Virus record (IMG/VR): IMGVR_UViG_3300020460_000013
Coordinates: 37,322-101,321 of that record
Source of the DNA: a virus
Lineage: Duplodnaviria; Caudoviricetes
Strand: one strand, 5' to 3'
DNA length: 64,000 bases
Part shown: piece after piece, positions 1 through 64,000 of the stretch
Position numbering within the stretch: the first letter of the stretch is position 1
Layout of the letters: every line of letters begins with the position of its first letter
Translations under genes and position numbers: made by a program
Notes under the pieces: model-generated
Database searches by the model: none
The model's input: only the letters and a program-made list of their open reading frames with translations
What the model was told of the DNA's origin: nothing

Positions 1-48
1 GTCATTAGTACTCTCTGCGTCTTTAAATGCATTTGGATTTGCAACCAT
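1..48 (-). CDS. 5' end of a late gene (MVANPNAFKDAESTND...), probably baseplate wedge gp25; truncated by the window
   Basis: ATG at 48 with AGGGAG RBS and TATAAATA at 67-74. Identity is inferred only from gp5-PAAR-gp25 synteny. Confidence 0.45.
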   Translation of the reverse strand, partial: MVANPNAFKDAESTND

Positions 49-66
49 TACGTTTCTCCCTATTTG

Positions 67-74
67 TATTTATA
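67..74 (-). promoter_or_regulatory. T4-type late promoter TATAAATA
   Basis: Exact gp55 consensus upstream of an ORF. Confidence 0.8.
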
Positions 75-81
75 ACGATTT

Positions 82-477
82 CTACAAATCATGATACCTA
101 CGATTTATAATATGTTGTTCTGCAATCTCTTCTTTAGATTGTCCATGATATTCTACTGCATGATGTTCTTCAATCATCTTTTTATTGACGTTAGTATCAA
201 ACACCCACAGTTCGCCAAGTATTCTACCAAACTTTCCTCTTCCATCTTTATGAGTTTTGATTGTAACATCTCCACCATCTAACCATTTTTTTAAAAATTC
301 AGTTGCAGCTTTTCCATATTGTTTTTCAAATGGATCACTTGTTCTTGACTCTGGTGTATCAATACCATATAGTCTAACTCTTTGATCTCTTAACCATACA
401 CCAAACCCCAAGTCAATGTCTACATCAACTGTATCACCATCAACCACCTTTGTAACTTTACATTTGTATTCAAACAT
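82..477 (-). CDS. Thermonuclease (SNase-like) family nuclease
   Basis: VVDGDT, RLYGIDTPE and GKFGRILG motifs. Confidence 0.9.
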   Translation of the reverse strand: MFEYKCKVTKVVDGDTVDVDIDLGFGVWLRDQRVRLYGIDTPESRTSDPFEKQYGKAATEFLKKWLDGGDVTIKTHKDGRGKFGRILGELWVFDTNVNKKMIEEHHAVEYHGQSKEEIAEQHIINRRYHDL

Positions 478-487
478 TTTATTTCCT

Positions 488-826
488 TTAGTTTACACTT
501 ACAGTAGAAGCACCACCTGTCATTTTACCATTTGGCAATCCAGCATCAACACCATCTCCAACTCTTGCAACAGCTTTACCTACAACAAAAACATTAGGAC
601 TACAAGTACCAACTATTTTTGAAGTATGTTCTATACAAGTATCGCCTACTAAAATTTCATGAGAGTCAGTAGGATCTTCTTTTCTTGCAACAAGTTTACC
701 TTCAACAAAAACAGTTGTGTTTGCAACCTCTGATGAAGGTGCAGCTAATTTACTAGTCGCATCACAGGTATGTCCTGTGTTAAGCGGATCTTCTTCTCTA
801 CATATCTTAGGCATAATACTGTGCAA
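488..826 (-). CDS. PAAR spike-tip protein (gp5.4-like)
   Basis: VFVEGKLVAR and VFVVGKAVARVGD repeats with metal-binding His/Cys; directly downstream of gp5. Confidence 0.85.
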   Translation of the reverse strand: MHSIMPKICREEDPLNTGHTCDATSKLAAPSSEVANTTVFVEGKLVARKEDPTDSHEILVGDTCIEHTSKIVGTCSPNVFVVGKAVARVGDGVDAGLPNGKMTGGASTVSVN

Positions 827-2579
827 TCTGTCCTAATTCGGTTGTTGTTTTTCCATTGTATTGTGTTATCATATCTGATCTATTACCAGACTCCTTACAA
901 CCAAGATGAATCCAAGGCATACCAGAACCAGTAGTTCTATATTGTAATATAATAGAATCGTGTGGTAAGTTTTCTCTAATCCATATTGCAATCTCAAAGT
1001 ATTCTCCTTTACTTGCATCTGCAACCTGTATGTCAACTGCTTCACCCAATGAATGTGCAGAAGATGTACCAGGCCTTGATTCAAAATATCCCATGTTAAT
1101 TCTTAGTTTAGGATATTCTGCAAGTAATGGATCTAAACAATTAACTGCAAGAACTCTTAAATTATTAATAATCTTTTCTGCTTCTTCTTTACTTTTGTTT
1201 ATTTTCTGACCTACAGGTGGTGCAAGTGTAAGTTTAGAAAGTTTATACTTGGAAGATATGTACATATTATAATCTATAGATCCATCATCTGGAAGTTTTA
1301 TCAATGAAGGTTTTACTACTGATGTAACCTTTGCGTTTTCTGTATAAAGTAATTCTGATTGTCCAGTTGAATATCCATGTTCTTTTGGAAAGTCTGGAAC
1401 TGCTGGAACTGATATTAATGGTCTTGATGCACTTTCCGAATTATAGTTACCATCAATAGAATTATAACTATAATCTGAAGATGAAGAAGGTAATGCATTT
1501 CCAGATGCAACATCAGCTTTAATATCTGCATCTGATTTCGGAATATCATCTTCACCATATACAGATTGTTCATCTGCTAATGCACTTAAATCTTTTGCAT
1601 CTAATACTGTAGCTTCTACAGGTGCGTCAACTTCTTTACCTTCACTATATAAATTTACACCAGAACTATCTCTATATTTTGTATCTTCTGCATCTTGCAC
1701 AGTTCCAACACTATCACTAGGATCATTTAATTTTATAGAACCACCCACAAGCGTCAAATCATTTGTTGATAGGATATCAATCTCACTACTTGTTTTTACT
1801 GTTATTTTAGATTTTGAATTTAAAGTAATATGATTATCAGAAAGAACTTGACTATATCCTTTTATGTTGGTAAGGTAATTGCCTTCTGCATTAATATTCA
1901 TATCTGCTAAAGATTGTAATGTCATCTTTGCCACAGATGTTGCAGTTAATTCTTTCTGTGATGTAAACTCTATAGAGTCATTTGCATAAAATCTCATATT
2001 CTTACCAGCATGAATATTAATATTCTTACCAGCGTGTAAATCTATATTCTCGTCTACCTGTCCTGTCAAAGAACCACGCACATATAAATCTGCATCACCA
2101 TCACAGTAGACTTCAATATTTCCTCTTACTCTTAACTTTTTATTCTGATGCACAATCTCATAGTCATCACCGATAATCTTTGTAACCTTTGTACCATCTG
2201 GATGTACTTCGTAAAAAGTACCAGACCTATGATATTCATGTATACGTTCATGGCCTGGAGTATCATCAAACTCTACGATATGACCAGACTCAGTTTCTTT
2301 TACATGATTGTATGGATACTTTGATGCATACTGTGTTTCTGGTTCTCCTACCAGATCATCTACTCTTTGTCTTTTAAGATTGACCACAGGGTGTTGTTTA
2401 GTTGCATCATTTACTGCAAGTCTGTTTGTATCAACTTCATTAACTCTACGAGGATAAAAAGAACGAGGATCAGCAAAACCATTAAGAGATTGTTGAGTAG
2501 AAACTTTTAGATTTACCTCTGTACCTTTTGCTGGTGGTTTATCAAATTTGATTTTTCTTTCTTCTATTTCATATGCCAT
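807..2579 (-). CDS. Baseplate spike gp5, C-terminal part (beta-helix) with an appended M15-like peptidase domain
   Basis: PYNHVKETESGHIVEFDDTPGHERIH matches the gp5C start; beta-helix repeats follow; C-terminal SAHSLGEAVD...WIH. Confidence 0.85.
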   Translation of the reverse strand: MAYEIEERKIKFDKPPAKGTEVNLKVSTQQSLNGFADPRSFYPRRVNEVDTNRLAVNDATKQHPVVNLKRQRVDDLVGEPETQYASKYPYNHVKETESGHIVEFDDTPGHERIHEYHRSGTFYEVHPDGTKVTKIIGDDYEIVHQNKKLRVRGNIEVYCDGDADLYVRGSLTGQVDENIDLHAGKNINIHAGKNMRFYANDSIEFTSQKELTATSVAKMTLQSLADMNINAEGNYLTNIKGYSQVLSDNHITLNSKSKITVKTSSEIDILSTNDLTLVGGSIKLNDPSDSVGTVQDAEDTKYRDSSGVNLYSEGKEVDAPVEATVLDAKDLSALADEQSVYGEDDIPKSDADIKADVASGNALPSSSSDYSYNSIDGNYNSESASRPLISVPAVPDFPKEHGYSTGQSELLYTENAKVTSVVKPSLIKLPDDGSIDYNMYISSKYKLSKLTLAPPVGQKINKSKEEAEKIINNLRVLAVNCLDPLLAEYPKLRINMGYFESRPGTSSAHSLGEAVDIQVADASKGEYFEIAIWIRENLPHDSIILQYRTTGSGMPWIHLGCKESGNRSDMITQYNGKTTTELGQIAQYYA

Positions 2580-3643
2580 TAAATTGACACTCCTCTTTCT
2601 CTCGCATACTTGGTAACAGACTTCTTTCCTATCCTTACAGCCTTTGGTGGATACTTTGGAAACTCTGATGGATAAAAGTGACCCATATCATTTGGAATAC
2701 TATTCTGCATATTGAAAGCTTTAAATGCAGAACGAGCTCTTCCTTTATAGTTACTATCTCCTCTTCTTCCATCATCATAAGAACCATCTGCTCTAAATAT
2801 TGTTACATCAACTGCACACGCAAAGTTGTGCCAAGAGAAGCCAGGTTTTGCAGCTTTACCCATTCTACCTGCTTTATATTTGTTATACAATTCTTGTTGT
2901 TGTGCGTTTGTTCTATATCCAGAACCTATGCTTATATCCCAACCACTATTAGATTGAAGAAAACTATTAATACCTTTTGCAATCCTATCTCTTACAAATG
3001 GTAATAATTTATTTAATGCATTTGCAGTTGTAGTTCCTCTGGTAGATAATGGAAAGTCATTTTTAGTATATGTTCTTGCACCAGAAAATTCTGCCGTAGA
3101 AACTTCAGTATTCATAAATGAAGAGGGTGGTGCGTTTGTTGCTTTATCTGGTATACCATCTTTAGTTACTAATACTGTAGAGTCTTGAGAACTTGCTGGT
3201 AGATCAAACTCTGATGTAACCCCATCTGCAATTACTGTGTTCTCACTTATCGTGCCTGGTTCACGATTTTGATCTTGTGAATAATCATATGGAGCTCCAC
3301 CTTGAGGAGCACCATTAGGGCCTATATAGCCAGGTATTGTTCCAAACACCATAGGTTCTTGTAGAAAGTCTGGATCTCTCCAAAAACCAATTACCCATGT
3401 TCCTTCTATTGGGCCTGTCGGAGAAGTTCCTACACCACCAGCGGAAGCAGATGTACAAGGTTGAATACAAAACGCCCACGGCAAATCTTCTGTCGCAAGT
3501 TTTGTTTTATCTGATGTATGATAACCAAATACTCTAACTCGTACTCTTCCTAGTGACATAGGATCTATACGATCTTCTACAACACCAACCCACCAGAGAA
3601 ATCCATCTCTACCAGAAAAATATGATAGTCTTTGTGTTTGCAT
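2579..3643 (-). CDS. Baseplate spike gp5, N-terminal part (OB-fold) fused to an M15 L-Ala-D-Glu-type peptidase
   Basis: GVVEDRIDPMSLGRVRVR is the gp5 OB-fold; SGYRT..QQELY..AAKPGFSWHNFACAVD..DMGH is the M15 motif. Confidence 0.85.
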   Translation of the reverse strand: MQTQRLSYFSGRDGFLWWVGVVEDRIDPMSLGRVRVRVFGYHTSDKTKLATEDLPWAFCIQPCTSASAGGVGTSPTGPIEGTWVIGFWRDPDFLQEPMVFGTIPGYIGPNGAPQGGAPYDYSQDQNREPGTISENTVIADGVTSEFDLPASSQDSTVLVTKDGIPDKATNAPPSSFMNTEVSTAEFSGARTYTKNDFPLSTRGTTTANALNKLLPFVRDRIAKGINSFLQSNSGWDISIGSGYRTNAQQQELYNKYKAGRMGKAAKPGFSWHNFACAVDVTIFRADGSYDDGRRGDSNYKGRARSAFKAFNMQNSIPNDMGHFYPSEFPKYPPKAVRIGKKSVTKYARERGVSI

Positions 3644-3680
3644 AAAAAAATCCCTTTGAAGTATTTATACTGCAAAGGGA
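3644..3680 (-). promoter_or_regulatory. Hairpin/terminator that contains a late promoter and occludes the gp5 RBS
   Basis: TCCCTTTG-cagTATAAATActt-CAAAGGGA-TTTTTTT-ATG. Confidence 0.75.
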
Positions 3681-3711
3681 AAGTTATAGTTAAGAAATCA
3701 AAAAGGAAAAA

Positions 3712-3990
3712 TTAATCACATTGTAGTTTGTTTACAATTGTACCATTGGAATTATACTTTTGAGAAATCCAACACATTCTTTCATGTTTGTTGGTAGCCC
3801 AATTTGCAATCACATTCTTGTTGATATTTGTATTACCAACATTTACTTGATTGCCATTAAAGAGTTGGTTTAATAACAAACCAATCATTTGTTGTTTAAG
3901 TGCATCTTGATTATTCATTCGCAATTCAAATGCATTGAGTGGATGACAACCCATAATAATTAAAGTTATAATAATTAATAATTTTTTCAT
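3712..3990 (-). CDS. Hypothetical exported protein
   Basis: Signal-peptide-like N-terminus; ATGA overlap with the upstream ORF. Confidence 0.65.
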   Translation of the reverse strand: MKKLLIIITLIIMGCHPLNAFELRMNNQDALKQQMIGLLLNQLFNGNQVNVGNTNINKNVIANWATNKHERMCWISQKYNSNGTIVNKLQCD

Positions 3991-4220
3991 GGGTTTAATA
4001 TCTCCACTTCTGATTTATCAACCCACACAGTAATTAATTTATTATGTAAGTCTTTAATTTTAAACATATCATGTTCGTCATTTTTAGAAAGGATAATACC
4101 CTCTCTAGTTAATACTTTATGACTACGAATGGGTAAGTCTACAAGACTATATCGACCACCAGGCCTATCCCATGCATCTAAAGGAAATTTATACTTATAT
4201 TTTACAAAATACTTTTTCAT
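3987..4220 (-). CDS. Hypothetical protein
   Basis: Coupled ORF in an early operon. Confidence 0.6.
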   Translation of the reverse strand: MKKYFVKYKYKFPLDAWDRPGGRYSLVDLPIRSHKVLTREGIILSKNDEHDMFKIKDLHNKLITVWVDKSEVEILNP

Positions 4221-4645
4221 TCTATATTCCCTAGATTCTTTTGTTCTTTGTATGCATCTATTATAATCTTTGTAAAGACAGGCTCTAATTCTATCTCATA
4301 ATAATTAAATTCATTTTGACTTATACTATTCCTAGTATAAGGAGCCCAACCAAAGAACTGTTTGAAATGAGATCTTCTATTACACAATCCATTATTAAAT
4401 AAATCATAGATTAGATTTTGTGCAACTCTAAATTTTTCAAGACACTTGTTAACAGAACGCCCTTGTGGAACTGCACCCTCAAGTGGAATAAGATCATCTA
4501 ACTTTTCTGATATATCTTTATAACCCTCATGAAGAGCCCAAGATACATTAAATAAATTTGATTGTTCAGTATAATCATTTGATTCCAAAACACCACCTAT
4601 ACTCTTATAATATTCTTCATTAAAGGACGACATTATATACTCCAA
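4217..4645 (-). CDS. Hypothetical protein
   Basis: Coupled ORF in an early operon. Confidence 0.7.
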   Translation of the reverse strand: MEYIMSSFNEEYYKSIGGVLESNDYTEQSNLFNVSWALHEGYKDISEKLDDLIPLEGAVPQGRSVNKCLEKFRVAQNLIYDLFNNGLCNRRSHFKQFFGWAPYTRNSISQNEFNYYEIELEPVFTKIIIDAYKEQKNLGNIE

Positions 4646-4836
4646 TCTCTCTTAGACCATATAGGGGCAAAATTACGTCCATAGTCAACATAGACAGTAC
4701 AAGGTTTACCAAGTTTCTTTGCCATCGCCTTACACTTTGCTAAAGTGTCAGATGTAAAAGTAACAAACTTATCATCATTTAAAAATAAACTAAACTTTGG
4801 TGTTAACTTAACTTTTGGTAATGGTTGTCCAAACAT
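4633..4836 (-). CDS. Hypothetical early protein (start revised to MFGQ)
   Basis: GAGAGAGGA RBS and a promoter immediately upstream. Confidence 0.65.
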   Translation of the reverse strand: MFGQPLPKVKLTPKFSLFLNDDKFVTFTSDTLAKCKAMAKKLGKPCTVYVDYGRNFAPIWSKRDWSI

Positions 4837-4869
4837 ATTATTATTTCCTCTCTCATTAATTATACATAT

Positions 4870-4898
4870 ATTATACACTGATTCGTTTTGTATGTCAA
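4870..4898 (-). promoter_or_regulatory. sigma70 early promoter with GANTC motif in the spacer
   Basis: TTGACA-17-TATAAT; CGAATCA at 4879-4885. Confidence 0.85.
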
Positions 4899-4906
4899 GT
4901 AAATAA

Positions 4907-5203
4907 TTAAAATCTTGTAAAAAAACAATCATGTCCTAGATCATTATCTTCTAGGATTATATCTCGTACTCTTTCTCTATCTAAGGAGTCACCACCACCC
5001 CAAGTAATATCGTCACGCAGATCAGCTATATACTTGTGTGTTGCATCTACAACCATATCTTTAGTCAATCCCTCAATAGGATAAACACCATCAACATGAT
5101 TGTAAAAAGACCAAACATAACTAACAAACATTTGTGTTTCGTCTGAAACTATATTGAATTTACGATATTCAGTTTCAGTAAATTTTTCATGTACTAAGTT
5201 CAT
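4907..5203 (-). CDS. Hypothetical protein
   Basis: ORF coupled to the upstream gene; GGGDSLDRERVRD motif. Confidence 0.7.
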   Translation of the reverse strand: MNLVHEKFTETEYRKFNIVSDETQMFVSYVWSFYNHVDGVYPIEGLTKDMVVDATHKYIADLRDDITWGGGDSLDRERVRDIILEDNDLGHDCFFTRF

Positions 5204-5628
5204 TACGCAGCCTCCATAACTTCATAAGATTTATCCCACTTACCAACTTCGATATGCATATAGTATGCAGTATCAAAATAATCTGTCATGGCATCTGAAT
5301 TATCATACCATGCTTTCCCACCATTTAAAGCAGGAGCAACTTTCATAATTCTATAAACTTTATCTAAGATTTTTGCGTTTTCTATTCCATAGAAATCTGT
5401 TGTATAGAAATGATTGATCTGATGATGTTCACCATCATTTAAAGAACCAACTTTCATTTCGCCAGTATATTTATCTCTGTATTCCCAATCTTTAAAAGAA
5501 GGGCCTTTCATAAATGAAACAGTAACACTGTAAATACTATCTCGTCTTACAGAAAATTTATACTGTGGAAATTCTTTCTTTAAAGTATTTCGGATATGTT
5601 TAACATCATTAGTTGAAATATATGCCAT
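5203..5628 (-). CDS. LPD29-like polyvalent-protein domain protein
   Basis: IR..LKKEFP.YKFSVR and DNSDAMTDYFD motifs. Confidence 0.65.
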   Translation of the reverse strand: MAYISTNDVKHIRNTLKKEFPQYKFSVRRDSIYSVTVSFMKGPSFKDWEYRDKYTGEMKVGSLNDGEHHQINHFYTTDFYGIENAKILDKVYRIMKVAPALNGGKAWYDNSDAMTDYFDTAYYMHIEVGKWDKSYEVMEAA

Positions 5629-5654
5629 TCGTTTCTCTCTCTTTCTCTTGTTTA

Positions 5655-5689
5655 CGAATCACTATACCATGTTCTGAGAACAAAGTCAA
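5655..5689 (-). promoter_or_regulatory. sigma70 early promoter with TGATTCG abutting the -10
   Basis: TTGACT-17-TATAGT-GATTCG. Confidence 0.85.
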
Positions 5690-5697
5690 GTCTTTTT

Positions 5698-5889
5698 TTA
5701 AGAAAAATCAACGAAAGGTTGAACACCAACAATTTTTGCAATTTTATTTAAGGTTTTCTGACCAGAGCTGGACATTCTTTCAAACTCCCAACCTAAGTCA
5801 TTGACTAAATCTGGTAAAGTTTTTTTAATTTTAGCAAGTTCACCTAATCTAGATTGAATTTCATTTAATTGCTTTTCAGTAAGTTTCAT
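5698..5889 (-). CDS. Hypothetical early protein
   Basis: Has its own promoter and an AG-rich RBS. Confidence 0.7.
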   Translation of the reverse strand: MKLTEKQLNEIQSRLGELAKIKKTLPDLVNDLGWEFERMSSSGQKTLNKIAKIVGVQPFVDFS

Positions 5890-5915
5890 AATATATACTC
5901 TCTTTCTTTTGTTTA

Positions 5916-5950
5916 CGAATCACTATACCATGTTCTGATAACAATGTCAA
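5916..5950 (-). promoter_or_regulatory. sigma70 early promoter with TGATTCG abutting the -10
   Basis: TTGACA-17-TATAGT-GATTCG; near duplicate of the promoter at 5655-5689. Confidence 0.85.
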
Positions 5951-6159
5951 GAAACTTTTACGGCTATATAAATGCAAAGTGCAAGGATTATTAATTTACC
6001 ATAGTCGAGATCAAATCGTGTACCCTCACCATACTGATTATCCCACATCTCTTTCATAGTTTTTCTTTTCTTCTTAATCTTATAATGTATGGTGGGTTCT
6101 TCTATCTGTCCATCATCTAACAGATCTTGGGCTGGTGTTCCAAATGGTTTACTACTCAT
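5947..6159 (-). CDS. Hypothetical membrane-anchored protein
   Basis: C-terminal hydrophobic segment; AAGGAG RBS. Confidence 0.65.
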   Translation of the reverse strand: MSSKPFGTPAQDLLDDGQIEEPTIHYKIKKKRKTMKEMWDNQYGEGTRFDLDYGKLIILALCIYIAVKVS

Positions 6160-6173
6160 ACTCTATCTCCTTA

Positions 6174-6515
6174 TTACTGAGTCATCAAACGATAATAATC
6201 ATGTAAAGGATCTTTTTCCTCAACATGATCTTCTCCTAATTCATATGCATTGATAGAATACTTCTCTTTGTATTCATCATAATACTGCATTGCGTTATTA
6301 ATCACTTCCCATTTATCATAACTATCTTTACAATGATTCTCTTGCCACCAGAAGAATCCATTAATCAAAAAACAAAAATTCCATCTATTTTGTAATTGTC
6401 GAAAGTACTGTCTTGCGCTCACAGTTTGATTATTCTTTCCACCAAAGAAAGTATTTACAAAGATACTCCAACTTATACAAACTCTTCCGAACCATTTTCC
6501 GATTTTTTGAATCAT
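6174..6515 (-). CDS. Hypothetical protein
   Basis: N..FGG...QTVSAR...FWWQENHC motif typical of small phage proteins. Confidence 0.7.
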   Translation of the reverse strand: MIQKIGKWFGRVCISWSIFVNTFFGGKNNQTVSARQYFRQLQNRWNFCFLINGFFWWQENHCKDSYDKWEVINNAMQYYDEYKEKYSINAYELGEDHVEEKDPLHDYYRLMTQ

Positions 6516-6524
6516 TTTTTTATC

Positions 6525-7028
6525 CTACATTCCACCACTTATATATCCATTCTGACCTCGACACATACTTGCCATCAGAGCAAAGAGAGGATCATTTTTA
6601 TTTGCTGGATCGTATCCCATATGATCTATATACTCGTCTTGCAGACGAAACGCATCAGCTTCTAATTGTTGTTTACATTCCACCACTTCATAATATCCAT
6701 TGTGATACTGCAAGTAATGTACTAACTCATGTATCAGTACCACTTCGTAAAAATTTTTCTCAATCATACCACCTGTCGGTTTTGTTGCAATTGCAATAAT
6801 GTCAGTACGATTATCATAATAGCCTGCAATATCGCATGGGTATGTCAATTTAAACTCTTTACAGATTGATTCGTTTGACATAACTTGTACTGTGGGTAGA
6901 GGTGTGCCTGTGTAAGAGTATTCACTATTGTTTTCTATGAACCCTATCAGTTCATACATCTGTGATTCTTTTGCGATTATCTCTTGAACTACAAGAACAA
7001 AAATTAAAAGTAACAAAGGTTTTCTCAT
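6525..7028 (-). CDS. Exported HEXXH zinc metallopeptidase-like protein
   Basis: Signal peptide; LIHELVHYLQ; downstream E.DA. Confidence 0.7.
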   Translation of the reverse strand: MRKPLLLLIFVLVVQEIIAKESQMYELIGFIENNSEYSYTGTPLPTVQVMSNESICKEFKLTYPCDIAGYYDNRTDIIAIATKPTGGMIEKNFYEVVLIHELVHYLQYHNGYYEVVECKQQLEADAFRLQDEYIDHMGYDPANKNDPLFALMASMCRGQNGYISGGM

Positions 7029-7441
7029 GGCATTGTGAATAAGGCTCTAATACCCAACTTATCTGCTGGTGTTGTGTGTATTGGTGTTCGTGCAAAGACA
7101 ACCCATTTATAAGACCATGACATTAAATCATTTGGATAATGTTCATCAATAAAATCTATAAAGGATTTACCTGTCGTAAATACATCATCTACTAACATTG
7201 GCTGATGTGTCGGATCACCTGTCGCATATTTTCTTAATGCATCTGCAAGAGGAATGCCACCTCTAGGAATACCCTCTACAGATCTAAATGGTTCTGTCTG
7301 ATATGTCATAATGATAGAAGCAATACTATTCCAATCTTTCATATCAAACGCATCACACTCTAATTTAAATTTAAGAGTATTACCAGAGTGAGAAGTAAAC
7401 TCACCATATTCAAATAATCTTGCTTCAGTTCTGTGTGTCAT
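7025..7441 (-). CDS. Orotate phosphoribosyltransferase-like PRTase
   Basis: GEFTSHSG, GIPRGG and the LVDDVFTTG PRPP-binding loop. Confidence 0.75.
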   Translation of the reverse strand: MTHRTEARLFEYGEFTSHSGNTLKFKLECDAFDMKDWNSIASIIMTYQTEPFRSVEGIPRGGIPLADALRKYATGDPTHQPMLVDDVFTTGKSFIDFIDEHYPNDLMSWSYKWVVFARTPIHTTPADKLGIRALFTMP

Positions 7442-7634
7442 ATTGACTCTCTGTTCCTTGAACTGTCCATGGCATATCTTCTGTATCTTCTTTAGGTAGA
7501 TAGACTAAAACAGAAGCTTTGCATTGTTCATTCGGACATGAGAGATTAGTGACCATAGAATATTCTAACTCATCATCATTTGCGTCATGATCGCCGCCCC
7601 ATATCAACTCTGTATTACAATGCCAACAATTCAT
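7425..7634 (-). CDS. Small zinc-finger-like protein
   Basis: MNCWHC...ELIWGGDHD...LSCP..C. Confidence 0.75.
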   Translation of the reverse strand: MNCWHCNTELIWGGDHDANDDELEYSMVTNLSCPNEQCKASVLVYLPKEDTEDMPWTVQGTESQYDTQN

Positions 7635-7668
7635 ATATTTTTCTGTATCTTTATTGCATTTATAGATT

Positions 7669-7743
7669 ATGATTGGCTGCCCAGTTTTAGGGGGGCGGCC
7701 GAATCATTTCTATTATTATATCATACTATATAGTGCGTGTCAA
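7669..7743 (-). promoter_or_regulatory. Perfect sigma70 promoter followed by a GC-rich hairpin that encodes the mini-ORF MIRPPP*
   Basis: TTGACA(7743-7738)-17-TATAAT(7720-7715); ATG ATT CGG CCG CCC CCC TAA at 7707-7687. Confidence 0.7.
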
Positions 7744-7751
7744 CTCATTTG

Positions 7752-8033
7752 TCAACCCATTGCGTTATAATATCCCTCACAAGAACAATGTGTCACACCA
7801 CCTGATTCGTTTTGCACAACCAACTCTGCACCTGTAAACCAGATACACGCTTCATTATAAGACGCATACATCTCTGTAGGAATGTAACAAGTAAAGGGCA
7901 TCTTCCAATCTTTATCATCACATATCTCATCAAACAACTTCTTGTTCTCAGCTTGTTGTAGAAACAAGTCAGACTTCAATGCCTCATCAAACTGTAATAG
8001 TTCTCCTATAGATGTTTCTTTTGTCATTAACAA
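7752..8033 (-). CDS. Hypothetical protein
   Basis: ORF in an early operon. Confidence 0.7.
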   Translation of the reverse strand: MLMTKETSIGELLQFDEALKSDLFLQQAENKKLFDEICDDKDWKMPFTCYIPTEMYASYNEACIWFTGAELVVQNESGGVTHCSCEGYYNAMG

Positions 8034-8269
8034 CTCCTCAATCTCTTTCCTAAATCATTATCATTGTAGTCACCCTTACTCGCCCAATTGCGAAATGCAG
8101 AACATTCTGTGATGTTCTGCATACACTGGAGAGAAAGAGGACACGAATCACAAGGACAATTTTTCTTATTCTCTGGCCCTGTGTGCATCTCTGTAGTATT
8201 ATAGACAGACTCCGAATCACTCGAATCTCTACCCATATAACATTCTGAATCCCAATCGGATATAATCAT
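8027..8269 (-). CDS. Small Cys-rich hypothetical protein
   Basis: CPCDSCP...C......CSAF; promoter upstream. Confidence 0.65.
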   Translation of the reverse strand: MIISDWDSECYMGRDSSDSESVYNTTEMHTGPENKKNCPCDSCPLSLQCMQNITECSAFRNWASKGDYNDNDLGKRLRSC

Positions 8270-8303
8270 AATCGAATCACCTTATATCATTCCTAGCATA
8301 GTC

Positions 8304-8332
8304 AGTATATCAACTTGTCAAGAGTTTGTCAA
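8304..8332 (-). promoter_or_regulatory. sigma70 promoter
   Basis: TTGACA-17-TATACT; TGATTCG at 8279-8273 just before the ATG. Confidence 0.7.
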
Positions 8333-8415
8333 GAGATATTTGATAATAATATGGCCGCATACACACCCACAATTATTAACCACATGACTATTGCTACTAT
8401 TAAAAATCGAATCAT
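8329..8415 (-). CDS. 28-aa single-pass membrane peptide, probably leaderless (not in ORF track)
   Basis: MIRFLIVAIVMWLIIVGVYAAILLSNIS*; ATG is 7 nt past a -10 box. Confidence 0.45.
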   Translation of the reverse strand: MIRFLIVAIVMWLIIVGVYAAILLSNIS

Positions 8416-8421
8416 ATTCAT

Positions 8422-8492
8422 ACTTTACACCGATTCGTTCTCTCTGTCAAGTGAAAAAACCCCTTGACAAAAAAAAATTTTCGTGATAGAAT
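8422..8492. promoter_or_regulatory. Back-to-back divergent sigma70 promoters
   Basis: Minus strand: TTGACA(8450-8445)-17-TAAAGT with CGAATCG in the spacer. Plus strand: TTGACA(8464-8469)-17-TAGAAT. Confidence 0.7.
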
Positions 8493-8562
8493 ACACCCTT
8501 TAATGCACAAAAGAAAACACCTAACTACCTTTTTTTATACCTTTTTTAATATTGTACGCAAA

Positions 8563-8587
8563 TCCCATTTTATCCCACGATTTCCCA
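8563..8587. repeat. Three TCCCA (TGGGA) direct repeats with 10-bp period
   Basis: TCCCA at 8563, 8573 and 8583. Confidence 0.7.
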
Positions 8588-8592
8588 TGAAT

Positions 8593-9186
8593 CTACGCAA
8601 AGTTTCTTCTCTCTGTAGGAGTGATGTTATATCCGAATATATGGCCATCACTTATTTTCATTTCTTTAACTTGATCATAACATTTTTTATGAGAAAAATA
8701 CTTGTTTTTGGTTTTATATCTTTTTATAACGTCTTTACTCACTACAATGAGTTTATTTCGTTCATAGTTCATATACACCATAAGAAAACGAGGATCATCT
8801 TCTAGAAAATGATCTTTTCTTCCTAGAAAATGAAGATGTTTATAGTATGAAGGCCAATCACCTTTCCATTGTGACCATCTTTCTACGTCTATATGAAGAA
8901 GTCTTTTATCATCATTCACAAGAGCGAGATCAATACCATACTTACCATCTGGTTTGATTTTCCATCTGCAATGAGGCCATTGTTTCATATGGAATTGTAC
9001 TGATGAGCATGAATTGACATATCGTAGAATATAGGTTTGAAGATCACGATTGTTCTTTGTATGTTCAATAAAAGTTTCGCAATCTGAATCGTCATCATAA
9101 TTGTTTTGTCGGTCTGAATAACTACCCCATTTATTTTTCATTTGTTTGGTCACTTGCATATTAATAGTTCGCCTCCCATGAGTCAC
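8593..9186 (-). CDS. Hypothetical protein, possibly a PD-(D/E)xK-fold nuclease
   Basis: YGIDL...IDVERW spacing; weak. Confidence 0.6.
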   Translation of the reverse strand: MTHGRRTINMQVTKQMKNKWGSYSDRQNNYDDDSDCETFIEHTKNNRDLQTYILRYVNSCSSVQFHMKQWPHCRWKIKPDGKYGIDLALVNDDKRLLHIDVERWSQWKGDWPSYYKHLHFLGRKDHFLEDDPRFLMVYMNYERNKLIVVSKDVIKRYKTKNKYFSHKKCYDQVKEMKISDGHIFGYNITPTERRNFA

Positions 9187-9391
9187 ATATACTTCTTAAT
9201 GTCATACTTACATATCCTTCATAACAATCATCACTCTCTGCAAAGGTAGATATTTCATCAATTTGTTCTTGATTCAACTCTTCTACTTCTTCGACTCCAT
9301 ATTGTTCTCTGATATCTTCCCATACCCAATCATATGTAAGTGATTCTATTTGATCTTGTAACTTATGCATTTTGTTCACTTTAAATGTCAT
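9161..9391 (-). CDS. Hypothetical protein
   Basis: ORF with GAGG RBS. Confidence 0.7.
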   Translation of the reverse strand: MTFKVNKMHKLQDQIESLTYDWVWEDIREQYGVEEVEELNQEQIDEISTFAESDDCYEGYVSMTLRSICDSWEANY

Positions 9392-9396
9392 ACTTA

Positions 9397-9588
9397 TTAC
9401 CTCTTCTGGTCTGTTATTACTGTCGTAAATGCACCGATAGCTGCACCCTCTTCACACTTACCAAATGCGACTTCACCTAATATACATCCAGCAGCTGTAT
9501 TTCCTAGTAGTCTTTGACCCTCTTTGGTTACATAGTTTGTACTACACGCACCTAATAATAGTCCTATTAATATACAGTATTTCATCAT
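9397..9588 (-). CDS. Small lipoprotein, glycine-zipper-like
   Basis: LLGAC lipobox. Confidence 0.65.
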   Translation of the reverse strand: MMKYCILIGLLLGACSTNYVTKEGQRLLGNTAAGCILGEVAFGKCEEGAAIGAFTTVITDQKR

Positions 9589-10190
9589 GTTATTCTCCTT
9601 TCACTATAATGATAATTTTTTGTTGCACTTGTATCGAAATCAAACCCCCAATAGTCTATGTCCTGTTTATACCAATCAGCGACTATTTGTATGGTTTGTT
9701 CGTTATTATAATAATCTTGGTAATTTCTTGTATAGTCACCTACATTTTCTATGACAATATATGGTGTATTCAGATTCAGATAAGGACTCAATTCGTCATC
9801 AATAAATTCTAATCTTAATATATCACAGCGTACTATACCACTCTCGTCACAGACATAATCATATTGTGTACTCCAGCTTCTGATGGGATCAACAACTGAA
9901 TGTATATCGACTTTCCATACATATCTGGTTTCTAGAAACTCTTCAAAAGTATTCCATTTTACTCCATGATCATTTGTATTTGAAGTAGGTATTCCCATGA
10001 CATATCTTGATACCATTCTGGCCCAAGGATTACGAATCACTGCAAAAGATTGATATATGTATCGTATATCTCTAGGAACATCTCTCCATCTATAATGACC
10101 GAATGAGAGTGCGTTTGTCATTTCTTTGTGTACTGACGTTCCACCATTCTTGGGTATGTGTATGAAGAGTCTTTTTACTTCTTTTTCCAT
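9585..10190 (-). CDS. Sulfotransferase family 2 protein
   Basis: FIHIPKNGGTS and RNPWARMVS PAPS-binding motifs. Confidence 0.85.
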   Translation of the reverse strand: MEKEVKRLFIHIPKNGGTSVHKEMTNALSFGHYRWRDVPRDIRYIYQSFAVIRNPWARMVSRYVMGIPTSNTNDHGVKWNTFEEFLETRYVWKVDIHSVVDPIRSWSTQYDYVCDESGIVRCDILRLEFIDDELSPYLNLNTPYIVIENVGDYTRNYQDYYNNEQTIQIVADWYKQDIDYWGFDFDTSATKNYHYSERRIT

Positions 10191-10411
10191 AATCTCTTCT
10201 CTAGTTCATTGTATCCACCAATGTATTCGTCATCAATGAAGATCGCTGGTACTTGTTTGATGTTGGGGTAATTGTCTTTGAACTCTATCAGATGATTGAT
10301 ATCGTCTAGGAGTTTTTCTTCGTATTCGACTCCATAATAATCTAACATAGACTTGGCTCGGACGCAGAATTGACAAGGTGGTTTGCGTCTGGAGTACATC
10401 AATATTTTCAT
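10175..10411 (-). CDS. Glutaredoxin
   Basis: CQFC; VPAIFID..YIGGY. Confidence 0.9.
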   Translation of the reverse strand: MKILMYSRRKPPCQFCVRAKSMLDYYGVEYEEKLLDDINHLIEFKDNYPNIKQVPAIFIDDEYIGGYNELEKRLWKKK

Positions 10412-10644
10412 GTATCATCCTCTATCATATAATTTTTAAGATCCATGATCTTTTCGTGTTCAATCAATTCAAGTATTGTTTCTGTGATCTCTTTTTCTTT
10501 TCGTAGGAAGAAGAGTTTTTCTTCGATAATCTTGAGCTGACTTTCGTACTTCTCAATCTCTCGTTGTTTTTGTAACTTACTTTCTATTAGATCTGTGATA
10601 AAAATAATCTTTTTACTTTTGTTATTCGTCATCATACATTGCAA
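10408..10644 (-). CDS. Hypothetical coiled-coil protein
   Basis: Coupled ORF. Confidence 0.7.
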   Translation of the reverse strand: MQCMMTNNKSKKIIFITDLIESKLQKQREIEKYESQLKIIEEKLFFLRKEKEITETILELIEHEKIMDLKNYMIEDDT

Positions 10645-10707
10645 TCCATACTAACCAAGCCAATATCCATGTTATACCCATAAAAATGATAAGATAAAAA
10701 ATTATCA

Positions 10708-10920
10708 TCATCTTATATCATACCAATGCACCCTATCATTAATATATACCACCACAGGTATCAATAAACATACCAACATACACCAATTTAGACCATCCCA
10801 AGGCACGAATAGATGATACCAAAAGTCAAAATGAAATGGGTGCATTGTTCCATAATCAGTTCCCTCGTAGTAATAATTCGTTGTCATAGTGTTTGTTCTC
10901 TCTCCATTCTTGTCCACCAT
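10708..10920 (-). CDS. Hypothetical membrane protein
   Basis: Hydrophobic C-terminal segment. Confidence 0.5.
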   Translation of the reverse strand: MVDKNGERTNTMTTNYYYEGTDYGTMHPFHFDFWYHLFVPWDGLNWCMLVCLLIPVVVYINDRVHWYDIR

Positions 10921-11215
10921 ACGGACTTATTGGTCGTTTATATAGAGGATTGAAGTCCTTGAGTTCTGGTTTTGTGTCTGTAGAAGATTGTGTTGTTGCA
11001 TGAACACAACCCATTTCGACTACGTGCATTCTAGATTTGTAGGTATTTTTTGCATACTGTAACACACCAGAATGTAGATTGACCTCGTTTCCACGATAAA
11101 ATGACTCGCATTGAGCCTGATTATCAAACGTCAAATTCCAACTGATTAAGAGTTCGGTGTCCTTTACAAACCCCTCATAACCCATGATTGCATAAAATAT
11201 AATAGCCCATTTCAT
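10856..11215 (-). CDS. Hypothetical protein
   Basis: ATGA-coupled ORF. Confidence 0.65.
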   Translation of the reverse strand: MKWAIIFYAIMGYEGFVKDTELLISWNLTFDNQAQCESFYRGNEVNLHSGVLQYAKNTYKSRMHVVEMGCVHATTQSSTDTKPELKDFNPLYKRPISPYGGQEWRENKHYDNELLLRGN

Positions 11216-11481
11216 TTCTTTTTCGCTTCCTTTTTATCCCACTTTTCTTTATCTCTTCGTCTATCGAATGTCAGTTCTTGACGCATTTTTAGTTGATTCA
11301 TAAACTTATCTTTGATCTTTGGATTGTTACCAGATGCACTGATAAACCAACGAATGGCCTCATACGAGAACCCTTTGAACAGTAATTTTTCACCTCTGTA
11401 CAGTACTCCTGTTGCATTTTCTAACTCTAATTTGTACTCACCATAGTTATAATAAAGCGTTCTATGCCCCGTTATACCCAA
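11212..11481 (-). CDS. Hypothetical protein
   Basis: ORF in an operon. Confidence 0.6.
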   Translation of the reverse strand: MGITGHRTLYYNYGEYKLELENATGVLYRGEKLLFKGFSYEAIRWFISASGNNPKIKDKFMNQLKMRQELTFDRRRDKEKWDKKEAKKK

Positions 11482-11656
11482 AGTATTCTATTCCCCCACC
11501 ATGTTGATCATAGTCATATTTGTTCTCAATACGTGCAATCTGGTCTTTCAACACCAACTTTTCTTTCTTAATATCTCTACGTTCTTCATCTGTTAATATA
11601 TCGTTTTCTAGTCTTTCTTCCAATTTCTGATGTTCTTTTCGTAGAGCATTAAGCAT
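11462..11656 (-). CDS. DUF465/YdcH-like small coiled-coil protein
   Basis: L..EH..L...IKKEKLVLKDQI. Confidence 0.7.
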   Translation of the reverse strand: MLNALRKEHQKLEERLENDILTDEERRDIKKEKLVLKDQIARIENKYDYDQHGGGIEYFGYNGA

Positions 11657-11665
11657 ATGAATCTC

Positions 11666-11917
11666 CTATTTTTTCTTTTTGGTTTTCTTCAGAGCGGCTC
11701 GTAACGCTCTCTGAAAGTTGATTTCTTCTTGGTCTATTTCTTCATTAGATATAGGTTTAGGTTCTTCCGAAACACTCTTTCTTGTTCTCGGAACAACCTC
11801 TTCTGGTATCTCGACAATCTCGTTCTCGTTATTATCACCATATAAATGTTTGTGTTTTCGTTTGAATTTTTGTATACGATACTTGAGCTGTCTAACTCTT
11901 TCATCCATATCATACAT
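11666..11917 (-). CDS. Hypothetical protein, probably leaderless late gene
   Basis: AATAAATA 5 nt before the ATG. Confidence 0.65.
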   Translation of the reverse strand: MYDMDERVRQLKYRIQKFKRKHKHLYGDNNENEIVEIPEEVVPRTRKSVSEEPKPISNEEIDQEEINFQRALRAALKKTKKKK

Positions 11918-11928
11918 AAAAGTATTTA

Positions 11929-12132
11929 TTAAGTTAGGTACTCCTCTTCTGTACTATCAATGTAGTCATTTTGACCCATGAACTTTCGATTAACTGTGAC
12001 TCTTTTTACTCGTACATTACCATCCTCTTCTTCTAGTATGTACTTTGTATGTTCCTCTTTAATGAGTTTACCATTCTGTTTACTCATGAATCGGTCATGA
12101 CCCCATATGTCAATTACATTATCGTCACTCAC
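11929..12132 (-). CDS. Hypothetical protein
   Basis: GAGGAG RBS with GTG start. Confidence 0.65.
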   Translation of the reverse strand: MSDDNVIDIWGHDRFMSKQNGKLIKEEHTKYILEEEDGNVRVKRVTVNRKFMGQNDYIDSTEEEYLT

Positions 12133-12135
12133 AAT

Positions 12136-12510
12136 TTATCTCCTCTTACCAGTGGCCGAATTTTTTGCGTCAACACTAGATAAAACTTGGAGTCCACCCT
12201 TGTTGTACGCTTGTCCTATGACCACATTTCCTTTATATATAGGAGTTTCTTTGACAAAACCATTACCGATTGCGTCAGATGTCTTGACCTTTGCAGTATA
12301 TGTCCGCTGATCTATCGTACCACCACGACCTTTGACAGTGGTTTTACCATGTTTATACGCAACAAACTCCTCTAGTGTCAACATAGGGAGTTTCATACGT
12401 TTCAAAAACTTGTTGTGTTCACGCATTTCTGACTCGTACTTGCGTGTGTCTACTCTCTTACGCTTGCGTTTGAGATTAGTAGTCGTATAGTAGATAGGTA
12501 ATATGTGCAT
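12136..12510 (-). CDS. Conserved hypothetical phage protein
   Basis: MH.LP.YYTT and IGQAYNKGGLQV motifs. Confidence 0.75.
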   Translation of the reverse strand: MHILPIYYTTTNLKRKRKRVDTRKYESEMREHNKFLKRMKLPMLTLEEFVAYKHGKTTVKGRGGTIDQRTYTAKVKTSDAIGNGFVKETPIYKGNVVIGQAYNKGGLQVLSSVDAKNSATGKRR

Positions 12511-12708
12511 CTATCTACTAATAGGATGAATACAAATTGCAGTAGTTATGGCCGCAAGACCATAACCAAACCATGCAAACATTTCAGATAAAGTAAGTGC
12601 ATTGTCCATACACTTACCATCACAATCTGCACCAGCAGTACCAAGTATTATGAGAATACCTATGATACCGATACTCCAAGACAGTATAACTCTAAAATTA
12701 TACCACAT
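12511..12708 (-). CDS. Small two-TM membrane protein
   Basis: Two hydrophobic segments. Confidence 0.65.
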   Translation of the reverse strand: MWYNFRVILSWSIGIIGILIILGTAGADCDGKCMDNALTLSEMFAWFGYGLAAITTAICIHPISR

Positions 12709-12992
12709 TAAGCAGCCTCCAACATTGTAAATGGAACTTGATATGTTGCAGTTTCGCCAGTAATTGGTGATCTTACCATATCGACAAGTGCTCTTGTCTT
12801 GTTGATTTTGACCACAGTACCAGGCGTCTTTTTTGTTTTCTGAACAACATAGACTCTCATACCTACTTTTATGTCTGATTTTGCTTTCATAGTCTTGATA
12901 TCTCTACACATACCCATAACTTCAGTTAGTTCACTAGGTGTCATAGTGTGTAGTATTTCTGATACTTTTCTCATGTTAGTAATAGTAACCAT
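12708..12992 (-). CDS. Hypothetical protein (KOW/SH3-like C-terminus)
   Basis: IKVGMRVYV...GTVVKINKTRA. Confidence 0.7.
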   Translation of the reverse strand: MVTITNMRKVSEILHTMTPSELTEVMGMCRDIKTMKAKSDIKVGMRVYVVQKTKKTPGTVVKINKTRALVDMVRSPITGETATYQVPFTMLEAA

Positions 12993-13186
12993 TATATATT
13001 CTCCTTGTTATCAAAATCTTCAATTACTAATTCATCTTCATAATCTTGCAGACTTGATGCAACTGCGAACTCTAGACGCAATGCAACATATGGACTTGTT
13101 TTTACAAGTTCTGCAGCCATATTCTCTATTTCTATAGGACTTAAATTTTGTAGTGTCTTTACTGCAAGTTTAGTTCTTACTGACAT
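12992..13186 (-). CDS. Hypothetical early protein
   Basis: AGAGAGG RBS after a promoter. Confidence 0.7.
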   Translation of the reverse strand: MSVRTKLAVKTLQNLSPIEIENMAAELVKTSPYVALRLEFAVASSLQDYEDELVIEDFDNKENI

Positions 13187-13203
13187 TTTTACCTCTCTGT
13201 TTA

Positions 13204-13238
13204 CGAATCACTATATCATATATATTGTTTCGTGTCAA
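13204..13238 (-). promoter_or_regulatory. sigma70 early promoter with TGATTCG abutting the -10
   Basis: TTGACA-17-TATAGT-GATTCG. Confidence 0.85.
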
Positions 13239-13774
13239 GTCCTATATAGACCATGTGCATAAACCATATTGATATTTTTAACCAAGTCTGCATATGAGTC
13301 TTGATTGGCCTGATATAGAAACCCTATTCCACCAGCTTTTTCCCACTTCTCAATGTTACTAGGTTTATCATCAACCAAAATATTTGGTGAACCATCAATA
13401 GGATTGGTTGCATATTGTTCTTTCTGACGAGTGAATATTAAATTCTCAATCGCAGGGGGCATCAAATCATTGTCCTCTAACCACCTTCTCTTGTGGTATG
13501 CAGAGTTATCCCTATCACCCCTTAATGGTGACGAACATATTCCCCACTGACCTTTTGACCTTGTTTCTACAAAGTTTACTAAATCATATGTATCTTCAAA
13601 TATTGATAGTGTGTAAAAGAAGTCAGTACCTATGAGTTCTTGTAATGACTTGTCTTTTCTTGGAATCTCTTTCCAATGATCTCTATTGAACTTCTTTGCA
13701 AATGCACCAAAGAAGTCTGCAAGGACTCCGTCCATGTCTAAGTATAAAATTGTTGCATTTCCTACTTTTTTCAT
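13235..13774 (-). CDS. HAD-family 5'(3')-deoxyribonucleotidase
   Basis: YLDMDGVLADF and ILVDD motifs; start revised to MKKVG. Confidence 0.85.
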   Translation of the reverse strand: MKKVGNATILYLDMDGVLADFFGAFAKKFNRDHWKEIPRKDKSLQELIGTDFFYTLSIFEDTYDLVNFVETRSKGQWGICSSPLRGDRDNSAYHKRRWLEDNDLMPPAIENLIFTRQKEQYATNPIDGSPNILVDDKPSNIEKWEKAGGIGFLYQANQDSYADLVKNINMVYAHGLYRT

Positions 13775-13775
13775 A

Positions 13776-13940
13776 TTATATTTTCTCCATAGTAATTTTT
13801 TTATCATCCCACTTGAGAAGTTCTAAATTAAACATTGGAAAACAATGTTTAAAGTTTTCCATCTGTGACATTTCTTTTTTGGTCAAGCCAGTTATTGTCA
13901 TGATGGTTTTTTTACCAATTGTCTTTGTTGTAATTTTCAT
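13776..13940 (-). CDS. 54-aa hypothetical early protein (not in ORF track)
   Basis: MKITTKTIGKK...; AGAGAGAAAGG RBS; promoter upstream. Confidence 0.6.
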   Translation of the reverse strand: MKITTKTIGKKTIMTITGLTKKEMSQMENFKHCFPMFNLELLKWDDKKITMEKI

Positions 13941-13942
13941 AA

Positions 13943-13997
13943 CGAATCACCTTTCTCTCTATACTATTAATATACCTGTTTTCATAACAAATGTCAA
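13943..13997 (-). promoter_or_regulatory. sigma70 early promoter with downstream TGATTCG
   Basis: TTGACA-17-TATATT; TGATTCG at 13949-13943. Confidence 0.75.
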
Positions 13998-14008
13998 CCC
14001 CTAAAAAC

Positions 14009-14036
14009 AAAAAAACCTCAAAAAGATGAGGTTTTT
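14009..14036 (-). terminator. Rho-independent terminator
   Basis: AAAAACCTCA-loop-TGAGGTTTTTTT. Confidence 0.75.
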
Positions 14037-14061
14037 CTGAAAAATATATTGATGTATTATA

Positions 14062-14457
14062 TTAGAATGATATAGTCGCACCTAACTTAATGTCTTTTCT
14101 TTCTGACGCATCAATATCCCAGCTTGTTTTACCATATACTTCTACAGGTAATGGAATCATATCACCCATATCGTATGTTAACTCTAGATTAATGTTTGGT
14201 CTATTTCCCTCATCTAAAGTGTCAAACAACATAAAACTGTCGGTTGCAGAGGAGTCGTATATAGAAATAAGTGTACCAATTGATAGTTCTAACTGATCAT
14301 GATTCCACTCAATTTCTGGTTCATACTTCATGATTGTATTTTCATTGTCAACTGAATATTCAGCTGTAACATCATGACTATGAGAAAGTTCTGCAACTGT
14401 ATACGTTGCAAAGAGTAACACAGCGAGAAACGCTGTCAGACTTGATAGTAATTTCAT
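14062..14457 (-). CDS. Small outer-membrane beta-barrel-like protein
   Basis: Signal peptide; alternating-residue strands; C-terminal KLGATISF; TATAAATA at 14506-14513. Confidence 0.6.
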   Translation of the reverse strand: MKLLSSLTAFLAVLLFATYTVAELSHSHDVTAEYSVDNENTIMKYEPEIEWNHDQLELSIGTLISIYDSSATDSFMLFDTLDEGNRPNINLELTYDMGDMIPLPVEVYGKTSWDIDASERKDIKLGATISF

Positions 14458-14514
14458 GTGAGATTTTCCTTATTCTATTTGTGGACATTGTGTCACACAA
14501 AGACATATTTATAA

Positions 14515-15180
14515 TTATCTTTTCTTTAATCTTAACTGTTTAGATATCCAAGACTTAGCGATTGTATTATTCACTTTCTTCTTAACAAGTATCATACATC
14601 TCTTCCATACTTTCTTGAATACATCTTCACCAGCATCATTGTTGTCTACAACTATAAAATTACTTGAACCAAATAGTGTTTGAAATTTACCTATGTTATT
14701 TTGAACTGCATTCCACATCTTCGCAACTTGAACTTCTGGTAGAGTTCTAGACCTCATCTTATTTCTTTCTTGTGCAGTATCTAGTGATGTATTAACAAAT
14801 ATCATGTATGTTTCATATCCTAATGCACGTAATCCTCTTACTTGTTGTGATATTTTATCATACTCTCTACCTGTACCATCAATGATAACTCCTAGTCTAC
14901 CCTTTAGAAAGTTCCCTTGCATACGGGCCGTAACCTCTTTCGCTTTAACTCTTATATCTTGACCTTGATCAGAATATATATCCTCTGGTGTTGTTTCCAA
15001 CCCAGCGTCCTTTAACATCTTTTCGTATATATCGTCAGAGTTTACAATCTTCATACCCAATCCACCTGTAGATCTTCTTACTACATATGACTTACCAGAT
15101 CCTGGCCCGCCTGCAAGAAATATCGCTTTAAATATATTGGGGTCGTAAACTCCTTCCTGTATTTGTTGAAATGTTTTCAT
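14515..15180 (-). CDS. P-loop kinase (AAA_33/zeta-toxin-like) with a capsid-targeting-like N-terminus
   Basis: AGGPGSGKS, IIDGTG and RN..R.R motifs; N-terminal MKTFQQIQE. Confidence 0.8.
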   Translation of the reverse strand: MKTFQQIQEGVYDPNIFKAIFLAGGPGSGKSYVVRRSTGGLGMKIVNSDDIYEKMLKDAGLETTPEDIYSDQGQDIRVKAKEVTARMQGNFLKGRLGVIIDGTGREYDKISQQVRGLRALGYETYMIFVNTSLDTAQERNKMRSRTLPEVQVAKMWNAVQNNIGKFQTLFGSSNFIVVDNNDAGEDVFKKVWKRCMILVKKKVNNTIAKSWISKQLRLKKR

Positions 15181-15325
15181 GTTTTATTCCTAACAACTCC
15201 ATAGTTTGTTCTTTATATAATTGTTCATAGTATTTAGTTTCCTCATTATCCTGTGTCTGTATTGTTCGATTGGTTTGTTTTTGAAACGTCATTTTGTGTA
15301 CACGATTTTTGAGTTTTGCTGTCAT
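15128..15325 (-). CDS. Hypothetical protein
   Basis: AGAGG RBS; overlaps the kinase start. Confidence 0.45.
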   Translation of the reverse strand: MTAKLKNRVHKMTFQKQTNRTIQTQDNEETKYYEQLYKEQTMELLGIKHENISTNTGRSLRPQYI

Positions 15326-15385
15326 GGTAGCCTCTTTCTATGGTTAATAAATTATCATAACGAATGAGTTGTTATCATCTCCTTT

Positions 15386-16819
15386 CTAAAATGTTACTTC
15401 TGAAGGATCTTCAGAACCTAGTGGTATTCTATAGTCACCCTCGTTACCTTGATCTTTAATGGTAACTCCAGAACTTGGGAATGGTGACTTAACTGTATCT
15501 CTTACACAATCCATTACTATTCTGTGTATAGGAGAACCTTCTGCATATGTAAATTTATGTAATAAATTTCTGATTAGATACTTTCCTGTCATACTTTCAT
15601 CAGATAAATCTAGACCTATGAGATCACCTACTTGTAATGTTGTGTTGCCTGGAATTGTAACTCTTAATGATAGTGCAGAGTCTAAAGATGCAAATCTAGA
15701 TGATCTTCTTTGTAACCATTGGTCTGTACCCATATAATCATATTGTGATCTCTCACCCCAAGCTGGATTAAACATACCATTTGCAACATTTCTTTCTATC
15801 ATCTGCACATGAAGAACAGAGTCTGGATAATCTCCAATTTGTTTACCATACTGATCCATTGCAGTAGACGCTACTGGAGATTTAGTAGATCCATATTTAT
15901 TATATTGATCGACATGAATATCCCTGTCAAAATCCTGTAAATAATTGTAATCAAACTCTTGGTAATCTTTATTAAAAATATCTAACAACACTAGTCTTGA
16001 CCCATACATACCAGACAATCTACTTGACATAGTGTCGGTTGTTGACATTACTTGTATATCTAGAATATTTGTTAATTTAGCAATAACTCCCTCTTCATTA
16101 TCCCTTAAATCTATTTCTTGTGGTGATACTTCACGATAGACACCTTTTGGATTTTTTCTATCCATCATACTGTCTATTGTTCTAAAAAAATAACCTTTGG
16201 TTGTTTCATAGAATAAAAATGATGGTGCATAGTCATATTCTTTGGATAAACATCTTTTCGATAAATTTACTATGAAATCAAATGGGTGCATATTTGGTGA
16301 AACAAGTTTAAAATGATTATTCGTAACTTCATAATAAAATTCTTTTTTAGATGCAATTAAATCATCATCTCTTAAAATATTTTGAATGATATCTTCTGAT
16401 GGCTCACCCTCATATGATTTGACAACACGCACATGATTATTTCTGATAAATTCTGGTGTAGTAAAGTGCAACATAAATGCATCTGTATTTTCATTGACTC
16501 CAACTTTATCGTCAATTTTATAAACGTATAATGGTGTTTCAGTATAATTAATGATACGATTTCTATCACCTGTATCATCAGCGTTCGGTGTTGACAGTTT
16601 AAGTTTAAGTTTTTCTTGACCTATAATACCTATATCTTTGTTACCTAATAAATTATTAGTGTCTTGGAAAGATATAGTTCCACTTACAGATGTAGAGAAA
16701 AGATCTTCATATATGTTTATATCTGCAACTAGTTCAGTTAAGTCAAGTTCTAAACCACTTACTGTACAAAGTGTACATTCTTCTAGTTGAAATTCACCAG
16801 CGTATTGTATGACAGCCAT
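15386..16819 (-). CDS. Baseplate hub/tail protein (gp27-like)
   Basis: INIYEDLF, FLFYET..G..F and PGN....VGD motifs; follows gp48-gp53. Confidence 0.65.
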   Translation of the reverse strand: MAVIQYAGEFQLEECTLCTVSGLELDLTELVADINIYEDLFSTSVSGTISFQDTNNLLGNKDIGIIGQEKLKLKLSTPNADDTGDRNRIINYTETPLYVYKIDDKVGVNENTDAFMLHFTTPEFIRNNHVRVVKSYEGEPSEDIIQNILRDDDLIASKKEFYYEVTNNHFKLVSPNMHPFDFIVNLSKRCLSKEYDYAPSFLFYETTKGYFFRTIDSMMDRKNPKGVYREVSPQEIDLRDNEEGVIAKLTNILDIQVMSTTDTMSSRLSGMYGSRLVLLDIFNKDYQEFDYNYLQDFDRDIHVDQYNKYGSTKSPVASTAMDQYGKQIGDYPDSVLHVQMIERNVANGMFNPAWGERSQYDYMGTDQWLQRRSSRFASLDSALSLRVTIPGNTTLQVGDLIGLDLSDESMTGKYLIRNLLHKFTYAEGSPIHRIVMDCVRDTVKSPFPSSGVTIKDQGNEGDYRIPLGSEDPSEVTF

Positions 16820-16820
16820 A

Positions 16821-17348
16821 TTATTTTCTCAATAGTTGTTGTATTTCTCTCTTTATTTGAGGAATATATTCTGGTTTTATAACTCTTATTTGTCTTTTAT
16901 TATCCTCTGCTCTTTCTGCATAATTATAGTTTGTAACTATAACTGCGTCCTCTGGTATGGTATTTGCAGAGTCACTTGGTATTTCTATTACTTTAGTCGT
17001 ATCACCAGATGTTTGTTTCACTTCATAATGATGAACTGCATCTGGATTATCATACAGTTCTTGTAAGTTTCTGTCAAATGTTGCATTTGTGAGTGGCCAA
17101 TCATGATAATAATCCATTACATCATTTGCAAGTAATAGAACCCAATGAAGTTTTTCGTCATTGTAAAACGCTTTCGCTAAAAATTCTGGAGTCTGACCAG
17201 ATTGTACATCATAGTAATCAAATGTAACATTGTATCTTTTAACAAGATCTTTAAATCTAACTTTTCTTGTTATTTCTAAAAAAGTAGTCTTTGTACCATT
17301 ATCTAATACATCTACTTCTATAGTAGGAAAATTTGAAAAAAATGACAT
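16821..17348 (-). CDS. Baseplate wedge gp53
   Basis: FFSNFP...PE.LA...Y....LHWVLL..N...DWP. Confidence 0.85.
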   Translation of the reverse strand: MSFFSNFPTIEVDVLDNGTKTTFLEITRKVRFKDLVKRYNVTFDYYDVQSGQTPEFLAKAFYNDEKLHWVLLLANDVMDYYHDWPLTNATFDRNLQELYDNPDAVHHYEVKQTSGDTTKVIEIPSDSANTIPEDAVIVTNYNYAERAEDNKRQIRVIKPEYIPQIKREIQQLLRK

Positions 17349-17350
17349 GA

Positions 17351-18232
17351 TTAAAAACCTTCTGCAATTTTCTCTTTTGTTATGATACCAAGTTCTCTAA
17401 ACTGTAAGGTTAGTTCTGTTTCCACTGGTTGATCATCAACAAAAAATTGTGTTCTTTCTCCACCATATTTTACCTGTACTGACTCTAATGCACATTCGTC
17501 AATTCTATGTAAGTGTCTGCCAGGTACATATGAAATATCAAATGTGGATGGTACTTCCATTGTTCTACCACCAACACCACCCTCTACAGGAAATTCAGGC
17601 ATTGCATGATATCGAAATAATGTAACAATTTCTTTAATTATTTGTGCTTCTTCTGAACTTTTTGGTAACATTCTAAAAGTAAATGCAAATGCTCTCCTAT
17701 CAATACCTTCAAACTTTAATTCAGTTCTATTGTTTGTAACTCTTCCTTTACCCAATTCTAAAGCTGCTTTTGCACCTGTTACACCAAGTCCTTCAGCAAC
17801 ATTTGCAACTAATCTTGATCCTTCTGCAGCCACAGCACTTGCAACTCTATCAGCAGTTTCTTTTGAGTTTATATTATCTTGATTTATTGCATTACCAGCT
17901 GCAAGTAATCCAGCGACTATTAACCCTATCTCTGTGTCTGCATAATTTACTTTGTGTGATACTTCAATAGTGGGTGGCATCTGTATTTGAATTGTTGAAT
18001 TTAAAGTTTTTCTAGGTGGTCTTGGAACTGTTATATATTCATTACCACCAATACCACTTGCGTCTATTGCTCCACTACCATAACTTATAGTTGGTTGTTC
18101 TCGTACTCTTATTTGAAATTGAATGTAATGACTACTACTTTTACCATCTACATCTAGTGGATATTGATAAGAAGTCCTATTTGCAGTGATGTGTGATTTT
18201 TGTCCATCAGTTCCTATGATTAATTGAGCCAT
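17351..18232 (-). CDS. Baseplate tail-tube cap gp48
   Basis: YPLD, FEGIDRRAFAFTF.MLPKS.EEA and LQFREL motifs. Confidence 0.85.
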   Translation of the reverse strand: MAQLIIGTDGQKSHITANRTSYQYPLDVDGKSSSHYIQFQIRVREQPTISYGSGAIDASGIGGNEYITVPRPPRKTLNSTIQIQMPPTIEVSHKVNYADTEIGLIVAGLLAAGNAINQDNINSKETADRVASAVAAEGSRLVANVAEGLGVTGAKAALELGKGRVTNNRTELKFEGIDRRAFAFTFRMLPKSSEEAQIIKEIVTLFRYHAMPEFPVEGGVGGRTMEVPSTFDISYVPGRHLHRIDECALESVQVKYGGERTQFFVDDQPVETELTLQFRELGIITKEKIAEGF

Positions 18233-18274
18233 ATAAATAGTCCTAAATATATTATGGTTTCAATAGTATTTATA
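18232..18274. promoter_or_regulatory. Face-to-face late promoters for the divergent gp48 and gp4 operons
   Basis: TATAAATA on plus at 18232-18239 and on minus at 18274-18267. Confidence 0.8.
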
Positions 18275-18278
18275 CATC

Positions 18279-18707
18279 ATGACATACAAAGGTAGATATA
18301 TTCCCTCAAAACCTAGAAAATATAAAGGTGACCCATCAAACATAATTTATAGAAGTTTATGGGAACGTAAATTTATGGTCTATTGTGATAGAAATGATGC
18401 AATATTAGAGTGGGGCAGTGAAGAAATAATCATACCATATAAGTCACCTCTTGATGGTAGAATACACAGGTACTTTCCAGATTTCTATGTAAAAGTAAAA
18501 CAAAATGATGGTACTATTAAAAAGATGATTATAGAAGTTAAACCAAAGAAACAATGTAAACCACCTGTCGGTAAAAAGAAAACCAAATATTATATAAAAG
18601 AAGTTCAGACATGGGGTGTTAATAAAGCCAAGTGGGAATATGCGTTAGAGTGGTGTAAAGATAGAAATATGGAATTTAAAATTCTAACAGAAGATCATCT
18701 TGGTTAA
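18279..18707 (+). CDS. Head completion nuclease gp4
   Basis: YRSLWE, W.SEE, RYFPDF and EVKP motifs. Confidence 0.9.
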   Translation: MTYKGRYIPSKPRKYKGDPSNIIYRSLWERKFMVYCDRNDAILEWGSEEIIIPYKSPLDGRIHRYFPDFYVKVKQNDGTIKKMIIEVKPKKQCKPPVGKKKTKYYIKEVQTWGVNKAKWEYALEWCKDRNMEFKILTEDHLG

Positions 18708-18724
18708 GTCATATAAATAGGAGT

Positions 18725-19297
18725 ATGACAGAATTAATTGAAGGTATACTAAAGAAAACTGGTGGTAAAGATAGATCAATTCGTTGGTTTCGTGAGAAAG
18801 TCAAAGAGTTGGGTGAAGTACCACCACAAAGACTTATTCGTGAAGGAATAGTTACAGCCAGACCTACGTTTGGTACTATGAACTTTTTTATGTATAGTCC
18901 TAAGAATAAAGACAATGTTGACATACTACCATATTATGATAGATTTCCTTTAGTCATGCCCATTGAACAATATAACAATGGTTTTCTAGGTTTAAACTTT
19001 CACTACCTATCCATACCCATGAGATTAAAACTTCTAAACATCATTAGTGAATATGCAAGTAATGATAAGTTAGATGAAACTACTAGAATAAGATTAACAT
19101 GGAATAGAGTAAAAAGAAATCCAATTGTAAAACCTACAGTAAAAAGATATCTTGCAGATCATGTAAGAACTGCATTTCGTAGAATTAATGCAGATGAAAT
19201 GATGGTTGCAGTTTTATTACCTGTGCAAAGATTTGTAAGAGCAACTGAAACAAAAGTTTATGCAGACTCAAGAATGTCTGCAAATAGGAGAGGATAA
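18725..19297 (+). CDS. DNA end protector gp2
   Basis: LPYYDRFPL and GLNFHYL motifs; TATAAATA at 18712-18719. Confidence 0.9.
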   Translation: MTELIEGILKKTGGKDRSIRWFREKVKELGEVPPQRLIREGIVTARPTFGTMNFFMYSPKNKDNVDILPYYDRFPLVMPIEQYNNGFLGLNFHYLSIPMRLKLLNIISEYASNDKLDETTRIRLTWNRVKRNPIVKPTVKRYLADHVRTAFRRINADEMMVAVLLPVQRFVRATETKVYADSRMSANRRG

Positions 19298-19941
19298 TGG
19301 CTGCACTAGATGAATTTATTGCAAGTTTTAGTAAGTATGGTGGACACGCACTTGCAAATAGATTTGAAGTAAAAATAACATCACCACCAGCGATAAGAGA
19401 TCCTAACGCAGATAAACACGTATCATTTAGAGTTGAAGCGTTCACCATGCCAGGTAAAAACATAAGAACTGTTACAAATGAAACAGTATATGGCCCAACT
19501 TATGAAATGGCTCAAGGATTGACATATGCAGAAGATATAAGTATGACATTTTTTCTATCAGCAGAACATTTTGAAAGACAGTATTTTCTAAAATGGCAAG
19601 ATCTTGTTGTTAAACCAAATAATTACAATCTAGAATATTATAATGAATATGTTACACCAATAGAAGTTTTTCAATTGGGAAAAAATGGTTTACCTCTGGC
19701 TGGTCTTAGACTAAATGAGTGTTTTCCAAAAACAGTTGGTGCAATAGAGTTCAGTGCTCAAAACATGGACATTGCAAGACAAGAAGTTTCTTTTGTTTTC
19801 AAAGATTTTGTTTTTATAGATGCAGATGGAAAAGTAATGGATAATAGTGATAATAGAAAATTTGCAACTACGAATGCACCCATAACTAAAGCTGGGCCTA
19901 AACCAACAAATCTTGGAACATCACAAATTCCATATCGTTAA
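19297..19941 (+). CDS. Tail tube initiator gp54-like
   Basis: NRFEV...PGK...FP..VG tube fold; synteny. Confidence 0.7.
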   Translation: MAALDEFIASFSKYGGHALANRFEVKITSPPAIRDPNADKHVSFRVEAFTMPGKNIRTVTNETVYGPTYEMAQGLTYAEDISMTFFLSAEHFERQYFLKWQDLVVKPNNYNLEYYNEYVTPIEVFQLGKNGLPLAGLRLNECFPKTVGAIEFSAQNMDIARQEVSFVFKDFVFIDADGKVMDNSDNRKFATTNAPITKAGPKPTNLGTSQIPYR

Positions 19942-19962
19942 ATTATAGGAGAAAATTAAATT

Positions 19963-20667
19963 ATGGCGTTACCAAAGTTAGCAACCGCTAAATATGAATT
20001 GACATTACCCTCTACAGGACAGAAAGTAGAGTTCAGACCCTTTCTTGTAAAAGAAGAAAAAATGTTAATGTTAGCACAACAAGAAGGAAGTCAACAATCT
20101 TTAATACGTGCAGTACAGGATCTTATTGATGCGTGTACGTTTGGTAAGTTAGATTCAAAAAAATTACCAACATTTGATATAGAGTATGTATTTTTACAGA
20201 TTAGATGTAAGTCTATTGGAGAAACAGCTACTGTCACAGTAATTTGTCCAGATGATGAAGAAACAAAAGTAAAAGTAGATGTAAATCTATCAGAAGTGCA
20301 ATGTGTTAAAGACAAGAATCATACTAACGATATAAAAATTAGTGATGATGTAGGAATAATATTTGATTATCCAGAAATAAGTAAAGTTGTAAAAATCACA
20401 AGTGGAAAAAATGATGCAGCTGCAACTTTTGATGTTATTAAAACTTGTGTTAATCAAATATATGATACAACAAATGTGTATACTAGAAATGACATAGAGG
20501 ATAAAGATTTAGATGATTTTATTGAATCAATGTCACATGAACAATTTATGAAAGTGCAAAGTTTTTTTGAAACTATGCCTAAAGTGAAACATAAAATAAC
20601 TGTAAAGAATCCTAAAACTGAAGTTGTAAGTGATTTAACATTAGAAGGACTACAAGATTTTTTCTAG
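19963..20667 (+). CDS. Baseplate hub assembly protein gp26
   Basis: MALPKL, RPFLVKEEK, IRCKSIGE and LEGLQDFF motifs. Confidence 0.9.
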   Translation: MALPKLATAKYELTLPSTGQKVEFRPFLVKEEKMLMLAQQEGSQQSLIRAVQDLIDACTFGKLDSKKLPTFDIEYVFLQIRCKSIGETATVTVICPDDEETKVKVDVNLSEVQCVKDKNHTNDIKISDDVGIIFDYPEISKVVKITSGKNDAAATFDVIKTCVNQIYDTTNVYTRNDIEDKDLDDFIESMSHEQFMKVQSFFETMPKVKHKITVKNPKTEVVSDLTLEGLQDFF

Positions 20668-20861
20668 TAGCCCTCTCTCATAATACGTTGGAAAACTATT
20701 ATCAATTAAATTTCCAACTTATGCAACATCACAAGTATTCTTTAACAGAACTAGAATATATGATGCCATGGGAGAGGGAGATATACACTAAATTACTTCT
20801 TCAATGGTTAGATGATGAAAAAACCGCTGAAAGACAAGCGAAAGCAGATGGAAAAAGATAA
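20658..20861 (+). CDS. Baseplate hub assembly catalyst gp51 (not in ORF track); open from the slippery site, first ATG at 20721
   Basis: LENYYQLNFQLMQHHKYSLTELEYMMPWEREIY is the gp51 signature. Confidence 0.85.
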   Translation, partial: FFLVALSHNTLENYYQLNFQLMQHHKYSLTELEYMMPWEREIYTKLLLQWLDDEKTAERQAKADGKR

Positions 20862-20880
20862 ATAGAACAAGGAGAACACT

Positions 20881-21003
20881 ATGGATTGTACTTGTAATAA
20901 TAAATGTAAAAAATGCAATCATGAATGTCATTGTGAAAAACAATGTGAAGAATGTGTTAATGATGTTTGTACTGGTTGCGAATGTGATAATTGTAACTGT
21001 TAG
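20881..21003 (+). CDS. 40-aa metallothionein-like peptide (not in ORF track)
   Basis: MDCTCNNKCKKCNHECHCEKQCEECVNDVCTGCECDNCNC*, 13 Cys and 2 His; AAGGAG RBS. Confidence 0.75.
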   Translation: MDCTCNNKCKKCNHECHCEKQCEECVNDVCTGCECDNCNC

Positions 21004-21056
21004 TGGTAGACTTTATATCACTCAAACATCACTTGGATTATAGAGAGGAAAGTAAA

Positions 21057-21383
21057 ATGGCTGCACAAAAGAAATTAGAAAAAGGTTCACAATATGCAGA
21101 TTTTGATGTGGACGGCGATGGAATAGTAAGTGATGAGGAAATTGAGATGAGCAAAGAAATGATGAGATTAGAGAATGAAGATAAAAAGGCCGATGCACAA
21201 CGTAACATGGCGTGGTTTGCATTGTTTGGTATGTTGTTGTATCCTTTTTCAGTAGTTCTTGCAGAGTGGATTGGATTAGATAAAGCGAGTGGTATACTAG
21301 GTGATATGGCTCCAACATATTTTGTATCAGTTGCAGCCATAGTCGCAGCTTTCTATGCAAAAGAAACCTTTGCGAAAAAATAG
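21057..21383 (+). CDS. EF-hand-like, two-TM membrane protein (holin-like)
   Basis: DVDGDGIVSDEE loop; two hydrophobic helices; GAGG RBS before ATG 21057. Confidence 0.65.
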   Translation: MAAQKKLEKGSQYADFDVDGDGIVSDEEIEMSKEMMRLENEDKKADAQRNMAWFALFGMLLYPFSVVLAEWIGLDKASGILGDMAPTYFVSVAAIVAAFYAKETFAKK

Positions 21384-21392
21384 GACAGAGAA

Positions 21393-23267
21393 ATGGTAGA
21401 AGTAAGTTTTGGTGGCGCTAAAGATTTCAAAACCTTAGTTTCAGAACAACAAGCAAACAATAAAGGTCAAGAAGGACTTTTGAAAGTATTAGAAGATATA
21501 TCTGATACTCAAAATCAAATGGCCCAAGCACAAGGTGTTGAACTGCAAGACAAAAACAAAACTGATGCAAAAGAAACAGAAGATAAAAGAGAACAACTGT
21601 CAATATTTAAAGTTATAAAAAAAGGTATCTTTAGTGTTACCAGTGGTGTAGGTAATCTAACTGGTATTATAGAAAAAAGTGCATTAGATTCTGCAAAAAA
21701 AGCAGGTACTAGTCTTTTAGGTATTGCAAAAAAGTTCTTGTTTGGTGGTGCTCTAATTGCATTATTAGGGTTTCTGGATAGTGAGGAATGGCCCAAGATA
21801 ACAGAAAAAGCACTTGCAATTGCAGATGGTATAAAAAAGTTTGTTTTAAGTCCTTTTTGGCCTGCACTAAAAGATTTTGTATTTTCACCATCATGGGAAG
21901 AATTAAAAACTTTATTTAGTGATTATACTGTTGAAATGGGAACAATAAGTGCAGTTGTAGGTACTTGGGCGATAGTTAAAATAGTTGGTATCGTAACAAA
22001 ACTTGGTGCAGCTTTTACTGCAATCGCTGCTGGTCTAACTGCGATTGGTGGAGTCATAGGATTAGGTGCAGCTGCTACTGGTGCAGTTATCGTTGCAATA
22101 GTAGCAGGAATTTTGTTAACTGCAAAAGGATTGTATGATGCATTTAAAAGTTTTATGGATACTTGGAAAGAAACTGGTAGTATTATGGAAGCGATAAAAC
22201 AAGCTGGTATAGAATTTTATTCTACTATCATAGGACTTCCACTTGATTTATTAAAAGATCTAACGTCTTATCTCTTAAATGCACTTGGATTTGAAGAGAT
22301 AGCTGCAAAACTTGATAGTTTTTCTTTTGAGGATATTATCAATGGATTTCTACAAAATGTAAGTGATTTTATTAGTAATATGTTTACTGCAGCCATAGCT
22401 GCATTTACTCCATCAGATGCATTTATTGAAAGAATAACTGGTATATATGATGACCTTGTAGGATTTTTTACCTCTATACCAGACACAGTAGGTCAAAAAA
22501 TTGAAGATATAAGAAGTTTCTTTGCAAACCTAAATCTTTTTGGTAGTATTAGAGAGTTCTTTGAAAACCTAGATCTTTTTGGTGATATTAGAGAGTTCTT
22601 TGCTAACTTAGATATTTTTGGTAGTTTACGAACTTTTTTAACCACATTTGACCCATTTAAAGATGTAAGAGATGTATTAGCTAACTTAAAACTACCAGAA
22701 CTTCCAGACATAAGTGAATTGTTTGAAAAGACAGTAAAAAAAGTTACAGATTTCTTTGGTGGTTTATTTGATATAAATGTTAAAGATATTGCAAGAGCAG
22801 TTATACCAGACTTTTTAGAGGGGTACATACCATTTTTGAAAAATGATACACCAGTTGAAGAAACAGTTCAAGAACCAGCTGATGTTGAATTAGAAGAATT
22901 AGTAAAAACACCAACTGATGAACAAAAAAGGATTCAAGTTCAAACAGAAATACAAGAAGCAAAAGATAGAATTGCAAGATCAGAGTCTGGTGAAAATGTT
23001 TACAAAGGTCTTGATTACAAAGGAAGAAATCAAGATAGAAAACTTGTCGAACAATTAACTACAGAGTTAAAAACACTATTAGGTAGTGCAGTTGCACAAG
23101 CAAATAATGAACTTGCAGAAGAAAAAAGAACTGGTGGTGGTAGTCCAATAATTACTAATAATAATGTTGTAAATAATAATAATGTAAGTGGTGGTGGTTC
23201 TGGTGGCCCAGCTGTTCCTTATCCTGTTAGAGATTTAACCATTCCTAATTTTACATTTCCTATTTAA
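21393..23267 (+). CDS. Tape measure protein (gp29-like)
   Basis: Long helical protein with a hydrophobic Gly/Ala core, periodic aromatic repeats and a C-terminal NNN tract; follows gp26/gp51. Confidence 0.7.
   Translation: MVEVSFGGAKDFKTLVSEQQANNKGQEGLLKVLEDISDTQNQMAQAQGVELQDKNKTDAKETEDKREQLSIFKVIKKGIFSVTSGVGNLTGIIEKSALDSAKKAGTSLLGIAKKFLFGGALIALLGFLDSEEWPKITEKALAIADGIKKFVLSPFWPALKDFVFSPSWEELKTLFSDYTVEMGTISAVVGTWAIVKIVGIVTKLGAAFTAIAAGLTAIGGVIGLGAAATGAVIVAIVAGILLTAKGLYDAFKSFMDTWKETGSIMEAIKQAGIEFYSTIIGLPLDLLKDLTSYLLNALGFEEIAAKLDSFSFEDIINGFLQNVSDFISNMFTAAIAAFTPSDAFIERITGIYDDLVGFFTSIPDTVGQKIEDIRSFFANLNLFGSIREFFENLDLFGDIREFFANLDIFGSLRTFLTTFDPFKDVRDVLANLKLPELPDISELFEKTVKKVTDFFGGLFDINVKDIARAVIPDFLEGYIPFLKNDTPVEETVQEPADVELEELVKTPTDEQKRIQVQTEIQEAKDRIARSESGENVYKGLDYKGRNQDRKLVEQLTTELKTLLGSAVAQANNELAEEKRTGGGSPIITNNNVVNNNNVSGGGSGGPAVPYPVRDLTIPNFTFPI
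22509..22690 (+). repeat. 39-bp (13-aa) degenerate tandem repeats in the tape measure gene
   Basis: LFGSIREFFENLD / LFGDIREFFANLD / IFGSLRTFLTTFD. Confidence 0.75.
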
Positions 23268-23268
23268 T

Positions 23269-23751
23269 TTACCAAAGACCTCTTCTTACACCAGCTGCAT
23301 AAATGAGTAAACCCATTGCAGTAGCAGCGATTCCTAATACAACTACAACTGCGATTATCTCAATAACTTTTCTTCTCATCTCTTGTTGTGCATAAATCGC
23401 TTGTTGTCTTTTCTTTCTAATATCTGCTTCAGTTCTAACCAATTCATCCCATGCAGACATACCTCTTGAAAGTATAATGATTTGTTTGAGTTGATCTCTC
23501 ATATCTTCTGCTTTTTTCTTCGCCATGAATGTTTGCATAGCCTCTTCTTCAACTGAACCAGCGGCGAACAGTTTTTTAAATAGTGGTGGTCTTTTACTAT
23601 ATTCCTCACACTTCTTAATATCAGATACAGCGCCCATCCAACGTGACAAATCACCAGCCATGGACTCTACATCTCTTCCGACTTCAAAACCTTTTTTAAT
23701 TGTTGTGAAGGCAGCTGTGGCAGCTGCCAAAGCTGTAACTGGATCTATCAT
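23269..23751 (-). CDS. Hypothetical membrane-anchored protein
   Basis: MIDPVTALAAA start; C-terminal TM. Confidence 0.75.
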   Translation of the reverse strand: MIDPVTALAAATAAFTTIKKGFEVGRDVESMAGDLSRWMGAVSDIKKCEEYSKRPPLFKKLFAAGSVEEEAMQTFMAKKKAEDMRDQLKQIIILSRGMSAWDELVRTEADIRKKRQQAIYAQQEMRRKVIEIIAVVVVLGIAATAMGLLIYAAGVRRGLW

Positions 23752-23786
23752 CCTCTCTCCTTTAGATCACAGTACTATTTAGGGAT

Positions 23787-23820
23787 AAAAAAAAGTCAGA
23801 GATACTCTCTCTGACTTTTT
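23787..23820 (-). terminator. Rho-independent terminator after gp32
   Basis: AAAAAGTCAGAGA-loop-TCTCTGACTTTTTTTT. Confidence 0.8.
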
Positions 23821-23847
23821 GTCACATTATTTTGTTTTGATAACGAA

Positions 23848-24738
23848 TTATTCGTTAGCAAGTTTCTCAAAATAGTTCATTGCATCATCATCTTCACTTG
23901 TTGATGCAAGTTCTGGAGCTGGTTCAGATTTAAATGTTGGTTTAAAATCTGTACTATCTTCCTCAACCATTTGAGCAGCAGACTTACCTGTAGTTACAGA
24001 ACCTGTAAGGACAGCATCAAGACGAGTCTTCAACTCATCATAAGATTTGAAATTAGATGGTGCAGTAAAATCTTTTAGTGAATACTGTGTATTCCAGATC
24101 TTTTCCATCTCATCATCACTATCGTTTAGTTTAGATGGTTTATCAAATTCTGATTTATCATAGTTCCAATAACCATCAACCTTACGAATTTTCAATTTGA
24201 AATTTGCACCTTCCCACAAATCAAATGGATTGATAGGAGTTTCATCTTCAAATGCAGGCTGCATCGCTTCACTAAGTTTGTCAAATATTTTCTTTCCATA
24301 TCTGAAAAGAAATACTTTACCTTGATTACTAGGATTTACACTATCACTTACTACATAAATGTTTGAGTAGTATTGTAATTTGCGTTTTTGTTTACGAGCA
24401 ATTTCTTTATCGCTCTCAACACCAGAGTTCCACAACTGTGTGTTATACTCTGAAACAGGGTCTTTCTGATTAATGGTGGTAAGAGAGTTCTCTATATACC
24501 ATTGACCAGTAGGCCCTTGAAACGCATGATTCCAAACACGAACCCAAGGCATTTCCTCATCCTTAGATGCTGGTAAAAATCTTATAACTGCATAACCATT
24601 TCCAGCTTTGTCAACTTGTGGTTTCCAAAGTCTTTCATCTACATAAGATTTTTTATCTGTGGTTGGGGTTTCGTCCTTTTGGACTTGTGCAAGTAATTTG
24701 TCCAGACTACTCTGGTTTCTAAGTGCTGAAATAGACAT
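23848..24738 (-). CDS. Single-stranded DNA-binding protein gp32
   Basis: GNGYAVIRFLP, FD.WEGANFKLK and NYDKSEF motifs; acidic tail. Confidence 0.95.
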   Translation of the reverse strand: MSISALRNQSSLDKLLAQVQKDETPTTDKKSYVDERLWKPQVDKAGNGYAVIRFLPASKDEEMPWVRVWNHAFQGPTGQWYIENSLTTINQKDPVSEYNTQLWNSGVESDKEIARKQKRKLQYYSNIYVVSDSVNPSNQGKVFLFRYGKKIFDKLSEAMQPAFEDETPINPFDLWEGANFKLKIRKVDGYWNYDKSEFDKPSKLNDSDDEMEKIWNTQYSLKDFTAPSNFKSYDELKTRLDAVLTGSVTTGKSAAQMVEEDSTDFKPTFKSEPAPELASTSEDDDAMNYFEKLANE

Positions 24739-24839
24739 ATTATTCTCCTATGTTAATATATGTTTTTCGTATGTTTAAATATGTCACTTGATTCATAATA
24801 TATAACTTTATTTATATCATTTACACAATTGAATGTCAA
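24739..24839 (-). promoter_or_regulatory. gp32 composite promoter and ACATA-repeat leader
   Basis: TTGACA-17-TATAAATA; four ACATA repeats before the RBS. Confidence 0.7.
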
Positions 24840-24845
24840 TATATT

Positions 24846-25202
24846 TTAGTCATCTTTTTCGTGTAATGATGGGGTATTTTCGTATGTACCAGTAAACTTA
24901 ATTCCAAGTTCTTGTGCTTGTTCAAAAGTTAACTTGTCAAATTTCTGAAAATGTTCTTCTTCCCTTTCTACAAGAGCTTCTTGAATTGACTTATCCGATT
25001 GAACATCATGATTAGTACCAATTCTTTCTAGTGTATCTTCTACAGATGGTTGATTGTCATGACTTGCAGCCCATTCTGCATAAGTCAATCCTTCTGTTAT
25101 CTTACGAATTTTTATATCTTCTATAGTTTGTTCTATGAACGAAACTTCTTCTTTTATTTTTTTAAGACTTAATCTAAGTCTAGTGTATTCATCTCTTTCC
25201 AT
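24846..25202 (-). CDS. Hypothetical protein
   Basis: ORF overlapping the thyX end. Confidence 0.7.
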   Translation of the reverse strand: MERDEYTRLRLSLKKIKEEVSFIEQTIEDIKIRKITEGLTYAEWAASHDNQPSVEDTLERIGTNHDVQSDKSIQEALVEREEEHFQKFDKLTFEQAQELGIKFTGTYENTPSLHEKDD

Positions 25203-25929
25203 TTAAATTCTCCATCATTGGAAATATTTTTGAAATTTCGATTGCACAACCTTCTGCAACTTGCATATGTTCTTTCTGTGTACCATTTGCAGTTCTTAAC
25301 TCTATGTAGTGTACCCATGATCTTAGTGTTCCATTCATAAGTATTCTACTCTTAGTCAAACCCTCTGGTAATACTACACGAGCTTGTTCTTTTGCAATAC
25401 CATTTTTTATCGCCCATTCATAAACTTCTTTAGATTGTTTGATAATACCATGTTGTTTGCGTTGCCATTCAGTTATGAGTTCTTGTTTTGATTGATCCAA
25501 TTGTATTGATGGATCATTTTCTATTTCTATAGAGTTTTGTCTATTAGTACTGTCTTGTAATCTACACTCACGTACAGTAAATGCATCACCCATATCATTT
25601 GGATTTGCATATCTTTGACTAAACTCTTGAAATGAGAAACTTCTATGTCTTACAATTTGGTGTGCGATATCTCTTGTTGTTTCTATCTCTATGCAAGCGC
25701 TAGCCATCTCCAATGGCGACCAGTGTTTGTGTTTAATGAGATATAAGATAAGTTTCTGCGCTGTCTTTTTGTTAAATTGGTTTGATGGATTGGAAACACG
25801 AGCACAGTACGAAATGAGATCTTGTACATCTGTTAATCCTTCTTCTGAAAAATTTTCTGTTGGTGTCGAGTACGACACTAGTTTTACGTTTGGTGTCAAG
25901 TTATTTATTCCTTGTTTTTCGGTCACCAT
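25189..25929 (-). CDS. thyX: Flavin-dependent thymidylate synthase
   Basis: RHRSFSFQEFSQRY motif; H.SP.E. Confidence 0.95.
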   Translation of the reverse strand: MVTEKQGINNLTPNVKLVSYSTPTENFSEEGLTDVQDLISYCARVSNPSNQFNKKTAQKLILYLIKHKHWSPLEMASACIEIETTRDIAHQIVRHRSFSFQEFSQRYANPNDMGDAFTVRECRLQDSTNRQNSIEIENDPSIQLDQSKQELITEWQRKQHGIIKQSKEVYEWAIKNGIAKEQARVVLPEGLTKSRILMNGTLRSWVHYIELRTANGTQKEHMQVAEGCAIEISKIFPMMENLNGKR

Positions 25930-25932
25930 ACT

Positions 25933-26130
25933 TTATTTCGCCTCTTCACAACTTAACTGTACTGTGTAATATTCATTAGTTTCCCACCAAGACCAATTAT
26001 CTAGATTGGCCTTTTTATTACATTTTTCAATAGTCATAGGTTCATTTAGAACATATTGATTTCCTATATAGACCCAATCAGTTCCATTATTACCCCATAA
26101 TGAAACTACAAGTACAAATAATTTATCCAT
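25933..26130 (-). CDS. Hypothetical protein
   Basis: GAGG RBS. Confidence 0.65.
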   Translation of the reverse strand: MDKLFVLVVSLWGNNGTDWVYIGNQYVLNEPMTIEKCNKKANLDNWSWWETNEYYTVQLSCEEAK

Positions 26131-26139
26131 TATAAATCC

Positions 26140-26388
26140 TCAATTAACCTTTCTTTTTTGTTTAAAAGATCTTAAAGAAGTTATCTCTTCAACTCTTTTA
26201 GATAAAACTTGATCACGTTTAATTAATTCTGCATTATCATATTCCAGAGTTTTTATCCTACCTTTTAGCTCATTCATTTTTGCACGATAAAAATCTCTTT
26301 CTCTAACAAGTTTACTTTTATTATTAGAGTGCATTTCTTTTTCCACGATCATATCTCCTTTAGTAATTGTAGAAGTTTCATTTTGCAT
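26140..26388 (-). CDS. Hypothetical coiled-coil protein
   Basis: ORF downstream of gp59. Confidence 0.6.
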   Translation of the reverse strand: MQNETSTITKGDMIVEKEMHSNNKSKLVRERDFYRAKMNELKGRIKTLEYDNAELIKRDQVLSKRVEEITSLRSFKQKRKVN

Positions 26389-26924
26389 TTTTGTTTGTCA
26401 AAGCATAAAAATGAACTGTACTTTGTAACCATTCTTCTTATATCTGGCCATATTAAGTCTTGTTTTAAATCTCTGTCAAACTGTTTCATGTAGTTGACCA
26501 AACTTTGTAGTATCACCATAGTTTCCAAACTAATTCTTTTTGCAAGATAAGATTTGATAAGAGTTGGATGTTTACCAGACTCGCACTTAAATATGTTATC
26601 AAAACTTTCTTGAGAAACTAAATGTGACATATCTCTAATAAAGTTATATGTCAACGATTGTTGATTTTTAGACCACTCTATATAATTTTCTTCCTTAAAA
26701 TCTCCAATGTAACCTTTCGGTTGTTTGATAAAGTTAGATAGAAAAAAATCTAATTCTTTACCCTCATATTTTCTTGCAACTCTTGAGAAAAAATTCCTGT
26801 CTTTTCTTTTCAAAAAAGATGCTTTTGAGGCAGATGTTTTACCACCATATCTTTTGTAATCATAGTCACTTGTAAAGTGTAATTTAAGACCTAGATACAT
26901 TTGATAGGCTTCCCACGATTCCAT
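26349..26924 (-). CDS. Helicase loader gp59
   Basis: Y.MYLGLKLHF...YDY..Y.G; ISLET. Confidence 0.9.
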   Translation of the reverse strand: MESWEAYQMYLGLKLHFTSDYDYKRYGGKTSASKASFLKRKDRNFFSRVARKYEGKELDFFLSNFIKQPKGYIGDFKEENYIEWSKNQQSLTYNFIRDMSHLVSQESFDNIFKCESGKHPTLIKSYLAKRISLETMVILQSLVNYMKQFDRDLKQDLIWPDIRRMVTKYSSFLCFDKQKCKMKLLQLLKEI

Positions 26925-26926
26925 AA

Positions 26927-27160
26927 TTAAATAGGTAATGTTGCAACTCTTGGTAAAAAGTTTAATTCCCTTGCATCTGCCTCTAACTTCTCTTTCAGAG
27001 GTTTAGAAATTAATGGAGCGACAGTATCTGGCTCCATATTATTCTTTTCGCAATAATCTAGAATAGCATCCATATAAGTTACACCACCACATTTGACTAT
27101 TTCTTCAATCTGTAGTGCAAATTTCTTTGGTGTCATTTTCACGACTTCTTCTAGATTCAT
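26927..27160 (-). CDS. Late-transcription coactivator gp33
   Basis: F...IE.IV..Y.DAI..YCE.N...LISKPLKEKLE.DA..LNFL; start revised using the AGGAG RBS. Confidence 0.85.
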   Translation of the reverse strand: MNLEEVVKMTPKKFALQIEEIVKCGGVTYMDAILDYCEKNNMEPDTVAPLISKPLKEKLEADARELNFLPRVATLPI

Positions 27161-27186
27161 TACAAAAACTCCTTTGTTATGTTGAA

Positions 27187-27232
27187 ATGGAGTTAACCAT
27201 GACTCCACACGCACTTATTAAGTAGTGACCCT
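27187..27232 (-). ncRNA. Small two-hairpin structured element upstream of gp33, unidentified
   Basis: CAC-t-ACTT-aat-AAGT-gc-GTG followed by TGGAGT-catggtta-ACTCCA. Confidence 0.4.
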
Positions 27233-27241
27233 TATTATTTT

Positions 27242-27427
27242 GTGTTGGTGGGACTTGGGTACACCCACAACTGAAGAACCAAGATACCATTCTTGCGTAA
27301 TCTCCAGAACCTAGTTCCAATCGGTGAGATTGATGTGACACAGCGTGCTTCCACTACCATGCCTGGATACCACTCCTAACTAGTCAAGTTCATATCTCTT
27401 GGTGAGATACTCTTCCTTGCACAACAC
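27242..27427 (-). ncRNA. ~186-nt structured RNA, manA-motif-like
   Basis: Terminal GTGTTG/CAACAC stem and internal hairpins. GTGCAAGGA and GTGGGT..CC.AGTCCCAC segments recall the manA RNA from memory; not searched. Confidence 0.55.
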
Positions 27428-27458
27428 GATTTTGGCCGTCGCCAAACTATGAAACTGG

Positions 27459-27815
27459 TAGTGGTGTTTCTGTTTCCAAGTACACCACTAAAACTCAGTA
27501 CGATTAAGCAGCTAGTGCATAATCTACAGGCGCAAAATTATCGTTTGCACTTATTTGTTTTGACCGATAACGAGGTCATGCGACAGTTCTACTCTCATAT
27601 CCATTTGTTAGTCGATCCTATTTCGCCCCCACAAAGACATACTAGCCGATTCTACCTCACAATCAGATGATGTTAACCCTTGTGTACACAGAGGTATGGT
27701 TACATATTACAGTTGGGCTCCCAAGTTCATATGTCATCATCTAGTATGTCTATGGTGGAGGCGATGGGTACTGCCCCCATGTCCTACCCAAATATCAATT
27801 CGTATCAACAAACTG
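27459..27815 (-). ncRNA. ssrA: Circularly permuted two-piece tmRNA, alphaproteobacterial type
   Basis: Acceptor piece ends CGCCTCCACCA at 27753. Coding piece starts GGGGGCGAAATAGGATCGAC at 27630. G3.U70 pair present. Tag ANDNFAPVDYALAA* at 27548-27504. Confidence 0.95.
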
Positions 27816-27820
27816 TACCT

Positions 27821-27851
27821 TATTTATATCATATAAAATTTTATAAGTCAA
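27821..27851 (-). promoter_or_regulatory. Composite sigma70/late promoter for tmRNA
   Basis: TTGACT-17-TATAAATA. Confidence 0.75.
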
Positions 27852-28200
27852 TACCTTTTTTATTTAAATCTGTATTCATATTGATTCTTCCCTTACCAGA
27901 TCCTAATACACACGCAAACTTATTGTCTTTAGTAAACTCTAAAAGAGTCCAAGTAAGTGTTTTTGTATTCATGGCCAGAACAAATCTAGTATTAAGAAAT
28001 ATACCCTCTACTGCCATAGAACGTCCATCCATCCAAATAAAAGGATCTTCACCAGATGATTTTAGACTTTCTATAACAACATCTGCATTACCACATTGAG
28101 CTGGTTTCATTACCCAACCAGTATTAGGACTTTTTGTCTGTGCGTTTATACTAAAGGTACTGAGCAACAGAAATGTTGTTATCAGAAATATTTTTTTCAT
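27841..28200 (-). CDS. Hypothetical exported protein
   Basis: Signal peptide; Cys pair. Confidence 0.7.
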   Translation of the reverse strand: MKKIFLITTFLLLSTFSINAQTKSPNTGWVMKPAQCGNADVVIESLKSSGEDPFIWMDGRSMAVEGIFLNTRFVLAMNTKTLTWTLLEFTKDNKFACVLGSGKGRINMNTDLNKKGIDL

Positions 28201-28867
28201 TTTCTTCTCTTTCCCATTGCATTATAAATTCATCAATTACTTCAACAAGCATAGGTAGATACTCATGTTTCTTCTTAATAAACTCTTGAACATGACCATC
28301 TTCTGTGACAACAAGAATAACAATTTGTTCTATTGGTGTACCAGTTCTTTCCTCAAACATCTCTGCATATGCAGATGCTTGTATATAATACTCTAAGTTC
28401 CAATCATCATTTCTTTCTGACTTGGAAGTTTTAAAATCAATTATAGATGGAATGTTATTATACTCTGCAATGCAATCTACTCGGCCTGCAACTTTGTATT
28501 TATCACTCCATAATCCACATTCTTGTGCATATATATTATTTATATTTGTTTTGATAACATCTTTGATTTGTGTGAATAAACAATAGGGTAAAAATTCTCT
28601 ATTGTCTTTAGTTACTTCTTTATTGTTTAGAAAATCCTCACACATCTGGTGAACTTTTGTTCCACGATTTGCAGCTGTTCTTGCAATATAATTTGCAACG
28701 TCATCACCAACTCTTTTTCTCCATTCAGAAAGACCTTGTTTCTTTCTAAGAGAAAGTACTGTAGTAATAGATGGATATAATCCACCTTGTGGTGTTATAT
28801 AAAATCTTTTTCTATTGACGTTTTTTGTAGATAATTCTGGTATATCTACTGATTTGTGTATAAACAT
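28151..28867 (-). CDS. PD-(D/E)xK exonuclease
   Basis: YPSITTVL, RGT.VH, AGRVDC, IDFKT and Q..AY motifs. Confidence 0.9.
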   Translation of the reverse strand: MFIHKSVDIPELSTKNVNRKRFYITPQGGLYPSITTVLSLRKKQGLSEWRKRVGDDVANYIARTAANRGTKVHQMCEDFLNNKEVTKDNREFLPYCLFTQIKDVIKTNINNIYAQECGLWSDKYKVAGRVDCIAEYNNIPSIIDFKTSKSERNDDWNLEYYIQASAYAEMFEERTGTPIEQIVILVVTEDGHVQEFIKKKHEYLPMLVEVIDEFIMQWEREENEKNISDNNISVAQYL

Positions 28868-28914
28868 AATATTTCCATTCTATAGTTAATTTTAATCAAT
28901 ATATCAAATATGAC

Positions 28915-29175
28915 TTACATTGTCAATGGTTTTACAAAACTTTTTTTCCAAACTTCTGTAGCTGGTACACGAATAAATCTTCTCTTTGTTTCGTGTTTAT
29001 TTGGATTAGGTATTGTTACCATAACTTTTTTACCTTTACGAAAAGCTTCTGCTTGATGTACTATTCTTTGACCAGACTCGATAAAGTCTTTTCTCATAGA
29101 CTTAGTTATTTGTTTAGAAACACTTCGTCTTTCACCTTTAGAGGTTTGTTTATCTCTTTTCTTTTTCTTACCCAT
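28915..29175 (-). CDS. Basic hypothetical protein
   Basis: SKGERRSV...TIPNPNK.ET...FIRV. Confidence 0.7.
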   Translation of the reverse strand: MGKKKKRDKQTSKGERRSVSKQITKSMRKDFIESGQRIVHQAEAFRKGKKVMVTIPNPNKHETKRRFIRVPATEVWKKSFVKPLTM

Positions 29176-29875
29176 TATTTTCTTGTCCTAACTTTATCTT
29201 ACTAATGAGATATTCTTTTACTAGACCAGAACGAACTATATCACCTAAATTAAATTCTACAGTTGCAAAACTTTCCATCTTAGATATGATGGACATAAAA
29301 TACTTGAGGCCTTCTTTTTCTGATTGTTTTTGTAAATCTGTCTGAAAGAAATCACCACAGAATATTATTTTACTGTCTTGTCCAACTCTTGTAGTAATAG
29401 TGTCTAGTTCGTGAAAATTTAGGTTCTGACACTCATCTACGATAATGATTGCATTGTCTAGTGTTATACCTCGTAAAAAAGATGTGGTTAGAAACATCAA
29501 ACTTTGTTGATTTTTTAATCTATCATACAATAAAGAAAATGCGTGTTCATTTGGTTGTGAGAATATAAACCTTACCATGTTCTGGTATGGTACTTGAAAC
29601 AATGCAGTTTTATCTTCTTCATCGCCTGGTAAAAAACCTATTTCTCTTGTAGGAACTGCACTACGAACTAGATAAACTGTATCATACTTAGTATCATTTC
29701 TTAGACATTCCTGTAATGCAAGATACAAAGAAATAAATGTTTTTCCTGTACCAGCTGCACCATAGAGAAACATATTCTTTCCTTTTTTGTAATGTTCAAA
29801 TACTTTCTTTTGATTATCACCAACTGGCGATACAGAAATCATATCATCAATTCTAATATCTTTTGCTTTAGCCAT
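29168..29875 (-). CDS. phoH: PhoH-family ATPase
   Basis: GAAGTGKT, GFLPG, FLRG.T and DECQN motifs. Confidence 0.95.
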   Translation of the reverse strand: MAKAKDIRIDDMISVSPVGDNQKKVFEHYKKGKNMFLYGAAGTGKTFISLYLALQECLRNDTKYDTVYLVRSAVPTREIGFLPGDEEDKTALFQVPYQNMVRFIFSQPNEHAFSLLYDRLKNQQSLMFLTTSFLRGITLDNAIIIVDECQNLNFHELDTITTRVGQDSKIIFCGDFFQTDLQKQSEKEGLKYFMSIISKMESFATVEFNLGDIVRSGLVKEYLISKIKLGQENNG

Positions 29876-30186
29876 TAACTAACTTTCCATTTACTTCTGT
29901 GTTTATCAATCACTCGTTTTGTCTGTGATTGTTTTACAGTTCTTCTATTGTATCTTTCGTCTATTTCACTGCCTGGGTGATTTTCACCAATCTTCTGTAA
30001 CACTTCTTTAAACCCATCATCAGTTTTACTGTCTACTGTAGTTGCAACTGTAGATACAATTGCAAATGGTGTAGGTATTTGTGTTATGTGTGGATTTTTC
30101 TCTAGAAGTTCTTCTCTTCTTGAATTTGACAAAAAGTCATCAAACTGTTCACCAGTTTCATTATTCATAAATCTAAATGTAGGCAT
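29875..30186 (-). CDS. Conserved T4-like hypothetical protein
   Basis: MPTFRF.N.ETGE; GFKEVL.KI. Confidence 0.75.
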   Translation of the reverse strand: MPTFRFMNNETGEQFDDFLSNSRREELLEKNPHITQIPTPFAIVSTVATTVDSKTDDGFKEVLQKIGENHPGSEIDERYNRRTVKQSQTKRVIDKHRSKWKVS

Positions 30187-30416
30187 TATCTAACTACCGA
30201 ATCTCTTAAATCGTTCAACTCTTTTATTCTATTTAGGAGTCCATATTTCTCTTTATTCATTACTGCAATTTCTTTTTTCAATAACTCTACTTGTCGTCTT
30301 AACTCTGCATTTTCTTGTCTTAAAGATACCCTCTCGTCAAACTTCATACTCTTTTCCTTTCTTAACTTCCAAAGAATCCATTCATAATATCTTTCTGGTT
30401 CTACATCATCATCCAT
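30186..30416 (-). CDS. Hypothetical coiled-coil protein
   Basis: Coupled ORF. Confidence 0.6.
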   Translation of the reverse strand: MDDDVEPERYYEWILWKLRKEKSMKFDERVSLRQENAELRRQVELLKKEIAVMNKEKYGLLNRIKELNDLRDSVVR

Positions 30417-30940
30417 GTTGGTGTTTCTCTATTTGTCCACTTTGCAAAATCTTTCTTATACTTTATATAGTAGTTTCGATATGCAAGTATACTGTCATCA
30501 CCTTTTACATCATCAGGCATGGCCTGTGGTATTTCTGTTAAACCTTTTTCTTCAATATTTACTGGTGGTGTTCTAAGAAGTTCTCGTAACAAAGAGTCTG
30601 TATAGTGAACTTTACCATACCTATGTGTATATTCATCACATAGATTTTCAAATAAACTGTGTAACCAAATATAGTTTGTAATACTTTCTCTTGTCCATAT
30701 TGCACTTGGATGATTAATATGTGAAGCTTTGTAGAGTATATTTTCTATATTTGTATTTGGGTGTTTCCATCTGCGTATTCTACGACCATTCTTAGTCTTA
30801 TCCTCATACTCTACACCATCAAGTATTCTATGTGCAGTAGACATAAGTTGTGCATACTCTATAATCATTTTCACAACGTGTTTGTCACAATGCATTTGTG
30901 CAGACTTTTTAGTATCTTCATGTAGATTGAATATGTTCAT
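30401..30940 (-). CDS. Pyrimidine-dimer DNA glycosylase-like protein
   Basis: MNIF.L, HCDKHVVKM..E.AQ, H.NHP and AYR.YY motifs. Confidence 0.75.
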   Translation of the reverse strand: MNIFNLHEDTKKSAQMHCDKHVVKMIIEYAQLMSTAHRILDGVEYEDKTKNGRRIRRWKHPNTNIENILYKASHINHPSAIWTRESITNYIWLHSLFENLCDEYTHRYGKVHYTDSLLRELLRTPPVNIEEKGLTEIPQAMPDDVKGDDSILAYRNYYIKYKKDFAKWTNRETPTWMMM

Positions 30941-31182
30941 TTTTTCACACAGAAGTTTCGTAAAAATTTACAATCAACTTCTCCTTTACATACTTTTTCA
31001 TGTTTTGCATTTTCCCAACAATCGCCATCTGGTAAATGCATCTGTACAAACATACCCCATGTTCCCATAGAAGTAAAGAGTAAAATAGCAGGAATTATCA
31101 ACATCATAAAAACTAGTGTAATAAATGCTGATCCAAATCCCTCATTGTCATATGGTTCATTATTCATTTTCTGTTCTCCCAT
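30937..31182 (-). CDS. Hypothetical membrane protein
   Basis: TM segment and Cys-rich tail. Confidence 0.6.
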   Translation of the reverse strand: MGEQKMNNEPYDNEGFGSAFITLVFMMLIIPAILLFTSMGTWGMFVQMHLPDGDCWENAKHEKVCKGEVDCKFLRNFCVKK

Positions 31183-31601
31183 CTATAAAATATATGTTTA
31201 TCAATTTTTGCAATTCTTCTATACTTTTTATTCTTAGCCCAATATGGAAAAACAGAGGTCGCATGATAATGTGTAGCATTACCTACAAGTTCTTCTGTTC
31301 TTCCTGCTATTACTGTCTTTGCAACCATCAAAGAAGTTTTCCATGATTTACTTTTTGTATTCGGTGTATCGTCTGCACCATCACAGTACCAACTAAAATG
31401 ACACATATTCTTTTTGGGTAAACCATTACTATCTAAAACTGCTTGTTTAACAACTCCACAGATTGTATCTGGAAATCGTTTATCGTTTACACGATTAATA
31501 ACGACTTGTGCAACAGCAATCTGTCCAACAATGGGTTCTGAACGTGCTTCATGGTACACGTTCATGGCCATACACATTAATGCAGTTTTAAGTAACATCA
31601 C
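31164..31601 (-). CDS. SleB-like cell wall hydrolase (Hydrolase_2)
   Basis: YHEAR.E, VINRV, FSWYCDG and ATHYHA motifs. Confidence 0.9.
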   Translation of the reverse strand: MMLLKTALMCMAMNVYHEARSEPIVGQIAVAQVVINRVNDKRFPDTICGVVKQAVLDSNGLPKKNMCHFSWYCDGADDTPNTKSKSWKTSLMVAKTVIAGRTEELVGNATHYHATSVFPYWAKNKKYRRIAKIDKHIFYRWENRK

Positions 31602-31607
31602 AAGTAT

Positions 31608-31802
31608 TTATTGTTTATCAACCCAAAATTCATTCCAAAACATATCTAGTTCTTTACTCAACATTACTGATGTTGTAGTAATATCATCAAAATCAAACAT
31701 TTTTAACCAGAACTCTTTAAAGGATTCACAATCATTAATAACTTCGTGAGCATGATCCCAAAACTTTTCTTCAAAATCTAACATTAAACTTGACATTCCC
31801 AT
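31608..31802 (-). CDS. Hypothetical early protein
   Basis: Has its own promoter and an AGGAGAGAG RBS. Confidence 0.7.
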   Translation of the reverse strand: MGMSSLMLDFEEKFWDHAHEVINDCESFKEFWLKMFDFDDITTTSVMLSKELDMFWNEFWVDKQ

Positions 31803-31822
31803 AACTCTCTCCTTTTTAATTA

Positions 31823-31857
31823 CGAATCATTATATCATTTTTCGATATAATTGTCAA
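31823..31857 (-). promoter_or_regulatory. sigma70 early promoter with TGATTCG abutting the -10
   Basis: TTGACA-17-TATAAT-GATTCG. Confidence 0.85.
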
Positions 31858-32230
31858 ACATTTTTCTTTCTAACTTAAAAGCCTCTATTTCATAAGGTCT
31901 ATCTTCATATGCAACCTTACTACTTTTATCTACGGCGAATATATCACCACCAAATTCTTTCTTGATATGTTGTTTAATATGAACAAACTCATGAAAGATT
32001 GTTTTAATCAAATCATCTACTGATAATTGTCTATTAATTCTAATATAATATGACCTATCATCTAAATCATAAACATCACCACATTGACCAAACTTTAAAG
32101 GTTCAATATGAATCTCATCAATCTTATGTCTAGGTAATAGATAAGACTTTGCGAACCAGAGAGCATCCTCAATGGTTCGTTTTAGTTTTTTATTGGTTCT
32201 TCTTTTAAATTCTATGTACATATTAATCAA
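31835..32230 (-). CDS. HEXXH metallopeptidase-like protein
   Basis: HEFVHIKQ...PYEIEA. Confidence 0.75.
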   Translation of the reverse strand: MINMYIEFKRRTNKKLKRTIEDALWFAKSYLLPRHKIDEIHIEPLKFGQCGDVYDLDDRSYYIRINRQLSVDDLIKTIFHEFVHIKQHIKKEFGGDIFAVDKSSKVAYEDRPYEIEAFKLERKMFDNYIEK

Positions 32231-32408
32231 AAGTTATTTGAGCTGCATAGTCAATATTATCAAAGATTTTATCTAACTCTGCAATCTTTTCCTTGCACTT
32301 CATTATTGCAAATCCGTTGCCAGGGGTTTTCTTTTTCTTTCGTTCAAGGGAATTTAACATATCTTTAAAGAATGTATATTCTTTTTGTAATTGTGTCAGT
32401 TGATTCAT
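32223..32408 (-). CDS. Hypothetical early protein (start revised to MNQL)
   Basis: AGAGAGAGA RBS after a promoter. Confidence 0.7.
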   Translation of the reverse strand: MNQLTQLQKEYTFFKDMLNSLERKKKKTPGNGFAIMKCKEKIAELDKIFDNIDYAAQITFD

Positions 32409-32438
32409 AATAATCTCTCTCTTGTTAACTATACCTAT

Positions 32439-32467
32439 ATTATAAACTGATTCGTTTTTTGTGTCAA
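32439..32467 (-). promoter_or_regulatory. sigma70 early promoter with GANTC motif in the spacer
   Basis: TTGACA-17-TATAAT; CGAATCA at 32448-32454. Confidence 0.85.
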
Positions 32468-32469
32468 GT

Positions 32470-32649
32470 AAAAAAAGAGGGAACAAAAGTTCCCTCTTGA
32501 AGCCTCGTTAAATGTCACCAAGTTTCGGCCACCCACTCTTGGTGCAGTAACTTCTGTAAGAGTATTGAGTCCTTGAGTTTACCAGACTTGTAACTCACTC
32601 TGTTACTTTCGTCATGTCATTGGTTTTAATCTCCCTCTTTATTAACTAT
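32470..32649 (-). ncRNA. ~180-nt structured transcript with RBS and AUG-ACA-UGA minigene
   Basis: Promoter TTGACA(32684)-17-TATACT with CGAATCA; nested stems; terminator AAGAGGGAAC-TTTT-GTTCCCTCTTTTTTT; no substantial ORF. Confidence 0.65.
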
Positions 32650-32701
32650 ACTTACAGTATATACTGATTCGTTTAGTTTGTCAACACTTTTTGTTATCAA
32701 A

Positions 32702-32791
32702 ACAAAAAACCCTCAGAAGAGGGTTTTCGCTTGTCGTGGGTTATTAGATTTTAGAGAGTGAGAGAGAGAGGACTAACAATCCCACGACACA
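32702..32791 (-). ncRNA. ~90-nt sRNA with a CU-rich (anti-SD-like) loop
   Basis: TTGACA(32826)-17-TAGTCT; 16-bp stem; loop TCCTCTCTCTCTCACTCTCTAAAAT; terminator AAAACCCTC-TTCT-GAGGGTTTTTT. Confidence 0.75.
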
Positions 32792-32832
32792 TGGATTAGA
32801 CTATCATATCATAATATAAATGTCAATAGTTT

Positions 32833-33288
32833 TTAATCCATTAACTCAAAATGTGGCCCATCAATAAATGGCCTTCTACCTTGTGAACGTCTTAAATCAA
32901 TATATGCGTTCATAGCATCTTCCATTGTACCATCCCAATCTCGCATATCATTAATGTGCCATGCAGCTCCCCAACGCACTTGTACACCTTCTTGAATAGC
33001 TGCTTCTTTCATTGCATCTGCAAGATCATCATAAAGGTTCAATTCCCATGATCCCCTTGAACCAACATAGGCCATGAGGTCAACTGCTTTACCCTCTAAA
33101 TGTTTACTCTTCATTGTTTGACTTGCGCCTTTCGCTACAAGCTCTTTTTGTTGTGCTTCGGTTCTTAAACCTTGAATCACGCCAAAGTCAGTTTTTGTCA
33201 ATCCTATGGCAGTTTTGACAACTCTTTGCATACGCTCATCAACACCCTCTAGTTTATCTAGTGATCTTTGTGATAATTTAAATGCCAT
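32833..33288 (-). CDS. Endolysin, M15 L-Ala-D-Glu peptidase
   Basis: GLRT..QQ, SKHL.G.AVD and DGPHFEL motifs. Confidence 0.9.
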   Translation of the reverse strand: MAFKLSQRSLDKLEGVDERMQRVVKTAIGLTKTDFGVIQGLRTEAQQKELVAKGASQTMKSKHLEGKAVDLMAYVGSRGSWELNLYDDLADAMKEAAIQEGVQVRWGAAWHINDMRDWDGTMEDAMNAYIDLRRSQGRRPFIDGPHFELMD

Positions 33289-33290
33289 TT

Positions 33291-33743
33291 TTAACTCCTA
33301 CTAAAATTATCGTTCCAATTAAACGCTTCTTTGACAACAGCTGCAGATAATCCTTTATACACTTGATGTAATCTTTTATCTTTTGTGTTAATTACCAACT
33401 CTGCTTCTGATTTATGTAATCCTTCAAGTAATTGTATAAACATATCTTCTCGTCTAAATTGTGGTAATGGATCGTTACCACCTTTTACATAATTATATAA
33501 TTTTCTTGCTTCTTTTGCAAGAACTGTATGTTCTGTTCCTTCTTCTGATTCATTTGCTTTGTATGGAACATCACCTTTTGGAAGTTTCCATTCAATTTTC
33601 GGATCAAAAGAACCTTTTAGTATCATTCTCAATGGTTCACTATCATGTTCTTTGAGAATTGCAACCTTTTTATCTTTTGTTTTTGCATTATTTACTTTCT
33701 TTAAAACTTCAGAAAGTAGTGGTGTATATGTTTTTACGGCCAT
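33291..33743 (-). CDS. Conserved T4-like hypothetical protein
   Basis: LP.GDVPY; RE.MFIQLLEGLH..EA; typical neighbour of RNase H. Confidence 0.75.
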   Translation of the reverse strand: MAVKTYTPLLSEVLKKVNNAKTKDKKVAILKEHDSEPLRMILKGSFDPKIEWKLPKGDVPYKANESEEGTEHTVLAKEARKLYNYVKGGNDPLPQFRREDMFIQLLEGLHKSEAELVINTKDKRLHQVYKGLSAAVVKEAFNWNDNFSRS

Positions 33744-33744
33744 A

Positions 33745-34611
33745 TTAAAAATCTCCAATATCGTTCATAAGATTTCTCAATCTTTTTTGTATAAAATAAT
33801 TTAGTAGATTTGATCTTTCACCTTTTGGTGGTTTGCGATATTCAATCATTATTTCTCTTTTCACATCTTTTGGAATACATTCTAAATCAATTAAAGTTTT
33901 ATTTCTTTGATAGTTTCTTAATTGTTCTGCATTACAAAAATCTTCTGGTTCTTGTTTGGACATAAGAATTGAATCTTTTCTTTTCTTACTAAAAGGTTTT
34001 TGTCTTAATCCATCAACAAAAGTATTATCTGGTGATAAGATATTTGGAATACTATCGCTTCTATCTCCTACTAATATATGTTCTTTTATATATAGGTAGG
34101 GATCAATACCATTGATAAACTTCTTGTTTACAGGGCTGTATTGTGTAACAAAGTTATACTTTTGTAGTTGTATAAAATCTTTGTCACTAGATAATATTAG
34201 TACTTTCTCATATTCATTTGGTGTTTGATTGATATGCATACAAATAGTTGCAATACAATCATCTGCTTCTGCACCATCAACTTCTATTACTTTATATGGA
34301 AAGTTTTCTCTAATCTCATCACGAATAGTATTTAATGTTTCAAATATTAAATTCCAATCCAGACCAGAGTTGGCTCTGTCTTTCTTTCGATTAGATTTAT
34401 AGTTTGGAAAATAATCTCTTCTCCAATATCTTTTGTTATCATAACATAATACTAGTTCTCCAAATTCTTCAAAGAACTTAGCTCTATACATTCTTAAAGA
34501 ATTGAGAACCATGTGTCTAACAAGATTCTCATCTACATCATTTTGTCTTTTAGAACCAACTTGCATCATAAGATTACTGATGGTTACTTGATTCATATCA
34601 ACTAATATCAT
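33745..34611 (-). CDS. rnh: T4-type RNase H (5'-3' exonuclease)
   Basis: LVD.NQ, EADD, SSDKDF and GDRSD.IPN motifs. Confidence 0.9.
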   Translation of the reverse strand: MILVDMNQVTISNLMMQVGSKRQNDVDENLVRHMVLNSLRMYRAKFFEEFGELVLCYDNKRYWRRDYFPNYKSNRKKDRANSGLDWNLIFETLNTIRDEIRENFPYKVIEVDGAEADDCIATICMHINQTPNEYEKVLILSSDKDFIQLQKYNFVTQYSPVNKKFINGIDPYLYIKEHILVGDRSDSIPNILSPDNTFVDGLRQKPFSKKRKDSILMSKQEPEDFCNAEQLRNYQRNKTLIDLECIPKDVKREIMIEYRKPPKGERSNLLNYFIQKRLRNLMNDIGDF

Positions 34612-34620
34612 AATACATTC

Positions 34621-34854
34621 CTAGTGTAGTGTTTCTTTCTCTGCTCCTAGTTCAGTTGAGTGATCTACTATCATAGCCATCAAACTTATAAACTCTTTTT
34701 CAGACAACACTTCTTTATATATGCGTGTTGCTGTTGCTTGCATTATGCCTGCAATTTCTAATAGACTAATATTCTTTTTTACAACTAGTTCTTCGACTAA
34801 TTTTATAATATCTGCGTGAGCTTCTTCAAATCTTTCTACACGACCCTTTTCCAT
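34621..34854 (-). CDS. Hypothetical protein
   Basis: ORF in an operon. Confidence 0.65.
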   Translation of the reverse strand: MEKGRVERFEEAHADIIKLVEELVVKKNISLLEIAGIMQATATRIYKEVLSEKEFISLMAMIVDHSTELGAEKETLH

Positions 34855-35225
34855 CTTACTCTCTTTTCTTGATATTCACCATAAAAATCATCACACCAAT
34901 CACCATGTTTTAGATAGTATTCACAGTTACGAATATAACCCTCAATACTAGCAGCTCTTGAGATTGCACCTTTGATATTATCTCTTACAGCTTTTCTTTC
35001 GACTGTAAGTAATTCTTTTTGAGTCTTAATCCACTTACGAATATTCTTTAGACAAAGAATATGATCGTCTGGTAAGTTAATAACTTCCTTTGCAATATTT
35101 TTATATTGAGGTGGATTTTCTCTCAACCTCTTCTCCCTTGCCTTTGCAAGTCTTTCAGTTGCAGCTATTCTTTGTTCAACCGACATTGGTTTTCTTGGTT
35201 TCTTAAATTTTTTCACAGTATTCAT
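34836..35225 (-). CDS. Conserved hypothetical phage protein
   Basis: ERLAKARE; YL..GDW.D.FYGE. Confidence 0.75.
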   Translation of the reverse strand: MNTVKKFKKPRKPMSVEQRIAATERLAKAREKRLRENPPQYKNIAKEVINLPDDHILCLKNIRKWIKTQKELLTVERKAVRDNIKGAISRAASIEGYIRNCEYYLKHGDWCDDFYGEYQEKRVRWKRVV

Positions 35226-35236
35226 TATAACCTCTC

Positions 35237-35482
35237 TTATAATCTCTCTTCTAATTCTTTTTGTAATTTACGTTTGTATCTGCGTATTGCAGCCGCTTTC
35301 TCTTTCCTACGTTTCTCACCTCTGGATTGAAAGTAAGTTTTCTCACGCAGTTCTTGAATAATACCCTCTTTGACAAGACGCTTTCTAAGAACACGCAATG
35401 CACCATTTACATCATTGTTGCGAACAGATACAGATAAACCTTTTGGTTCATCTGTTTTATTTGATTTCTTTTTATATTTCAT
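35237..35482 (-). CDS. rpsU: Ribosomal protein bS21
   Basis: VRNNDVNGALRVLRK...EG...ELRE..YF....EKRR..KAAA.RR; TATAAATA 5 nt before the ATG. Confidence 0.9.
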   Translation of the reverse strand: MKYKKKSNKTDEPKGLSVSVRNNDVNGALRVLRKRLVKEGIIQELREKTYFQSRGEKRRKEKAAAIRRYKRKLQKELEERL

Positions 35483-35490
35483 ACTAGTAT

Positions 35491-35790
35491 TTATAATAAG
35501 TAATTGGGAGTTAACCCTTTCTCATATTCTTCATGTATCTCAATAATCTTGTATGCTTCAATACAAGCAGCTTCTAAAAGGTCATGAGCACCATCTGATG
35601 TTTTAAACCCATACTCATCTGCAAAGTCCATTGAAGAAGAAGTTCTGAAGTACTCTCCAAAACCATAGTTCGCAAGACAATTTGCAAGTTCATTAACATG
35701 ATTGGAAGAACAAACAATCTCGTTGCTTCCATCATCTTCATAGTTATGCAATTCTAATTTACCTTCGTTACAACTCAAATATGAAATCAT
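35491..35790 (-). CDS. Hypothetical early protein
   Basis: SSSMDFADEYGF; has its own promoter. Confidence 0.7.
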   Translation of the reverse strand: MISYLSCNEGKLELHNYEDDGSNEIVCSSNHVNELANCLANYGFGEYFRTSSSMDFADEYGFKTSDGAHDLLEAACIEAYKIIEIHEEYEKGLTPNYLL

Positions 35791-35814
35791 TAATAATACC
35801 TTTCTCTCTGTTTA

Positions 35815-35849
35815 CGAATCATAATACCATTTTCTGCATATGGAGTCAA
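35815..35849 (-). promoter_or_regulatory. sigma70 early promoter with TGATTCG abutting the -10
   Basis: TTGACT-17-TATTAT-GATTCG. Confidence 0.8.
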
Positions 35850-35859
35850 CCCCCCAAAC

Positions 35860-35889
35860 AAAAAAAAGTGCCCCGAAAGACACTTTTTT
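35860..35889 (-). terminator. Rho-independent terminator after pstS
   Basis: AAAAAAGTGTC-TTTCG-GGGCACTTTTTTTT. Confidence 0.8.
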
Positions 35890-35913
35890 CTAGTAGTGGT
35901 AAAAATGTAACTA

Positions 35914-36867
35914 CTATTCTATAGTAATTAAACCAGCTTCTTCTAGTGGCCCACCAGCTACAGTAAGTGATTTAAAATATTCATCAAACTCTGAAATGCC
36001 TGGTATGATACCCATGTGTTCTTTCTTTAAGTAATAGAATAAAGGTCTGGAAACTTTATAAGAACCATCTGCAATACTATCAAAAGATGGTTCAACACCA
36101 TCTACAACAGCACCATGTACTTTATCTCTATTTTGATCTAAGAAAGAAAAACCAAAAACACCAAAACGATTAGCGTCTTTAGTTAATTTCTCAACTATAA
36201 GATTATCATTTTCACCCATTTCAGTAACAAGACCATCTTCTCTTAATCCAGAGCAACGAGCTTTATATCCATCATCACCTTTTTTAGGCATATCATAGAT
36301 TTTCTTACATACTGAATGTAATACTAATTCTACGAAAGCATCTCTTGTACCAGATGATGGTGGTGGCACCATAACATCAATCTTTATATGTGGAAGATTA
36401 GGATTAATATTATCCCAATATAGATAACCATTGTCAACCCATTTACCATTAGATAAAACTTTATAAGCAACAGCTTTAAATATTTCTTCTTTGGTTAAAG
36501 AAAATTGTGTAGAACTATTAGAATTTGCAAACACTATACCATCAAATCCTATTAATCTTTCTATTGGTGTAACGCCATTTGAAGTACATAGTTCAACTTC
36601 ACTTGATTTAATGGCTCTACTTGCATTTGTTATATCTGGAGTATCAGTTCCTATCCCTTTACAGAATAATTTCATTCCACCACCAGAACCAGTGGATTCA
36701 ACGACTGGCACATTAAATTCTGTACCTTTACCGAATTTTTCAGCTACTATTGTAGAAAATGGAAAAACAGTTGATGACCCCACAATAGAAAGTGTGTCAC
36801 GAGCAATTGCGCTATTCGTTATAAATAATAAGATAGCTGCAGTTATTGTAGTTATGTATGTTTTCAT
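35914..36867 (-). CDS. pstS: Phosphate ABC transporter substrate-binding protein
   Basis: Signal peptide; GSSTVFP, STGSGGG, ASR, SGTRD.F and SRPLF motifs. Confidence 0.92.
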   Translation of the reverse strand: MKTYITTITAAILLFITNSAIARDTLSIVGSSTVFPFSTIVAEKFGKGTEFNVPVVESTGSGGGMKLFCKGIGTDTPDITNASRAIKSSEVELCTSNGVTPIERLIGFDGIVFANSNSSTQFSLTKEEIFKAVAYKVLSNGKWVDNGYLYWDNINPNLPHIKIDVMVPPPSSGTRDAFVELVLHSVCKKIYDMPKKGDDGYKARCSGLREDGLVTEMGENDNLIVEKLTKDANRFGVFGFSFLDQNRDKVHGAVVDGVEPSFDSIADGSYKVSRPLFYYLKKEHMGIIPGISEFDEYFKSLTVAGGPLEEAGLITIE

Positions 36868-36898
36868 GTTTGCCTCCTTAGTCTAAAAATGTGAAAAC

Positions 36899-36974
36899 AA
36901 AAAATATAGGGAGAACCCAATTCTCCCTATACTTTATATAGTTTACTATTATAAACTTGTCACAAAAGTTTCAC
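36899..36974 (-). promoter_or_regulatory. Pho-box-like 11-bp-period repeat plus a terminator-like hairpin upstream of pstS
   Basis: TGTCAC(36958)-N5-TTTCAC(36969); hairpin TATAGGGAGAA-TTGGG-TTCTCCCTATA-TTTTTT. Confidence 0.5.
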
Positions 36975-36976
36975 AA

Positions 36977-37993
36977 TTAATTTGGATTTGGTGCATCTAT
37001 GCCAGGAAGATACTTAGACATTCCTAATAGTTCACCTACAGTAAACTTTCCATCAAATGGATCTAGTTCACCATCATTTATTTGTTTCGTAATTTTTATT
37101 GCAATATCAGCAACATCTTTAGGCATATTTGTCATTGGAGCCATTTCTACCATTCCAGTATCCATACCACCCCAAGTGTCTGAAGATTCCCAAGTACCAT
37201 CTAATGCAGCCTGTATTCTCTTAATGTAATAAGGGCCCCATTGATCTATGATTGAAGTTAATTGTGTATTTGGTGCAAAACTAATCATATCTGACGCTTG
37301 ACCGAAACCTTTTATACCTAACTCTTCTGCAACTGATAATGGTGCAGTTGAGTCTGTATGTTGTGTAATAATATCAGCACCTTGATTAATCAATGCTTTA
37401 GCTGCATCTGCTTCTTTTGCTGGATCATACCAAGTATTAACCCATACAACATCTATGTCAAAATCTGGATTTACAGAAGTCGCACCTAAGTAAAACGCAT
37501 TGATACCACGAATAACTTCTGGAATTGGAAATGATGCAATATACCCTGCTTTTCCTTCTTTACTCATATGTCCAGCGATAACACCTTGAACATATCTACC
37601 CTCATAGAACTTAGAAGAATATACTGACATATTGTCAGCAGTTTTATATCCAGTTGCGTGTTCAAACTTTACATTTGGAAATTTCTTTGCAACATTTAAC
37701 ATTTGTTCCATGTAACCAAATGATGTCGCAAATATAATGTCAACACCATTCATAGCCATTTGTGTCATAACTCTTTCTGCGTCAGGCCCATACTTGACAC
37801 TTTCAACATAAGTTGTTGTTATATCATCACCAAAATGTTCTTCGGCCATTATTCTTCCTTGATCATGCATATAAGTCCAACCATGATCTCCAACTGGCCC
37901 AACATATACAAATCCAACTTGTATTTTGTCTGCGTATGCAGAAGAAACACTTAATGATAATAGTAGTACTGATAGAATTTTAAACAGTTTCAT
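36977..37993 (-). CDS. BMP-family ABC substrate-binding protein (nucleoside/purine-binding type)
   Basis: GF.YVGPVGDHGW, TSFGY, PIPEVIRGINAF and QHTDS motifs. Confidence 0.9.
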   Translation of the reverse strand: MKLFKILSVLLLSLSVSSAYADKIQVGFVYVGPVGDHGWTYMHDQGRIMAEEHFGDDITTTYVESVKYGPDAERVMTQMAMNGVDIIFATSFGYMEQMLNVAKKFPNVKFEHATGYKTADNMSVYSSKFYEGRYVQGVIAGHMSKEGKAGYIASFPIPEVIRGINAFYLGATSVNPDFDIDVVWVNTWYDPAKEADAAKALINQGADIITQHTDSTAPLSVAEELGIKGFGQASDMISFAPNTQLTSIIDQWGPYYIKRIQAALDGTWESSDTWGGMDTGMVEMAPMTNMPKDVADIAIKITKQINDGELDPFDGKFTVGELLGMSKYLPGIDAPNPN

Positions 37994-38349
37994 TTTTTAC
38001 CTTTCTTTTTTTGAGGGTTAATTTGATGTATTTTCATAAAATACTCGGCGTCAACTACCACAAGGGGAGTCTTACCATTCTTTTTCATAACAACTATGGG
38101 TTCATAGTCATTACTATTTTCACACGCTTGAGAATAAGCATCCCAAACATTCAATTTCTCCACATTCTTACATTCTATAGAATATGGAAATTTCTTTCTC
38201 GCATCACGAGCCATGATTAAATCTTCACCACCAGCTCCCATTGAACGAGATTCTATATCTTCTGGATGTACGTTAAGTTCTTCTATTAACTTATCACGTA
38301 CCCATTGTTGTAATCTTCTACCTTTTGCTTTTGCACTTTGCGTTTTCAT
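37990..38349 (-). CDS. PD-(D/E)xK nuclease, Holliday-junction-resolvase-like
   Basis: KAKGR..Q, GEDL and IECK motifs. Confidence 0.75.
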   Translation of the reverse strand: MKTQSAKAKGRRLQQWVRDKLIEELNVHPEDIESRSMGAGGEDLIMARDARKKFPYSIECKNVEKLNVWDAYSQACENSNDYEPIVVMKKNGKTPLVVVDAEYFMKIHQINPQKKKGKK

Positions 38350-38351
38350 AG

Positions 38352-38516
38352 TTAATCATCACTATCGTAGTATTCCTCATCATACATGAAATCTTCATTA
38401 TTACTTATAGGTTCTCCACAAAAAGGACAATATGTAATTTTATAATATTCTTCTTCCATGTCATATTGAATCGTATACTCTACATCACATGATTCACAAA
38501 CTATTAGTTTTTTCAT
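38352..38516 (-). CDS. 54-aa zinc-ribbon protein (not in ORF track)
   Basis: CESC...YCPFCG with an acidic tail. Confidence 0.7.
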   Translation of the reverse strand: MKKLIVCESCDVEYTIQYDMEEEYYKITYCPFCGEPISNNEDFMYDEEYYDSDD

Positions 38517-38517
38517 C

Positions 38518-38940
38518 TCATGATACTCTGTTACCTCTTAACGCAAAGAACAAACCACCTACCCAAAGAAATACGTGTAGGTTATCGTACAATAAAACAT
38601 CTATAAAACTTTCAGGCTCTCCTATCCATATCACACCTGTCATGATACAACACATAGTGATACCACTAAATCTTGTAACCATGTCACCAATCCAATCTTG
38701 CATTTCGCTATACATCCATGCAGTTGTCAGTATACCACCAATCAATAAACCTATTCCAGATAAAAACTCACCATAGGTTACAAACCACCATACCAATACA
38801 GATAAATCATATGATGCAGCTTCATCTACATCAACTGGAATTTTCATCCATCCTTGTTGTATAAAAACAATCGCAAGTGGTATTCTCAATAACCAATGTG
38901 ATTGACAAAACTCTGGCATATTACTAAGTATCTTTTTCAT
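38518..38940 (-). CDS. DoxX-family membrane protein
   Basis: LLRIPLAIVF..QG..K...E...GI.L..G; four TM. Confidence 0.8.
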   Translation of the reverse strand: MKKILSNMPEFCQSHWLLRIPLAIVFIQQGWMKIPVDVDEAASYDLSVLVWWFVTYGEFLSGIGLLIGGILTTAWMYSEMQDWIGDMVTRFSGITMCCIMTGVIWIGEPESFIDVLLYDNLHVFLWVGGLFFALRGNRVS

Positions 38941-39130
38941 TATTCTCTAATCCATTTCCTACTTTAATTAAATATTCACCATTTAAATCATGTGTTCCAC
39001 TATTATGTACTGCCCACCAGAAACAATTCCATAAATTATAACTACCCCCAACCCACCATGGCTGGGGATATTTTTTTGCATCTTCTCTTATTTTTTTCCA
39101 ATGACCCACGAATAGTTTAAATCTATTCAT
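38924..39130 (-). CDS. Hypothetical Trp-rich protein
   Basis: Overlapping ORF in an operon. Confidence 0.55.
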   Translation of the reverse strand: MNRFKLFVGHWKKIREDAKKYPQPWWVGGSYNLWNCFWWAVHNSGTHDLNGEYLIKVGNGLENNEKDT

Positions 39131-39533
39131 GTTCTCCGCCTGGATCTTTTGGATCTAGTCTTAGTGTTTTTCCATCTATCACCATAGTTTGTCTTGCTCT
39201 TGGATAACTATGATAACCTTTTCTTAGTTTAAATACAGTTTGATTTACTGACTCTGGATTCTTTTCTGCTTGATTAAAAACTAAAAAGGTAATCGCAATA
39301 CCACTAATTAATACAATATGTACAACTGCACTAATACCAAACGCAGTTAAACTTCCAATCATAACTGCAAATATACCACTCCACATAAATGCTAATATTA
39401 AAAATAACATATGTGCAACTTGTGGGTGTAATTTTCTTAATGGTGAATGTTCTATTGTCATTACACCTTTCCAACCGAATTTGAATATTTCATATATTGC
39501 AAATGGTGGGTATGCTTTCCAACTATTTTTCAT
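39123..39533 (-). CDS. Hypothetical two-TM membrane protein
   Basis: SPLR.L...H...ILA.MW; C-terminal PGGEHE. Confidence 0.7.
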   Translation of the reverse strand: MKNSWKAYPPFAIYEIFKFGWKGVMTIEHSPLRKLHPQVAHMLFLILAFMWSGIFAVMIGSLTAFGISAVVHIVLISGIAITFLVFNQAEKNPESVNQTVFKLRKGYHSYPRARQTMVIDGKTLRLDPKDPGGEHE

Positions 39534-41464
39534 ATTTCACAGCCTCCTGCCGTACACGCTAATTCTTGAGAACTTGTTGTCATATCTTGTTTCTCATATT
39601 CTCCTAGTAAACCCCAATCAACATTCTTAGGCATACTATTCAATATTTCTTCATATTGTTTTTCGTCACAATCTTGATATGGTGCTTGTTTATATGTATG
39701 TTCCGAAAATGGTAGGAAACTGACACCAGACATATAATCAAAATGTTCATAAACCCATGCACCAACCTCTAACCATTCGTGTTCCTTTACAGATATGGTT
39801 ACAGATGGTTTATGTTCACACCAATGTTTTTGATAAGTTAACCATAATTCTAATTGTTCTATCGCAGACATATCAGTTCTGAACACTGCATTTTTATTTA
39901 CTTTCATAGGAAAAGAAAATACTGATGTATGGCCTGGATTCATTACATCATCTTCTACAGGAAATCCAGAGTCTACCATCATCTGTGTAAGTGGATCTTT
40001 TTTATCACCCCTCACAGTTCTAATGTAATAAGGGTTATGTCTTGCATGAATACCAGAAGCTGCATCAACTAATTGTGAAACTGTACCAGATGGTTTCACA
40101 CAAGTAATTGCAGTTGCTTGATTAATACCCAACTTTTTAGACCATATTTTATTTGTTTCTATTGCAACTTCTCTAAGTTCATCTAATAAACCTTCAAGAC
40201 TATTGTAAGAATTTGACACTGGATTTCTTTTACCATTTGTTAAAGGACTATCCATGATACCTGTAAGTGACACACCAAGCAATCTTTCTTCTGAACAATT
40301 CTTTTTCCACATATTAGAAACATACTTGAAGTTAGTAAGTGTAGATTGAAACGTACCAAGTATGGTTGCAATCCTTACTTTCTCTTTCAAACATTCACTT
40401 GTATCAGTTGGTCTGATAACAGCTTCTGATAAGTTGCAGAATTGTCTATCTCTTAATATGATTTCAGAACATGGGTTTGTACCAAACTCATGACCATCAA
40501 TAGTTCTTCTACCATTTTTCTCAGCCATTTTATTTGCAGACGCACGATTAAAGATACCTCTTTCACCAGACTTAGAATCATATAGTGATTTCCATTCGTC
40601 CATAAAGATACCAATATCTGGTTTCTCTGTATAACACGCAGAGTTATTTGCAAGCGCTCTTTGACCATGATGTTCCCACCATTGACCAGATTTTGCATGA
40701 CGCATACGATCATCAGATAGATTAGATAATGAAATAAGAGCAGATCTTCTTACTCCACCCACAACCACAATCTCTGCAATCTTACATACAATATCGTGAC
40801 ATTCTATAGATGATAGTTTTCTTCCTTTTGCATTTGTAAATGTTTTCTCAACAAATCTAAACAAACTATCTAGTGGTTCTGGGCCTGATGCACGACCACC
40901 AAATGTTTTAAGTGGTGTTCCTGCTGGTCTAACCTTTGATAAATCCCACTTTGGTATTTGACCAATATATAACATACCTATAAGTTCTTTGAGTGCTTTT
41001 GCCCAACCTAGTTTACTATCTGCAACTTGTATCATTGTATCAGAATGATAAAACTCCTCTGCAATAATAGGAAGTTTTGCAGTAAATTGTCTTTCTACAG
41101 AAAAACCAACACCAGTACCATTCATCAATACATAAAGTATTTCATCAAAAGCTGCAACTCTATCAACTGCAACATAAGAACAATTATACCCAGCAATATT
41201 TTCTCTCTTCAATGCTTCACCAGCGGTCATTAAACATCTCATAGAAGGCATCACTTTAATATCTAATACCGCTTCTTCCAACTCTTTTCTTGTTTTATCA
41301 TCTAAATCATAGTCACACATTTCTTTTAAATGTTCAGTAAAAAAATCAAAGTATCTTTCGATAGTTTCATTCCATGTTTCTCTGCGTCCTTCTTCTGGTA
41401 ACCATCTAGAGTATCTAGATAGATGAATAAATTGTTGATATTGCGTTGGTAGTTGATTAGACAT
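39530..41464 (-). CDS. nrdJ: Class II (B12-dependent) ribonucleotide reductase
   Basis: GYNCSY, GGVRRSA, TNPCSE, KPSGTVSQL and C-terminal C..G.CEI; no beta-subunit gene adjacent. Confidence 0.9.
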   Translation of the reverse strand: MSNQLPTQYQQFIHLSRYSRWLPEEGRRETWNETIERYFDFFTEHLKEMCDYDLDDKTRKELEEAVLDIKVMPSMRCLMTAGEALKRENIAGYNCSYVAVDRVAAFDEILYVLMNGTGVGFSVERQFTAKLPIIAEEFYHSDTMIQVADSKLGWAKALKELIGMLYIGQIPKWDLSKVRPAGTPLKTFGGRASGPEPLDSLFRFVEKTFTNAKGRKLSSIECHDIVCKIAEIVVVGGVRRSALISLSNLSDDRMRHAKSGQWWEHHGQRALANNSACYTEKPDIGIFMDEWKSLYDSKSGERGIFNRASANKMAEKNGRRTIDGHEFGTNPCSEIILRDRQFCNLSEAVIRPTDTSECLKEKVRIATILGTFQSTLTNFKYVSNMWKKNCSEERLLGVSLTGIMDSPLTNGKRNPVSNSYNSLEGLLDELREVAIETNKIWSKKLGINQATAITCVKPSGTVSQLVDAASGIHARHNPYYIRTVRGDKKDPLTQMMVDSGFPVEDDVMNPGHTSVFSFPMKVNKNAVFRTDMSAIEQLELWLTYQKHWCEHKPSVTISVKEHEWLEVGAWVYEHFDYMSGVSFLPFSEHTYKQAPYQDCDEKQYEEILNSMPKNVDWGLLGEYEKQDMTTSSQELACTAGGCEI

Positions 41465-42467
41465 TTACTTTTCTCCACATTGAAAACTGCATCAAGGCTT
41501 CTGTTCCTTGATAGGTATTATTGTCAATTATTGTTTTTATTTCTTCTTTTGTTTTTCCAGATAAAATCATTTCATTTACATCTTTTTCAATAATAGTGCG
41601 TGGCCACAAAGTAACTTTGTAACCATTAACTATAAACTTTTTTATTTGTTTACAGACTTGTCTGTTTCTAGGTTCGTTATCTGGAACGAGGATAGAATTA
41701 TCTTTATACTTCTTAATACGTAAATCACCTTGAGCAACTGCAACACAGTTGTCAATGAAAAGACTATCAAAGGGGCCTTCAACAATGTATATATTCTTTT
41801 CTTCATCTATTCTATCCATTCCATATATTTTAGGACTACTCTTGTCCAGAATTACTGTTAGATACTTAGGTATCTCTTTTCCGAAAGCTCTTCCTTGATA
41901 ACCTATTATATCCCCATCTTTATTTCTAAAGGGAATAATAATTCTAGGATGATCTCCATCTAGTGAAGAAAATTTATTCTTCAAGTGTTTGTTTGAAAAT
42001 CCAAAGAAATTCGGACAGTAATATATATCATTCCAAAATTTTCTAGGTATCAATCTTCGTGACAAAAAGTCAACAGCTGGATGACTTTTTTCAAGATTCT
42101 TAAAACTTTTTAAATTAAATTTTGTTTTAAATTTTGGTTGTTCAAATTCGTATTGTTCTTGTGGTACAGATTTACCTGTGTAGTTTTGACCATACCCCTC
42201 TTTGTATCTTTCTAGACGATATTCATTGAAAAGATTTGTATCTATAAACTCAATCAGTTTAGGTAAAGTTGTTCCCATAGAACAGTTATGACATTTATAG
42301 AACAATTCAGTTTTTGTTCTATAGATAAACCCTCTGGCCTTCTTTGTATTTTTTTGAGAATCACCACAATAAGGACAAGAGAAATTCCACAAGTAGTCAC
42401 TTTTCCTTGTGAAATTTCTAAGTCTTGGTGATATTAAGGATATATATTTGTTGTCAATATAATTCAT
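41457..42467 (-). CDS. DNA primase gp61
   Basis: CPYCGDS...CHNC zinc finger; EGPFDS and DNEPRN Toprim motifs. Confidence 0.92.
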   Translation of the reverse strand: MNYIDNKYISLISPRLRNFTRKSDYLWNFSCPYCGDSQKNTKKARGFIYRTKTELFYKCHNCSMGTTLPKLIEFIDTNLFNEYRLERYKEGYGQNYTGKSVPQEQYEFEQPKFKTKFNLKSFKNLEKSHPAVDFLSRRLIPRKFWNDIYYCPNFFGFSNKHLKNKFSSLDGDHPRIIIPFRNKDGDIIGYQGRAFGKEIPKYLTVILDKSSPKIYGMDRIDEEKNIYIVEGPFDSLFIDNCVAVAQGDLRIKKYKDNSILVPDNEPRNRQVCKQIKKFIVNGYKVTLWPRTIIEKDVNEMILSGKTKEEIKTIIDNNTYQGTEALMQFSMWRKVNV

Positions 42468-42510
42468 TATTTTTCATAATATAAAAATCAAACCAATTTG
42501 TCAATAGATA

Positions 42511-42933
42511 TTAGACATTTATTGTAATTACTTTCTGTATGATAAACCCTAAAACAATAGACCCACCGATAATTAACCATCTCCATTTTTCTAGGACACC
42601 AACACGATTAGACATATCTTGTCGCATCTTTTGAAATTCTTCCACGAGTCTACGTTCCATCTCACTCATCGCTTGATGGGTTTCCTTTGCGTTAGTTGTA
42701 ATGCGAGAGTGTAATTCTTGTACACTATCTCTAAATTCTTTTTCTTGTTGTTCCAAATTTTCTTCCTGGCGTATAAGTTTTTCTTCATGCACAGCCATTA
42801 TAGTATGTAAAGAAGAAGATACATCTGCAATCTTTTCTATTGCAGAATCAAGTCTGTGGTGTATTTGTTTCATGTCGTTTACTTCTCTTTTGAGGAGTGC
42901 GACTTCTGTTTCCACACTTTTACTACTTGACAT
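42511..42933 (-). CDS. Coiled-coil protein with C-terminal TM anchor
   Basis: Heptad repeats then LEKWRW..IGG. Confidence 0.7.
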   Translation of the reverse strand: MSSSKSVETEVALLKREVNDMKQIHHRLDSAIEKIADVSSSLHTIMAVHEEKLIRQEENLEQQEKEFRDSVQELHSRITTNAKETHQAMSEMERRLVEEFQKMRQDMSNRVGVLEKWRWLIIGGSIVLGFIIQKVITINV

Positions 42934-43252
42934 TCTTATCCTTTCTTCTGTGCATTAGGTAATGATATTCATCACCTAACATCTCTAATGTATGCAATCT
43001 TCGTTCCAGTTCTTCAATTTTTCTCGCAATTTTTGGATTTACTTTTTTCCAAGCATCATCTGGTTGATCAAACCATGTCCAACCATAACGATCTCTAACA
43101 AAATCTAATATCTTATCGAATTGTGAATAGACCCATAGACCTATTCTTGTATCTCTCATGTATGCAATAAACAATGCACCAAATATAGAACCACCAATAC
43201 CTGTGTAAATCCACAACCTGTCGTTCACCATTCTCTCTATCATATCCCACAT
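42923..43252 (-). CDS. Hypothetical membrane protein
   Basis: N-terminal TM. Confidence 0.7.
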   Translation of the reverse strand: MWDMIERMVNDRLWIYTGIGGSIFGALFIAYMRDTRIGLWVYSQFDKILDFVRDRYGWTWFDQPDDAWKKVNPKIARKIEELERRLHTLEMLGDEYHYLMHRRKDKNVK

Positions 43253-44001
43253 TATTTATTTTCCTTAGTATAATCTATATAAAAATTCATACCATGATCT
43301 ATTGTTCCATCAAATGGGTGTAACTTCTTTATTGCAGCCCACCTACCACGCATCTTATCTTTGAACCTTTGCCATAGTGTCATGTTTCTTATCTCTCCAT
43401 AATAATTAATGTATATAAGTTTTCCATGATGTTTATATCCCATTAGAAATAATGGTACTCTTGTAACTATATCATTATTATTAACGACACGATAATGTAA
43501 AGTTCTAATATTTTTTACAAAACTTCTTGTTCCAACTCTAGGTGATCCAAATGTTGTAAGTTGATCTACATTACAATATTCTTCAAACCTTGATGTTGCA
43601 ATAGTAGCCATAGCTGCACCCAAAGAGTGACCAGTTATATAAAATCTTTTTTTCTCATGTTTTTGTTGGTGATTATTAATTTGATCCCATAATTTATCTA
43701 CCTCACCTTTAAAACCAGCGTGTACTAATCCATTGGTCATTGAACCTCTGGGCCATGCTTTTAGGTCTGCAAATATATCGGATATTTCTTTTGGTTCTGT
43801 TCCTCTAAAACACAAACAATATTCTTCATCATTCCATACTGCATGACATTGAGCACCATCAACATCAAAATATTTGTGTCCAGTGTATCCTAGTTTTTGA
43901 AAATGTGGTTTGGAATTTTTACCTTTGTATGCCAGTTGTGACAACTGAGCCATTAGGTTAATTTTATTCAGATTGTACGACATCTGGAATAGTATCTTCA
44001 T
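43252..44001 (-). CDS. Class 3 lipase
   Basis: FRGT, VH.GF, TGHSLGAA, TFGSPRVG, D.V..VP and DH motifs. Confidence 0.9.
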   Translation of the reverse strand: MKILFQMSYNLNKINLMAQLSQLAYKGKNSKPHFQKLGYTGHKYFDVDGAQCHAVWNDEEYCLCFRGTEPKEISDIFADLKAWPRGSMTNGLVHAGFKGEVDKLWDQINNHQQKHEKKRFYITGHSLGAAMATIATSRFEEYCNVDQLTTFGSPRVGTRSFVKNIRTLHYRVVNNNDIVTRVPLFLMGYKHHGKLIYINYYGEIRNMTLWQRFKDKMRGRWAAIKKLHPFDGTIDHGMNFYIDYTKENK

Positions 44002-44389
44002 TTTCTGTATTATCCTCTCTTGGTGTAACTGCTTTTTCGTAGTACAAGATAATCTGATTTTGTTCTTCTATAAATCTTTTTATCTCTTCAAAATTGAGTG
44101 CAAGTGACTCAAAACTACTAGCTGTCATTGCATATAATACAAACTCTCCTTGCGTACCTTTGATACGATTAATAACATCTTCTAAATTATTTTCTGTGAC
44201 TACAACAATGTCAGCGTCTTTCATTTTAACTGGATCTGGACGATTGACAATCTGTATGGTAGGAGCAGGAATTTCTACTTTTTCAACTACTGTGGGTACT
44301 GTTACAATTTCTTTCTCACGAAAATTACTGCAAGCACTTATCATCAGTAACACAACTAATGTCACTAAAAAATACATCAACTTCTTCAT
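43964..44389 (-). CDS. Outer-membrane spanin-like lipoprotein
   Basis: ISAC lipobox; Pro-rich; overlaps the upstream i-spanin candidate. Confidence 0.65.
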   Translation of the reverse strand: MKKLMYFLVTLVVLLMISACSNFREKEIVTVPTVVEKVEIPAPTIQIVNRPDPVKMKDADIVVVTENNLEDVINRIKGTQGEFVLYAMTASSFESLALNFEEIKRFIEEQNQIILYYEKAVTPREDNTENEDTIPDVVQSE

Positions 44390-44747
44390 TTATCTTTTCC
44401 TCACTTGCTTTTGGATCTGCAAGGCTATTCTTTATTATATCTGTATTCGCAAGTAATTTTGATATTTCTTTATTTGCGTCCTGTACTTTTTTGAGATTTG
44501 TATTTAACTCGTTATTTAGTTCTTGTTGTTTCTTTACCTCTGCTTTAAAATTCTCTATCTCTTGTTCTACAGTTTTACGATATTCTTCAAATTGTGTTGT
44601 AACTTGTTTATTAACTGTTTCAAGTGTTGCATTATTTGTTCTCAAAACAGAAATAGTTTCTTGGGTTGTATCATAATAATACTTGGCCCCATATGCTACA
44701 GAGCCAAGTATCAACATAATAATTATGGTAATATATACACGAAACAT
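44325..44747 (-). CDS. Inner-membrane spanin-like protein
   Basis: N-terminal TM followed by a long coiled coil. Confidence 0.65.
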   Translation of the reverse strand: MFRVYITIIIMLILGSVAYGAKYYYDTTQETISVLRTNNATLETVNKQVTTQFEEYRKTVEQEIENFKAEVKKQQELNNELNTNLKKVQDANKEISKLLANTDIIKNSLADPKASEEKINEEVDVFFSDISCVTDDKCLQ

Positions 44748-44755
44748 AATTACCC

Positions 44756-44917
44756 TTATTCAGATTTCCAAATAGTCCATAAACCCCACGCAATCGCAAC
44801 TCCAGCTGCAATCTTAGCGAGTGGTGTCAAGAATAGAACTAATAGACCTAATGCAATACAAACTGCACCATCCCATGTAGTTCTTTCTGATATTCTATTC
44901 TTAATCCAACTAATCAT
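44756..44917 (-). CDS. 53-aa holin-like membrane protein (not in ORF track)
   Basis: MISWIKNRISERTTWDG followed by two hydrophobic segments; AAGGAG RBS. Confidence 0.65.
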   Translation of the reverse strand: MISWIKNRISERTTWDGAVCIALGLLVLFLTPLAKIAAGVAIAWGLWTIWKSE

Positions 44918-44932
44918 AATGTTCTCCTTATA

Positions 44933-45166
44933 TTATCGCTTTTGCCAAATTTCATATAGAATCCACACAGCGATTAAACCAATAATACCTTGTGAACCTA
45001 GTCCAGACATAATATTACTTATATTGGTAATCACAGACATTTCGGCAGGCATGAATGGCATTGCACCCAAACCTAACACTTCTAGAATAATTGCAAGAGC
45101 AGCGAGTGAAACACCTAGATTAGCTAGTCCACCAGCCCATTCTCTTACTTTATTTAATATTTCCAT
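44933..45166 (-). CDS. Two-TM membrane protein, holin-like
   Basis: Two hydrophobic helices; AAGGAG RBS supports start 45166. Confidence 0.6.
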   Translation of the reverse strand: MEILNKVREWAGGLANLGVSLAALAIILEVLGLGAMPFMPAEMSVITNISNIMSGLGSQGIIGLIAVWILYEIWQKR

Positions 45167-45179
45167 ATTACTTTCTCCT

Positions 45180-45632
45180 TTAGAATGATAGTTTAGGATT
45201 TGGAGTACCAAAGTTCTTTTTTCTCATAACAGTTTTTGCAACCAAATCCAATTCTTTTCCATCCCACTTTAATACAAACGGAACATTTATATCTGTTTGC
45301 ATATCGTTGAGCACAGCTTCAGCGTCAGGCCCAAGTTGTGCTATTTTCTTGCCGTGTTTTTTGTATGATTGTCTAAACATACGTATCAATTCTGCAACTG
45401 TAATTTGTGTTTTGTTGCGAATATCATTAACACGATCCAGAAAATGTCGTGTAAACTCAACATCAATACCGACAGATTTATACAATCTATCTGCATATTT
45501 TTCTACTGAGTCTAAATCTTTTTTGGATAGTTTTGCGTCAGATGTAGACGCATTTAAATCTGCGATAGGTTTAAAGTTACCCAGCGCATAGGAGTAAGAC
45601 ATCTCTTTAAGAAAATCTTTGAATGTTTTCAT
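45180..45632 (-). CDS. Probable internal head protein
   Basis: N-terminal MKTFKDFLKE; FTRHFLDRVND.RN...KT.MRK. Confidence 0.65.
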   Translation of the reverse strand: MKTFKDFLKEMSYSYALGNFKPIADLNASTSDAKLSKKDLDSVEKYADRLYKSVGIDVEFTRHFLDRVNDIRNKTQITVAELIRMFRQSYKKHGKKIAQLGPDAEAVLNDMQTDINVPFVLKWDGKELDLVAKTVMRKKNFGTPNPKLSF

Positions 45633-46144
45633 TACTTTACTTTTGAGAGTGCGAAATCAGCTATTTTCATAAACTGACCCTTACTTCCATTTACCATCCG
45701 TTTCATTTTTTCTTGATTAGATTTATTAATCAAGTCAAAAACTTTTGTAATTGCAGATGCAGTAAACATATCAACTTTCAAAGAACCATCTTTAAACTTT
45801 ATTGTTTTGTGTTGTTTATTCTTTACAATATTTTTAAGAACATCTATATTATCTTCTACAAGTAAATATTCATTTTCAAAGTTTAGAGTATTCTCTTGCA
45901 CTTTCTTTGCAAGTTTTGATTCTCTTTTTGCTCTTGAGTTTTCTATTCGTTTCAAGAAACTTTTTGCTTCTTTAGTTCTACCATCATATGGTTTCTTTTT
46001 TCTTTTGACTATAACTGTAGAAGAATCATCTCCAGTTCCAACAACAGCAGTTCCAGTTGCATTAGTTGGTGCATCTTCTGTTTGTATTCCTAATTTTGGA
46101 TCATCATAGAACTTTTTCATTATGTCATCAAAACTTAAACTCAT
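45632..46144 (-). CDS. Probable virion protein
   Basis: EDAPTN, DGRTK and VD.FTASAI motifs seen in T4-like marine virion proteins. Confidence 0.6.
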   Translation of the reverse strand: MSLSFDDIMKKFYDDPKLGIQTEDAPTNATGTAVVGTGDDSSTVIVKRKKKPYDGRTKEAKSFLKRIENSRAKRESKLAKKVQENTLNFENEYLLVEDNIDVLKNIVKNKQHKTIKFKDGSLKVDMFTASAITKVFDLINKSNQEKMKRMVNGSKGQFMKIADFALSKVK

Positions 46145-46758
46145 AATAGATCTCCTAATTGTAATTCTTTTATATCTTCTGCACTTACAAATATTTTTTG
46201 TTTCGTCTTTTTATGTATGACAGGAAAAACATCAACTCCTAGTATTGTATCAGAGGGTGAAATATCTTCAAAGGCTTCAACTTCATCACCTTCTAATGCG
46301 TCTATTTCATCTTCCTCATCTTCTCCTGTTACGATAACATCTTGTGTAAGTAAATAAATTCCTTTTGATAGTTTACCATTGTCTAATGTTACTTCTTCTG
46401 AAATATCATCATCTAAATCAATATTGTTTTCTTTTAGATACTTCATAAACTCTTTTTCAAACATCTCTGGATCTTCTATGTGTTCCTTAAAAGTATCTTT
46501 CAACAAAAATAGAGCAGCTGCATATGTACCTAACTTTGTTCTTAAACCTGGCACCTTTTGAAATATTTTCTTGATGTTAAAAACAAGTTTGTGTAAAACT
46601 GTATATGCATTTTGTTCTACAGCTTTATACAATCTTTTCTTTGTTCTAACTCCTTTTTCATCAATGATACCTAACTTAAAGGCATCTGTTTTTTCAAAAG
46701 GTGTAACCAATAGTTTAATGAATCTATAAGTTACAAATAAATCAATCGCTCTTCCCAT
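46141..46758 (-). CDS. Conserved T4-like hypothetical protein
   Basis: D.FVTYRFIKLLVTPF..T.A.KLGIID. Confidence 0.75.
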   Translation of the reverse strand: MGRAIDLFVTYRFIKLLVTPFEKTDAFKLGIIDEKGVRTKKRLYKAVEQNAYTVLHKLVFNIKKIFQKVPGLRTKLGTYAAALFLLKDTFKEHIEDPEMFEKEFMKYLKENNIDLDDDISEEVTLDNGKLSKGIYLLTQDVIVTGEDEEDEIDALEGDEVEAFEDISPSDTILGVDVFPVIHKKTKQKIFVSAEDIKELQLGDLL

Positions 46759-47120
46759 TATAGTTTCTCTAACACTTTTTTTACCTTTAGATCTTCTTCT
46801 ACTTCTTTAAGTTCATGATCAGAAATCATATTTAAAAATTTCATAAATGTTTTAAGAACACCCCAAAATTCTTTTTCAATCTTAAATAATAATAAAGTAG
46901 ACCCAGCGTCTGCACCAAAAACATTATATATGACAGTTATATGGTTTAATATAAGTCTTTCTTTTAGTTCACCAGTTTCATCATACTTTCTTAATAATCG
47001 TTTAATGTACTTGAATCGTTTCATATCATCATGAAACTCATACTCACCTTCACATTGTGGATTATCGTAATGTCTGATTGCAAACATTAAGATGTTTTCA
47101 TTCGTTAATTTTTCATACAT
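46758..47120 (-). CDS. Conserved T4-like hypothetical protein
   Basis: YDNPQC....F..D.KRFKYIKRL...LILNH. Confidence 0.75.
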   Translation of the reverse strand: MYEKLTNENILMFAIRHYDNPQCEGEYEFHDDMKRFKYIKRLLRKYDETGELKERLILNHITVIYNVFGADAGSTLLLFKIEKEFWGVLKTFMKFLNMISDHELKEVEEDLKVKKVLEKL

Positions 47121-47132
47121 AATATAATTATA

Positions 47133-47558
47133 TTAAACTATTTTAGCCTTTATAAAATGAGTTCCAGATTCTGTTTTTACATGATTAATTTCTAATGATA
47201 GTCCACCTTCTATTTTGTGTGAAATACCATCATCATCTGGACTTATATCGTCACCATTTTCTTCTTTACCAGACCTAGCGTATTGTGAAATTGGTAAAGA
47301 TATTTTACCACCACCTTCTGACAAGTCAACATCACCAAATGAAATATGTAATCTCGCAAGTCTTTCTCTTAACTTATTGATAGCGTGTTCTGCAACTAAA
47401 TGTTCCATACTACCCATCACACCAAGAAATGCATTAATTCTTTCAATGACTTCTGGATTAGCTAGGTTACCCATACCATAAGAGAAATCACTATCTGCGC
47501 TCACTTGACCTTCAGTTGTCTTAGATCCTTCAGAAATGTATTGATTAAATCTTTTCAT
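47133..47558 (-). CDS. Probable internal head protein
   Basis: Start revised to MKRFNQYISE (GAGG RBS). Confidence 0.6.
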   Translation of the reverse strand: MKRFNQYISEGSKTTEGQVSADSDFSYGMGNLANPEVIERINAFLGVMGSMEHLVAEHAINKLRERLARLHISFGDVDLSEGGGKISLPISQYARSGKEENGDDISPDDDGISHKIEGGLSLEINHVKTESGTHFIKAKIV

Positions 47559-47559
47559 T

Positions 47560-47775
47560 TTAATCTTCCTCTTCATTATGCTCGTGTGGTTTATCACCAC
47601 CTTTATGTGAATGTTCTACACCATTATCATGTGTATGTAACATTGGATCTTTTTTTCTATGAAGTCTTACAACATTAGGATTTTCCTGTAATATTTCCTG
47701 TAGAACTTCAGAACTTTCAGATACAGGTTTACCATTTGCACCATATCTGATAGGATCTATTGGAGATTTTTTCAT
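47560..47775 (-). CDS. Small protein with His-rich tail
   Basis: HTHDNGVEHSHKGGDKPHEH. Confidence 0.6.
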   Translation of the reverse strand: MKKSPIDPIRYGANGKPVSESSEVLQEILQENPNVVRLHRKKDPMLHTHDNGVEHSHKGGDKPHEHNEEED

Positions 47776-47784
47776 GACTTACTC

Positions 47785-48246
47785 CTATGATAATGTTGCG
47801 CCAAAATTTGACACAATGTACCACTTGTCTGTAACCCAAACACAAACAATAGCTTCTCCTTCTGCATCAAATACTGCTTGATTATTACTAGCAAGTGCAG
47901 AAGTAATTGTCAAAGTATATGTTTTACTACCAGAATGTGCTTTACATATAATAACTTTTACTTGTCCATTGTTTGTACCATTTGCAAGTGTACCAGTTAT
48001 ATTACCAGACGCAGTAGCCAAATCAATTAAAGTAATTGAATTTGTTACATCTGGATTTGCAGTAGTAGTAATATCTGCTTGTATTCCACCTAGTGTAATA
48101 AATGTAGGTATGTTATTAAAAAGATTTGCAATTGTCATCTTTTTATTAATTGGATTACCAGAGGGATCATCTATTACGTGCAGTAAATCTGCACCAGCAA
48201 TAGTTGAACCGATATCTGTTAACGCAGTTATTTTCTTATCAGCCAT
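47785..48246 (-). CDS. Probable virion structural protein
   Basis: MADKKITALT N-terminus; beta-rich. Confidence 0.65.
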   Translation of the reverse strand: MADKKITALTDIGSTIAGADLLHVIDDPSGNPINKKMTIANLFNNIPTFITLGGIQADITTTANPDVTNSITLIDLATASGNITGTLANGTNNGQVKVIICKAHSGSKTYTLTITSALASNNQAVFDAEGEAIVCVWVTDKWYIVSNFGATLS

Positions 48247-48270
48247 TTTTATCTCCTATATTTTAAACCC

Positions 48271-48525
48271 TCAACTCAATGCAGTAGTTACTGCACTATC
48301 GTCTTGCGAGGGAATGCTACTGACGTTATTCGCCCCACTTAATTGTTCAATAAACGAGTCACATTGTTGTATTGCACCATTGAGTGCATTATGTTGAGCC
48401 GTTAACTGAATCTTCATTCTTTCTGTTTGTTCCAACTGTTTCTGAACTTGTTTCATATCAGTTTGTAACATTTCTTTTCTTTTTTCAATATCATCAACAC
48501 TTAAAGTGTTACCATTTTTTTTCAT
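48271..48525 (-). CDS. Small coiled-coil protein
   Basis: Heptad repeats; AL.GAIQQ. Confidence 0.65.
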   Translation of the reverse strand: MKKNGNTLSVDDIEKRKEMLQTDMKQVQKQLEQTERMKIQLTAQHNALNGAIQQCDSFIEQLSGANNVSSIPSQDDSAVTTALS

Positions 48526-48544
48526 GATTATCCTTAATTATTTA

Positions 48545-49096
48545 TTATGCAACTGTTATAGTCTTAGTTGAACCTCTACCGCCTGCACCGATAACATCAC
48601 CAGCAGCGAATACTTTATCAGAAGCAACATTTGTGCCTGCATCTTTAATAGTTCCAGAAATTGTCTGAGCACCAATCGAAAGATTAGTTGCCGCATTAGG
48701 AACTGTAAATGTAAATACTACACGATTTGTACCTGTTTGTGCAGCTGCAGTTGCTGTCGGATTTGATTGTCCAGATGCTGTAACAGTTAGAGTTGCACCA
48801 TTAGTAACGTCAACAAGTTCGTTGTATACAACAATAACTGAACCAGTAGCAGCTCTTGCATATGTTTTCTTGTCAAAATGAACAGAGGTAATTGTTGCAT
48901 CAGATAATGCAGTAGGAAGTCCACTTAATGCACAAAGAATCTCATCATAATGTGTTGATTTATCAGCGTTTGTATAATGACGCATAACCCATCCTTGATC
49001 CGTTGCAAAGACGTTTTGTTTATCTGCTGTTTTATTTCCATCAGTAGTCCACTTTGGTTTGGACTCATCAGAACTTGAATTTCCCCATAGGGCCAT
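48545..49096 (-). CDS. Probable virion structural (Ig-like) protein
   Basis: MALWG...KPKW...GWV; Thr/Ala-rich; GATAAATA upstream. Confidence 0.65.
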   Translation of the reverse strand: MALWGNSSSDESKPKWTTDGNKTADKQNVFATDQGWVMRHYTNADKSTHYDEILCALSGLPTALSDATITSVHFDKKTYARAATGSVIVVYNELVDVTNGATLTVTASGQSNPTATAAAQTGTNRVVFTFTVPNAATNLSIGAQTISGTIKDAGTNVASDKVFAAGDVIGAGGRGSTKTITVA

Positions 49097-49135
49097 ATCA
49101 TTTCTCCTTCTCTAAGAATTTACTCTTCTATTTAT

Positions 49136-49597
49136 CTATTTCTCAATCTTGTCTTTTGGGGATGTTTCAACCTTAGACATTGGTTTACCTGTCATGGTCT
49201 TTTTACCATTCTTAGGTTCTTCCTCATCTTCATCATCCATTTCTTCTTCATTTTTTACCTTTGCAGACTTTTCCCACATTTTTGTGATCTCATTTGCAGC
49301 CATTTGAACTAATGTTTGATTTTGTTCTTTAACTGCTTTTGATATTGCTTTACGTCTTTTATGTAAGTATTTGTCTGAAGAATCTACATCACCATCATTA
49401 TCAATATCTTTATCTTTACGATCCTTAAATTTCTTTTTAACAGCGTCTTGATTTACTGGATCTAGTTTATCTTCTTCTTTTGGTTTTTCACCTTTTTCTT
49501 TTTTAGAAATTGCGATAGCGGCTTGTTGTGCAGGCGACATTGCCTCAAGCACAGCCTGTTCTAAACTATCTTTTTTAGTTTCAAAGTACTTGGACAT
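49136..49597 (-). CDS. Probable internal head protein with an EF-hand-like loop
   Basis: DIDNDGDVDSSDKYL..RRKAI. Confidence 0.65.
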   Translation of the reverse strand: MSKYFETKKDSLEQAVLEAMSPAQQAAIAISKKEKGEKPKEEDKLDPVNQDAVKKKFKDRKDKDIDNDGDVDSSDKYLHKRRKAISKAVKEQNQTLVQMAANEITKMWEKSAKVKNEEEMDDEDEEEPKNGKKTMTGKPMSKVETSPKDKIEK

Positions 49598-51214
49598 TTA
49601 TTTCTCCTGTGCATTTAATTTATTAATTGTTTCAGTTGCTTTCGCAATCTGTAGTTGTAATTGTGCAATACGTGTTTTCTTTTTATCATCACGCATCTGA
49701 TCTACTTGTTTCGCAGTATCTGGTTTATCTGGTTCTTCTTCCTCTGCGACTCTCTTTGCAGTTGCAGTTGCAATCGCCATCTTCTTATCCATAGGCATAT
49801 TTGGATTATCTTTTTCTATAGCCTTTGCGATCTCTTCTCTTTTCTTCATTTCTGCATCTGTAAGTTTCTTTTCTTGAACCATTACTTTTGGTTTAAACTT
49901 TTTCATGACTTCTTTGTGATACTTGGTCATATCTTTATTACCAGCATCTACCATAAGTTCTCCATTACTAATATTATCATCATTTACATCAAACTTCATT
50001 AGTTGAATACCATCAAAGTATGACTTAGCAGAACTTGCATCTCTAGAATTTTTAAATTTATATTCTACATACTCAATCTTTTCTACAATTCCTTCTTTCA
50101 TTTTACCTTTTTGAACATCAACACTAGGTTCAATACCTTTGTCATTTAAATATTTCATAAACTTAACAAGGTTTGCACCCTTACCACCAAGTCTAACTTT
50201 ACCTTTAGTTTGTAAGTCTTTCATAGCTTGTGGTGCATTGTATATTGTAAGACCTAATCTTTTGGACATTTGAAGAACTGCGTTGTAAAGACCTTTTGGA
50301 TTTTTAGAATAATCCAAATCTATAACCATTGCATCTTCGATAAGTGACTCCTCATTCATTCCAAGTTGTTTTCTTAATTTTGCTATTTCTTTTTTGATTT
50401 TATCTTGCATTGGTGAATTAGAAGGTAATTTCAGTGCTCTTGTATAAAGAACTGCAAGGACTTTCATTTTATCCACATCTTTAGGATCAATGTTTAATGC
50501 TGTTGCCATTGTTACTTCATCAAGTTCAACTTCTTCTTTTACTACAGCGTGTTGTCCAGCACTTTTACCAGTACCTTTTACGTATTTACCTTTAATCTTT
50601 TTTGCATAATCTCTAGCATCTTTTTCGTTATCAAACAGATAAAACTTACTTTCATCAAGTTCAGTTTCTTCTGGTATTACTCTTAGTTTACCAGCAACAT
50701 ATAATGGGTGATTTTTCATTGCCTTCTGTGCATCTTCTTCATCATTTGAATCTACTGATACAATAAACTTACTACCCTTTTGAGATACTCTATGTCTTAT
50801 CTTACCTAATGCACTTTTAACATCAGTAACAATATCTTTCATTTTACCTTCATCAACTGTTTGTCCTGGCGTCATATTTTTTGTATGATCATCATATTCT
50901 TTTGTTCCTATCTCATATACCTCTGCCATATTGTAATACTTGCGAGCAATTGCATCTCTTTCTTTTTGATCTTTAGATTCTATTTCTCCAGCTCTTTGAT
51001 GTCTTTTATTGATATCTTGAATTTTTTTGACTTCTTTAGGAGTACCAAAAGATTGTGCAAGTTTGAGTGCAACCATTCCATGTTCGTTGTCATTTTCTAA
51101 ATCTTTAATTTCTCGTTTGGTTACTTTCTTTTTCTCTTGAAGTTCGTGTGCAGTTACTGTCCACTCTAAAACTTCTTGATATGCGTCTGTTATTGTTTTT
51201 CCATATTTTCCCAT
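49598..51214 (-). CDS. Modular Lys/Glu-rich protein, probable internal head polyprotein
   Basis: Repeated EETELDE and EEVELDE linkers between short modules. Confidence 0.65.
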   Translation of the reverse strand: MGKYGKTITDAYQEVLEWTVTAHELQEKKKVTKREIKDLENDNEHGMVALKLAQSFGTPKEVKKIQDINKRHQRAGEIESKDQKERDAIARKYYNMAEVYEIGTKEYDDHTKNMTPGQTVDEGKMKDIVTDVKSALGKIRHRVSQKGSKFIVSVDSNDEEDAQKAMKNHPLYVAGKLRVIPEETELDESKFYLFDNEKDARDYAKKIKGKYVKGTGKSAGQHAVVKEEVELDEVTMATALNIDPKDVDKMKVLAVLYTRALKLPSNSPMQDKIKKEIAKLRKQLGMNEESLIEDAMVIDLDYSKNPKGLYNAVLQMSKRLGLTIYNAPQAMKDLQTKGKVRLGGKGANLVKFMKYLNDKGIEPSVDVQKGKMKEGIVEKIEYVEYKFKNSRDASSAKSYFDGIQLMKFDVNDDNISNGELMVDAGNKDMTKYHKEVMKKFKPKVMVQEKKLTDAEMKKREEIAKAIEKDNPNMPMDKKMAIATATAKRVAEEEEPDKPDTAKQVDQMRDDKKKTRIAQLQLQIAKATETINKLNAQEK

Positions 51215-51231
51215 TTTATTTTCCTTTAATT

Positions 51232-54200
51232 TTAGAATGGAGTGAATTTTGTTGCAATCGCATCATCATTAACAGTAATCAAATAATTAGATGTGCTCTC
51301 ATCATTAATGACATTACTATCATTACAAGTCAATAGTTTTGTATTTGATACAGCAGTTAATCCACTAGTTGGTACAGTAAAATACTCAACAAATGGTTTT
51401 TGTGTAGAAGCAATTGCATTAGTTACATCAATTGAATGATTAATTGAACTTGCATCAGTAATACTACCACTACTATTTTGACAAGTTAATAATTTTGTAT
51501 TTGTTATTGCAGTTAATGGAGCATTTTGTGGTGTAAAATTAGAAGTATAAACAGCTGTTCCAACTACTAATCTAAGATTTGAAATATAACCATCAAAAAC
51601 AGCTGAATTAGTAATATGTTTTCCTATAAAAGCTGTATTTCCTGTATAATTATTAGTATCACTATATGTTTCATTATCTTCTACGCCATCAAGATATACC
51701 TTTGTAGTACCAGAACTTCTAACAATAGCATAATGATGCCAACTACCAGTAGATATTGTATCACAAGTAATTCTGTAACCACTGTTTGCATATACTCTAA
51801 GATTACCAGATGTATTAAAATTTACCATCAAACCAGCTGCATGATTTTCTCTTGTATCGTACACAACACAAGGACTAGGAATAGCATCTAGATTAACCCA
51901 AAATTCTAATGTAAAATCATTAGTTCCAATAACTAAATCATTGGATGTGCCTGTGCTTGGAACTTTTAAAGAATGTCCAGCATCAAAAACAGTTGAACCG
52001 CCAGTTGGTGCTGAATTAATCGTGTAAGGAAGAGAGCCTGCAACCAATCTAAAATTTGAAATATAACCCTTGAAAGGTTTTTGAAAAGCACTACTATACC
52101 ACCTACCACCAATAATTGATGTTTTTTCACCAAAATCAAATGCAGTGCTTTTTGATCCAGTATTTGATTCTGGAATACCATTAATATATAGTTTTTGTGT
52201 ATTACTAGAATCAATATTTGTAAAAGCTATATGATACCATTGATTTGGTGAAAGTGATGAATTACTTTCAAAAACAACTGCCTGATCATTTTCTACTAAT
52301 TTTATTTTACCATCAGTATAAGTCATTATCGCTAAGGCCGCAGTATTTTTACCAAACTGACATACTCCATTAAAGGCAGATATTCTATCAAGATATATCC
52401 AAAATTCTATCGTCCAATCAGAAGTTCCCACATCATATGAATTAAGTATAGATAAGTAATCTCCACTACCATCAAAATATACAGATCCGCCTTCGCCTGC
52501 TAAAAATGGAGTTACATAATCCCATTTCGTATCTCCATAAGGTGTTAATACATGAACTGATGAACTTGCATCAGTGGGTAATATTGGAACACCATAAGCA
52601 TTTGCAGATGCACCATTATTTGCTGAGATTGAATAACCATTAGAACTTGCATCAGTAATTGTACCAGTACTGTTTTGACAAGTTAATAATATAGTATTTG
52701 AATCACTTGTAAAAGCTGCAATAGGTCGAGCAAAATCTGCACTATATCTTGCTGTACTTGAAATTCTTAGATTAGATATATATCCATCCATACGTTCATT
52801 ACCATCAGAGTTCATACCGATAGTAATTAAACTTGCTGAAGGAGTTGCGGCCATATTTGTTGCTGAATTATTATTATTCCCTGCTACATTCTTTCCATCT
52901 ATATACATACGAAAATTTTGACCTTCTTTAACCCAAGCCAAATGAACCCATCTATTATAAATTATATCGTGAGCTGCATTATTCGTAAATAAATCACTAG
53001 TAGCAGAACTATAAACGTACATTGCATTAAGTCCACTAGTAGTTTTTCTTCTACCAAATATTATTCGTGTACCTGTGTTAAATTCTACAATATTTTGTTC
53101 ATCACTAGGTGACTCAACATCAAAAAATGCCCATGCTTCAACAGTAAAATTTGCAAGAGAATTAATAATATTGGTTGAAGAAATTTGAAGATTGTCATTA
53201 GTTCCATCAAATCGAGTTGAACCAGTAGTTATATCAGTTCCATTTTTTTCTGTAAATGCTAAAAGTTTAGTATTTGTTATAGCAGTTAATGGAGCCTCTG
53301 GTACAGTAAAATAATCGGTAAATGGTTTTGATGTATGTGCAGCTACATTACCGCCTGCTGCTATAGAAAAATTATTAGAACTTGCATCAGTAATACTACC
53401 AGTACTATTTTGACAAGTTAGTAGTTGTGTTCCAGATATGGCAGTTAATGGTATACTAGATGGAATAAAACTAGAAGTGTAAACAGCAGTTCCTTTTACA
53501 ATTCTAAGATTTGAAATGTAACCATTATAATCACCTCCATCACCTCTATAACCAATAACTGGTGTAGGTGATCCAGAATTTGGAGAATAATCTTGCGTAT
53601 TAACAGCACTATATTTTTCATTGCCATCTAAGAAAATTTTGAAAGTGCCTGATGATCTAACAGCTGCTAGATGATGCCATCCACTTCTAATATCTGTATC
53701 TAAATATCCTATCATAGTGTTTGAATAAAAAAAGACAGAACCATTAACTCTATAACCATTATCTACAGCAAATTGAATATTATCTACTGCATTACCAACA
53801 TCATCTAAACAAAAAATTCTTCTATTTGAACCACCATTAGAATCTAAACTTGAGTCAGTAAAATAAACCCACATCTCAATAGTAAAATCACCTGTTCCAA
53901 GTGCAAAATTAGAAGATGGAGCAACAGTAAGGTGATCATCAACTCCATCAAAAATTGTTGAACCGCCAGATGCTGTAGTAAGTGTGTAAACACTAGACCC
54001 TTTTACAACTCTAACATTAGACATATATCCAGTTACTGCTCTATCAGTGGCATAAACGTCAGTACCAAGATATCCATCCCAAGACGAAGCATCAACTGTG
54101 CCACTATAAGAAGCAGAACCTTTTACAGAACCATTAACTAAAAGATTTATAGTATTACCAACCCTTTGTAAAGAGATATGATTCCAGTGATCTGGTGAAA

Positions 54201-55233
54201 GTGCTTCTTGAGCAGAAATTTCAAATTGATCTGTTCCACCTACCATATATAATGCTTCTAAATCATAATCACTATCAGAAGCACTTGTTGATGCAGACCC
54301 TTGAAATAATCTTAATACATTTGAACTATCATCTGGTGACCATTCAATCCAAGACCCTCTTTTATCAGATGCAGATGAATCAGGCCATACCCATGCTTCA
54401 ATAGTAAAATCTCCAGTACCAAAATTAAAATCTGAACTAGCAGGAAAAAGAACATAATCTCCAGTTCCATCAAATTTCCATGATCCAGACACCTCAAATG
54501 CTAGTGTGAATGAAGATGCACTAGAGTTTGCAGTATTGATGCCATCAGTTACAGAAAAGGTAATCGCAAATGTACCAGCATGAGCATTATTTGTACTAGG
54601 TGTTACTCTAAAGAATCTATTGTTACTAAGAGTGTTAGCAGCCAATGCACTATAAGTTCCACCAGATGTTGCACTATTTGTTACAGTTGCAGTACTTCCA
54701 AGAGAACCAGTTGTAACTTGGTATTTGTACTGTAATGCAATACCCTCTGGATCTGATGCAACGATTTCTATCGTAACTGGAGTTCCATCAGTTGCAAAAC
54801 CATAAGTTGCAGCTCCAGCAGATGAAATCGTTGGATTCGCATTTGTAATTGTTGCTATCTTATACCAACCAGAACCATTGTAAATCATAAGATTATTCGT
54901 TGATGTTACTAACACTGTATCACCAGCATTATTACCAGTGATAGGTAAATCAGATGGATTAGTTACAGTACTAGAACCACCTACTGATAAATTTGTTGTT
55001 GAACTACCACCATCAGATGTAGATTGAAACTCAGCTTTTCCATCTGAACCTCTTTTAAATATAACTCTATCATTACCAGAACCAACTTGAACTTCTTCTG
55101 CAAAAATCTTTTTAAATGTCGTGCCATCTTGAGCAGTAACTTTTATGTTACCAGAATCAACAGACAATCTTGATGTTCCGATATTTACTGGATCACTTCC
55201 AGAACGAGTAGCTCTATCTCTTGATTTTCCCAT
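51232..55233 (-). CDS. LamG (ConA-like) repeat fibre/virion protein, paralog 1
   Basis: Repeated FDG..DY, DFTIE.W, W.H.A and GYISN.R motifs; TATAAATA at 55251-55258. Confidence 0.85.
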   Translation of the reverse strand: MGKSRDRATRSGSDPVNIGTSRLSVDSGNIKVTAQDGTTFKKIFAEEVQVGSGNDRVIFKRGSDGKAEFQSTSDGGSSTTNLSVGGSSTVTNPSDLPITGNNAGDTVLVTSTNNLMIYNGSGWYKIATITNANPTISSAGAATYGFATDGTPVTIEIVASDPEGIALQYKYQVTTGSLGSTATVTNSATSGGTYSALAANTLSNNRFFRVTPSTNNAHAGTFAITFSVTDGINTANSSASSFTLAFEVSGSWKFDGTGDYVLFPASSDFNFGTGDFTIEAWVWPDSSASDKRGSWIEWSPDDSSNVLRLFQGSASTSASDSDYDLEALYMVGGTDQFEISAQEALSPDHWNHISLQRVGNTINLLVNGSVKGSASYSGTVDASSWDGYLGTDVYATDRAVTGYMSNVRVVKGSSVYTLTTASGGSTIFDGVDDHLTVAPSSNFALGTGDFTIEMWVYFTDSSLDSNGGSNRRIFCLDDVGNAVDNIQFAVDNGYRVNGSVFFYSNTMIGYLDTDIRSGWHHLAAVRSSGTFKIFLDGNEKYSAVNTQDYSPNSGSPTPVIGYRGDGGDYNGYISNLRIVKGTAVYTSSFIPSSIPLTAISGTQLLTCQNSTGSITDASSNNFSIAAGGNVAAHTSKPFTDYFTVPEAPLTAITNTKLLAFTEKNGTDITTGSTRFDGTNDNLQISSTNIINSLANFTVEAWAFFDVESPSDEQNIVEFNTGTRIIFGRRKTTSGLNAMYVYSSATSDLFTNNAAHDIIYNRWVHLAWVKEGQNFRMYIDGKNVAGNNNNSATNMAATPSASLITIGMNSDGNERMDGYISNLRISSTARYSADFARPIAAFTSDSNTILLTCQNSTGTITDASSNGYSISANNGASANAYGVPILPTDASSSVHVLTPYGDTKWDYVTPFLAGEGGSVYFDGSGDYLSILNSYDVGTSDWTIEFWIYLDRISAFNGVCQFGKNTAALAIMTYTDGKIKLVENDQAVVFESNSSLSPNQWYHIAFTNIDSSNTQKLYINGIPESNTGSKSTAFDFGEKTSIIGGRWYSSAFQKPFKGYISNFRLVAGSLPYTINSAPTGGSTVFDAGHSLKVPSTGTSNDLVIGTNDFTLEFWVNLDAIPSPCVVYDTRENHAAGLMVNFNTSGNLRVYANSGYRITCDTISTGSWHHYAIVRSSGTTKVYLDGVEDNETYSDTNNYTGNTAFIGKHITNSAVFDGYISNLRLVVGTAVYTSNFTPQNAPLTAITNTKLLTCQNSSGSITDASSINHSIDVTNAIASTQKPFVEYFTVPTSGLTAVSNTKLLTCNDSNVINDESTSNYLITVNDDAIATKFTPF

Positions 55234-55262
55234 AGTTGTTCCTTTTTAAGTATTTATATCAT

Positions 55263-58200
55263 TTAGAATGGATGAAATCTTGTTGCAATTGGATTACCAC
55301 TAATAGTAATATTATGACTAGATGAACTCGCATCATTAATGACGTTACTATCATTACAAGTCAATAATTTAGTATTTGTTACAGCAGTTAATTTTGATGT
55401 GGGTACAGTTATTTCATCATAAAATGGGCCATCATTTGTTAAAATAGTATGTTGACTAGCTTTTGTTACAGTAACATTATTTGAACTACCATCACTTAAT
55501 GTTGATCCACTATTTTCTTGGAATAATAATAATGCTGTACCACTCACTGCCGTTAAGGGTGATGATGGTGGTGTGAAACCAGCACTTGTATACAAAGCTG
55601 TACCTTTTACTACACGAAAATTACTTACTGATCCTGTATCTGGATAAGCATTTCCACTAGCAGTATTACCAAATGATGAAGTAAATGTTGAACCTATAGA
55701 ACTACTATGAGCTTTACTAAGAGTTTCTACGCCATCTCTATACATTTTAACGACATTACCATTTCTAACAATAGCATAATGATGCCATATGCCTGCACTA
55801 GCAGCAGATGATTCATAGGTTGGATATGTTGCGACAGATCCATATAAAAACCAACTACGAGCAACATGGGTAGATTGAATTGTAAGACCAGTAGAACCAG
55901 TACCATTGTGATCTAATAGTGTATTGTATCCAAGAGAGCCCCACTTATAGAAAAATTCTATTGTAAAATCATTTGTTCCAAAATCAAAACCAGCGTGACT
56001 TGCTAAAGTTGTACGACCTGTATTTGTAAAATCTAAACCAGCAGCAGTTGTGGTTGGAGTATAAACAGTAGACCCATTTACTATTCTAAAATTTGAAAGA
56101 TACCCAGCAAGATATCCATATGATCCAGATGCATATGATCCTATTTGGATTGACTGATTTTCATCATAATCACGATTGTTAGATACTGACCATTTTAGTT
56201 TACCATCTACAAACATCTTTAATGTATTTTCAGAATAATCTCTTTGAAATGCAAAATGTTCCCATGCTCCAGATGTTGGTGTATATCCTGTATCTCTCCA
56301 AGCACCAGTATCAGTATAAACTTGAATTGTTGAATTATGAAATGCAACTTCAAATCTTTTTGCACCAGTAGAACCACTAAGAGAATAAATAATAGTATAA
56401 TTTGAAGTGTTAGTTCCTGCCCTTAGAAAAAATTCTATAGTAAAATCGTTAGTACCAAAGGCAAATTCAGAACTAGATGCGATTGTTAAATAATCATTAG
56501 AACTATCAGTAGTACCATAAAATAATGTAGATCCGCCTGTACCTTGTTCAAATGGAGTCGCATAACTAAATTCTGTACTTCCATAAGGTGTTAATTCATT
56601 TGATGCTGTGCTTATATCAGTAGGAGCTTTTATAACAGCCACTGAACTAGCAGATGATGAACCAGTTGCTGTAAAAGTATGTCCTGAATCACTTACATCA
56701 GTAATACTACTAGAATTGTTGCCAATCAATAAAACTGTTTCAGATGCAGTAGGATTACTTATATTTGTGCTTGATGGATAAGTACCACCAGTTTTTGTTA
56801 AAGCACCAGATGGAGGAGTAAATGCACCTGTATATACGGCTTTTCCTTTTACAATTCTTAAATCTGTTACATATCCTTCCCATATCTGGTTTCCACTATT
56901 ATGACTACCTATAGTTAATGTAGTGCCAGTGAGATTAAAAGCTGTACTATTTGTATTAGCTTTTTGTATGCCATCTAAAAACATAGTTGTATCTGACCCA
57001 TTTCTAACTAGAGCTAAATGATAAAACTTACTTGTATTTAAAGTACCAATATCTGCAACAAGATCATAGTAAACAGAATAAGTGTTACTCCCACCAATTC
57101 TTGCAACAATTTCTCCACCAGCAAACCACATCTGGAATTTATTAGATCCTAAATCAAGTATATAATCATTGTCTGATAAATTACTAATGCCATATTTAAA
57201 CCAAGTTTCTATAGTAAAATCACCTGTTCCAAGTGCAAAATCACTACTTGTAGCTGCAAGATTACCACCATTAAGATGAATTGATCCAGTAGTTATATTT
57301 TCAGGCGCACTTTCTGTAAATGCTAAAAGTTTAGTATTTGTTATTGCAGTTAAATCAGAAGTTGGTACAGTAAAATAAGATGAATATGGTGATGTGGTAC
57401 TACCAGTAAGAGCACCAGCAGTAACCATAGTATAATTTTGATCACTATTATCTGCTATTGTTGTTCCAGAACTAGTTTGGTTTGTAAGCAAATAAGTATG
57501 TGAAGCTGGTATTGACGTATTAACATTTGTAGTGGAAGGATAAGTACCCCCAGTTTTCGTAAGTTGATTACTTGGTGGAGTGAATGCACCAGTATAAACA
57601 GCTGTACCAATTACGAGTCTTGTATCGGCCATATAACCAAATGTTGGCCAAGTATTACCACCTTGTGCCATCATATTAAGTGTTCCAGATCCATCTTTGT
57701 GTGGTATATTGTTAGCTGAGTTTGCAGTACCACTATGACTTTGAACACCATCTATGTAAGCCTTAAAACTACCAGAATTATTTACAAGAGCAATGTGATG
57801 CCATTGATTTCTATTAAATGTTCCAGCATCAGCACTAAAACCACCCATACTATATACTGATAATTGTCCACTATACCAAGCAATGTATCCACCAAAACCA
57901 TGAAAAAATGTATTATACGTAGCACTATTGGTGATGTATATCCATGTTTCTAATGTCCATGTTGTTCCCCAACTTGGTAAAGAAGCAGGAGTTGATAACA
58001 TTCCATATGAAGAAGAAGCTGAAGATGCAGATGTAACAGATGTAGGTGAATAAGCTGTAGATCCTTTAACGACTCTAAAATTAGAAATGTATCCTGTAAA
58101 CTCTTTAGATCCAGAATGTTTATCACCAATTCTAAGTGTAGTTGACGCAACATTATAAGTACTACCAGTATAACTTCCAACTTCAGAACCATTATGAAGA

Positions 58201-59252
58201 AGTTGTACTTTTCCATTAGCGTGTCTGATAAGAGCATGATGATGAAAAGTATTTTTATCTAAAGTATTACCACTAATACTATATGATAATTGAGTTTCAC
58301 TACCAAGTTGTGCTCTTATAGCTCCACTTTTAAAAGTAACTCTTACATCTTCACTACCAAAATCATAAAGAAATATTGTACCAGAACCACTAGTGTCAAA
58401 ATCAACATTGTAAAAACACTCTACAGAAAATGCACCAGTTCCAAAAGTATAAGAAGAATTATCTGTAGTTGTTATATAATCTCCGCTCCCATCAAATTTA
58501 TATGATCCAGATACATCAAATTGTAAAGTAAATTCAGATGCACTAGAAGTTGCAACTGCAACACCATCAGAAGCTGAGAAAGTCAAACTAAATGTACCAG
58601 CGTGGGCACTATTTGTACTAGGAGTGACTTTAAAAAATTTGTTTGTCGTAAGAGTATTAGCAGCTAATGCACTATAAGTTCCACCAGATGTTGCACTAGA
58701 AGTAACAGTTGCAGTTGAACCTATTGAACCAGAACTCACTACATATTTGTATTGTAATGCAGTACCAACCTCTGCATCTGTAGCAGTAATTTCTATAGAA
58801 ACTGGAGTTCCATCAGTTAAAAACTGATAAGTTGCATTTCCTGCTGATGTAATACTAGGAGTAGTATTTGTAATTTCTGCTATTTTATACCAACCATTAG
58901 ATTTTGCAATATACATAAAATTATTTGCAGTAACTAGAGCTTGTTGTCCATCACTTGGACTTGTTGGTAAAAGATCTGTAGTTGCATAAATGGTTGTGCC
59001 TGCAACAGCTCCACCCTCTGGAGCTTCTCCAGATGCCTGTGTTTGAATTGCAACTTTACCTGTAGAGGAATCTCTTTTTAATATAACCTTATCTGAACCA
59101 GTTCCTACATGAATTTCTTCAGCTATAAGTTTCTTTTCATTACCACTTATATCTTGAACTTTTAAATCACCAGAATCTGTAATCAACTTTGTGTTATCAA
59201 TCTGTAAAGGATCTGTTCCAGATCTATTTGCTCTATCTCTTGCTATACTCAT
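55263..59252 (-). CDS. LamG repeat fibre/virion protein, paralog 2
   Basis: Same N-terminal module and LamG repeats. Confidence 0.85.
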   Translation of the reverse strand: MSIARDRANRSGTDPLQIDNTKLITDSGDLKVQDISGNEKKLIAEEIHVGTGSDKVILKRDSSTGKVAIQTQASGEAPEGGAVAGTTIYATTDLLPTSPSDGQQALVTANNFMYIAKSNGWYKIAEITNTTPSITSAGNATYQFLTDGTPVSIEITATDAEVGTALQYKYVVSSGSIGSTATVTSSATSGGTYSALAANTLTTNKFFKVTPSTNSAHAGTFSLTFSASDGVAVATSSASEFTLQFDVSGSYKFDGSGDYITTTDNSSYTFGTGAFSVECFYNVDFDTSGSGTIFLYDFGSEDVRVTFKSGAIRAQLGSETQLSYSISGNTLDKNTFHHHALIRHANGKVQLLHNGSEVGSYTGSTYNVASTTLRIGDKHSGSKEFTGYISNFRVVKGSTAYSPTSVTSASSASSSYGMLSTPASLPSWGTTWTLETWIYITNSATYNTFFHGFGGYIAWYSGQLSVYSMGGFSADAGTFNRNQWHHIALVNNSGSFKAYIDGVQSHSGTANSANNIPHKDGSGTLNMMAQGGNTWPTFGYMADTRLVIGTAVYTGAFTPPSNQLTKTGGTYPSTTNVNTSIPASHTYLLTNQTSSGTTIADNSDQNYTMVTAGALTGSTTSPYSSYFTVPTSDLTAITNTKLLAFTESAPENITTGSIHLNGGNLAATSSDFALGTGDFTIETWFKYGISNLSDNDYILDLGSNKFQMWFAGGEIVARIGGSNTYSVYYDLVADIGTLNTSKFYHLALVRNGSDTTMFLDGIQKANTNSTAFNLTGTTLTIGSHNSGNQIWEGYVTDLRIVKGKAVYTGAFTPPSGALTKTGGTYPSSTNISNPTASETVLLIGNNSSSITDVSDSGHTFTATGSSSASSVAVIKAPTDISTASNELTPYGSTEFSYATPFEQGTGGSTLFYGTTDSSNDYLTIASSSEFAFGTNDFTIEFFLRAGTNTSNYTIIYSLSGSTGAKRFEVAFHNSTIQVYTDTGAWRDTGYTPTSGAWEHFAFQRDYSENTLKMFVDGKLKWSVSNNRDYDENQSIQIGSYASGSYGYLAGYLSNFRIVNGSTVYTPTTTAAGLDFTNTGRTTLASHAGFDFGTNDFTIEFFYKWGSLGYNTLLDHNGTGSTGLTIQSTHVARSWFLYGSVATYPTYESSAASAGIWHHYAIVRNGNVVKMYRDGVETLSKAHSSSIGSTFTSSFGNTASGNAYPDTGSVSNFRVVKGTALYTSAGFTPPSSPLTAVSGTALLLFQENSGSTLSDGSSNNVTVTKASQHTILTNDGPFYDEITVPTSKLTAVTNTKLLTCNDSNVINDASSSSHNITISGNPIATRFHPF

Positions 59253-59280
59253 TTATTATTTTCCTTTGACATAAAATGAA

Positions 59281-62160
59281 TTATCCATTATAACTAAACG
59301 GCCAGTATCTAGTATTACGAATATTACCATTTATTGTTATAGGTAAACTATTAGGGCCTGCATCAGAATCTATAGTTTGATAACCAGTTGTTGTTGAAAC
59401 TGTACCAGAAGTAGACATGGTATGTGGTGTATCACTTGCATCAGTAATACTACCACTACTATTTTGACCAATTAAAAGAACTGTTTCAGATGCAGTTGGG
59501 TCTGTTCTATTCGTATTATTTGGATAAGTTCCACCAGTTGTAGTTAGAGGGCCAGTGGGTGGTGAGAAAGCACCAGTATAAACTGCTTTACCTTTTACAA
59601 GTCTAAAGTCTGATACATAACCTTGCCACTGATAACTACCACCACCACCATAATTACCAAGTCTAAAAGTATTAGTACTATGATTATATGTAGAATTACC
59701 AAGAGTACCTTTTTGTACGCCATCAAAATAAAGGTAAATATTTGTTCCACTTCTAACAAAAGCCAAATGATACCATTGGGTTGTGGATATACTTCCTATA
59801 TCATTAGTAAGATACCAATCAATATATTGACCACCATCATTAGCATAGATATGTCCACTAGTAAAGGTAATTCTTAAACCATTAGCTCCTAAATCGACAA
59901 GATATTTATTTCCAGATAAAGTAGAACTACCATATTTAAACCAAGTTTCTAGAGTAAAATCTCCTGTACCCATTGTAAAATCAGAACTTGCAGATGTAGT
60001 AACTGAACCACCACCAAGATAAATTGCACCATTTGTAAAGATGGATGGTCTAGACCTTCGAGCAGTTAATAATACTGTATTTGAATCACTAGTGAATGGT
60101 GTTGTTGATGGAGTAAAATCAGCACTATATCTTGCACTATTAGAAATTCTAAGATTAGACATATGACCTAAAAGATCATAACCTTGACCTTGATCTGTAC
60201 CAATTGTAATTTCACCTACTCTAAATGTTGAAGGAAGATTGGTAGCAGAAGTTTGATTATTTCCTTCGACATTAACACCATCTTTATACATTCTTAGGTT
60301 AGTACCTTCTTTTACAAAAGCAAGATGATACCAAGCGCCACGAGGTACATCATGGGCTGCATCAACTGTATAAACTTGATTTTGCCAAGGATTACCAGAC
60401 GTACTAGTAAACATACAGTTTTTATTACTGTAAGTTCTTGTTCTACCAAATGACATTTGTACACCACTATAAAGTTGATCAGTAAAATGCACGTACATTT
60501 CTTCAACATTAGGATCAGTTGTAGCATCACCACCACCAGCAAAATGGAACATCCAAAATTCTACTGTAAGGTCTGAAAGAGATCCCATACCTGCTACTGC
60601 ATTACCACCACCAGCTGCATAGTAAATATAATCATTATTTTTATCAAAAAATAATGAACCATAACCAGCGGTAGCCCAAGGAAAAGGATTAAACGCTGAA
60701 TGAGTAGCAGTACCAGATTTTGTTACTGTATGACCAGTAGGGCCTATATCGTCTACTGCATCTGGTTTTGTACAAATTAATAACTTTGTATTATTAATTG
60801 CTGTAAGAGGTGCAGTTGGAGGCGTAAAGTTAGAGGTATATACAGCAGTACCATTAACTATTCTAAAATTTGAAATCCATCCAGTAAAGTTATGGTTTGC
60901 ACTATAACCATGTCTACCTATCCACAACTTATCTAGTTCATTATAATTTGTACTGTCAGACCATGTACCTTCAGATACGCCATTATAATACATAGTTGTC
61001 GTTGAAGAATTTCTAACAATAGCAAGATGAAACCATTGATTTTCTAGTTCTGGAGTTAAAATGGCACTTTCAATGCGATCAGAACCACTAACATGATATT
61101 GCAATTTTATACTATCAGCATTACCATTAGAACCACCAGTTCCACCCAATCTAACCATAGGTGCTCTTTTATTAGAGTACGCCCCATCTAATTCTCTAAA
61201 ATCAAAAAGGTGAGGTCTATATCCGACAGACATTCTATATCCTATCCTAGCAGTTGGATAATCTTGTGATGGAGCAGGCCCTTGAAGAAAAAACCAACCT
61301 TCAATCGTAAAATCATTAGTTCCTAAAGTAAAATCAGAGTGTGATGCAACTTCTATATGAGCATCACCAGCTGAAGTAGGGCCTGCATTTAAATCCAAAG
61401 CAGTAGATCCAAAAGTTTCAAATGCTAAACTAAATGAAGATGCACTTGAATTAGCAGTATTAACACCATCAGTTACAGAAAAGGTGATTGCGAATGAACC
61501 AGCATGAGCTGCATTTGTACTAGGCGTCACTCTAAAGAATCTATTGTTACTAAAAGTATTAGCTGCAAGTGCAGAGTATGTACCACCAGAAGTTGCACTA
61601 TTTGTTACAGTTGCAGTTGAACCTAATGATCCAGTTGTAACTTGATATTTATATTGTAATGCAACACCTTCTGGATCTGATGCAACGATTTCTATAGAAA
61701 CTGGAGTTCCATTTGTTGCAAAAGCATATGAAGCATTTCCAGCTGATGATATAACTGGATTTGCATTAGTTATGGTAGCTATTTTGTACCAACCAGAACC
61801 ATTGTAAATCATAAGATTATTTGTTGATGTAACTAATATTGTATCTCCAGCTTCATTTCCAGTGATAGGTAAATCAGATGGATTGGTTACAGTAGTTGCT
61901 CCACCTACAGATTGCTCAGTTGTGCTACTTCCACCATCAGATGATGTTTGAAATTGAGCTTTTCCTGTACTAGCATCTCTTTTAATAATAACAACATCAT
62001 TACCAGTTCCAAGTTTTATTTCTGATGCAATAACTTTTTTTCTATTATTACTGGCATCTTTTACTTCTAAATCACCAGATGCATCTGGTACTAACTTGGT
62101 AGTACCAATAACGACATCCATATCTCCAGTACGTTCAGCTCTATTCCTTGCTTTTCCCAT
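59281..62160 (-). CDS. LamG repeat fibre/virion protein, paralog 3
   Basis: Same N-terminal module; fewer LamG repeats. Confidence 0.85.
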   Translation of the reverse strand: MGKARNRAERTGDMDVVIGTTKLVPDASGDLEVKDASNNRKKVIASEIKLGTGNDVVIIKRDASTGKAQFQTSSDGGSSTTEQSVGGATTVTNPSDLPITGNEAGDTILVTSTNNLMIYNGSGWYKIATITNANPVISSAGNASYAFATNGTPVSIEIVASDPEGVALQYKYQVTTGSLGSTATVTNSATSGGTYSALAANTFSNNRFFRVTPSTNAAHAGSFAITFSVTDGVNTANSSASSFSLAFETFGSTALDLNAGPTSAGDAHIEVASHSDFTLGTNDFTIEGWFFLQGPAPSQDYPTARIGYRMSVGYRPHLFDFRELDGAYSNKRAPMVRLGGTGGSNGNADSIKLQYHVSGSDRIESAILTPELENQWFHLAIVRNSSTTTMYYNGVSEGTWSDSTNYNELDKLWIGRHGYSANHNFTGWISNFRIVNGTAVYTSNFTPPTAPLTAINNTKLLICTKPDAVDDIGPTGHTVTKSGTATHSAFNPFPWATAGYGSLFFDKNNDYIYYAAGGGNAVAGMGSLSDLTVEFWMFHFAGGGDATTDPNVEEMYVHFTDQLYSGVQMSFGRTRTYSNKNCMFTSTSGNPWQNQVYTVDAAHDVPRGAWYHLAFVKEGTNLRMYKDGVNVEGNNQTSATNLPSTFRVGEITIGTDQGQGYDLLGHMSNLRISNSARYSADFTPSTTPFTSDSNTVLLTARRSRPSIFTNGAIYLGGGSVTTSASSDFTMGTGDFTLETWFKYGSSTLSGNKYLVDLGANGLRITFTSGHIYANDGGQYIDWYLTNDIGSISTTQWYHLAFVRSGTNIYLYFDGVQKGTLGNSTYNHSTNTFRLGNYGGGGSYQWQGYVSDFRLVKGKAVYTGAFSPPTGPLTTTGGTYPNNTNRTDPTASETVLLIGQNSSGSITDASDTPHTMSTSGTVSTTTGYQTIDSDAGPNSLPITINGNIRNTRYWPFSYNG

Positions 62161-62170
62161 TTAAATACCC

Positions 62171-64000
62171 CTAGTTATCTACCTTTGAACCAGCTCTCCA
62201 TTGATAACAACTCCAATATCTTGCTTTCCACTTTGGGCCTGGATTTGTATCACACTGGTGTCTTGCACGAAAAGACTTTCTTGCTTCTGGATCATCTCTA
62301 TTTATTCCCATGTTTGGATCACCAAAAGTAACTTTTACAACATTACCTTTATCATTCTTTACATATACACCAAACTTCTTTTTACTTCCAGATGGTAATC
62401 TGAAAGGATCATTTAATTTTACTTTGCGTCCTTGATATTCTGATTCCATAATTGCATGGTCATATAAAGATTTAGAAACGTGTTCTTTAAAAGATATTAT
62501 CTTTTCTTCTTTTGGTACACAGTTAGGCACCATCTTTCCATTTTTCTTTTTCATACCCACTTGTTTATGAGTATCCCAACATGGATCTTCTTCTTGAAAA
62601 TCTTCTGACTTTGATTTCTTTTTCTTTTTGTATCCACCAGCACGAATTTGTTTCTGTAAATCTGGATCTGCTTTTCCACCAGTTAACATAGAGTTCACTC
62701 TTGCAAACGCCCATTGTTGTTGACTTGCGCCTGGTCTATGTCCACCTTTCCATGCGGCCATTCCTCTATCATAACTCTTCTTGAGTATAGAATATGGAAC
62801 ACCAGTTTGTTTGGATTTGTTGACTAGACCTTCTATCTTTTCGTCCAGTTGAAATTGTTGGAATGTTTTTACCATATCTATTTCCTCATTATTTTTTTCG
62901 TTTTCTGCTGATAATTCTTTTGGTAATTCATTTGATTTGACAAGAGAGTTTATATAATCTTTAATAGGTTTAATACTATCAAAACCATAATTCATTGCAG
63001 CTCTTGATAGATAAAAAGAATTACTATGTTTACCTTTTCCCTTTTTTACCATACCAGTATAGTCTTTTACTATATTATTATAAGCTCTTTGATATACTTT
63101 TTTCAAACTACTTTCTTTCACATCAGAACTTATATCTAATATTGGGAGTGCTTCTTTTGCAAGTTTAACACCATGTTTATGATCTGATGGATAATGCCAA
63201 CCAGCCATAACTCTACCAACCCCACATTCATCTGCAGCCTTAATCAATTCTTTTTTATGATCTGGATATTTTTCTGCATAATATTCTGCAACTAATCTAG
63301 ATTGTAAACTATGTCCACTTGGATATGCTGGAGTATTCATAGAATCAGAAGGTCTTTTCATAACATTAATATCCATATTCATTTCTTCAGACATTTGCCA
63401 TGGTCTTGCTCTTTGATGTAAATTTTTATAATGTCTTGAAATCGTAGAACCAGCAACATTAATCTTATCAATCTCTTCTTGTGAATATTTTAAATTCTTA
63501 CTATCCATATATTCTTTCATTGCATATGATGGATCTGCATCATGTTTCTTGACACTTTCTTCAACTTCTTTAGTTCTTCTTTCACCAAACTTTTTAAGTT
63601 TCTGCATCTCTTCTTTAGTTACAGAATCTGATGGCTTTTCAGATTTAAAGTTTTTGTAATCTGCACTTAAATACTTTTCACCATCTTTGTTTTCTTTTAC
63701 CTTTGGATATTTTATTTCTTCTTCACCAAACATCTTCTTGTATTTTTTAGTATACTTTGATGGTTTAGTATCTGCATCTGCATCGCCTGGTGCTGGTTCT
63801 CTGGAGTCACCTTTTGCAAAATGTCTTGCACGAGCTTTCTTAGTTGCAGTTGACATTTTATCACCATCAGCATCTTTTGCAAAATACTTTGCTGGTTGAG
63901 TACCTTTCATATCTTCTACATCTTTATCTTGTTTTACTCTTCTTACCTCATACAACCATCTCTTATGTGTTGTACCATCACTTTCTGCAAATACAAGATA
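62171..64000 (-). CDS. Large multidomain protein with a PAP2-like phosphatase domain; 5' end lies beyond the window
   Basis: Frame is open to 64000; K.....RARP, YPSGHS and R.MAGWHYPSD PAP2 motifs; internal KTFQQFQLDE. Confidence 0.75.
   Translation of the reverse strand, partial: YLVFAESDGTTHKRWLYEVRRVKQDKDVEDMKGTQPAKYFAKDADGDKMSTATKKARARHFAKGDSREPAPGDADADTKPSKYTKKYKKMFGEEEIKYPKVKENKDGEKYLSADYKNFKSEKPSDSVTKEEMQKLKKFGERRTKEVEESVKKHDADPSYAMKEYMDSKNLKYSQEEIDKINVAGSTISRHYKNLHQRARPWQMSEEMNMDINVMKRPSDSMNTPAYPSGHSLQSRLVAEYYAEKYPDHKKELIKAADECGVGRVMAGWHYPSDHKHGVKLAKEALPILDISSDVKESSLKKVYQRAYNNIVKDYTGMVKKGKGKHSNSFYLSRAAMNYGFDSIKPIKDYINSLVKSNELPKELSAENEKNNEEIDMVKTFQQFQLDEKIEGLVNKSKQTGVPYSILKKSYDRGMAAWKGGHRPGASQQQWAFARVNSMLTGGKADPDLQKQIRAGGYKKKKKSKSEDFQEEDPCWDTHKQVGMKKKNGKMVPNCVPKEEKIISFKEHVSKSLYDHAIMESEYQGRKVKLNDPFRLPSGSKKKFGVYVKNDKGNVVKVTFGDPNMGINRDDPEARKSFRARHQCDTNPGPKWKARYWSCYQWRAGSKVDN

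Follow-up and report, generated by a model that had tools for sequence, protein, structure and literature searches.

The early region of this uncultured, T4-like marine phage, which occupies 31 kb of the 64,000-nt window (the whole stretch of DNA analysed here), is read from sigma70-type promoters, most of which carry the heptamer TGATTCG, or its complement CGAATC(A/G), at a fixed place. As the genes and promoters lie on the minus strand, the orientations given in an earlier sequence-only reading of this DNA are those of the sense strand. All 13 coordinates at which that reading had placed the word do hold it, and the arrangements that it described, a spacer box 3 nt before the −10 in four promoters, a box overlapping the −10 by its final T in five, and further copies downstream of the −10 at 7700, 8273, 8408 and 13943, were confirmed.

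Class A promoters have the form TTGACA-N7-CGAATC(A/G)-N3-(−10), with −35 elements starting at 4898, 8450, 32467 and 32684. The promoter at 4870..4898 (−), which serves a small ORF with its start near 4836, combines a −35 at 4893-4898, CGAATCA at 4879-4885 (centre about −19, counted, like all box positions given here, from a +1 inferred via the −10 and not from mapped start sites) and TATAAT at 4870-4875; in its orthologue in the related contig G001 the box is kept and the flanks are changed. Two boxes are found in the promoter at 8408..8450 (−), namely CGAATCG at 8431-8437, between the −35 (8445-8450) and the −10 (TAAAGT, 8422-8427), and a downstream TGATTCG at 8408-8414 (centre about +5); both are retained in G001, and the promoter drives a hydrophobic ORF of roughly 30 aa. 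The promoter at 32439..32467 (−) consists of a −35 at 32462-32467, CGAATCA at 32448-32454 and TATAAT at 32439-32444, and that at 32656..32684 (−) of a −35 at 32679-32684, CGAATCA at 32665-32671 and TATACT at 32656-32661. Class A boxes are not extended −10 elements, since positions −15/−14 read GT and not TG.

In class B, with −35 elements starting at 5689, 5950, 13238, 31857 and 35849, the last T of the −10 hexamer begins TGATTCG. The promoter at 5655..5689 (−), with TTGACT at 5684-5689, TATAGT at 5661-5666 and a box at 5655-5661 that shares the last T of the −10 and is followed by GTAAACA, drives the ORF at 5203-5628. TATAGT also serves as the −10 in the promoters at 5916..5950 (−) (−10 5922-5927, box 5916-5922) and 13204..13238 (−) (−10 13210-13215, box 13204-13210), which drive the ORFs at 5698-5889 and 12992-13186, respectively. 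The promoter at 31823..31857 (−), with TATAAT at 31829-31834 and its box at 31823-31829, drives the ORF at 31608-31802, and that at 35815..35849 (−), with a TTGACT −35, TATTAT at 35821-35826 and its box at 35815-35821, drives the ORF at 35491-35790.

Four promoters, at 7743, 8332, 8450 and 13997, have copies downstream of the −10. At 7700..7743 (−), TATAAT (7715-7720) is followed by TGATTCG at 7700-7706, centred at about +6, and then by a GC-rich leader. The box of the promoter at 8273..8332 (−) lies at about +22 (8273-8279) and overlaps the Shine-Dalgarno-like AAGGTGAT immediately before the ATG at 8269, while that of the promoter at 13943..13997 (−), the spacer of which holds a TTGTT..AACA element of the type seen in the phage Melnitz, lies at about +17 (13943-13949) within AAGGTGATTCG, again immediately before an ATG. 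These two boxes may be present because they overlap the Shine-Dalgarno-like GGTGAT. Two strong promoters provide a contrast: one at 28897..28926 (−), upstream of a PD-(D/E)XK exonuclease gene, where TATATT is followed by GATTAA, and one at 32798..32826 (−), which belongs to an sRNA unit. Neither carries the box, and the gp32 promoter likewise lacks it, as had been noted from the sequence; it is also absent from the primase promoter, and no YGATTCG is found anywhere near the tmRNA.

The word might simply be part of the promoter or leader, a discriminator, start-site or Shine-Dalgarno-linked element read by RNA polymerase or the ribosome with no extra factor. GTA(A/T)A stands at a constant distance after the −10 in all classes, the GTAAACA that follows class B boxes is as conserved as the boxes themselves, and two downstream boxes coincide with AAGGTGATTCG directly before an ATG. 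The same heptamer, however, also occurs reversed in the spacer, where it is untranscribed and makes no base-specific sigma contact, and Melnitz promoters with the same leader are box-free, so that we regard this explanation as very unlikely.

The placement of the boxes in early promoters is far beyond chance. The window contains 18 copies of YGATTCG, of which 17 are TGATTCG and one is CGATTCG; shuffled sequences contain 4.9 ± 2.4, and none of 100 reached 18. All 18 copies in the whole 101,321-bp contig fall within 4879-35821 of the window, that is within the early region, and the remaining 70 kb contain none. The 795 promoter positions of 15 sigma70-type promoters hold 12 boxes where 0.05 would be expected (Poisson P about 3e-25), and CGAATCA/TGATTCG is the most enriched heptamer of these positions, which contain 11 of its 17 copies in the contig. 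The sequence-only reading had proposed counting both GANTC and TGATTCG; the longer word is enriched in promoters, and of bare GANTC there is no general excess (164 copies against 202 ± 14 in shuffles; observed/expected ratio 1.0 under a Markov model).

TGATTCG contains GANTC, the methylation site of CcrM, and GcrA is an RNA-polymerase cofactor of Alphaproteobacteria. MEME analysis of GcrA ChIP sites gave the consensus TGATTCG, more broadly YGAKTCK/G (PMC4647560), and in the crystal structure the GcrA DNA-binding domain touches all seven bases of the box. The phage word is exactly this consensus: GAATC/GATTC is the only form used, invariably with C/T before it and G after it.

In Caulobacter, GcrA sites form narrow clusters at −20 ± 1 (or −30 ± 2) and at +2 to +30 (PMC4647560, PMC9976885). 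The four class A boxes, which span −22 to −16 around a centre at about −19, match the upstream position, and the four downstream boxes, centred at about +5, +6, +17 and +22, fall within the second range. In the cryo-EM scaffold of PcsM the nontemplate strand reads CGAATC 4 nt before TATAAT, and the downstream boxes of PmipZ read YGAGTCG on the nontemplate strand (PMC9976885); the strand rule of these solved complexes, which comprise only two reference promoters, is kept by 13 of the 13 boxes of the window, the class A box lying one base nearer to the −10 than in the PcsM scaffold. The phage promoters thus resemble PcsM and PmipZ of Caulobacter crescentus (PMC4647560, PMC5887438, PMC9976885) in the heptamer, the −20 ± 1 register, the strand of the upstream box, the nontemplate placement of downstream boxes, the usual presence of a single box per promoter and a sigma70-type core, the likeness being one of sequence. 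They differ from Caulobacter GcrA promoters in that both −35 and −10 are consensus elements, which may need no activator, and in that five boxes abut the −10. These five class B boxes (of 13), centred at about −4, lie outside these GcrA ranges, at a position nearly devoid of GcrA sites in Caulobacter.

It could be asked whether GANTC acts without GcrA, either through a direct effect of m6A on promoter opening or through another host reader of methylation. The methylatable adenines of class B boxes, at about −5 and −3, lie inside the bubble, where GcrA sites are rare, and methylation has a two-fold effect on the binding of GcrA to duplex DNA and a large one on transcription. What is conserved, however, is the full heptamer with GcrA-specific flanks rather than bare GANTC, which is not enriched, and we consider this alternative quite unlikely.

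When orthologous promoters of related contigs were compared, 215 box positions showed one change and 2325 other promoter positions showed 132 (0.5% versus 5.7%), the boxes being as invariant as the −35 hexamer, and among paralogous promoters the flanks of the boxes differ. On this sequence comparison, the boxes are under purifying selection. Promoters within a class do have further sequence in common, as would be expected if the word were a functionless passenger of promoter duplication; the invariance of the box amid diverged spacers and flanks, its presence in independent lineages and its absence elsewhere in the contig make this highly improbable. The independent lineages are other T4-like contigs, unrelated to this phage, that carry many copies, invariably as CGAATCR (13 in G005), and the nearest isolates of which infect Sinorhizobium, Ruegeria and Caulobacter.

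The closest cultured relative of the phage is Melnitz, a phage of OM43 (Methylophilales), with a gp32 that is 76% identical and the same gene order. Its early promoters are homologous, with the same −35, 17-nt spacer, −10 and ATATGTATA..GAGAGG leader (PMC9004378), but the box is missing from every one of them; its YGATTCG copies, 14 in all, lie scattered, and a single one falls in the early region. The early promoters of the lineage have a further conserved spacer element, TTGTT..AACA, which is common to Melnitz and has the look of an operator. To our knowledge, the host class of Melnitz lacks GcrA. The sequence-only reading had taken the tmRNA as an independent sign of an alphaproteobacterial host, an argument that fails because Melnitz, which infects a gammaproteobacterium (PMC9004378), also carries a two-piece tmRNA of the alpha type; the tmRNA is thus not a host marker.

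A search for gcrA in the phage genome, also suggested by that reading, found no PF07750 match in G000, G001 (95% complete) or G002-G005, and a relaxed search of the contig and its 95% complete relative, using HMMs trained on four GcrA proteins of Alphaproteobacteria (two from SAR11, one from SAR116 and one from Thalassobaculaceae), gave no match better than E = 0.7. A host factor would therefore be needed, unlike in the phiCbK-like phages, which encode GcrA. Neither AsiA (PF09010) nor MotA (PF09114) was matched in G000 or G001, a weak result given that the search had no positive control. As in the MotA/AsiA system of T4, an additional box recognized by a sigma70-bound factor, here a putative one, would mark a promoter class; the T4 factor, however, is phage-encoded, its box stands in for the −35 (at −30), and the genes marked are middle genes. 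The near-complete G001 encodes a PF01555 methylase, which might equally well maintain the methylation of progeny DNA. Such methylases are widespread in viral contigs without class A promoters, and a link with the box was rejected for that reason.

A phage-encoded or virion-delivered protein might instead read TGATTCG, most simply, since the boxes overlap the core promoter, as a repressor that closes early promoters at the onset of middle or late expression. The boxes lie within the RNA-polymerase footprint (spacer and discriminator), all box-bearing contigs found are T4-like with many genes in common, and the operator-like TTGTT..AACA is conserved in the spacers of the lineage as well as in Melnitz. 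Class A promoters are moreover absent from phiM12, Cr30, DSS3P8, RHph_I1_18 and CcrSC, T4-like or large isolates whose hosts have GcrA/CcrM, and a small ORF at 28915-29175 is common to G001 and G005 and missing from Melnitz. The match of this ORF is nevertheless weak, G005 is only 40% complete, and no candidate has a recognizable DNA-binding domain; an asymmetric, monomer-type heptamer in two orientations would be unusual for a phage repressor, and the identity of word, −20 register and strand rule with those of GcrA would have to be a coincidence. We therefore view a phage protein as unlikely, although it is the strongest of the alternatives. The trait is not general to marine T4-like phages, five cyanophages being without the box.

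Sites of a host cell-cycle regulator are known from phage promoters: phiCbK and vB_BsubS-Delta use CtrA boxes (PMC9437464), which are comparable in principle and differ in regulator and word. The same study asked whether GcrA sites cluster by position in isolated phages and saw no such clustering (PMC9437464), and we found no published account of GcrA-type boxes in phage early promoters.

Several candidate hosts were considered, of which SAR11 is the obvious one. GcrA is encoded in 49 of 51 Pelagibacterales genomes, and a CcrM homologue is present in this order (PMC3973325); SAR11 GcrA has Lys where the base-contacting R33 stands. SAR11 genomes hold just 11-47 copies of YGATTCG, a five- to tenfold depletion, the 51 genomes contain no promoters of this form, and the promoters of the SAR11 myophages HTVC008M and Mosig are devoid of the box, which leaves SAR11 without support as the host. 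CGAATCR-N3-TAnnnT is enriched upstream of start codons in two GcrA-encoding Thalassobaculaceae genomes (11:0 and 8:1 against control), the opposite orientation not being enriched. The same geometry is not enriched in SAR116 or in 121 Rhodobacteraceae genomes, which allows no verdict either way on a host of the latter family, and the complete consensus promoter, a pattern so strict that a negative result carries no information, had no match in 40 named bacterial genomes. Two other host clues were discarded: the Bmp gene has homologues at 54-64% identity across many Alphaproteobacteria, and the large adhesin-like proteins have no close isolate match and resemble those of neither OM43 nor SAR11 phages.

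The occurrence of the GcrA word at fixed positions in most early promoters suggests that the phage probably borrows this host factor. That the TGATTCG words are GcrA boxes by which early promoters capture host GcrA-RNA polymerase, as the sequence-only reading had proposed, we judge to have an even chance of being correct; the word, its confinement to the early region, the class A and downstream positions, the strand, the selection, the contrast with Melnitz, the distribution among other phages and the Thalassobaculaceae promoters speak for it, and the class B position, the SAR11 data, the host class of Melnitz and the isolates from GcrA/CcrM-bearing hosts that have no class A promoter against it. 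From these patterns we infer that the host is an alphaproteobacterium, that the sites are methylated and that GcrA binds them and activates the promoters. GcrA is a monomeric cofactor of the alphaproteobacterial polymerase, docked on region 2 of sigma70. Early promoters that join near-consensus sigma70 elements to its preferred, CcrM-methylatable word would allow injected DNA to capture the host GcrA-RNA polymerase holoenzyme preferentially, and boxes centred at −19/−20 and about +5/+6 would speed up open-complex formation, as at PcsM and PmipZ of Caulobacter. Those abutting the −10 could represent a phage-specific variant of the GcrA contact or an m6A effect in the melting region. A role in timing, through the host cell cycle or the loss of methylation on progeny DNA, seems unlikely, and it is pure conjecture that under-methylated progeny DNA might switch early genes off.

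More broadly, and with considerable doubt, fixed-position GcrA boxes might be a convergent signature of lytic phages of GcrA/CcrM-bearing Alphaproteobacteria, which would capture a methylation-reading sigma70 cofactor of the host for their first genes and so tie the onset of infection to host replication or to phage-DNA methylation; the −10-abutting box would then be a GcrA or m6A contact mode unseen in Caulobacter, the lack of boxes in the otherwise homologous Melnitz promoters a regulatory vestige of a switch of hosts between OM43 and an alphaproteobacterium, and the box a host marker readable from sequence. If the capture of GcrA is real, an m6A-specific, sigma70-bound epigenetic reader of the host would define a class of phage early promoters; next to phage RNA polymerases and sigma appropriation, this would be a third means of setting apart genes by time of expression. 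It would offer a plausible regulatory logic for marine T4-like phages without MotA/AsiA, allow the host class of uncultured phages to be read from a simple marker, and supply mechanistic studies with naturally occurring strong GcrA promoters, some of them with the box at a new position.

The window covers the final 64 kb of a 101,321-bp IMG/VR contig (estimated completeness 63%) and has a G+C content of 33%. Nearly all of its genes are on the minus strand, and its products include gp32, gp5, a tail-tube cap, RNR, primase, PstS and Bmp. It also encodes an alpha-type two-piece tmRNA, whose gene is directly followed on the minus strand by a manA RNA motif (64 bits; window 27238-27446). The gp32 protein shares 76% identity with its counterpart in the Methylophilales (OM43) phage Melnitz, which has the same gene order as the window, and 60-61% with those of the Pelagibacter phages Mosig and HTVC008M. 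A relative, G001 (145 kb, 95% complete), is collinear with the window contig at about 86% nucleotide identity.

The 13 promoter-associated copies of the box YGATTCG (reverse complement CGAATCR) located by the sequence-only reading were all confirmed by re-reading the sequence and, when read on the sense strand, fall into three groups. Four promoters (class A) have the layout TTGACA-N7-CGAATC(A/G)-N3-(-10); in five (class B) the last T of the -10 hexamer starts TGATTCG, mostly followed by TAAACA; and four downstream copies lie 7 to 24 nt 3' of a -10. The proposed positional enrichment is borne out, with 18 copies of YGATTCG in the window against 4.9 expected and all 18 copies of the entire contig inside a 31-kb early region, while plain GANTC, which was to be counted alongside, is not enriched. 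Fifteen intergenic consensus promoters hold 12 boxes in 795 positions, against 0.05 expected, and the box word is their most enriched 7-mer. A GTA(A/T)A sequence, likely to be the start-site region, follows the -10 by 5-6 nt in all promoter classes of the window and in the unrelated box-bearing contig G005. Eight GANTC sites cluster at 8144-8437, compared with about one per 390 bp elsewhere, and an 80-residue Cys-rich ORF (8027-8269, minus strand) includes three GAT-TCG (Asp-Ser) codon pairs, of which those at 8144 and 8213 are full TGATTCG words.

Among paralogous promoters of the window the box is constant, while spacers and flanks diverge. Among orthologous promoters of related contigs, one of 215 box positions has changed, compared with one of 204 in the -35 hexamer and 132 of 2325 at other promoter positions, the box figure being somewhat biased since the box itself had led to several of these contigs. 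Taken by itself, G001 retains 12 of the 13 boxed sites, and the remaining locus (the 31857 promoter) has no orthologue there.

The GcrA word is TGATTCG (YGAKTCK); its sites concentrate in a narrow zone at about -20 and between +2 and +30, and the neighbourhood of the -10 element is nearly free of them (Haakonsen et al., PMC4647560). All seven bases contact the monomeric GcrA DNA-binding domain, the upstream places being -20 ± 1 and -30 ± 2; the nontemplate strand of the cryo-EM scaffold reads TTGACA, six bases, CGAATC, five bases, TATAAT, and that of the PmipZ scaffold carries AGAGTCG and TGAGTCG after the start site (Wu et al., PMC9976885). Judged by word and layout, class A therefore has the same box on the same strand as the cryo-EM scaffold, one base nearer the -10 and centred at about -19, and every window copy located after the -10 has the strand of the PmipZ boxes. 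All 13 of 13 boxes obey this strand rule, which was no part of the sequence-only reading and which would be expected of a monomer tethered to sigma region 2. Caulobacter offers no counterpart to class B, centred at about -4. Two downstream copies are part of AAGGTGATTCG immediately 5' of an ATG and may owe something to a Shine-Dalgarno sequence.

Melnitz early promoters share the -35, spacer length, -10 and leader with those of the window; their spacer contains TTTGTTnTnAnAACATG, and the box is absent. Melnitz has 14 copies of YGATTCG, which are scattered. Another conserved element, TTGTTnTnAnAACA(T/G)G, contains the inverted repeat TGTT..AACA and takes up the -35/-10 spacer in most early promoters of Melnitz (L009 and L010) and in three window promoters (5667-5683, 5928-5944 and 13975-13991); a phage factor may use it as its operator. 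HTVC008M has no YGATTCG in 147 kb (GANTC observed/expected 0.19), a depletion not seen in Mosig, Melnitz or the window phage; none of the 21 Mosig copies is in a promoter. No class A promoter was found in five T4-like cyanophages. A scan of IMG/VR recovered close relatives with the same boxed promoters and also T4-like contigs of 36-46% G+C that are clearly different and carry several class A promoters apiece. In one of these, G005, a relaxed pattern requiring only TTG, GANTC and TAnnnT returned 13 promoters, all with (C/T)CGAATC(G/A) in the same place. The isolates nearest to these different contigs (38-51% protein identity) are Sinorhizobium phiM12-like phages, Ruegeria phages and Caulobacter Cr30, which themselves have no class A promoter.

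No GcrA family match was found in the window contig, G001 or four other box-bearing contigs, and HMMs derived from four GcrA sequences of Alphaproteobacteria (two from SAR11, one each from SAR116 and Thalassobaculaceae) found nothing. The main rival explanation, that the same word is read by a protein of the phage, in the simplest case a repressor of early genes, appears rather unlikely. Neither AsiA nor MotA was found in a search run without a positive control. Of all G001 ORFs, a single one has a homologue in G005 but not in Melnitz; in the window it corresponds to an 86-residue ORF (28915-29175, minus strand; phrog_23239) of unassigned function and with no known domain. Past the end of the window contig, G001 encodes a 514-residue PF01555 methylase (G001:62255-63799; L226:1342-2886), adjoining a DUF932 gene, that matches CcrM and DpnA only in the catalytic motifs and has a large unrelated middle part, with an insert of roughly 270 residues between the catalytic and AdoMet motifs. 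Its homologues are common in viral contigs devoid of class A promoters, so that it cannot be linked to the boxes. Melnitz has instead a C5 (HhaI-like) methylase, located elsewhere.

The tmRNA had been taken to indicate an alphaproteobacterial host, an argument that fails because Melnitz infects OM43 yet has an alpha-type tmRNA (PMC9004378). Full-length GcrA is present in 49 of 51 Pelagibacterales genomes, and this order has a CcrM homologue (Gonzalez et al., PMC3973325). SAR11 GcrA (L307, L310 and L311) has Lys (FTKNAV) in place of the base-contacting Arg33 of Caulobacter, so its DNA word may differ; the Arg is kept (V[ST]RNA) in SAR116 and Thalassobaculaceae. YGATTCG is depleted 3-10 fold in SAR11 (11-47 per genome versus about 95-134 in composition controls) and 3-4 fold in SAR116 (113-149 versus about 480); the remaining SAR11 sites appear intragenic. 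TTG-N11-CGAATCR-N3-TAnnnT occurs in none of 51 SAR11 genomes. The half-pattern CGAATCR-N3-TAnnnT is enriched in two Thalassobaculaceae genomes (11:0 and 8:1 against the control), where it lies upstream of start codons and the opposite orientation shows no enrichment; the register is thus a natural one in at least some GcrA-bearing bacteria. No enrichment of the half-pattern was seen in SAR11, SAR116, ten further genomes of Alphaproteobacteria or 121 of Rhodobacteraceae. Bmp homologues point to Alphaproteobacteria in broad terms; the best genome match (76%) is on NYWG01000067.1 (L227), a 29.6-kb contig of a 'Verrucomicrobiales' MAG that is probably a related phage contig misbinned there. The large adhesin-like proteins matched no relevant isolate.

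No paper describing GcrA boxes in phage promoters was found in the literature, and a search for GcrA-site clustering in phages of Alphaproteobacteria, published in 2022, reported none (PMC9437464). GcrA boxes are the best explanation, favoured by word identity, the -20 register, the strand rule and selection, together with an OM43 relative lacking the box and no phage gcrA having been found; the position of class B and the missing use of the box in SAR11 and in cultured phages of Alphaproteobacteria hold this reading to an even balance. The further step of the sequence-only reading, in which under-methylated progeny DNA would switch the promoters off, is possible, and the presence of a phage methylase in the lineage could count for it or against it. 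If the boxes are indeed GcrA boxes, the host GcrA-RNAP holoenzyme would be captured at the boxed early promoters of this phage.

Follow-up and report, generated by a model that had tools for sequence, protein, structure and literature searches.

The closest described counterparts of the RNA reported here are the C/U-rich bacterial sRNAs directed against Shine-Dalgarno (SD) sequences: AbcR1/2 and the cuckoo RNAs of Alphaproteobacteria, Yfr1 of cyanobacteria, RsaE/RoxS, and 6C of Actinobacteria. They are short stand-alone transcripts with a pyrimidine-rich unpaired loop on a stable hairpin, complementary to purine-rich ribosome-binding sites (RBSs), and one seed can reach many targets; 6C binds several mRNAs via C-rich loops (PMC6486639). 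The predicted phage transcript has the same layout, and its single seed could likewise reach many targets. However, it has no sequence or structure match in Rfam, originates from a lytic T4-like phage, uses a long (CU)n repeat as its seed instead of a CCUCCC- or UCCC-type motif, and consists of a single hairpin from +1 that is fused to a tRNA in many relatives. The c4 RNA of phages P1 and P7 (Rfam C4) is a phage small RNA that masks the RBS region of its own mRNA and is matured by RNase P; as part of a temperate phage's immunity, it controls in cis the operon that encodes it, via specific a'/b' sequences. The tRNA-linked members of our family would also be matured by RNase P, but the RNA would have many dispersed leaders of a lytic phage as its targets in trans, and it does not match Rfam C4. 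The stable RNAs C and D of T4 (species 1 and 2) are small non-coding RNAs of unknown function that are co-transcribed with, and processed from, tRNA precursors. In a similar arrangement, 27 of 57 members of the CU-loop family immediately precede a gene of the tRNA-Gly(UCC) type; the T4 RNAs are nevertheless larger, and the copy studied here has its own terminator and no tRNA, a distinction drawn on size and arrangement. With regard to outcome, the nearest counterparts are two T4 products: RegB, which cleaves the GGAG of early SDs, and RegA, a competitor of ribosomes on ~30 mRNAs (PMC3014915). The result proposed for the RNA is the same, a post-transcriptional shut-off of early genes via their translation-initiation regions, but RegB and RegA are proteins.

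The window, by which we mean the whole stretch of 64,000 nucleotides that was analysed (IMG/VR record IMGVR_UViG_3300020460_000013), carries the sRNA unit at 32826-32695 on the minus strand, as are all neighbouring genes (Table 1). The unit reads TTGACA-N17-(TGn)TAGTCT; after this come a hairpin of 16 bp, whose loop is a CU repeat of 25 nt, and an intrinsic terminator. The -10 box agrees with the consensus at 3 of 6 positions and was for that reason not listed by a consensus scan; it is preceded by the TG of an extended -10 element and ends 8 nt ahead of the first paired base. As stated in a preliminary description of this DNA, the promoter is devoid of GANTC, and the 16 bp given there for the stem correspond to 9 + 7 bp with a one-base bulge (GUCGUGGG.UUGUUAG). 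Within the loop, a single A separates two CU runs, where the usual spacer of the family is (A/G)A(C/A). Folding of 32695-32800(-) gave -35.1 kcal/mol, compared with -16.0 +/- 2.7 kcal/mol for shuffled sequences (z = -7.2; none of 200 shuffles was as good). ARAGORN found no tRNA at the locus. Upstream lie genes for RNase H, a DUF6433 protein and an M15-family peptidase, and the hairpin starts 44 nt after the peptidase stop codon at 32833. A permissive hairpin scan of the whole contig returned noise; the stricter scan used for copy number found one copy per genome, both in the window contig and in the cultured phage Melnitz. A gene for ribosomal protein S21 is located 2.4 kb from the sRNA, and the tmRNA of the phage bears an alphaproteobacterial signature.

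Table 1. Positions of the sRNA elements, of the adjacent gene and of the candidate target leaders (window coordinates unless an accession is given).
Feature	Position	Strand	Remarks
-35 box TTGACA	32826-32821	(-)	sequence reading; followed by 17-nt spacer
Extended -10 (TG 32806-32805, A, TAGTCT 32803-32798)	32806-32798	(-)	sequence reading
Hairpin	32732-32789	(-)	5' arm 32789-32773, bulged A 32780, 3' arm 32747-32732
CU-repeat loop UCCUCUCUCUCUCACUCUCUAAAAU, 25 nt	32772-32748	(-)	proposed seed; unpaired in MFE and centroid structures
Intrinsic terminator	32728-32705 + U tract (to 32695)	(-)	10-bp stem, 4-nt loop
M15-family peptidase gene (upstream, context only)	32833-33288	(-)	Pfam Peptidase_M15_4, E = 1.2e-5
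AG tract AAGAGAGAGA, leader of gene 32408	32414-32423	(-)	9-nt perfect loop match; duplex -15.1 kcal/mol; candidate target
AAGAGAAAGAGAGAGAAA, leader of gene 5628	5632-5649	(-)	best predicted duplex, -20.2 kcal/mol; candidate target
GAGAGAGGAAA, leader of gene 4836	4844-4854	(-)	duplex -16.6 kcal/mol; candidate target
AGAGAGAAAGG, leader of gene 35790	35799-35809	(-)	duplex -13.7 kcal/mol; candidate target
AGAGAGAAAGG, leader of gene 13940	13950-13960	(-)	duplex -13.8 kcal/mol; candidate target
AGAGAGG, leader of gene 13186	13192-13198	(-)	candidate target
AAAAAGGAGAGAG, leader of gene 31802	31805-31817	(-)	candidate target
AAAAGAAAGAGAG, leader of gene 5889	5898-5910	(-)	candidate target
sRNA copy of phage Melnitz	MZ577095.1 37294-37380

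Megablast against phage records returned nothing, and a distant-mode search of the same records identified Melnitz, HTVC008M and cyanophages as the kin of the window phage. The M15 peptidase gene proved unsuitable as an anchor for finding relatives: it is widespread in unrelated phages, 76 of the 80 loci that it retrieved were not syntenic, and the element was common only to near-identical contigs among them. Relatives were found by re-anchoring on the DUF6433 gene. The loop pattern occurs at 74 places in IMG/VR, 63 of which have a stem of at least 9 bp, and 62 of these 63 hairpins are preceded by a sigma70-type promoter (TTGAC[AT]-N16-18-TAnnnT). The distance from the end of the -10 box to the stem is 5-8 nt in 60 of the 62; the -10 box of the window copy is weaker than those of its relatives. 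As a control, 596 Gb of prokaryote genomes yielded 115 matches to the loop pattern, two with such a stem and none with the promoter. In family members the stem measures 12-17 bp, its 5' arm being rich in G, and the loop of 23-30 nt is made of CU repeats; the window copy conforms. The stems change freely across the family, whereas the CU-repeat core is kept and the loop is nearly invariant; the number of CU units drifts by 1-3 among near-identical contigs. Downstream sequence was sufficient in 57 relatives: a T-run terminator lies 3' of the hairpin in 25 of them and a tRNA or tRNA-like element in 27. ARAGORN identifies the tRNA as tRNA-Gly(UCC), which ruled out tRNA-Trp (anticodon CCA).

The genomic site is conserved as well. 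It lies downstream of rnh-DUF6433 at the edge of an early-gene block, and in the relatives L089-L134 the hairpins are found 0.5-1.4 kb after the DUF6433 homologue. The window copy fits this pattern and is placed as in L093, a detected member of the family, after the DUF6433 and M15 genes. Most relatives have no M15 peptidase gene beside the RNA, and there a consensus promoter is found 5-8 nt upstream of the stem. In two groups (L116-121 and L130-134) the hairpin directly follows a stop codon and has no promoter. The Melnitz copy is annotated in GenBank as a CDS for a hypothetical protein; in HTVC008M no copy was found.

MAFFT followed by RNAalifold gave no consensus structure for the hairpins because the arms were mis-registered. 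We therefore seeded a covariance model with five sequences of equal length and re-aligned the others to it. In the resulting alignment of 31 distinct sequences, 97.3% of the stem cells are paired, compared with 72.6% in shuffles (none of 500 reached the observed value) and 37-58% when the alignment was slid. Double changes occur in 14 of the 15 stem pairs. Read on the gene-sense strand, the stems contain many G.U pairs, which on the opposite strand would be A.C mismatches; this favours an RNA of the sense strand. A model built from the 31 sequences, with the window type excluded (R2), matches 32733-32788(-) with 27.5 bits (E = 1.4e-4), its only significant match in the window; a narrower model (R1) gave no match in the window at E<=1. 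Rfam 15, whose families considered here included AbcR/ar15, cuckoo-type, Yfr1, C4, 6C and RsaE among others, gave no match at the locus at gathering thresholds. Permissive searches returned only generic hairpin and terminator look-alikes, which scored 14-24 bits where the thresholds lie at 43-55. On this comparative evidence we conclude that the window RNA is a real small-RNA gene, of a family common to many related ocean T4-like phages. Indeed, the self-contained promoter-hairpin-terminator unit of the preliminary description is borne out by an architecture that recurs in dozens of divergent phage contigs, where the stems covary and the CU loop is conserved. The family is uncatalogued, and the group that carries it is that of the marine T4-like myophages (pelagimyophage/Melnitz).

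The leader matches listed in the preliminary description are all present: GAGAGAGGA (gene 4836), AGAGAGAGA (5628 and 32408), AGAGAGU (5889 and 31802), AGAGAGG (13186) and AGAGAGA (13940 and 35790). The predicted loop-leader duplexes cover the SD region. Several genes that are not early pair with the loop equally well, among them 23751 and 35225 (-18.7 and -19.2 kcal/mol), whose matches had also been reported. The early leaders repeat a single promoter/leader cassette (GATTCGTAAACAGAGAG...) and are not independent, so that the enrichment found among them rests on pseudo-replicates: 6 of the 10 promoter-proximal genes have a perfect loop match of at least 7 nt, compared with 16 of the 112 remaining genes (Fisher p = 0.002), and the real loop pairs with early leaders of the window at -12.8 kcal/mol per leader, compared with -8.0 kcal/mol for shuffled loops matched in composition (2 of 300 shuffles as good). 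For the other genes of the window, real and shuffled loops are alike (-7.2 and -7.0 kcal/mol; 112 of 300 as good). The same test gave -10.9 compared with -8.8 kcal/mol for the early leaders of Melnitz (9 of 300 as good), while for its other genes 262 of 300 shuffles equalled the real loop. HTVC008M, which is without the RNA, shows no early-leader signal in this test. The enrichment in early leaders that the preliminary description had anticipated is thus seen in two genomes, and a loop complementarity specifically enriched in the promoter-proximal early leaders of the window and Melnitz is supported.

The pairing could have another origin. Presumably these AG tracts are also complementary to a 16S 3' end of the CCUCCUUUCU type (the rRNA sequence being assumed here), and since tracts such as AGAGAGG and AGAAAGG would make good extended SDs for such a 16S, the complementarity to the CU loop could be a by-product. 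Leaders with AG runs make up 19% both in contigs with the sRNA and in related contigs in which no copy was found, the latter being incomplete fragments. Cognate specificity was not observed: leaders of the window and of Melnitz pair equally with either loop, the two loops being too similar for a strong test. The reading of the element as an sRNA directed against the RBSs of early genes, put forward in the preliminary description, is supported in part, for the sRNA unit and for the early-leader complementarity; the covariation of loop and leader among relatives to which it had also looked did not appear.

These data are consistent with a model in which the sRNA, ~90 nt long, would have a sigma70-type early promoter to itself, with transcription initiating at ~32790 and stopping at the terminator near 32700. 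The hairpin would begin at the first nucleotides of the transcript and display the CU-repeat loop of 23-30 nt. In about half of the relatives a terminator would end the RNA after the hairpin; in others the hairpin would run into tRNA-Gly(UCC), from which RNase P would release the sRNA. The open CU loop would pair with AG-repeat SD regions and block ribosome binding, and the best candidate targets are the promoter-proximal early mRNAs of the phage itself. Since the sRNA and its proposed targets share one promoter type (sigma70, early), the circuit would be a delayed negative feedback and not a separately timed off-switch. A genuine sRNA gene whose CU loop masks early AG-rich SDs as delayed feedback is the best explanation that we can offer from the sequences, and we put it forward tentatively.

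A base-pairing sRNA could instead be aimed at host mRNAs during takeover, the match to phage early leaders being incidental to their nature as strong purine-rich RBSs. A CU loop pairs with any AG-rich SD, as the non-early genes 23751 and 35225 illustrate, no cognate loop/leader covariation was found, and the loop is almost invariant although early genes differ among phages, which fits a conserved host target. We nevertheless consider this unlikely: the shuffled-loop tests single out promoter-proximal phage leaders in two genomes, and the family occurs in phages of different host classes (OM43 for Melnitz, and an alphaproteobacterial tmRNA signature here). A role of the loop as a decoy for a protein (Rho, ribosomal protein S1 or a phage factor), or as a mimic of the anti-SD tail of 16S rRNA, also seems improbable to us. 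Rho primary sites bind YC dinucleotides, and Rho and S1 prefer pyrimidine-rich RNA. The conserved part of our RNA, a (CU)n repeat of drifting copy number, suits multivalent YC recognition as well as pairing, a long unpaired loop on a 5' hairpin is how baits are typically built, and the S21 gene 2.4 kb away speaks for an investment in the control of translation initiation. However, a tract of 25 nt is short for a Rho hexamer, a protein partner is not identifiable from the sequence, and the complementarity specific to early leaders would be left unexplained. Nor do S21 and the sRNA strictly co-occur, as S21 is present in HTVC008M too (PMC9004378), a phage without the RNA.

The hairpin might instead be purely structural, a 5' leader or stability element such as a cap-like hairpin for a tRNA or an insulator of transcription units, whose loop has no role in trans. 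Its start at the predicted +1 and the tRNA-Gly(UCC) or tRNA-like sequence directly after it in 27 of 57 relatives agree with such a function. We rate it as very improbable in view of the window copy and 25 of 57 relatives, where a terminator follows and the transcript has no other content, and because it does not account for a near-invariant loop on a freely changing stem. We reject the notion that the element is not a separate gene but the 3' UTR or terminator of the M15-peptidase mRNA, or a DNA element (an H-DNA (CT)n tract or an origin). The 44 nt that separate hairpin and peptidase stop, the weak -10 box of the window copy and the promoterless hairpins right after a stop codon in the L116 and L130 groups would accord with it. 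Most relatives, however, have the RNA without the peptidase and with a consensus promoter 5-8 nt upstream, and the G.U pairs favour an RNA of the sense strand.

If the preferred reading, masking of early SDs by the CU loop, is taken further, one trans-acting RNA would be the counterpart of RegB/RegA in abundant ocean T4-like phages, with a shut-off that needs no protein factor. All promoter-proximal early genes would have their (AG)n leaders titrated by the loop, and the sRNA would in many lineages be freed from a tRNA-Gly precursor by RNase P. We regard this extension, which is built on sequence comparison, as doubtful. RegA (PF01818) is present in G001, a close relative, and in Melnitz and HTVC008M, and is absent from the window contig, which is 63% complete. 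Since those three genomes encode RegA, the RNA would add to RegA and not replace it. For RegB (PF10715) there was no match in the four genomes, in a search that also gave no match in any control genome.

The regulatory sRNAs of strictly lytic phages are barely known, and to our knowledge none has been described for viruses of the pelagimyophage/Melnitz type, which the literature ranks with the most abundant viruses that infect heterotrophs of the ocean. Because one carrier of the RNA, Melnitz, is in culture with its host (OM43 strain H5P1), the hypothesis is directly testable. If the loop masks early RBSs, these phages would achieve with an RNA what T4 does with the proteins RegB and RegA, and it would become apparent how viruses of streamlined hosts schedule gene expression with a minimal set of promoters and regulators. 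Should the RNA act on something else, an uncatalogued family tied to a tRNA-Gly precursor would still merit an entry in RNA databases and in phage annotation.

The minus-strand element of the window is a genuine small-RNA gene of the phage, conserved and belonging to no catalogued family. As proposed in the preliminary description, it is a self-contained unit of promoter, hairpin, open loop and terminator, all read on the minus strand; one point alone needs correcting, the weakness of its −10 hexamer, which is absent from the list of our consensus promoter scan. The lack of a GANTC motif, which sets this promoter apart from the early promoters of the window, was likewise borne out. The RNA folds with −35.1 kcal/mol compared with −16.0 ± 2.7 for shuffled sequences (z = −7.2). 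No ORF of at least 30 codons spans the element on the minus strand, and the RNA has no match in Rfam. Transcription would run from about 32790 to about 32700. Every gene around the element is also on the minus strand.

Features of the small-RNA element and its gene neighbourhood
Feature	Position	Strand	Remarks
Ribosomal protein S21	35482-35237	-	Pfam E = 3.6e-13; first in transcription order, 2.4 kb upstream of small RNA
Two small ORFs	between S21 and RNase H genes	-	from gene order
T4-type RNase H	34611-33745	-	
DUF6433	33743-33291	-	
M15-family peptidase	33288-32833	-	stop codon 32835-32833, immediately precedes small-RNA element
-35 box TTGACA	32826-32821	-	read from sequence; 17-nt spacer to -10
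-10 box TAGTCT	32803-32798	-	TG-A in front (extended -10 element)
Hairpin, 9 + 7 bp, one bulged A	32789-32773 pairs with 32747-32732	-	starts eight bases past -10
Open loop, 25 nt, UCCUCUCUCUCUCACUCUCUAAAAU	inside hairpin	-	
Terminator hairpin (10-bp, GC-rich) and U tract	32728-32695	-	
Run of small early genes	downstream of small-RNA element	-	

The source contig is an IMG/VR virus of 101 kb (estimated completeness 63%), and the G+C content of the window is 32-35%. At the DNA level it is closest, among named phages, to Methylophilales phage Melnitz (72% identical across rnh and neighbouring genes), to Pelagibacter phage HTVC008M and to T4-like cyanophages. Two structured RNAs lie side by side at 27238-27855 (-) of the window: a permuted, two-piece tmRNA of the alpha type (116.7 bits; tag ANDNFAPVDYALAA) and, directly downstream of it, a manA RNA (64.1 bits). 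In Melnitz, a two-piece tmRNA under glutamine riboswitch control has been reported (PMC9004378).

Loci anchored on the peptidase came mostly from unrelated phages; those anchored on the DUF6433 protein were syntenic and were used to find the family. A strong hairpin with a pyrimidine-rich loop lies 0.5-1.4 kb downstream of the DUF6433 gene in 39 of the first 46 such loci. The loop is nearly constant (consensus ACCUCUCUCUC-(A/G)A(C/A)-UYUCUCUCUC) and the stems differ widely, with 5' arms such as TTGGTGAGGAGCAACTT, TAATGGTGGTGGGGAA, AATGGATGGGGATTC and CATGGTGGGGG. Upstream there is a consensus promoter close to the hairpin (e.g. TTGACT-N17-TATTAT), and downstream either a terminator or a tRNA gene 4-6 nt after the hairpin, a tRNA-Gly(UCC) in many relatives (L099-L110, L170-L232 regions). 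Searching IMG/VR with the exact loop pattern TCTCTCTCRAMTYTCTCTC retrieved 76 contigs, from which 74 matches were analysed. A stem of at least 9 bp is present in 63/74, TTGAC[AT]-N16-18-TAnnnT occurs within 60 nt in 62 of these 63, and the distance from the end of the −10 box to the first paired base is 5-8 nt in 60 of the 62 promoter-bearing members. Among the 57 members with at least 80 nt of downstream sequence, the hairpin is followed by an ARAGORN-called tRNA-Gly(UCC) in 16, by a T-run terminator in 25, and in 11 by a tRNA-like sequence that has the same UUCCAA anticodon loop and is not called by ARAGORN. These eleven (L102/L109/L110 type) have a mismatched acceptor stem and an odd T loop.

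A control search of prokaryote genomes with the same pattern, covering 185,579 species with one genome each (596 Gb), gave 115 matches scattered over unrelated taxa. A stem of at least 9 bp is present in two of them and a promoter in none; the element thus belongs to phages and is no product of low sequence complexity. Two hairpins with a AACUCUCUCUCUCAACUCUCUCUCA-type loop were seen in Planctomycetota MAGs (L275 2851-2897, R2 E = 8.5e-6; L290 6578-6623, E = 1.1e-3), both lacking a sigma70-type promoter; they either arose by convergence or belong to viral DNA sorted into these MAGs.

Five Melnitz-type sequences served as seed of the first covariance model, which found every pattern-defined member, each on the CU strand. 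When 31 distinct sequences of other clades were aligned to it, standard pairs filled 97.3% of cells compared with 72.6% when the 3' partners were shuffled, and 14 of 15 stem pairs showed changes on both sides (101 cells); none of 500 shuffles reached the observed values, with the caveat that the alignment is fitted to the model. Sliding the partner by 1-3 columns lowered pairing to 37-58%. G.U pairs are common on the CU strand of the stems and would be A.C mismatches on the opposite strand, which argues that the structure is selected in RNA of the gene sense. A second model (R2), built from the 31 sequences and run over the 64 kb with filters off, gave one significant match, at 32733-32788(-) (27.5 bits, E = 1.4e-4). 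The window copy is therefore a divergent family member: its stem differs, and between its CU runs stands a single A where the family usually has three bases. Copies nearly identical to it (L089-L092) vary mainly in how many CU units flank this A on each side. Repeat-number drift is present elsewhere in the family too. Among contigs that are otherwise near-identical (L089/L090/L092; L197/L203/L219), (CU)n varies, for instance, by 1-3 units, or the interrupting A is moved by one repeat; this slippage is microsatellite-like, and the RNA evidently tolerates it. Similar hairpins without a promoter, right after a stop codon, form two marginal groups, L130-134 (E about 0.01) and L116-121, which has a U-richer loop and was not detected.

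The family is represented just once in Melnitz, at MZ577095.1 37294-37348, where the hairpin has both a promoter and a terminator. This locus (L244 1440-1575, MZ577095.1 about 37250-37385) overlaps CDS Melnitz1EXVC043M_65, a 59-aa 'hypothetical protein' that is probably a mis-annotation. Neither an sRNA nor a hairpin is mentioned in the publication on Melnitz (PMC9004378), and searches of open-access full texts turned up no link between pelagiphages and sRNAs. In HTVC008M, no copy was found by loop pattern, hairpin scan or covariance model.

The preliminary description held that the loop is antisense to the AG-rich ribosome-binding sites of early genes, and each leader motif it quoted was found at its gene. 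A codon model trained on the contig itself called 123 genes; among these we defined early genes by a sigma70-type promoter within 120 nt and sought matches within 25 nt upstream of the start. A perfect loop match of at least 7 nt precedes 6/10 promoter-proximal genes compared with 16/112 others (Fisher p = 0.002). We then compared the real loop with 300 shuffles that kept its composition (energies in kcal/mol per leader). On this contig the early leaders gave −12.8 against −8.0 (2/300 shuffles as good) and the 114 other genes −7.2 against −7.0 (112/300); with its own loop, Melnitz gave −10.9 against −8.8 (9/300) and −7.5 against −8.0 (262/300) respectively. Complementarity is thus enriched specifically in the early leaders of two genomes, although on this contig these leaders repeat a single promoter/leader cassette (TATAGT-GATTCGTAAACA-GAGAG...) and are hence not independent observations. 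HTVC008M, which is without the small RNA, has short promoter-proximal leaders that are not AG-repetitive, and the family consensus loop gave −4.3 against −4.6 (186/300). Alternating AG runs of at least 6 occur in 0/15 of its leaders, 8/13 on this contig and 4/25 in Melnitz. Across distinct promoter-proximal leaders of the retrieved loci, such runs are as frequent in RNA-bearing contigs (30/161, 19%) as in related contigs without a detected copy (8/43, 19%), the latter being fragments that may carry the RNA elsewhere. The predicted duplexes span the SD region, the best being that of the gene at 5628 (−20.2 kcal/mol). If the host 16S rRNA ends in CCUCCUUUCU, tracts such as AGAGAGG and AGAAAGG would also serve well as extended Shine-Dalgarno sequences, and a CU loop would necessarily match them; pairing of the early leaders is somewhat stronger with the loop (−11.4) than with this assumed anti-SD 15-mer (−8.7). 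Covariation of loop and leader in relatives, to which the preliminary description had looked, gave no signal, since own and Melnitz leaders pair equally with either loop.

The early promoters, at 4898, 5689, 5950, 8450, 13238, 31857, 32467, 32684 and 35849 (-), have CGAATC in the spacer or GATTCG (a GANTC site) right after the −10 box. Several share the complete cassette TATAGT-GATTCGTAAACA-(AG)n. This arrangement recalls T4-type phages, in which early promoter cassettes are repeated. In the next transcription unit, 32475-32684 (-), the early promoter matches the consensus and contains CGAATC in its spacer, and the SD (AAAGAGGGAG) is strong. The only ORFs have 2 codons (ATG ACA TGA) and 6 codons (ATG ACG AAA GTA ACA GAG TGA); some 110 nt lie between them and a terminator. 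If the TGA is read through, the next stop is a TAA immediately ahead of the terminator; relative L092 has TGG in place of that TGA, yet its frame stops earlier. The unit represents either a micro-gene, recoded or decaying, or another non-coding RNA.

We tentatively favour base-pairing of the small RNA with the phage's own early leaders. The loop would pair with SD regions and block initiation; in tRNA-linked relatives, RNase P would release the hairpin RNA. Such anti-SD action on the early regulon is plausible, statistically hinted at and unproven. The same pairing directed at host mRNAs is unlikely in our estimate. So is a protein decoy or mimic of the 16S tail, which would fit the preference of Rho and S1 for pyrimidine-rich single strands, the nearby S21 gene, and the drift in CU-repeat number, which suits multivalent binding. 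That the hairpin merely serves as a leader or stability element for the tRNA is very unlikely; terminator-ended members and the fixed loop count against it. Least probable is a 3'UTR or DNA-level element, a reading that both the G.U pairs and the conservation of promoter spacing oppose.

Pairing with early leaders would resemble the action of bacterial anti-SD sRNAs with C/U-rich loops (AbcR, cuckoo RNAs, Yfr1, RsaE, 6C), although the phage RNA falls outside every catalogued family. Its closest analogue among phage RNAs is c4 of P1/P7, likewise encoded by a phage, which RNase P matures and which covers a ribosome-binding region; c4, however, acts in cis within a temperate immunity operon. The tRNA linkage of family members recalls the stable RNAs C and D of T4, whose role is still obscure. 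T4 RegB and RegA offer a functional parallel, RegB cutting the GGAG of early SDs (PMC3014915). RegA is encoded in G001 (a near-complete relative), Melnitz and HTVC008M; RegB was not found in these three genomes by a search that had no positive control.

S21 has been reported in HTVC008M (PMC9004378), which is without the small RNA, so the two do not strictly co-occur. The small RNA and its proposed targets have promoters of one class; the circuit would thus work as feedback that depends on accumulation, not as a switch with timing of its own. S21 exerts its effect at the SD/anti-SD step, so that the phage may have two means of adjusting translation initiation, S21 and the small RNA.
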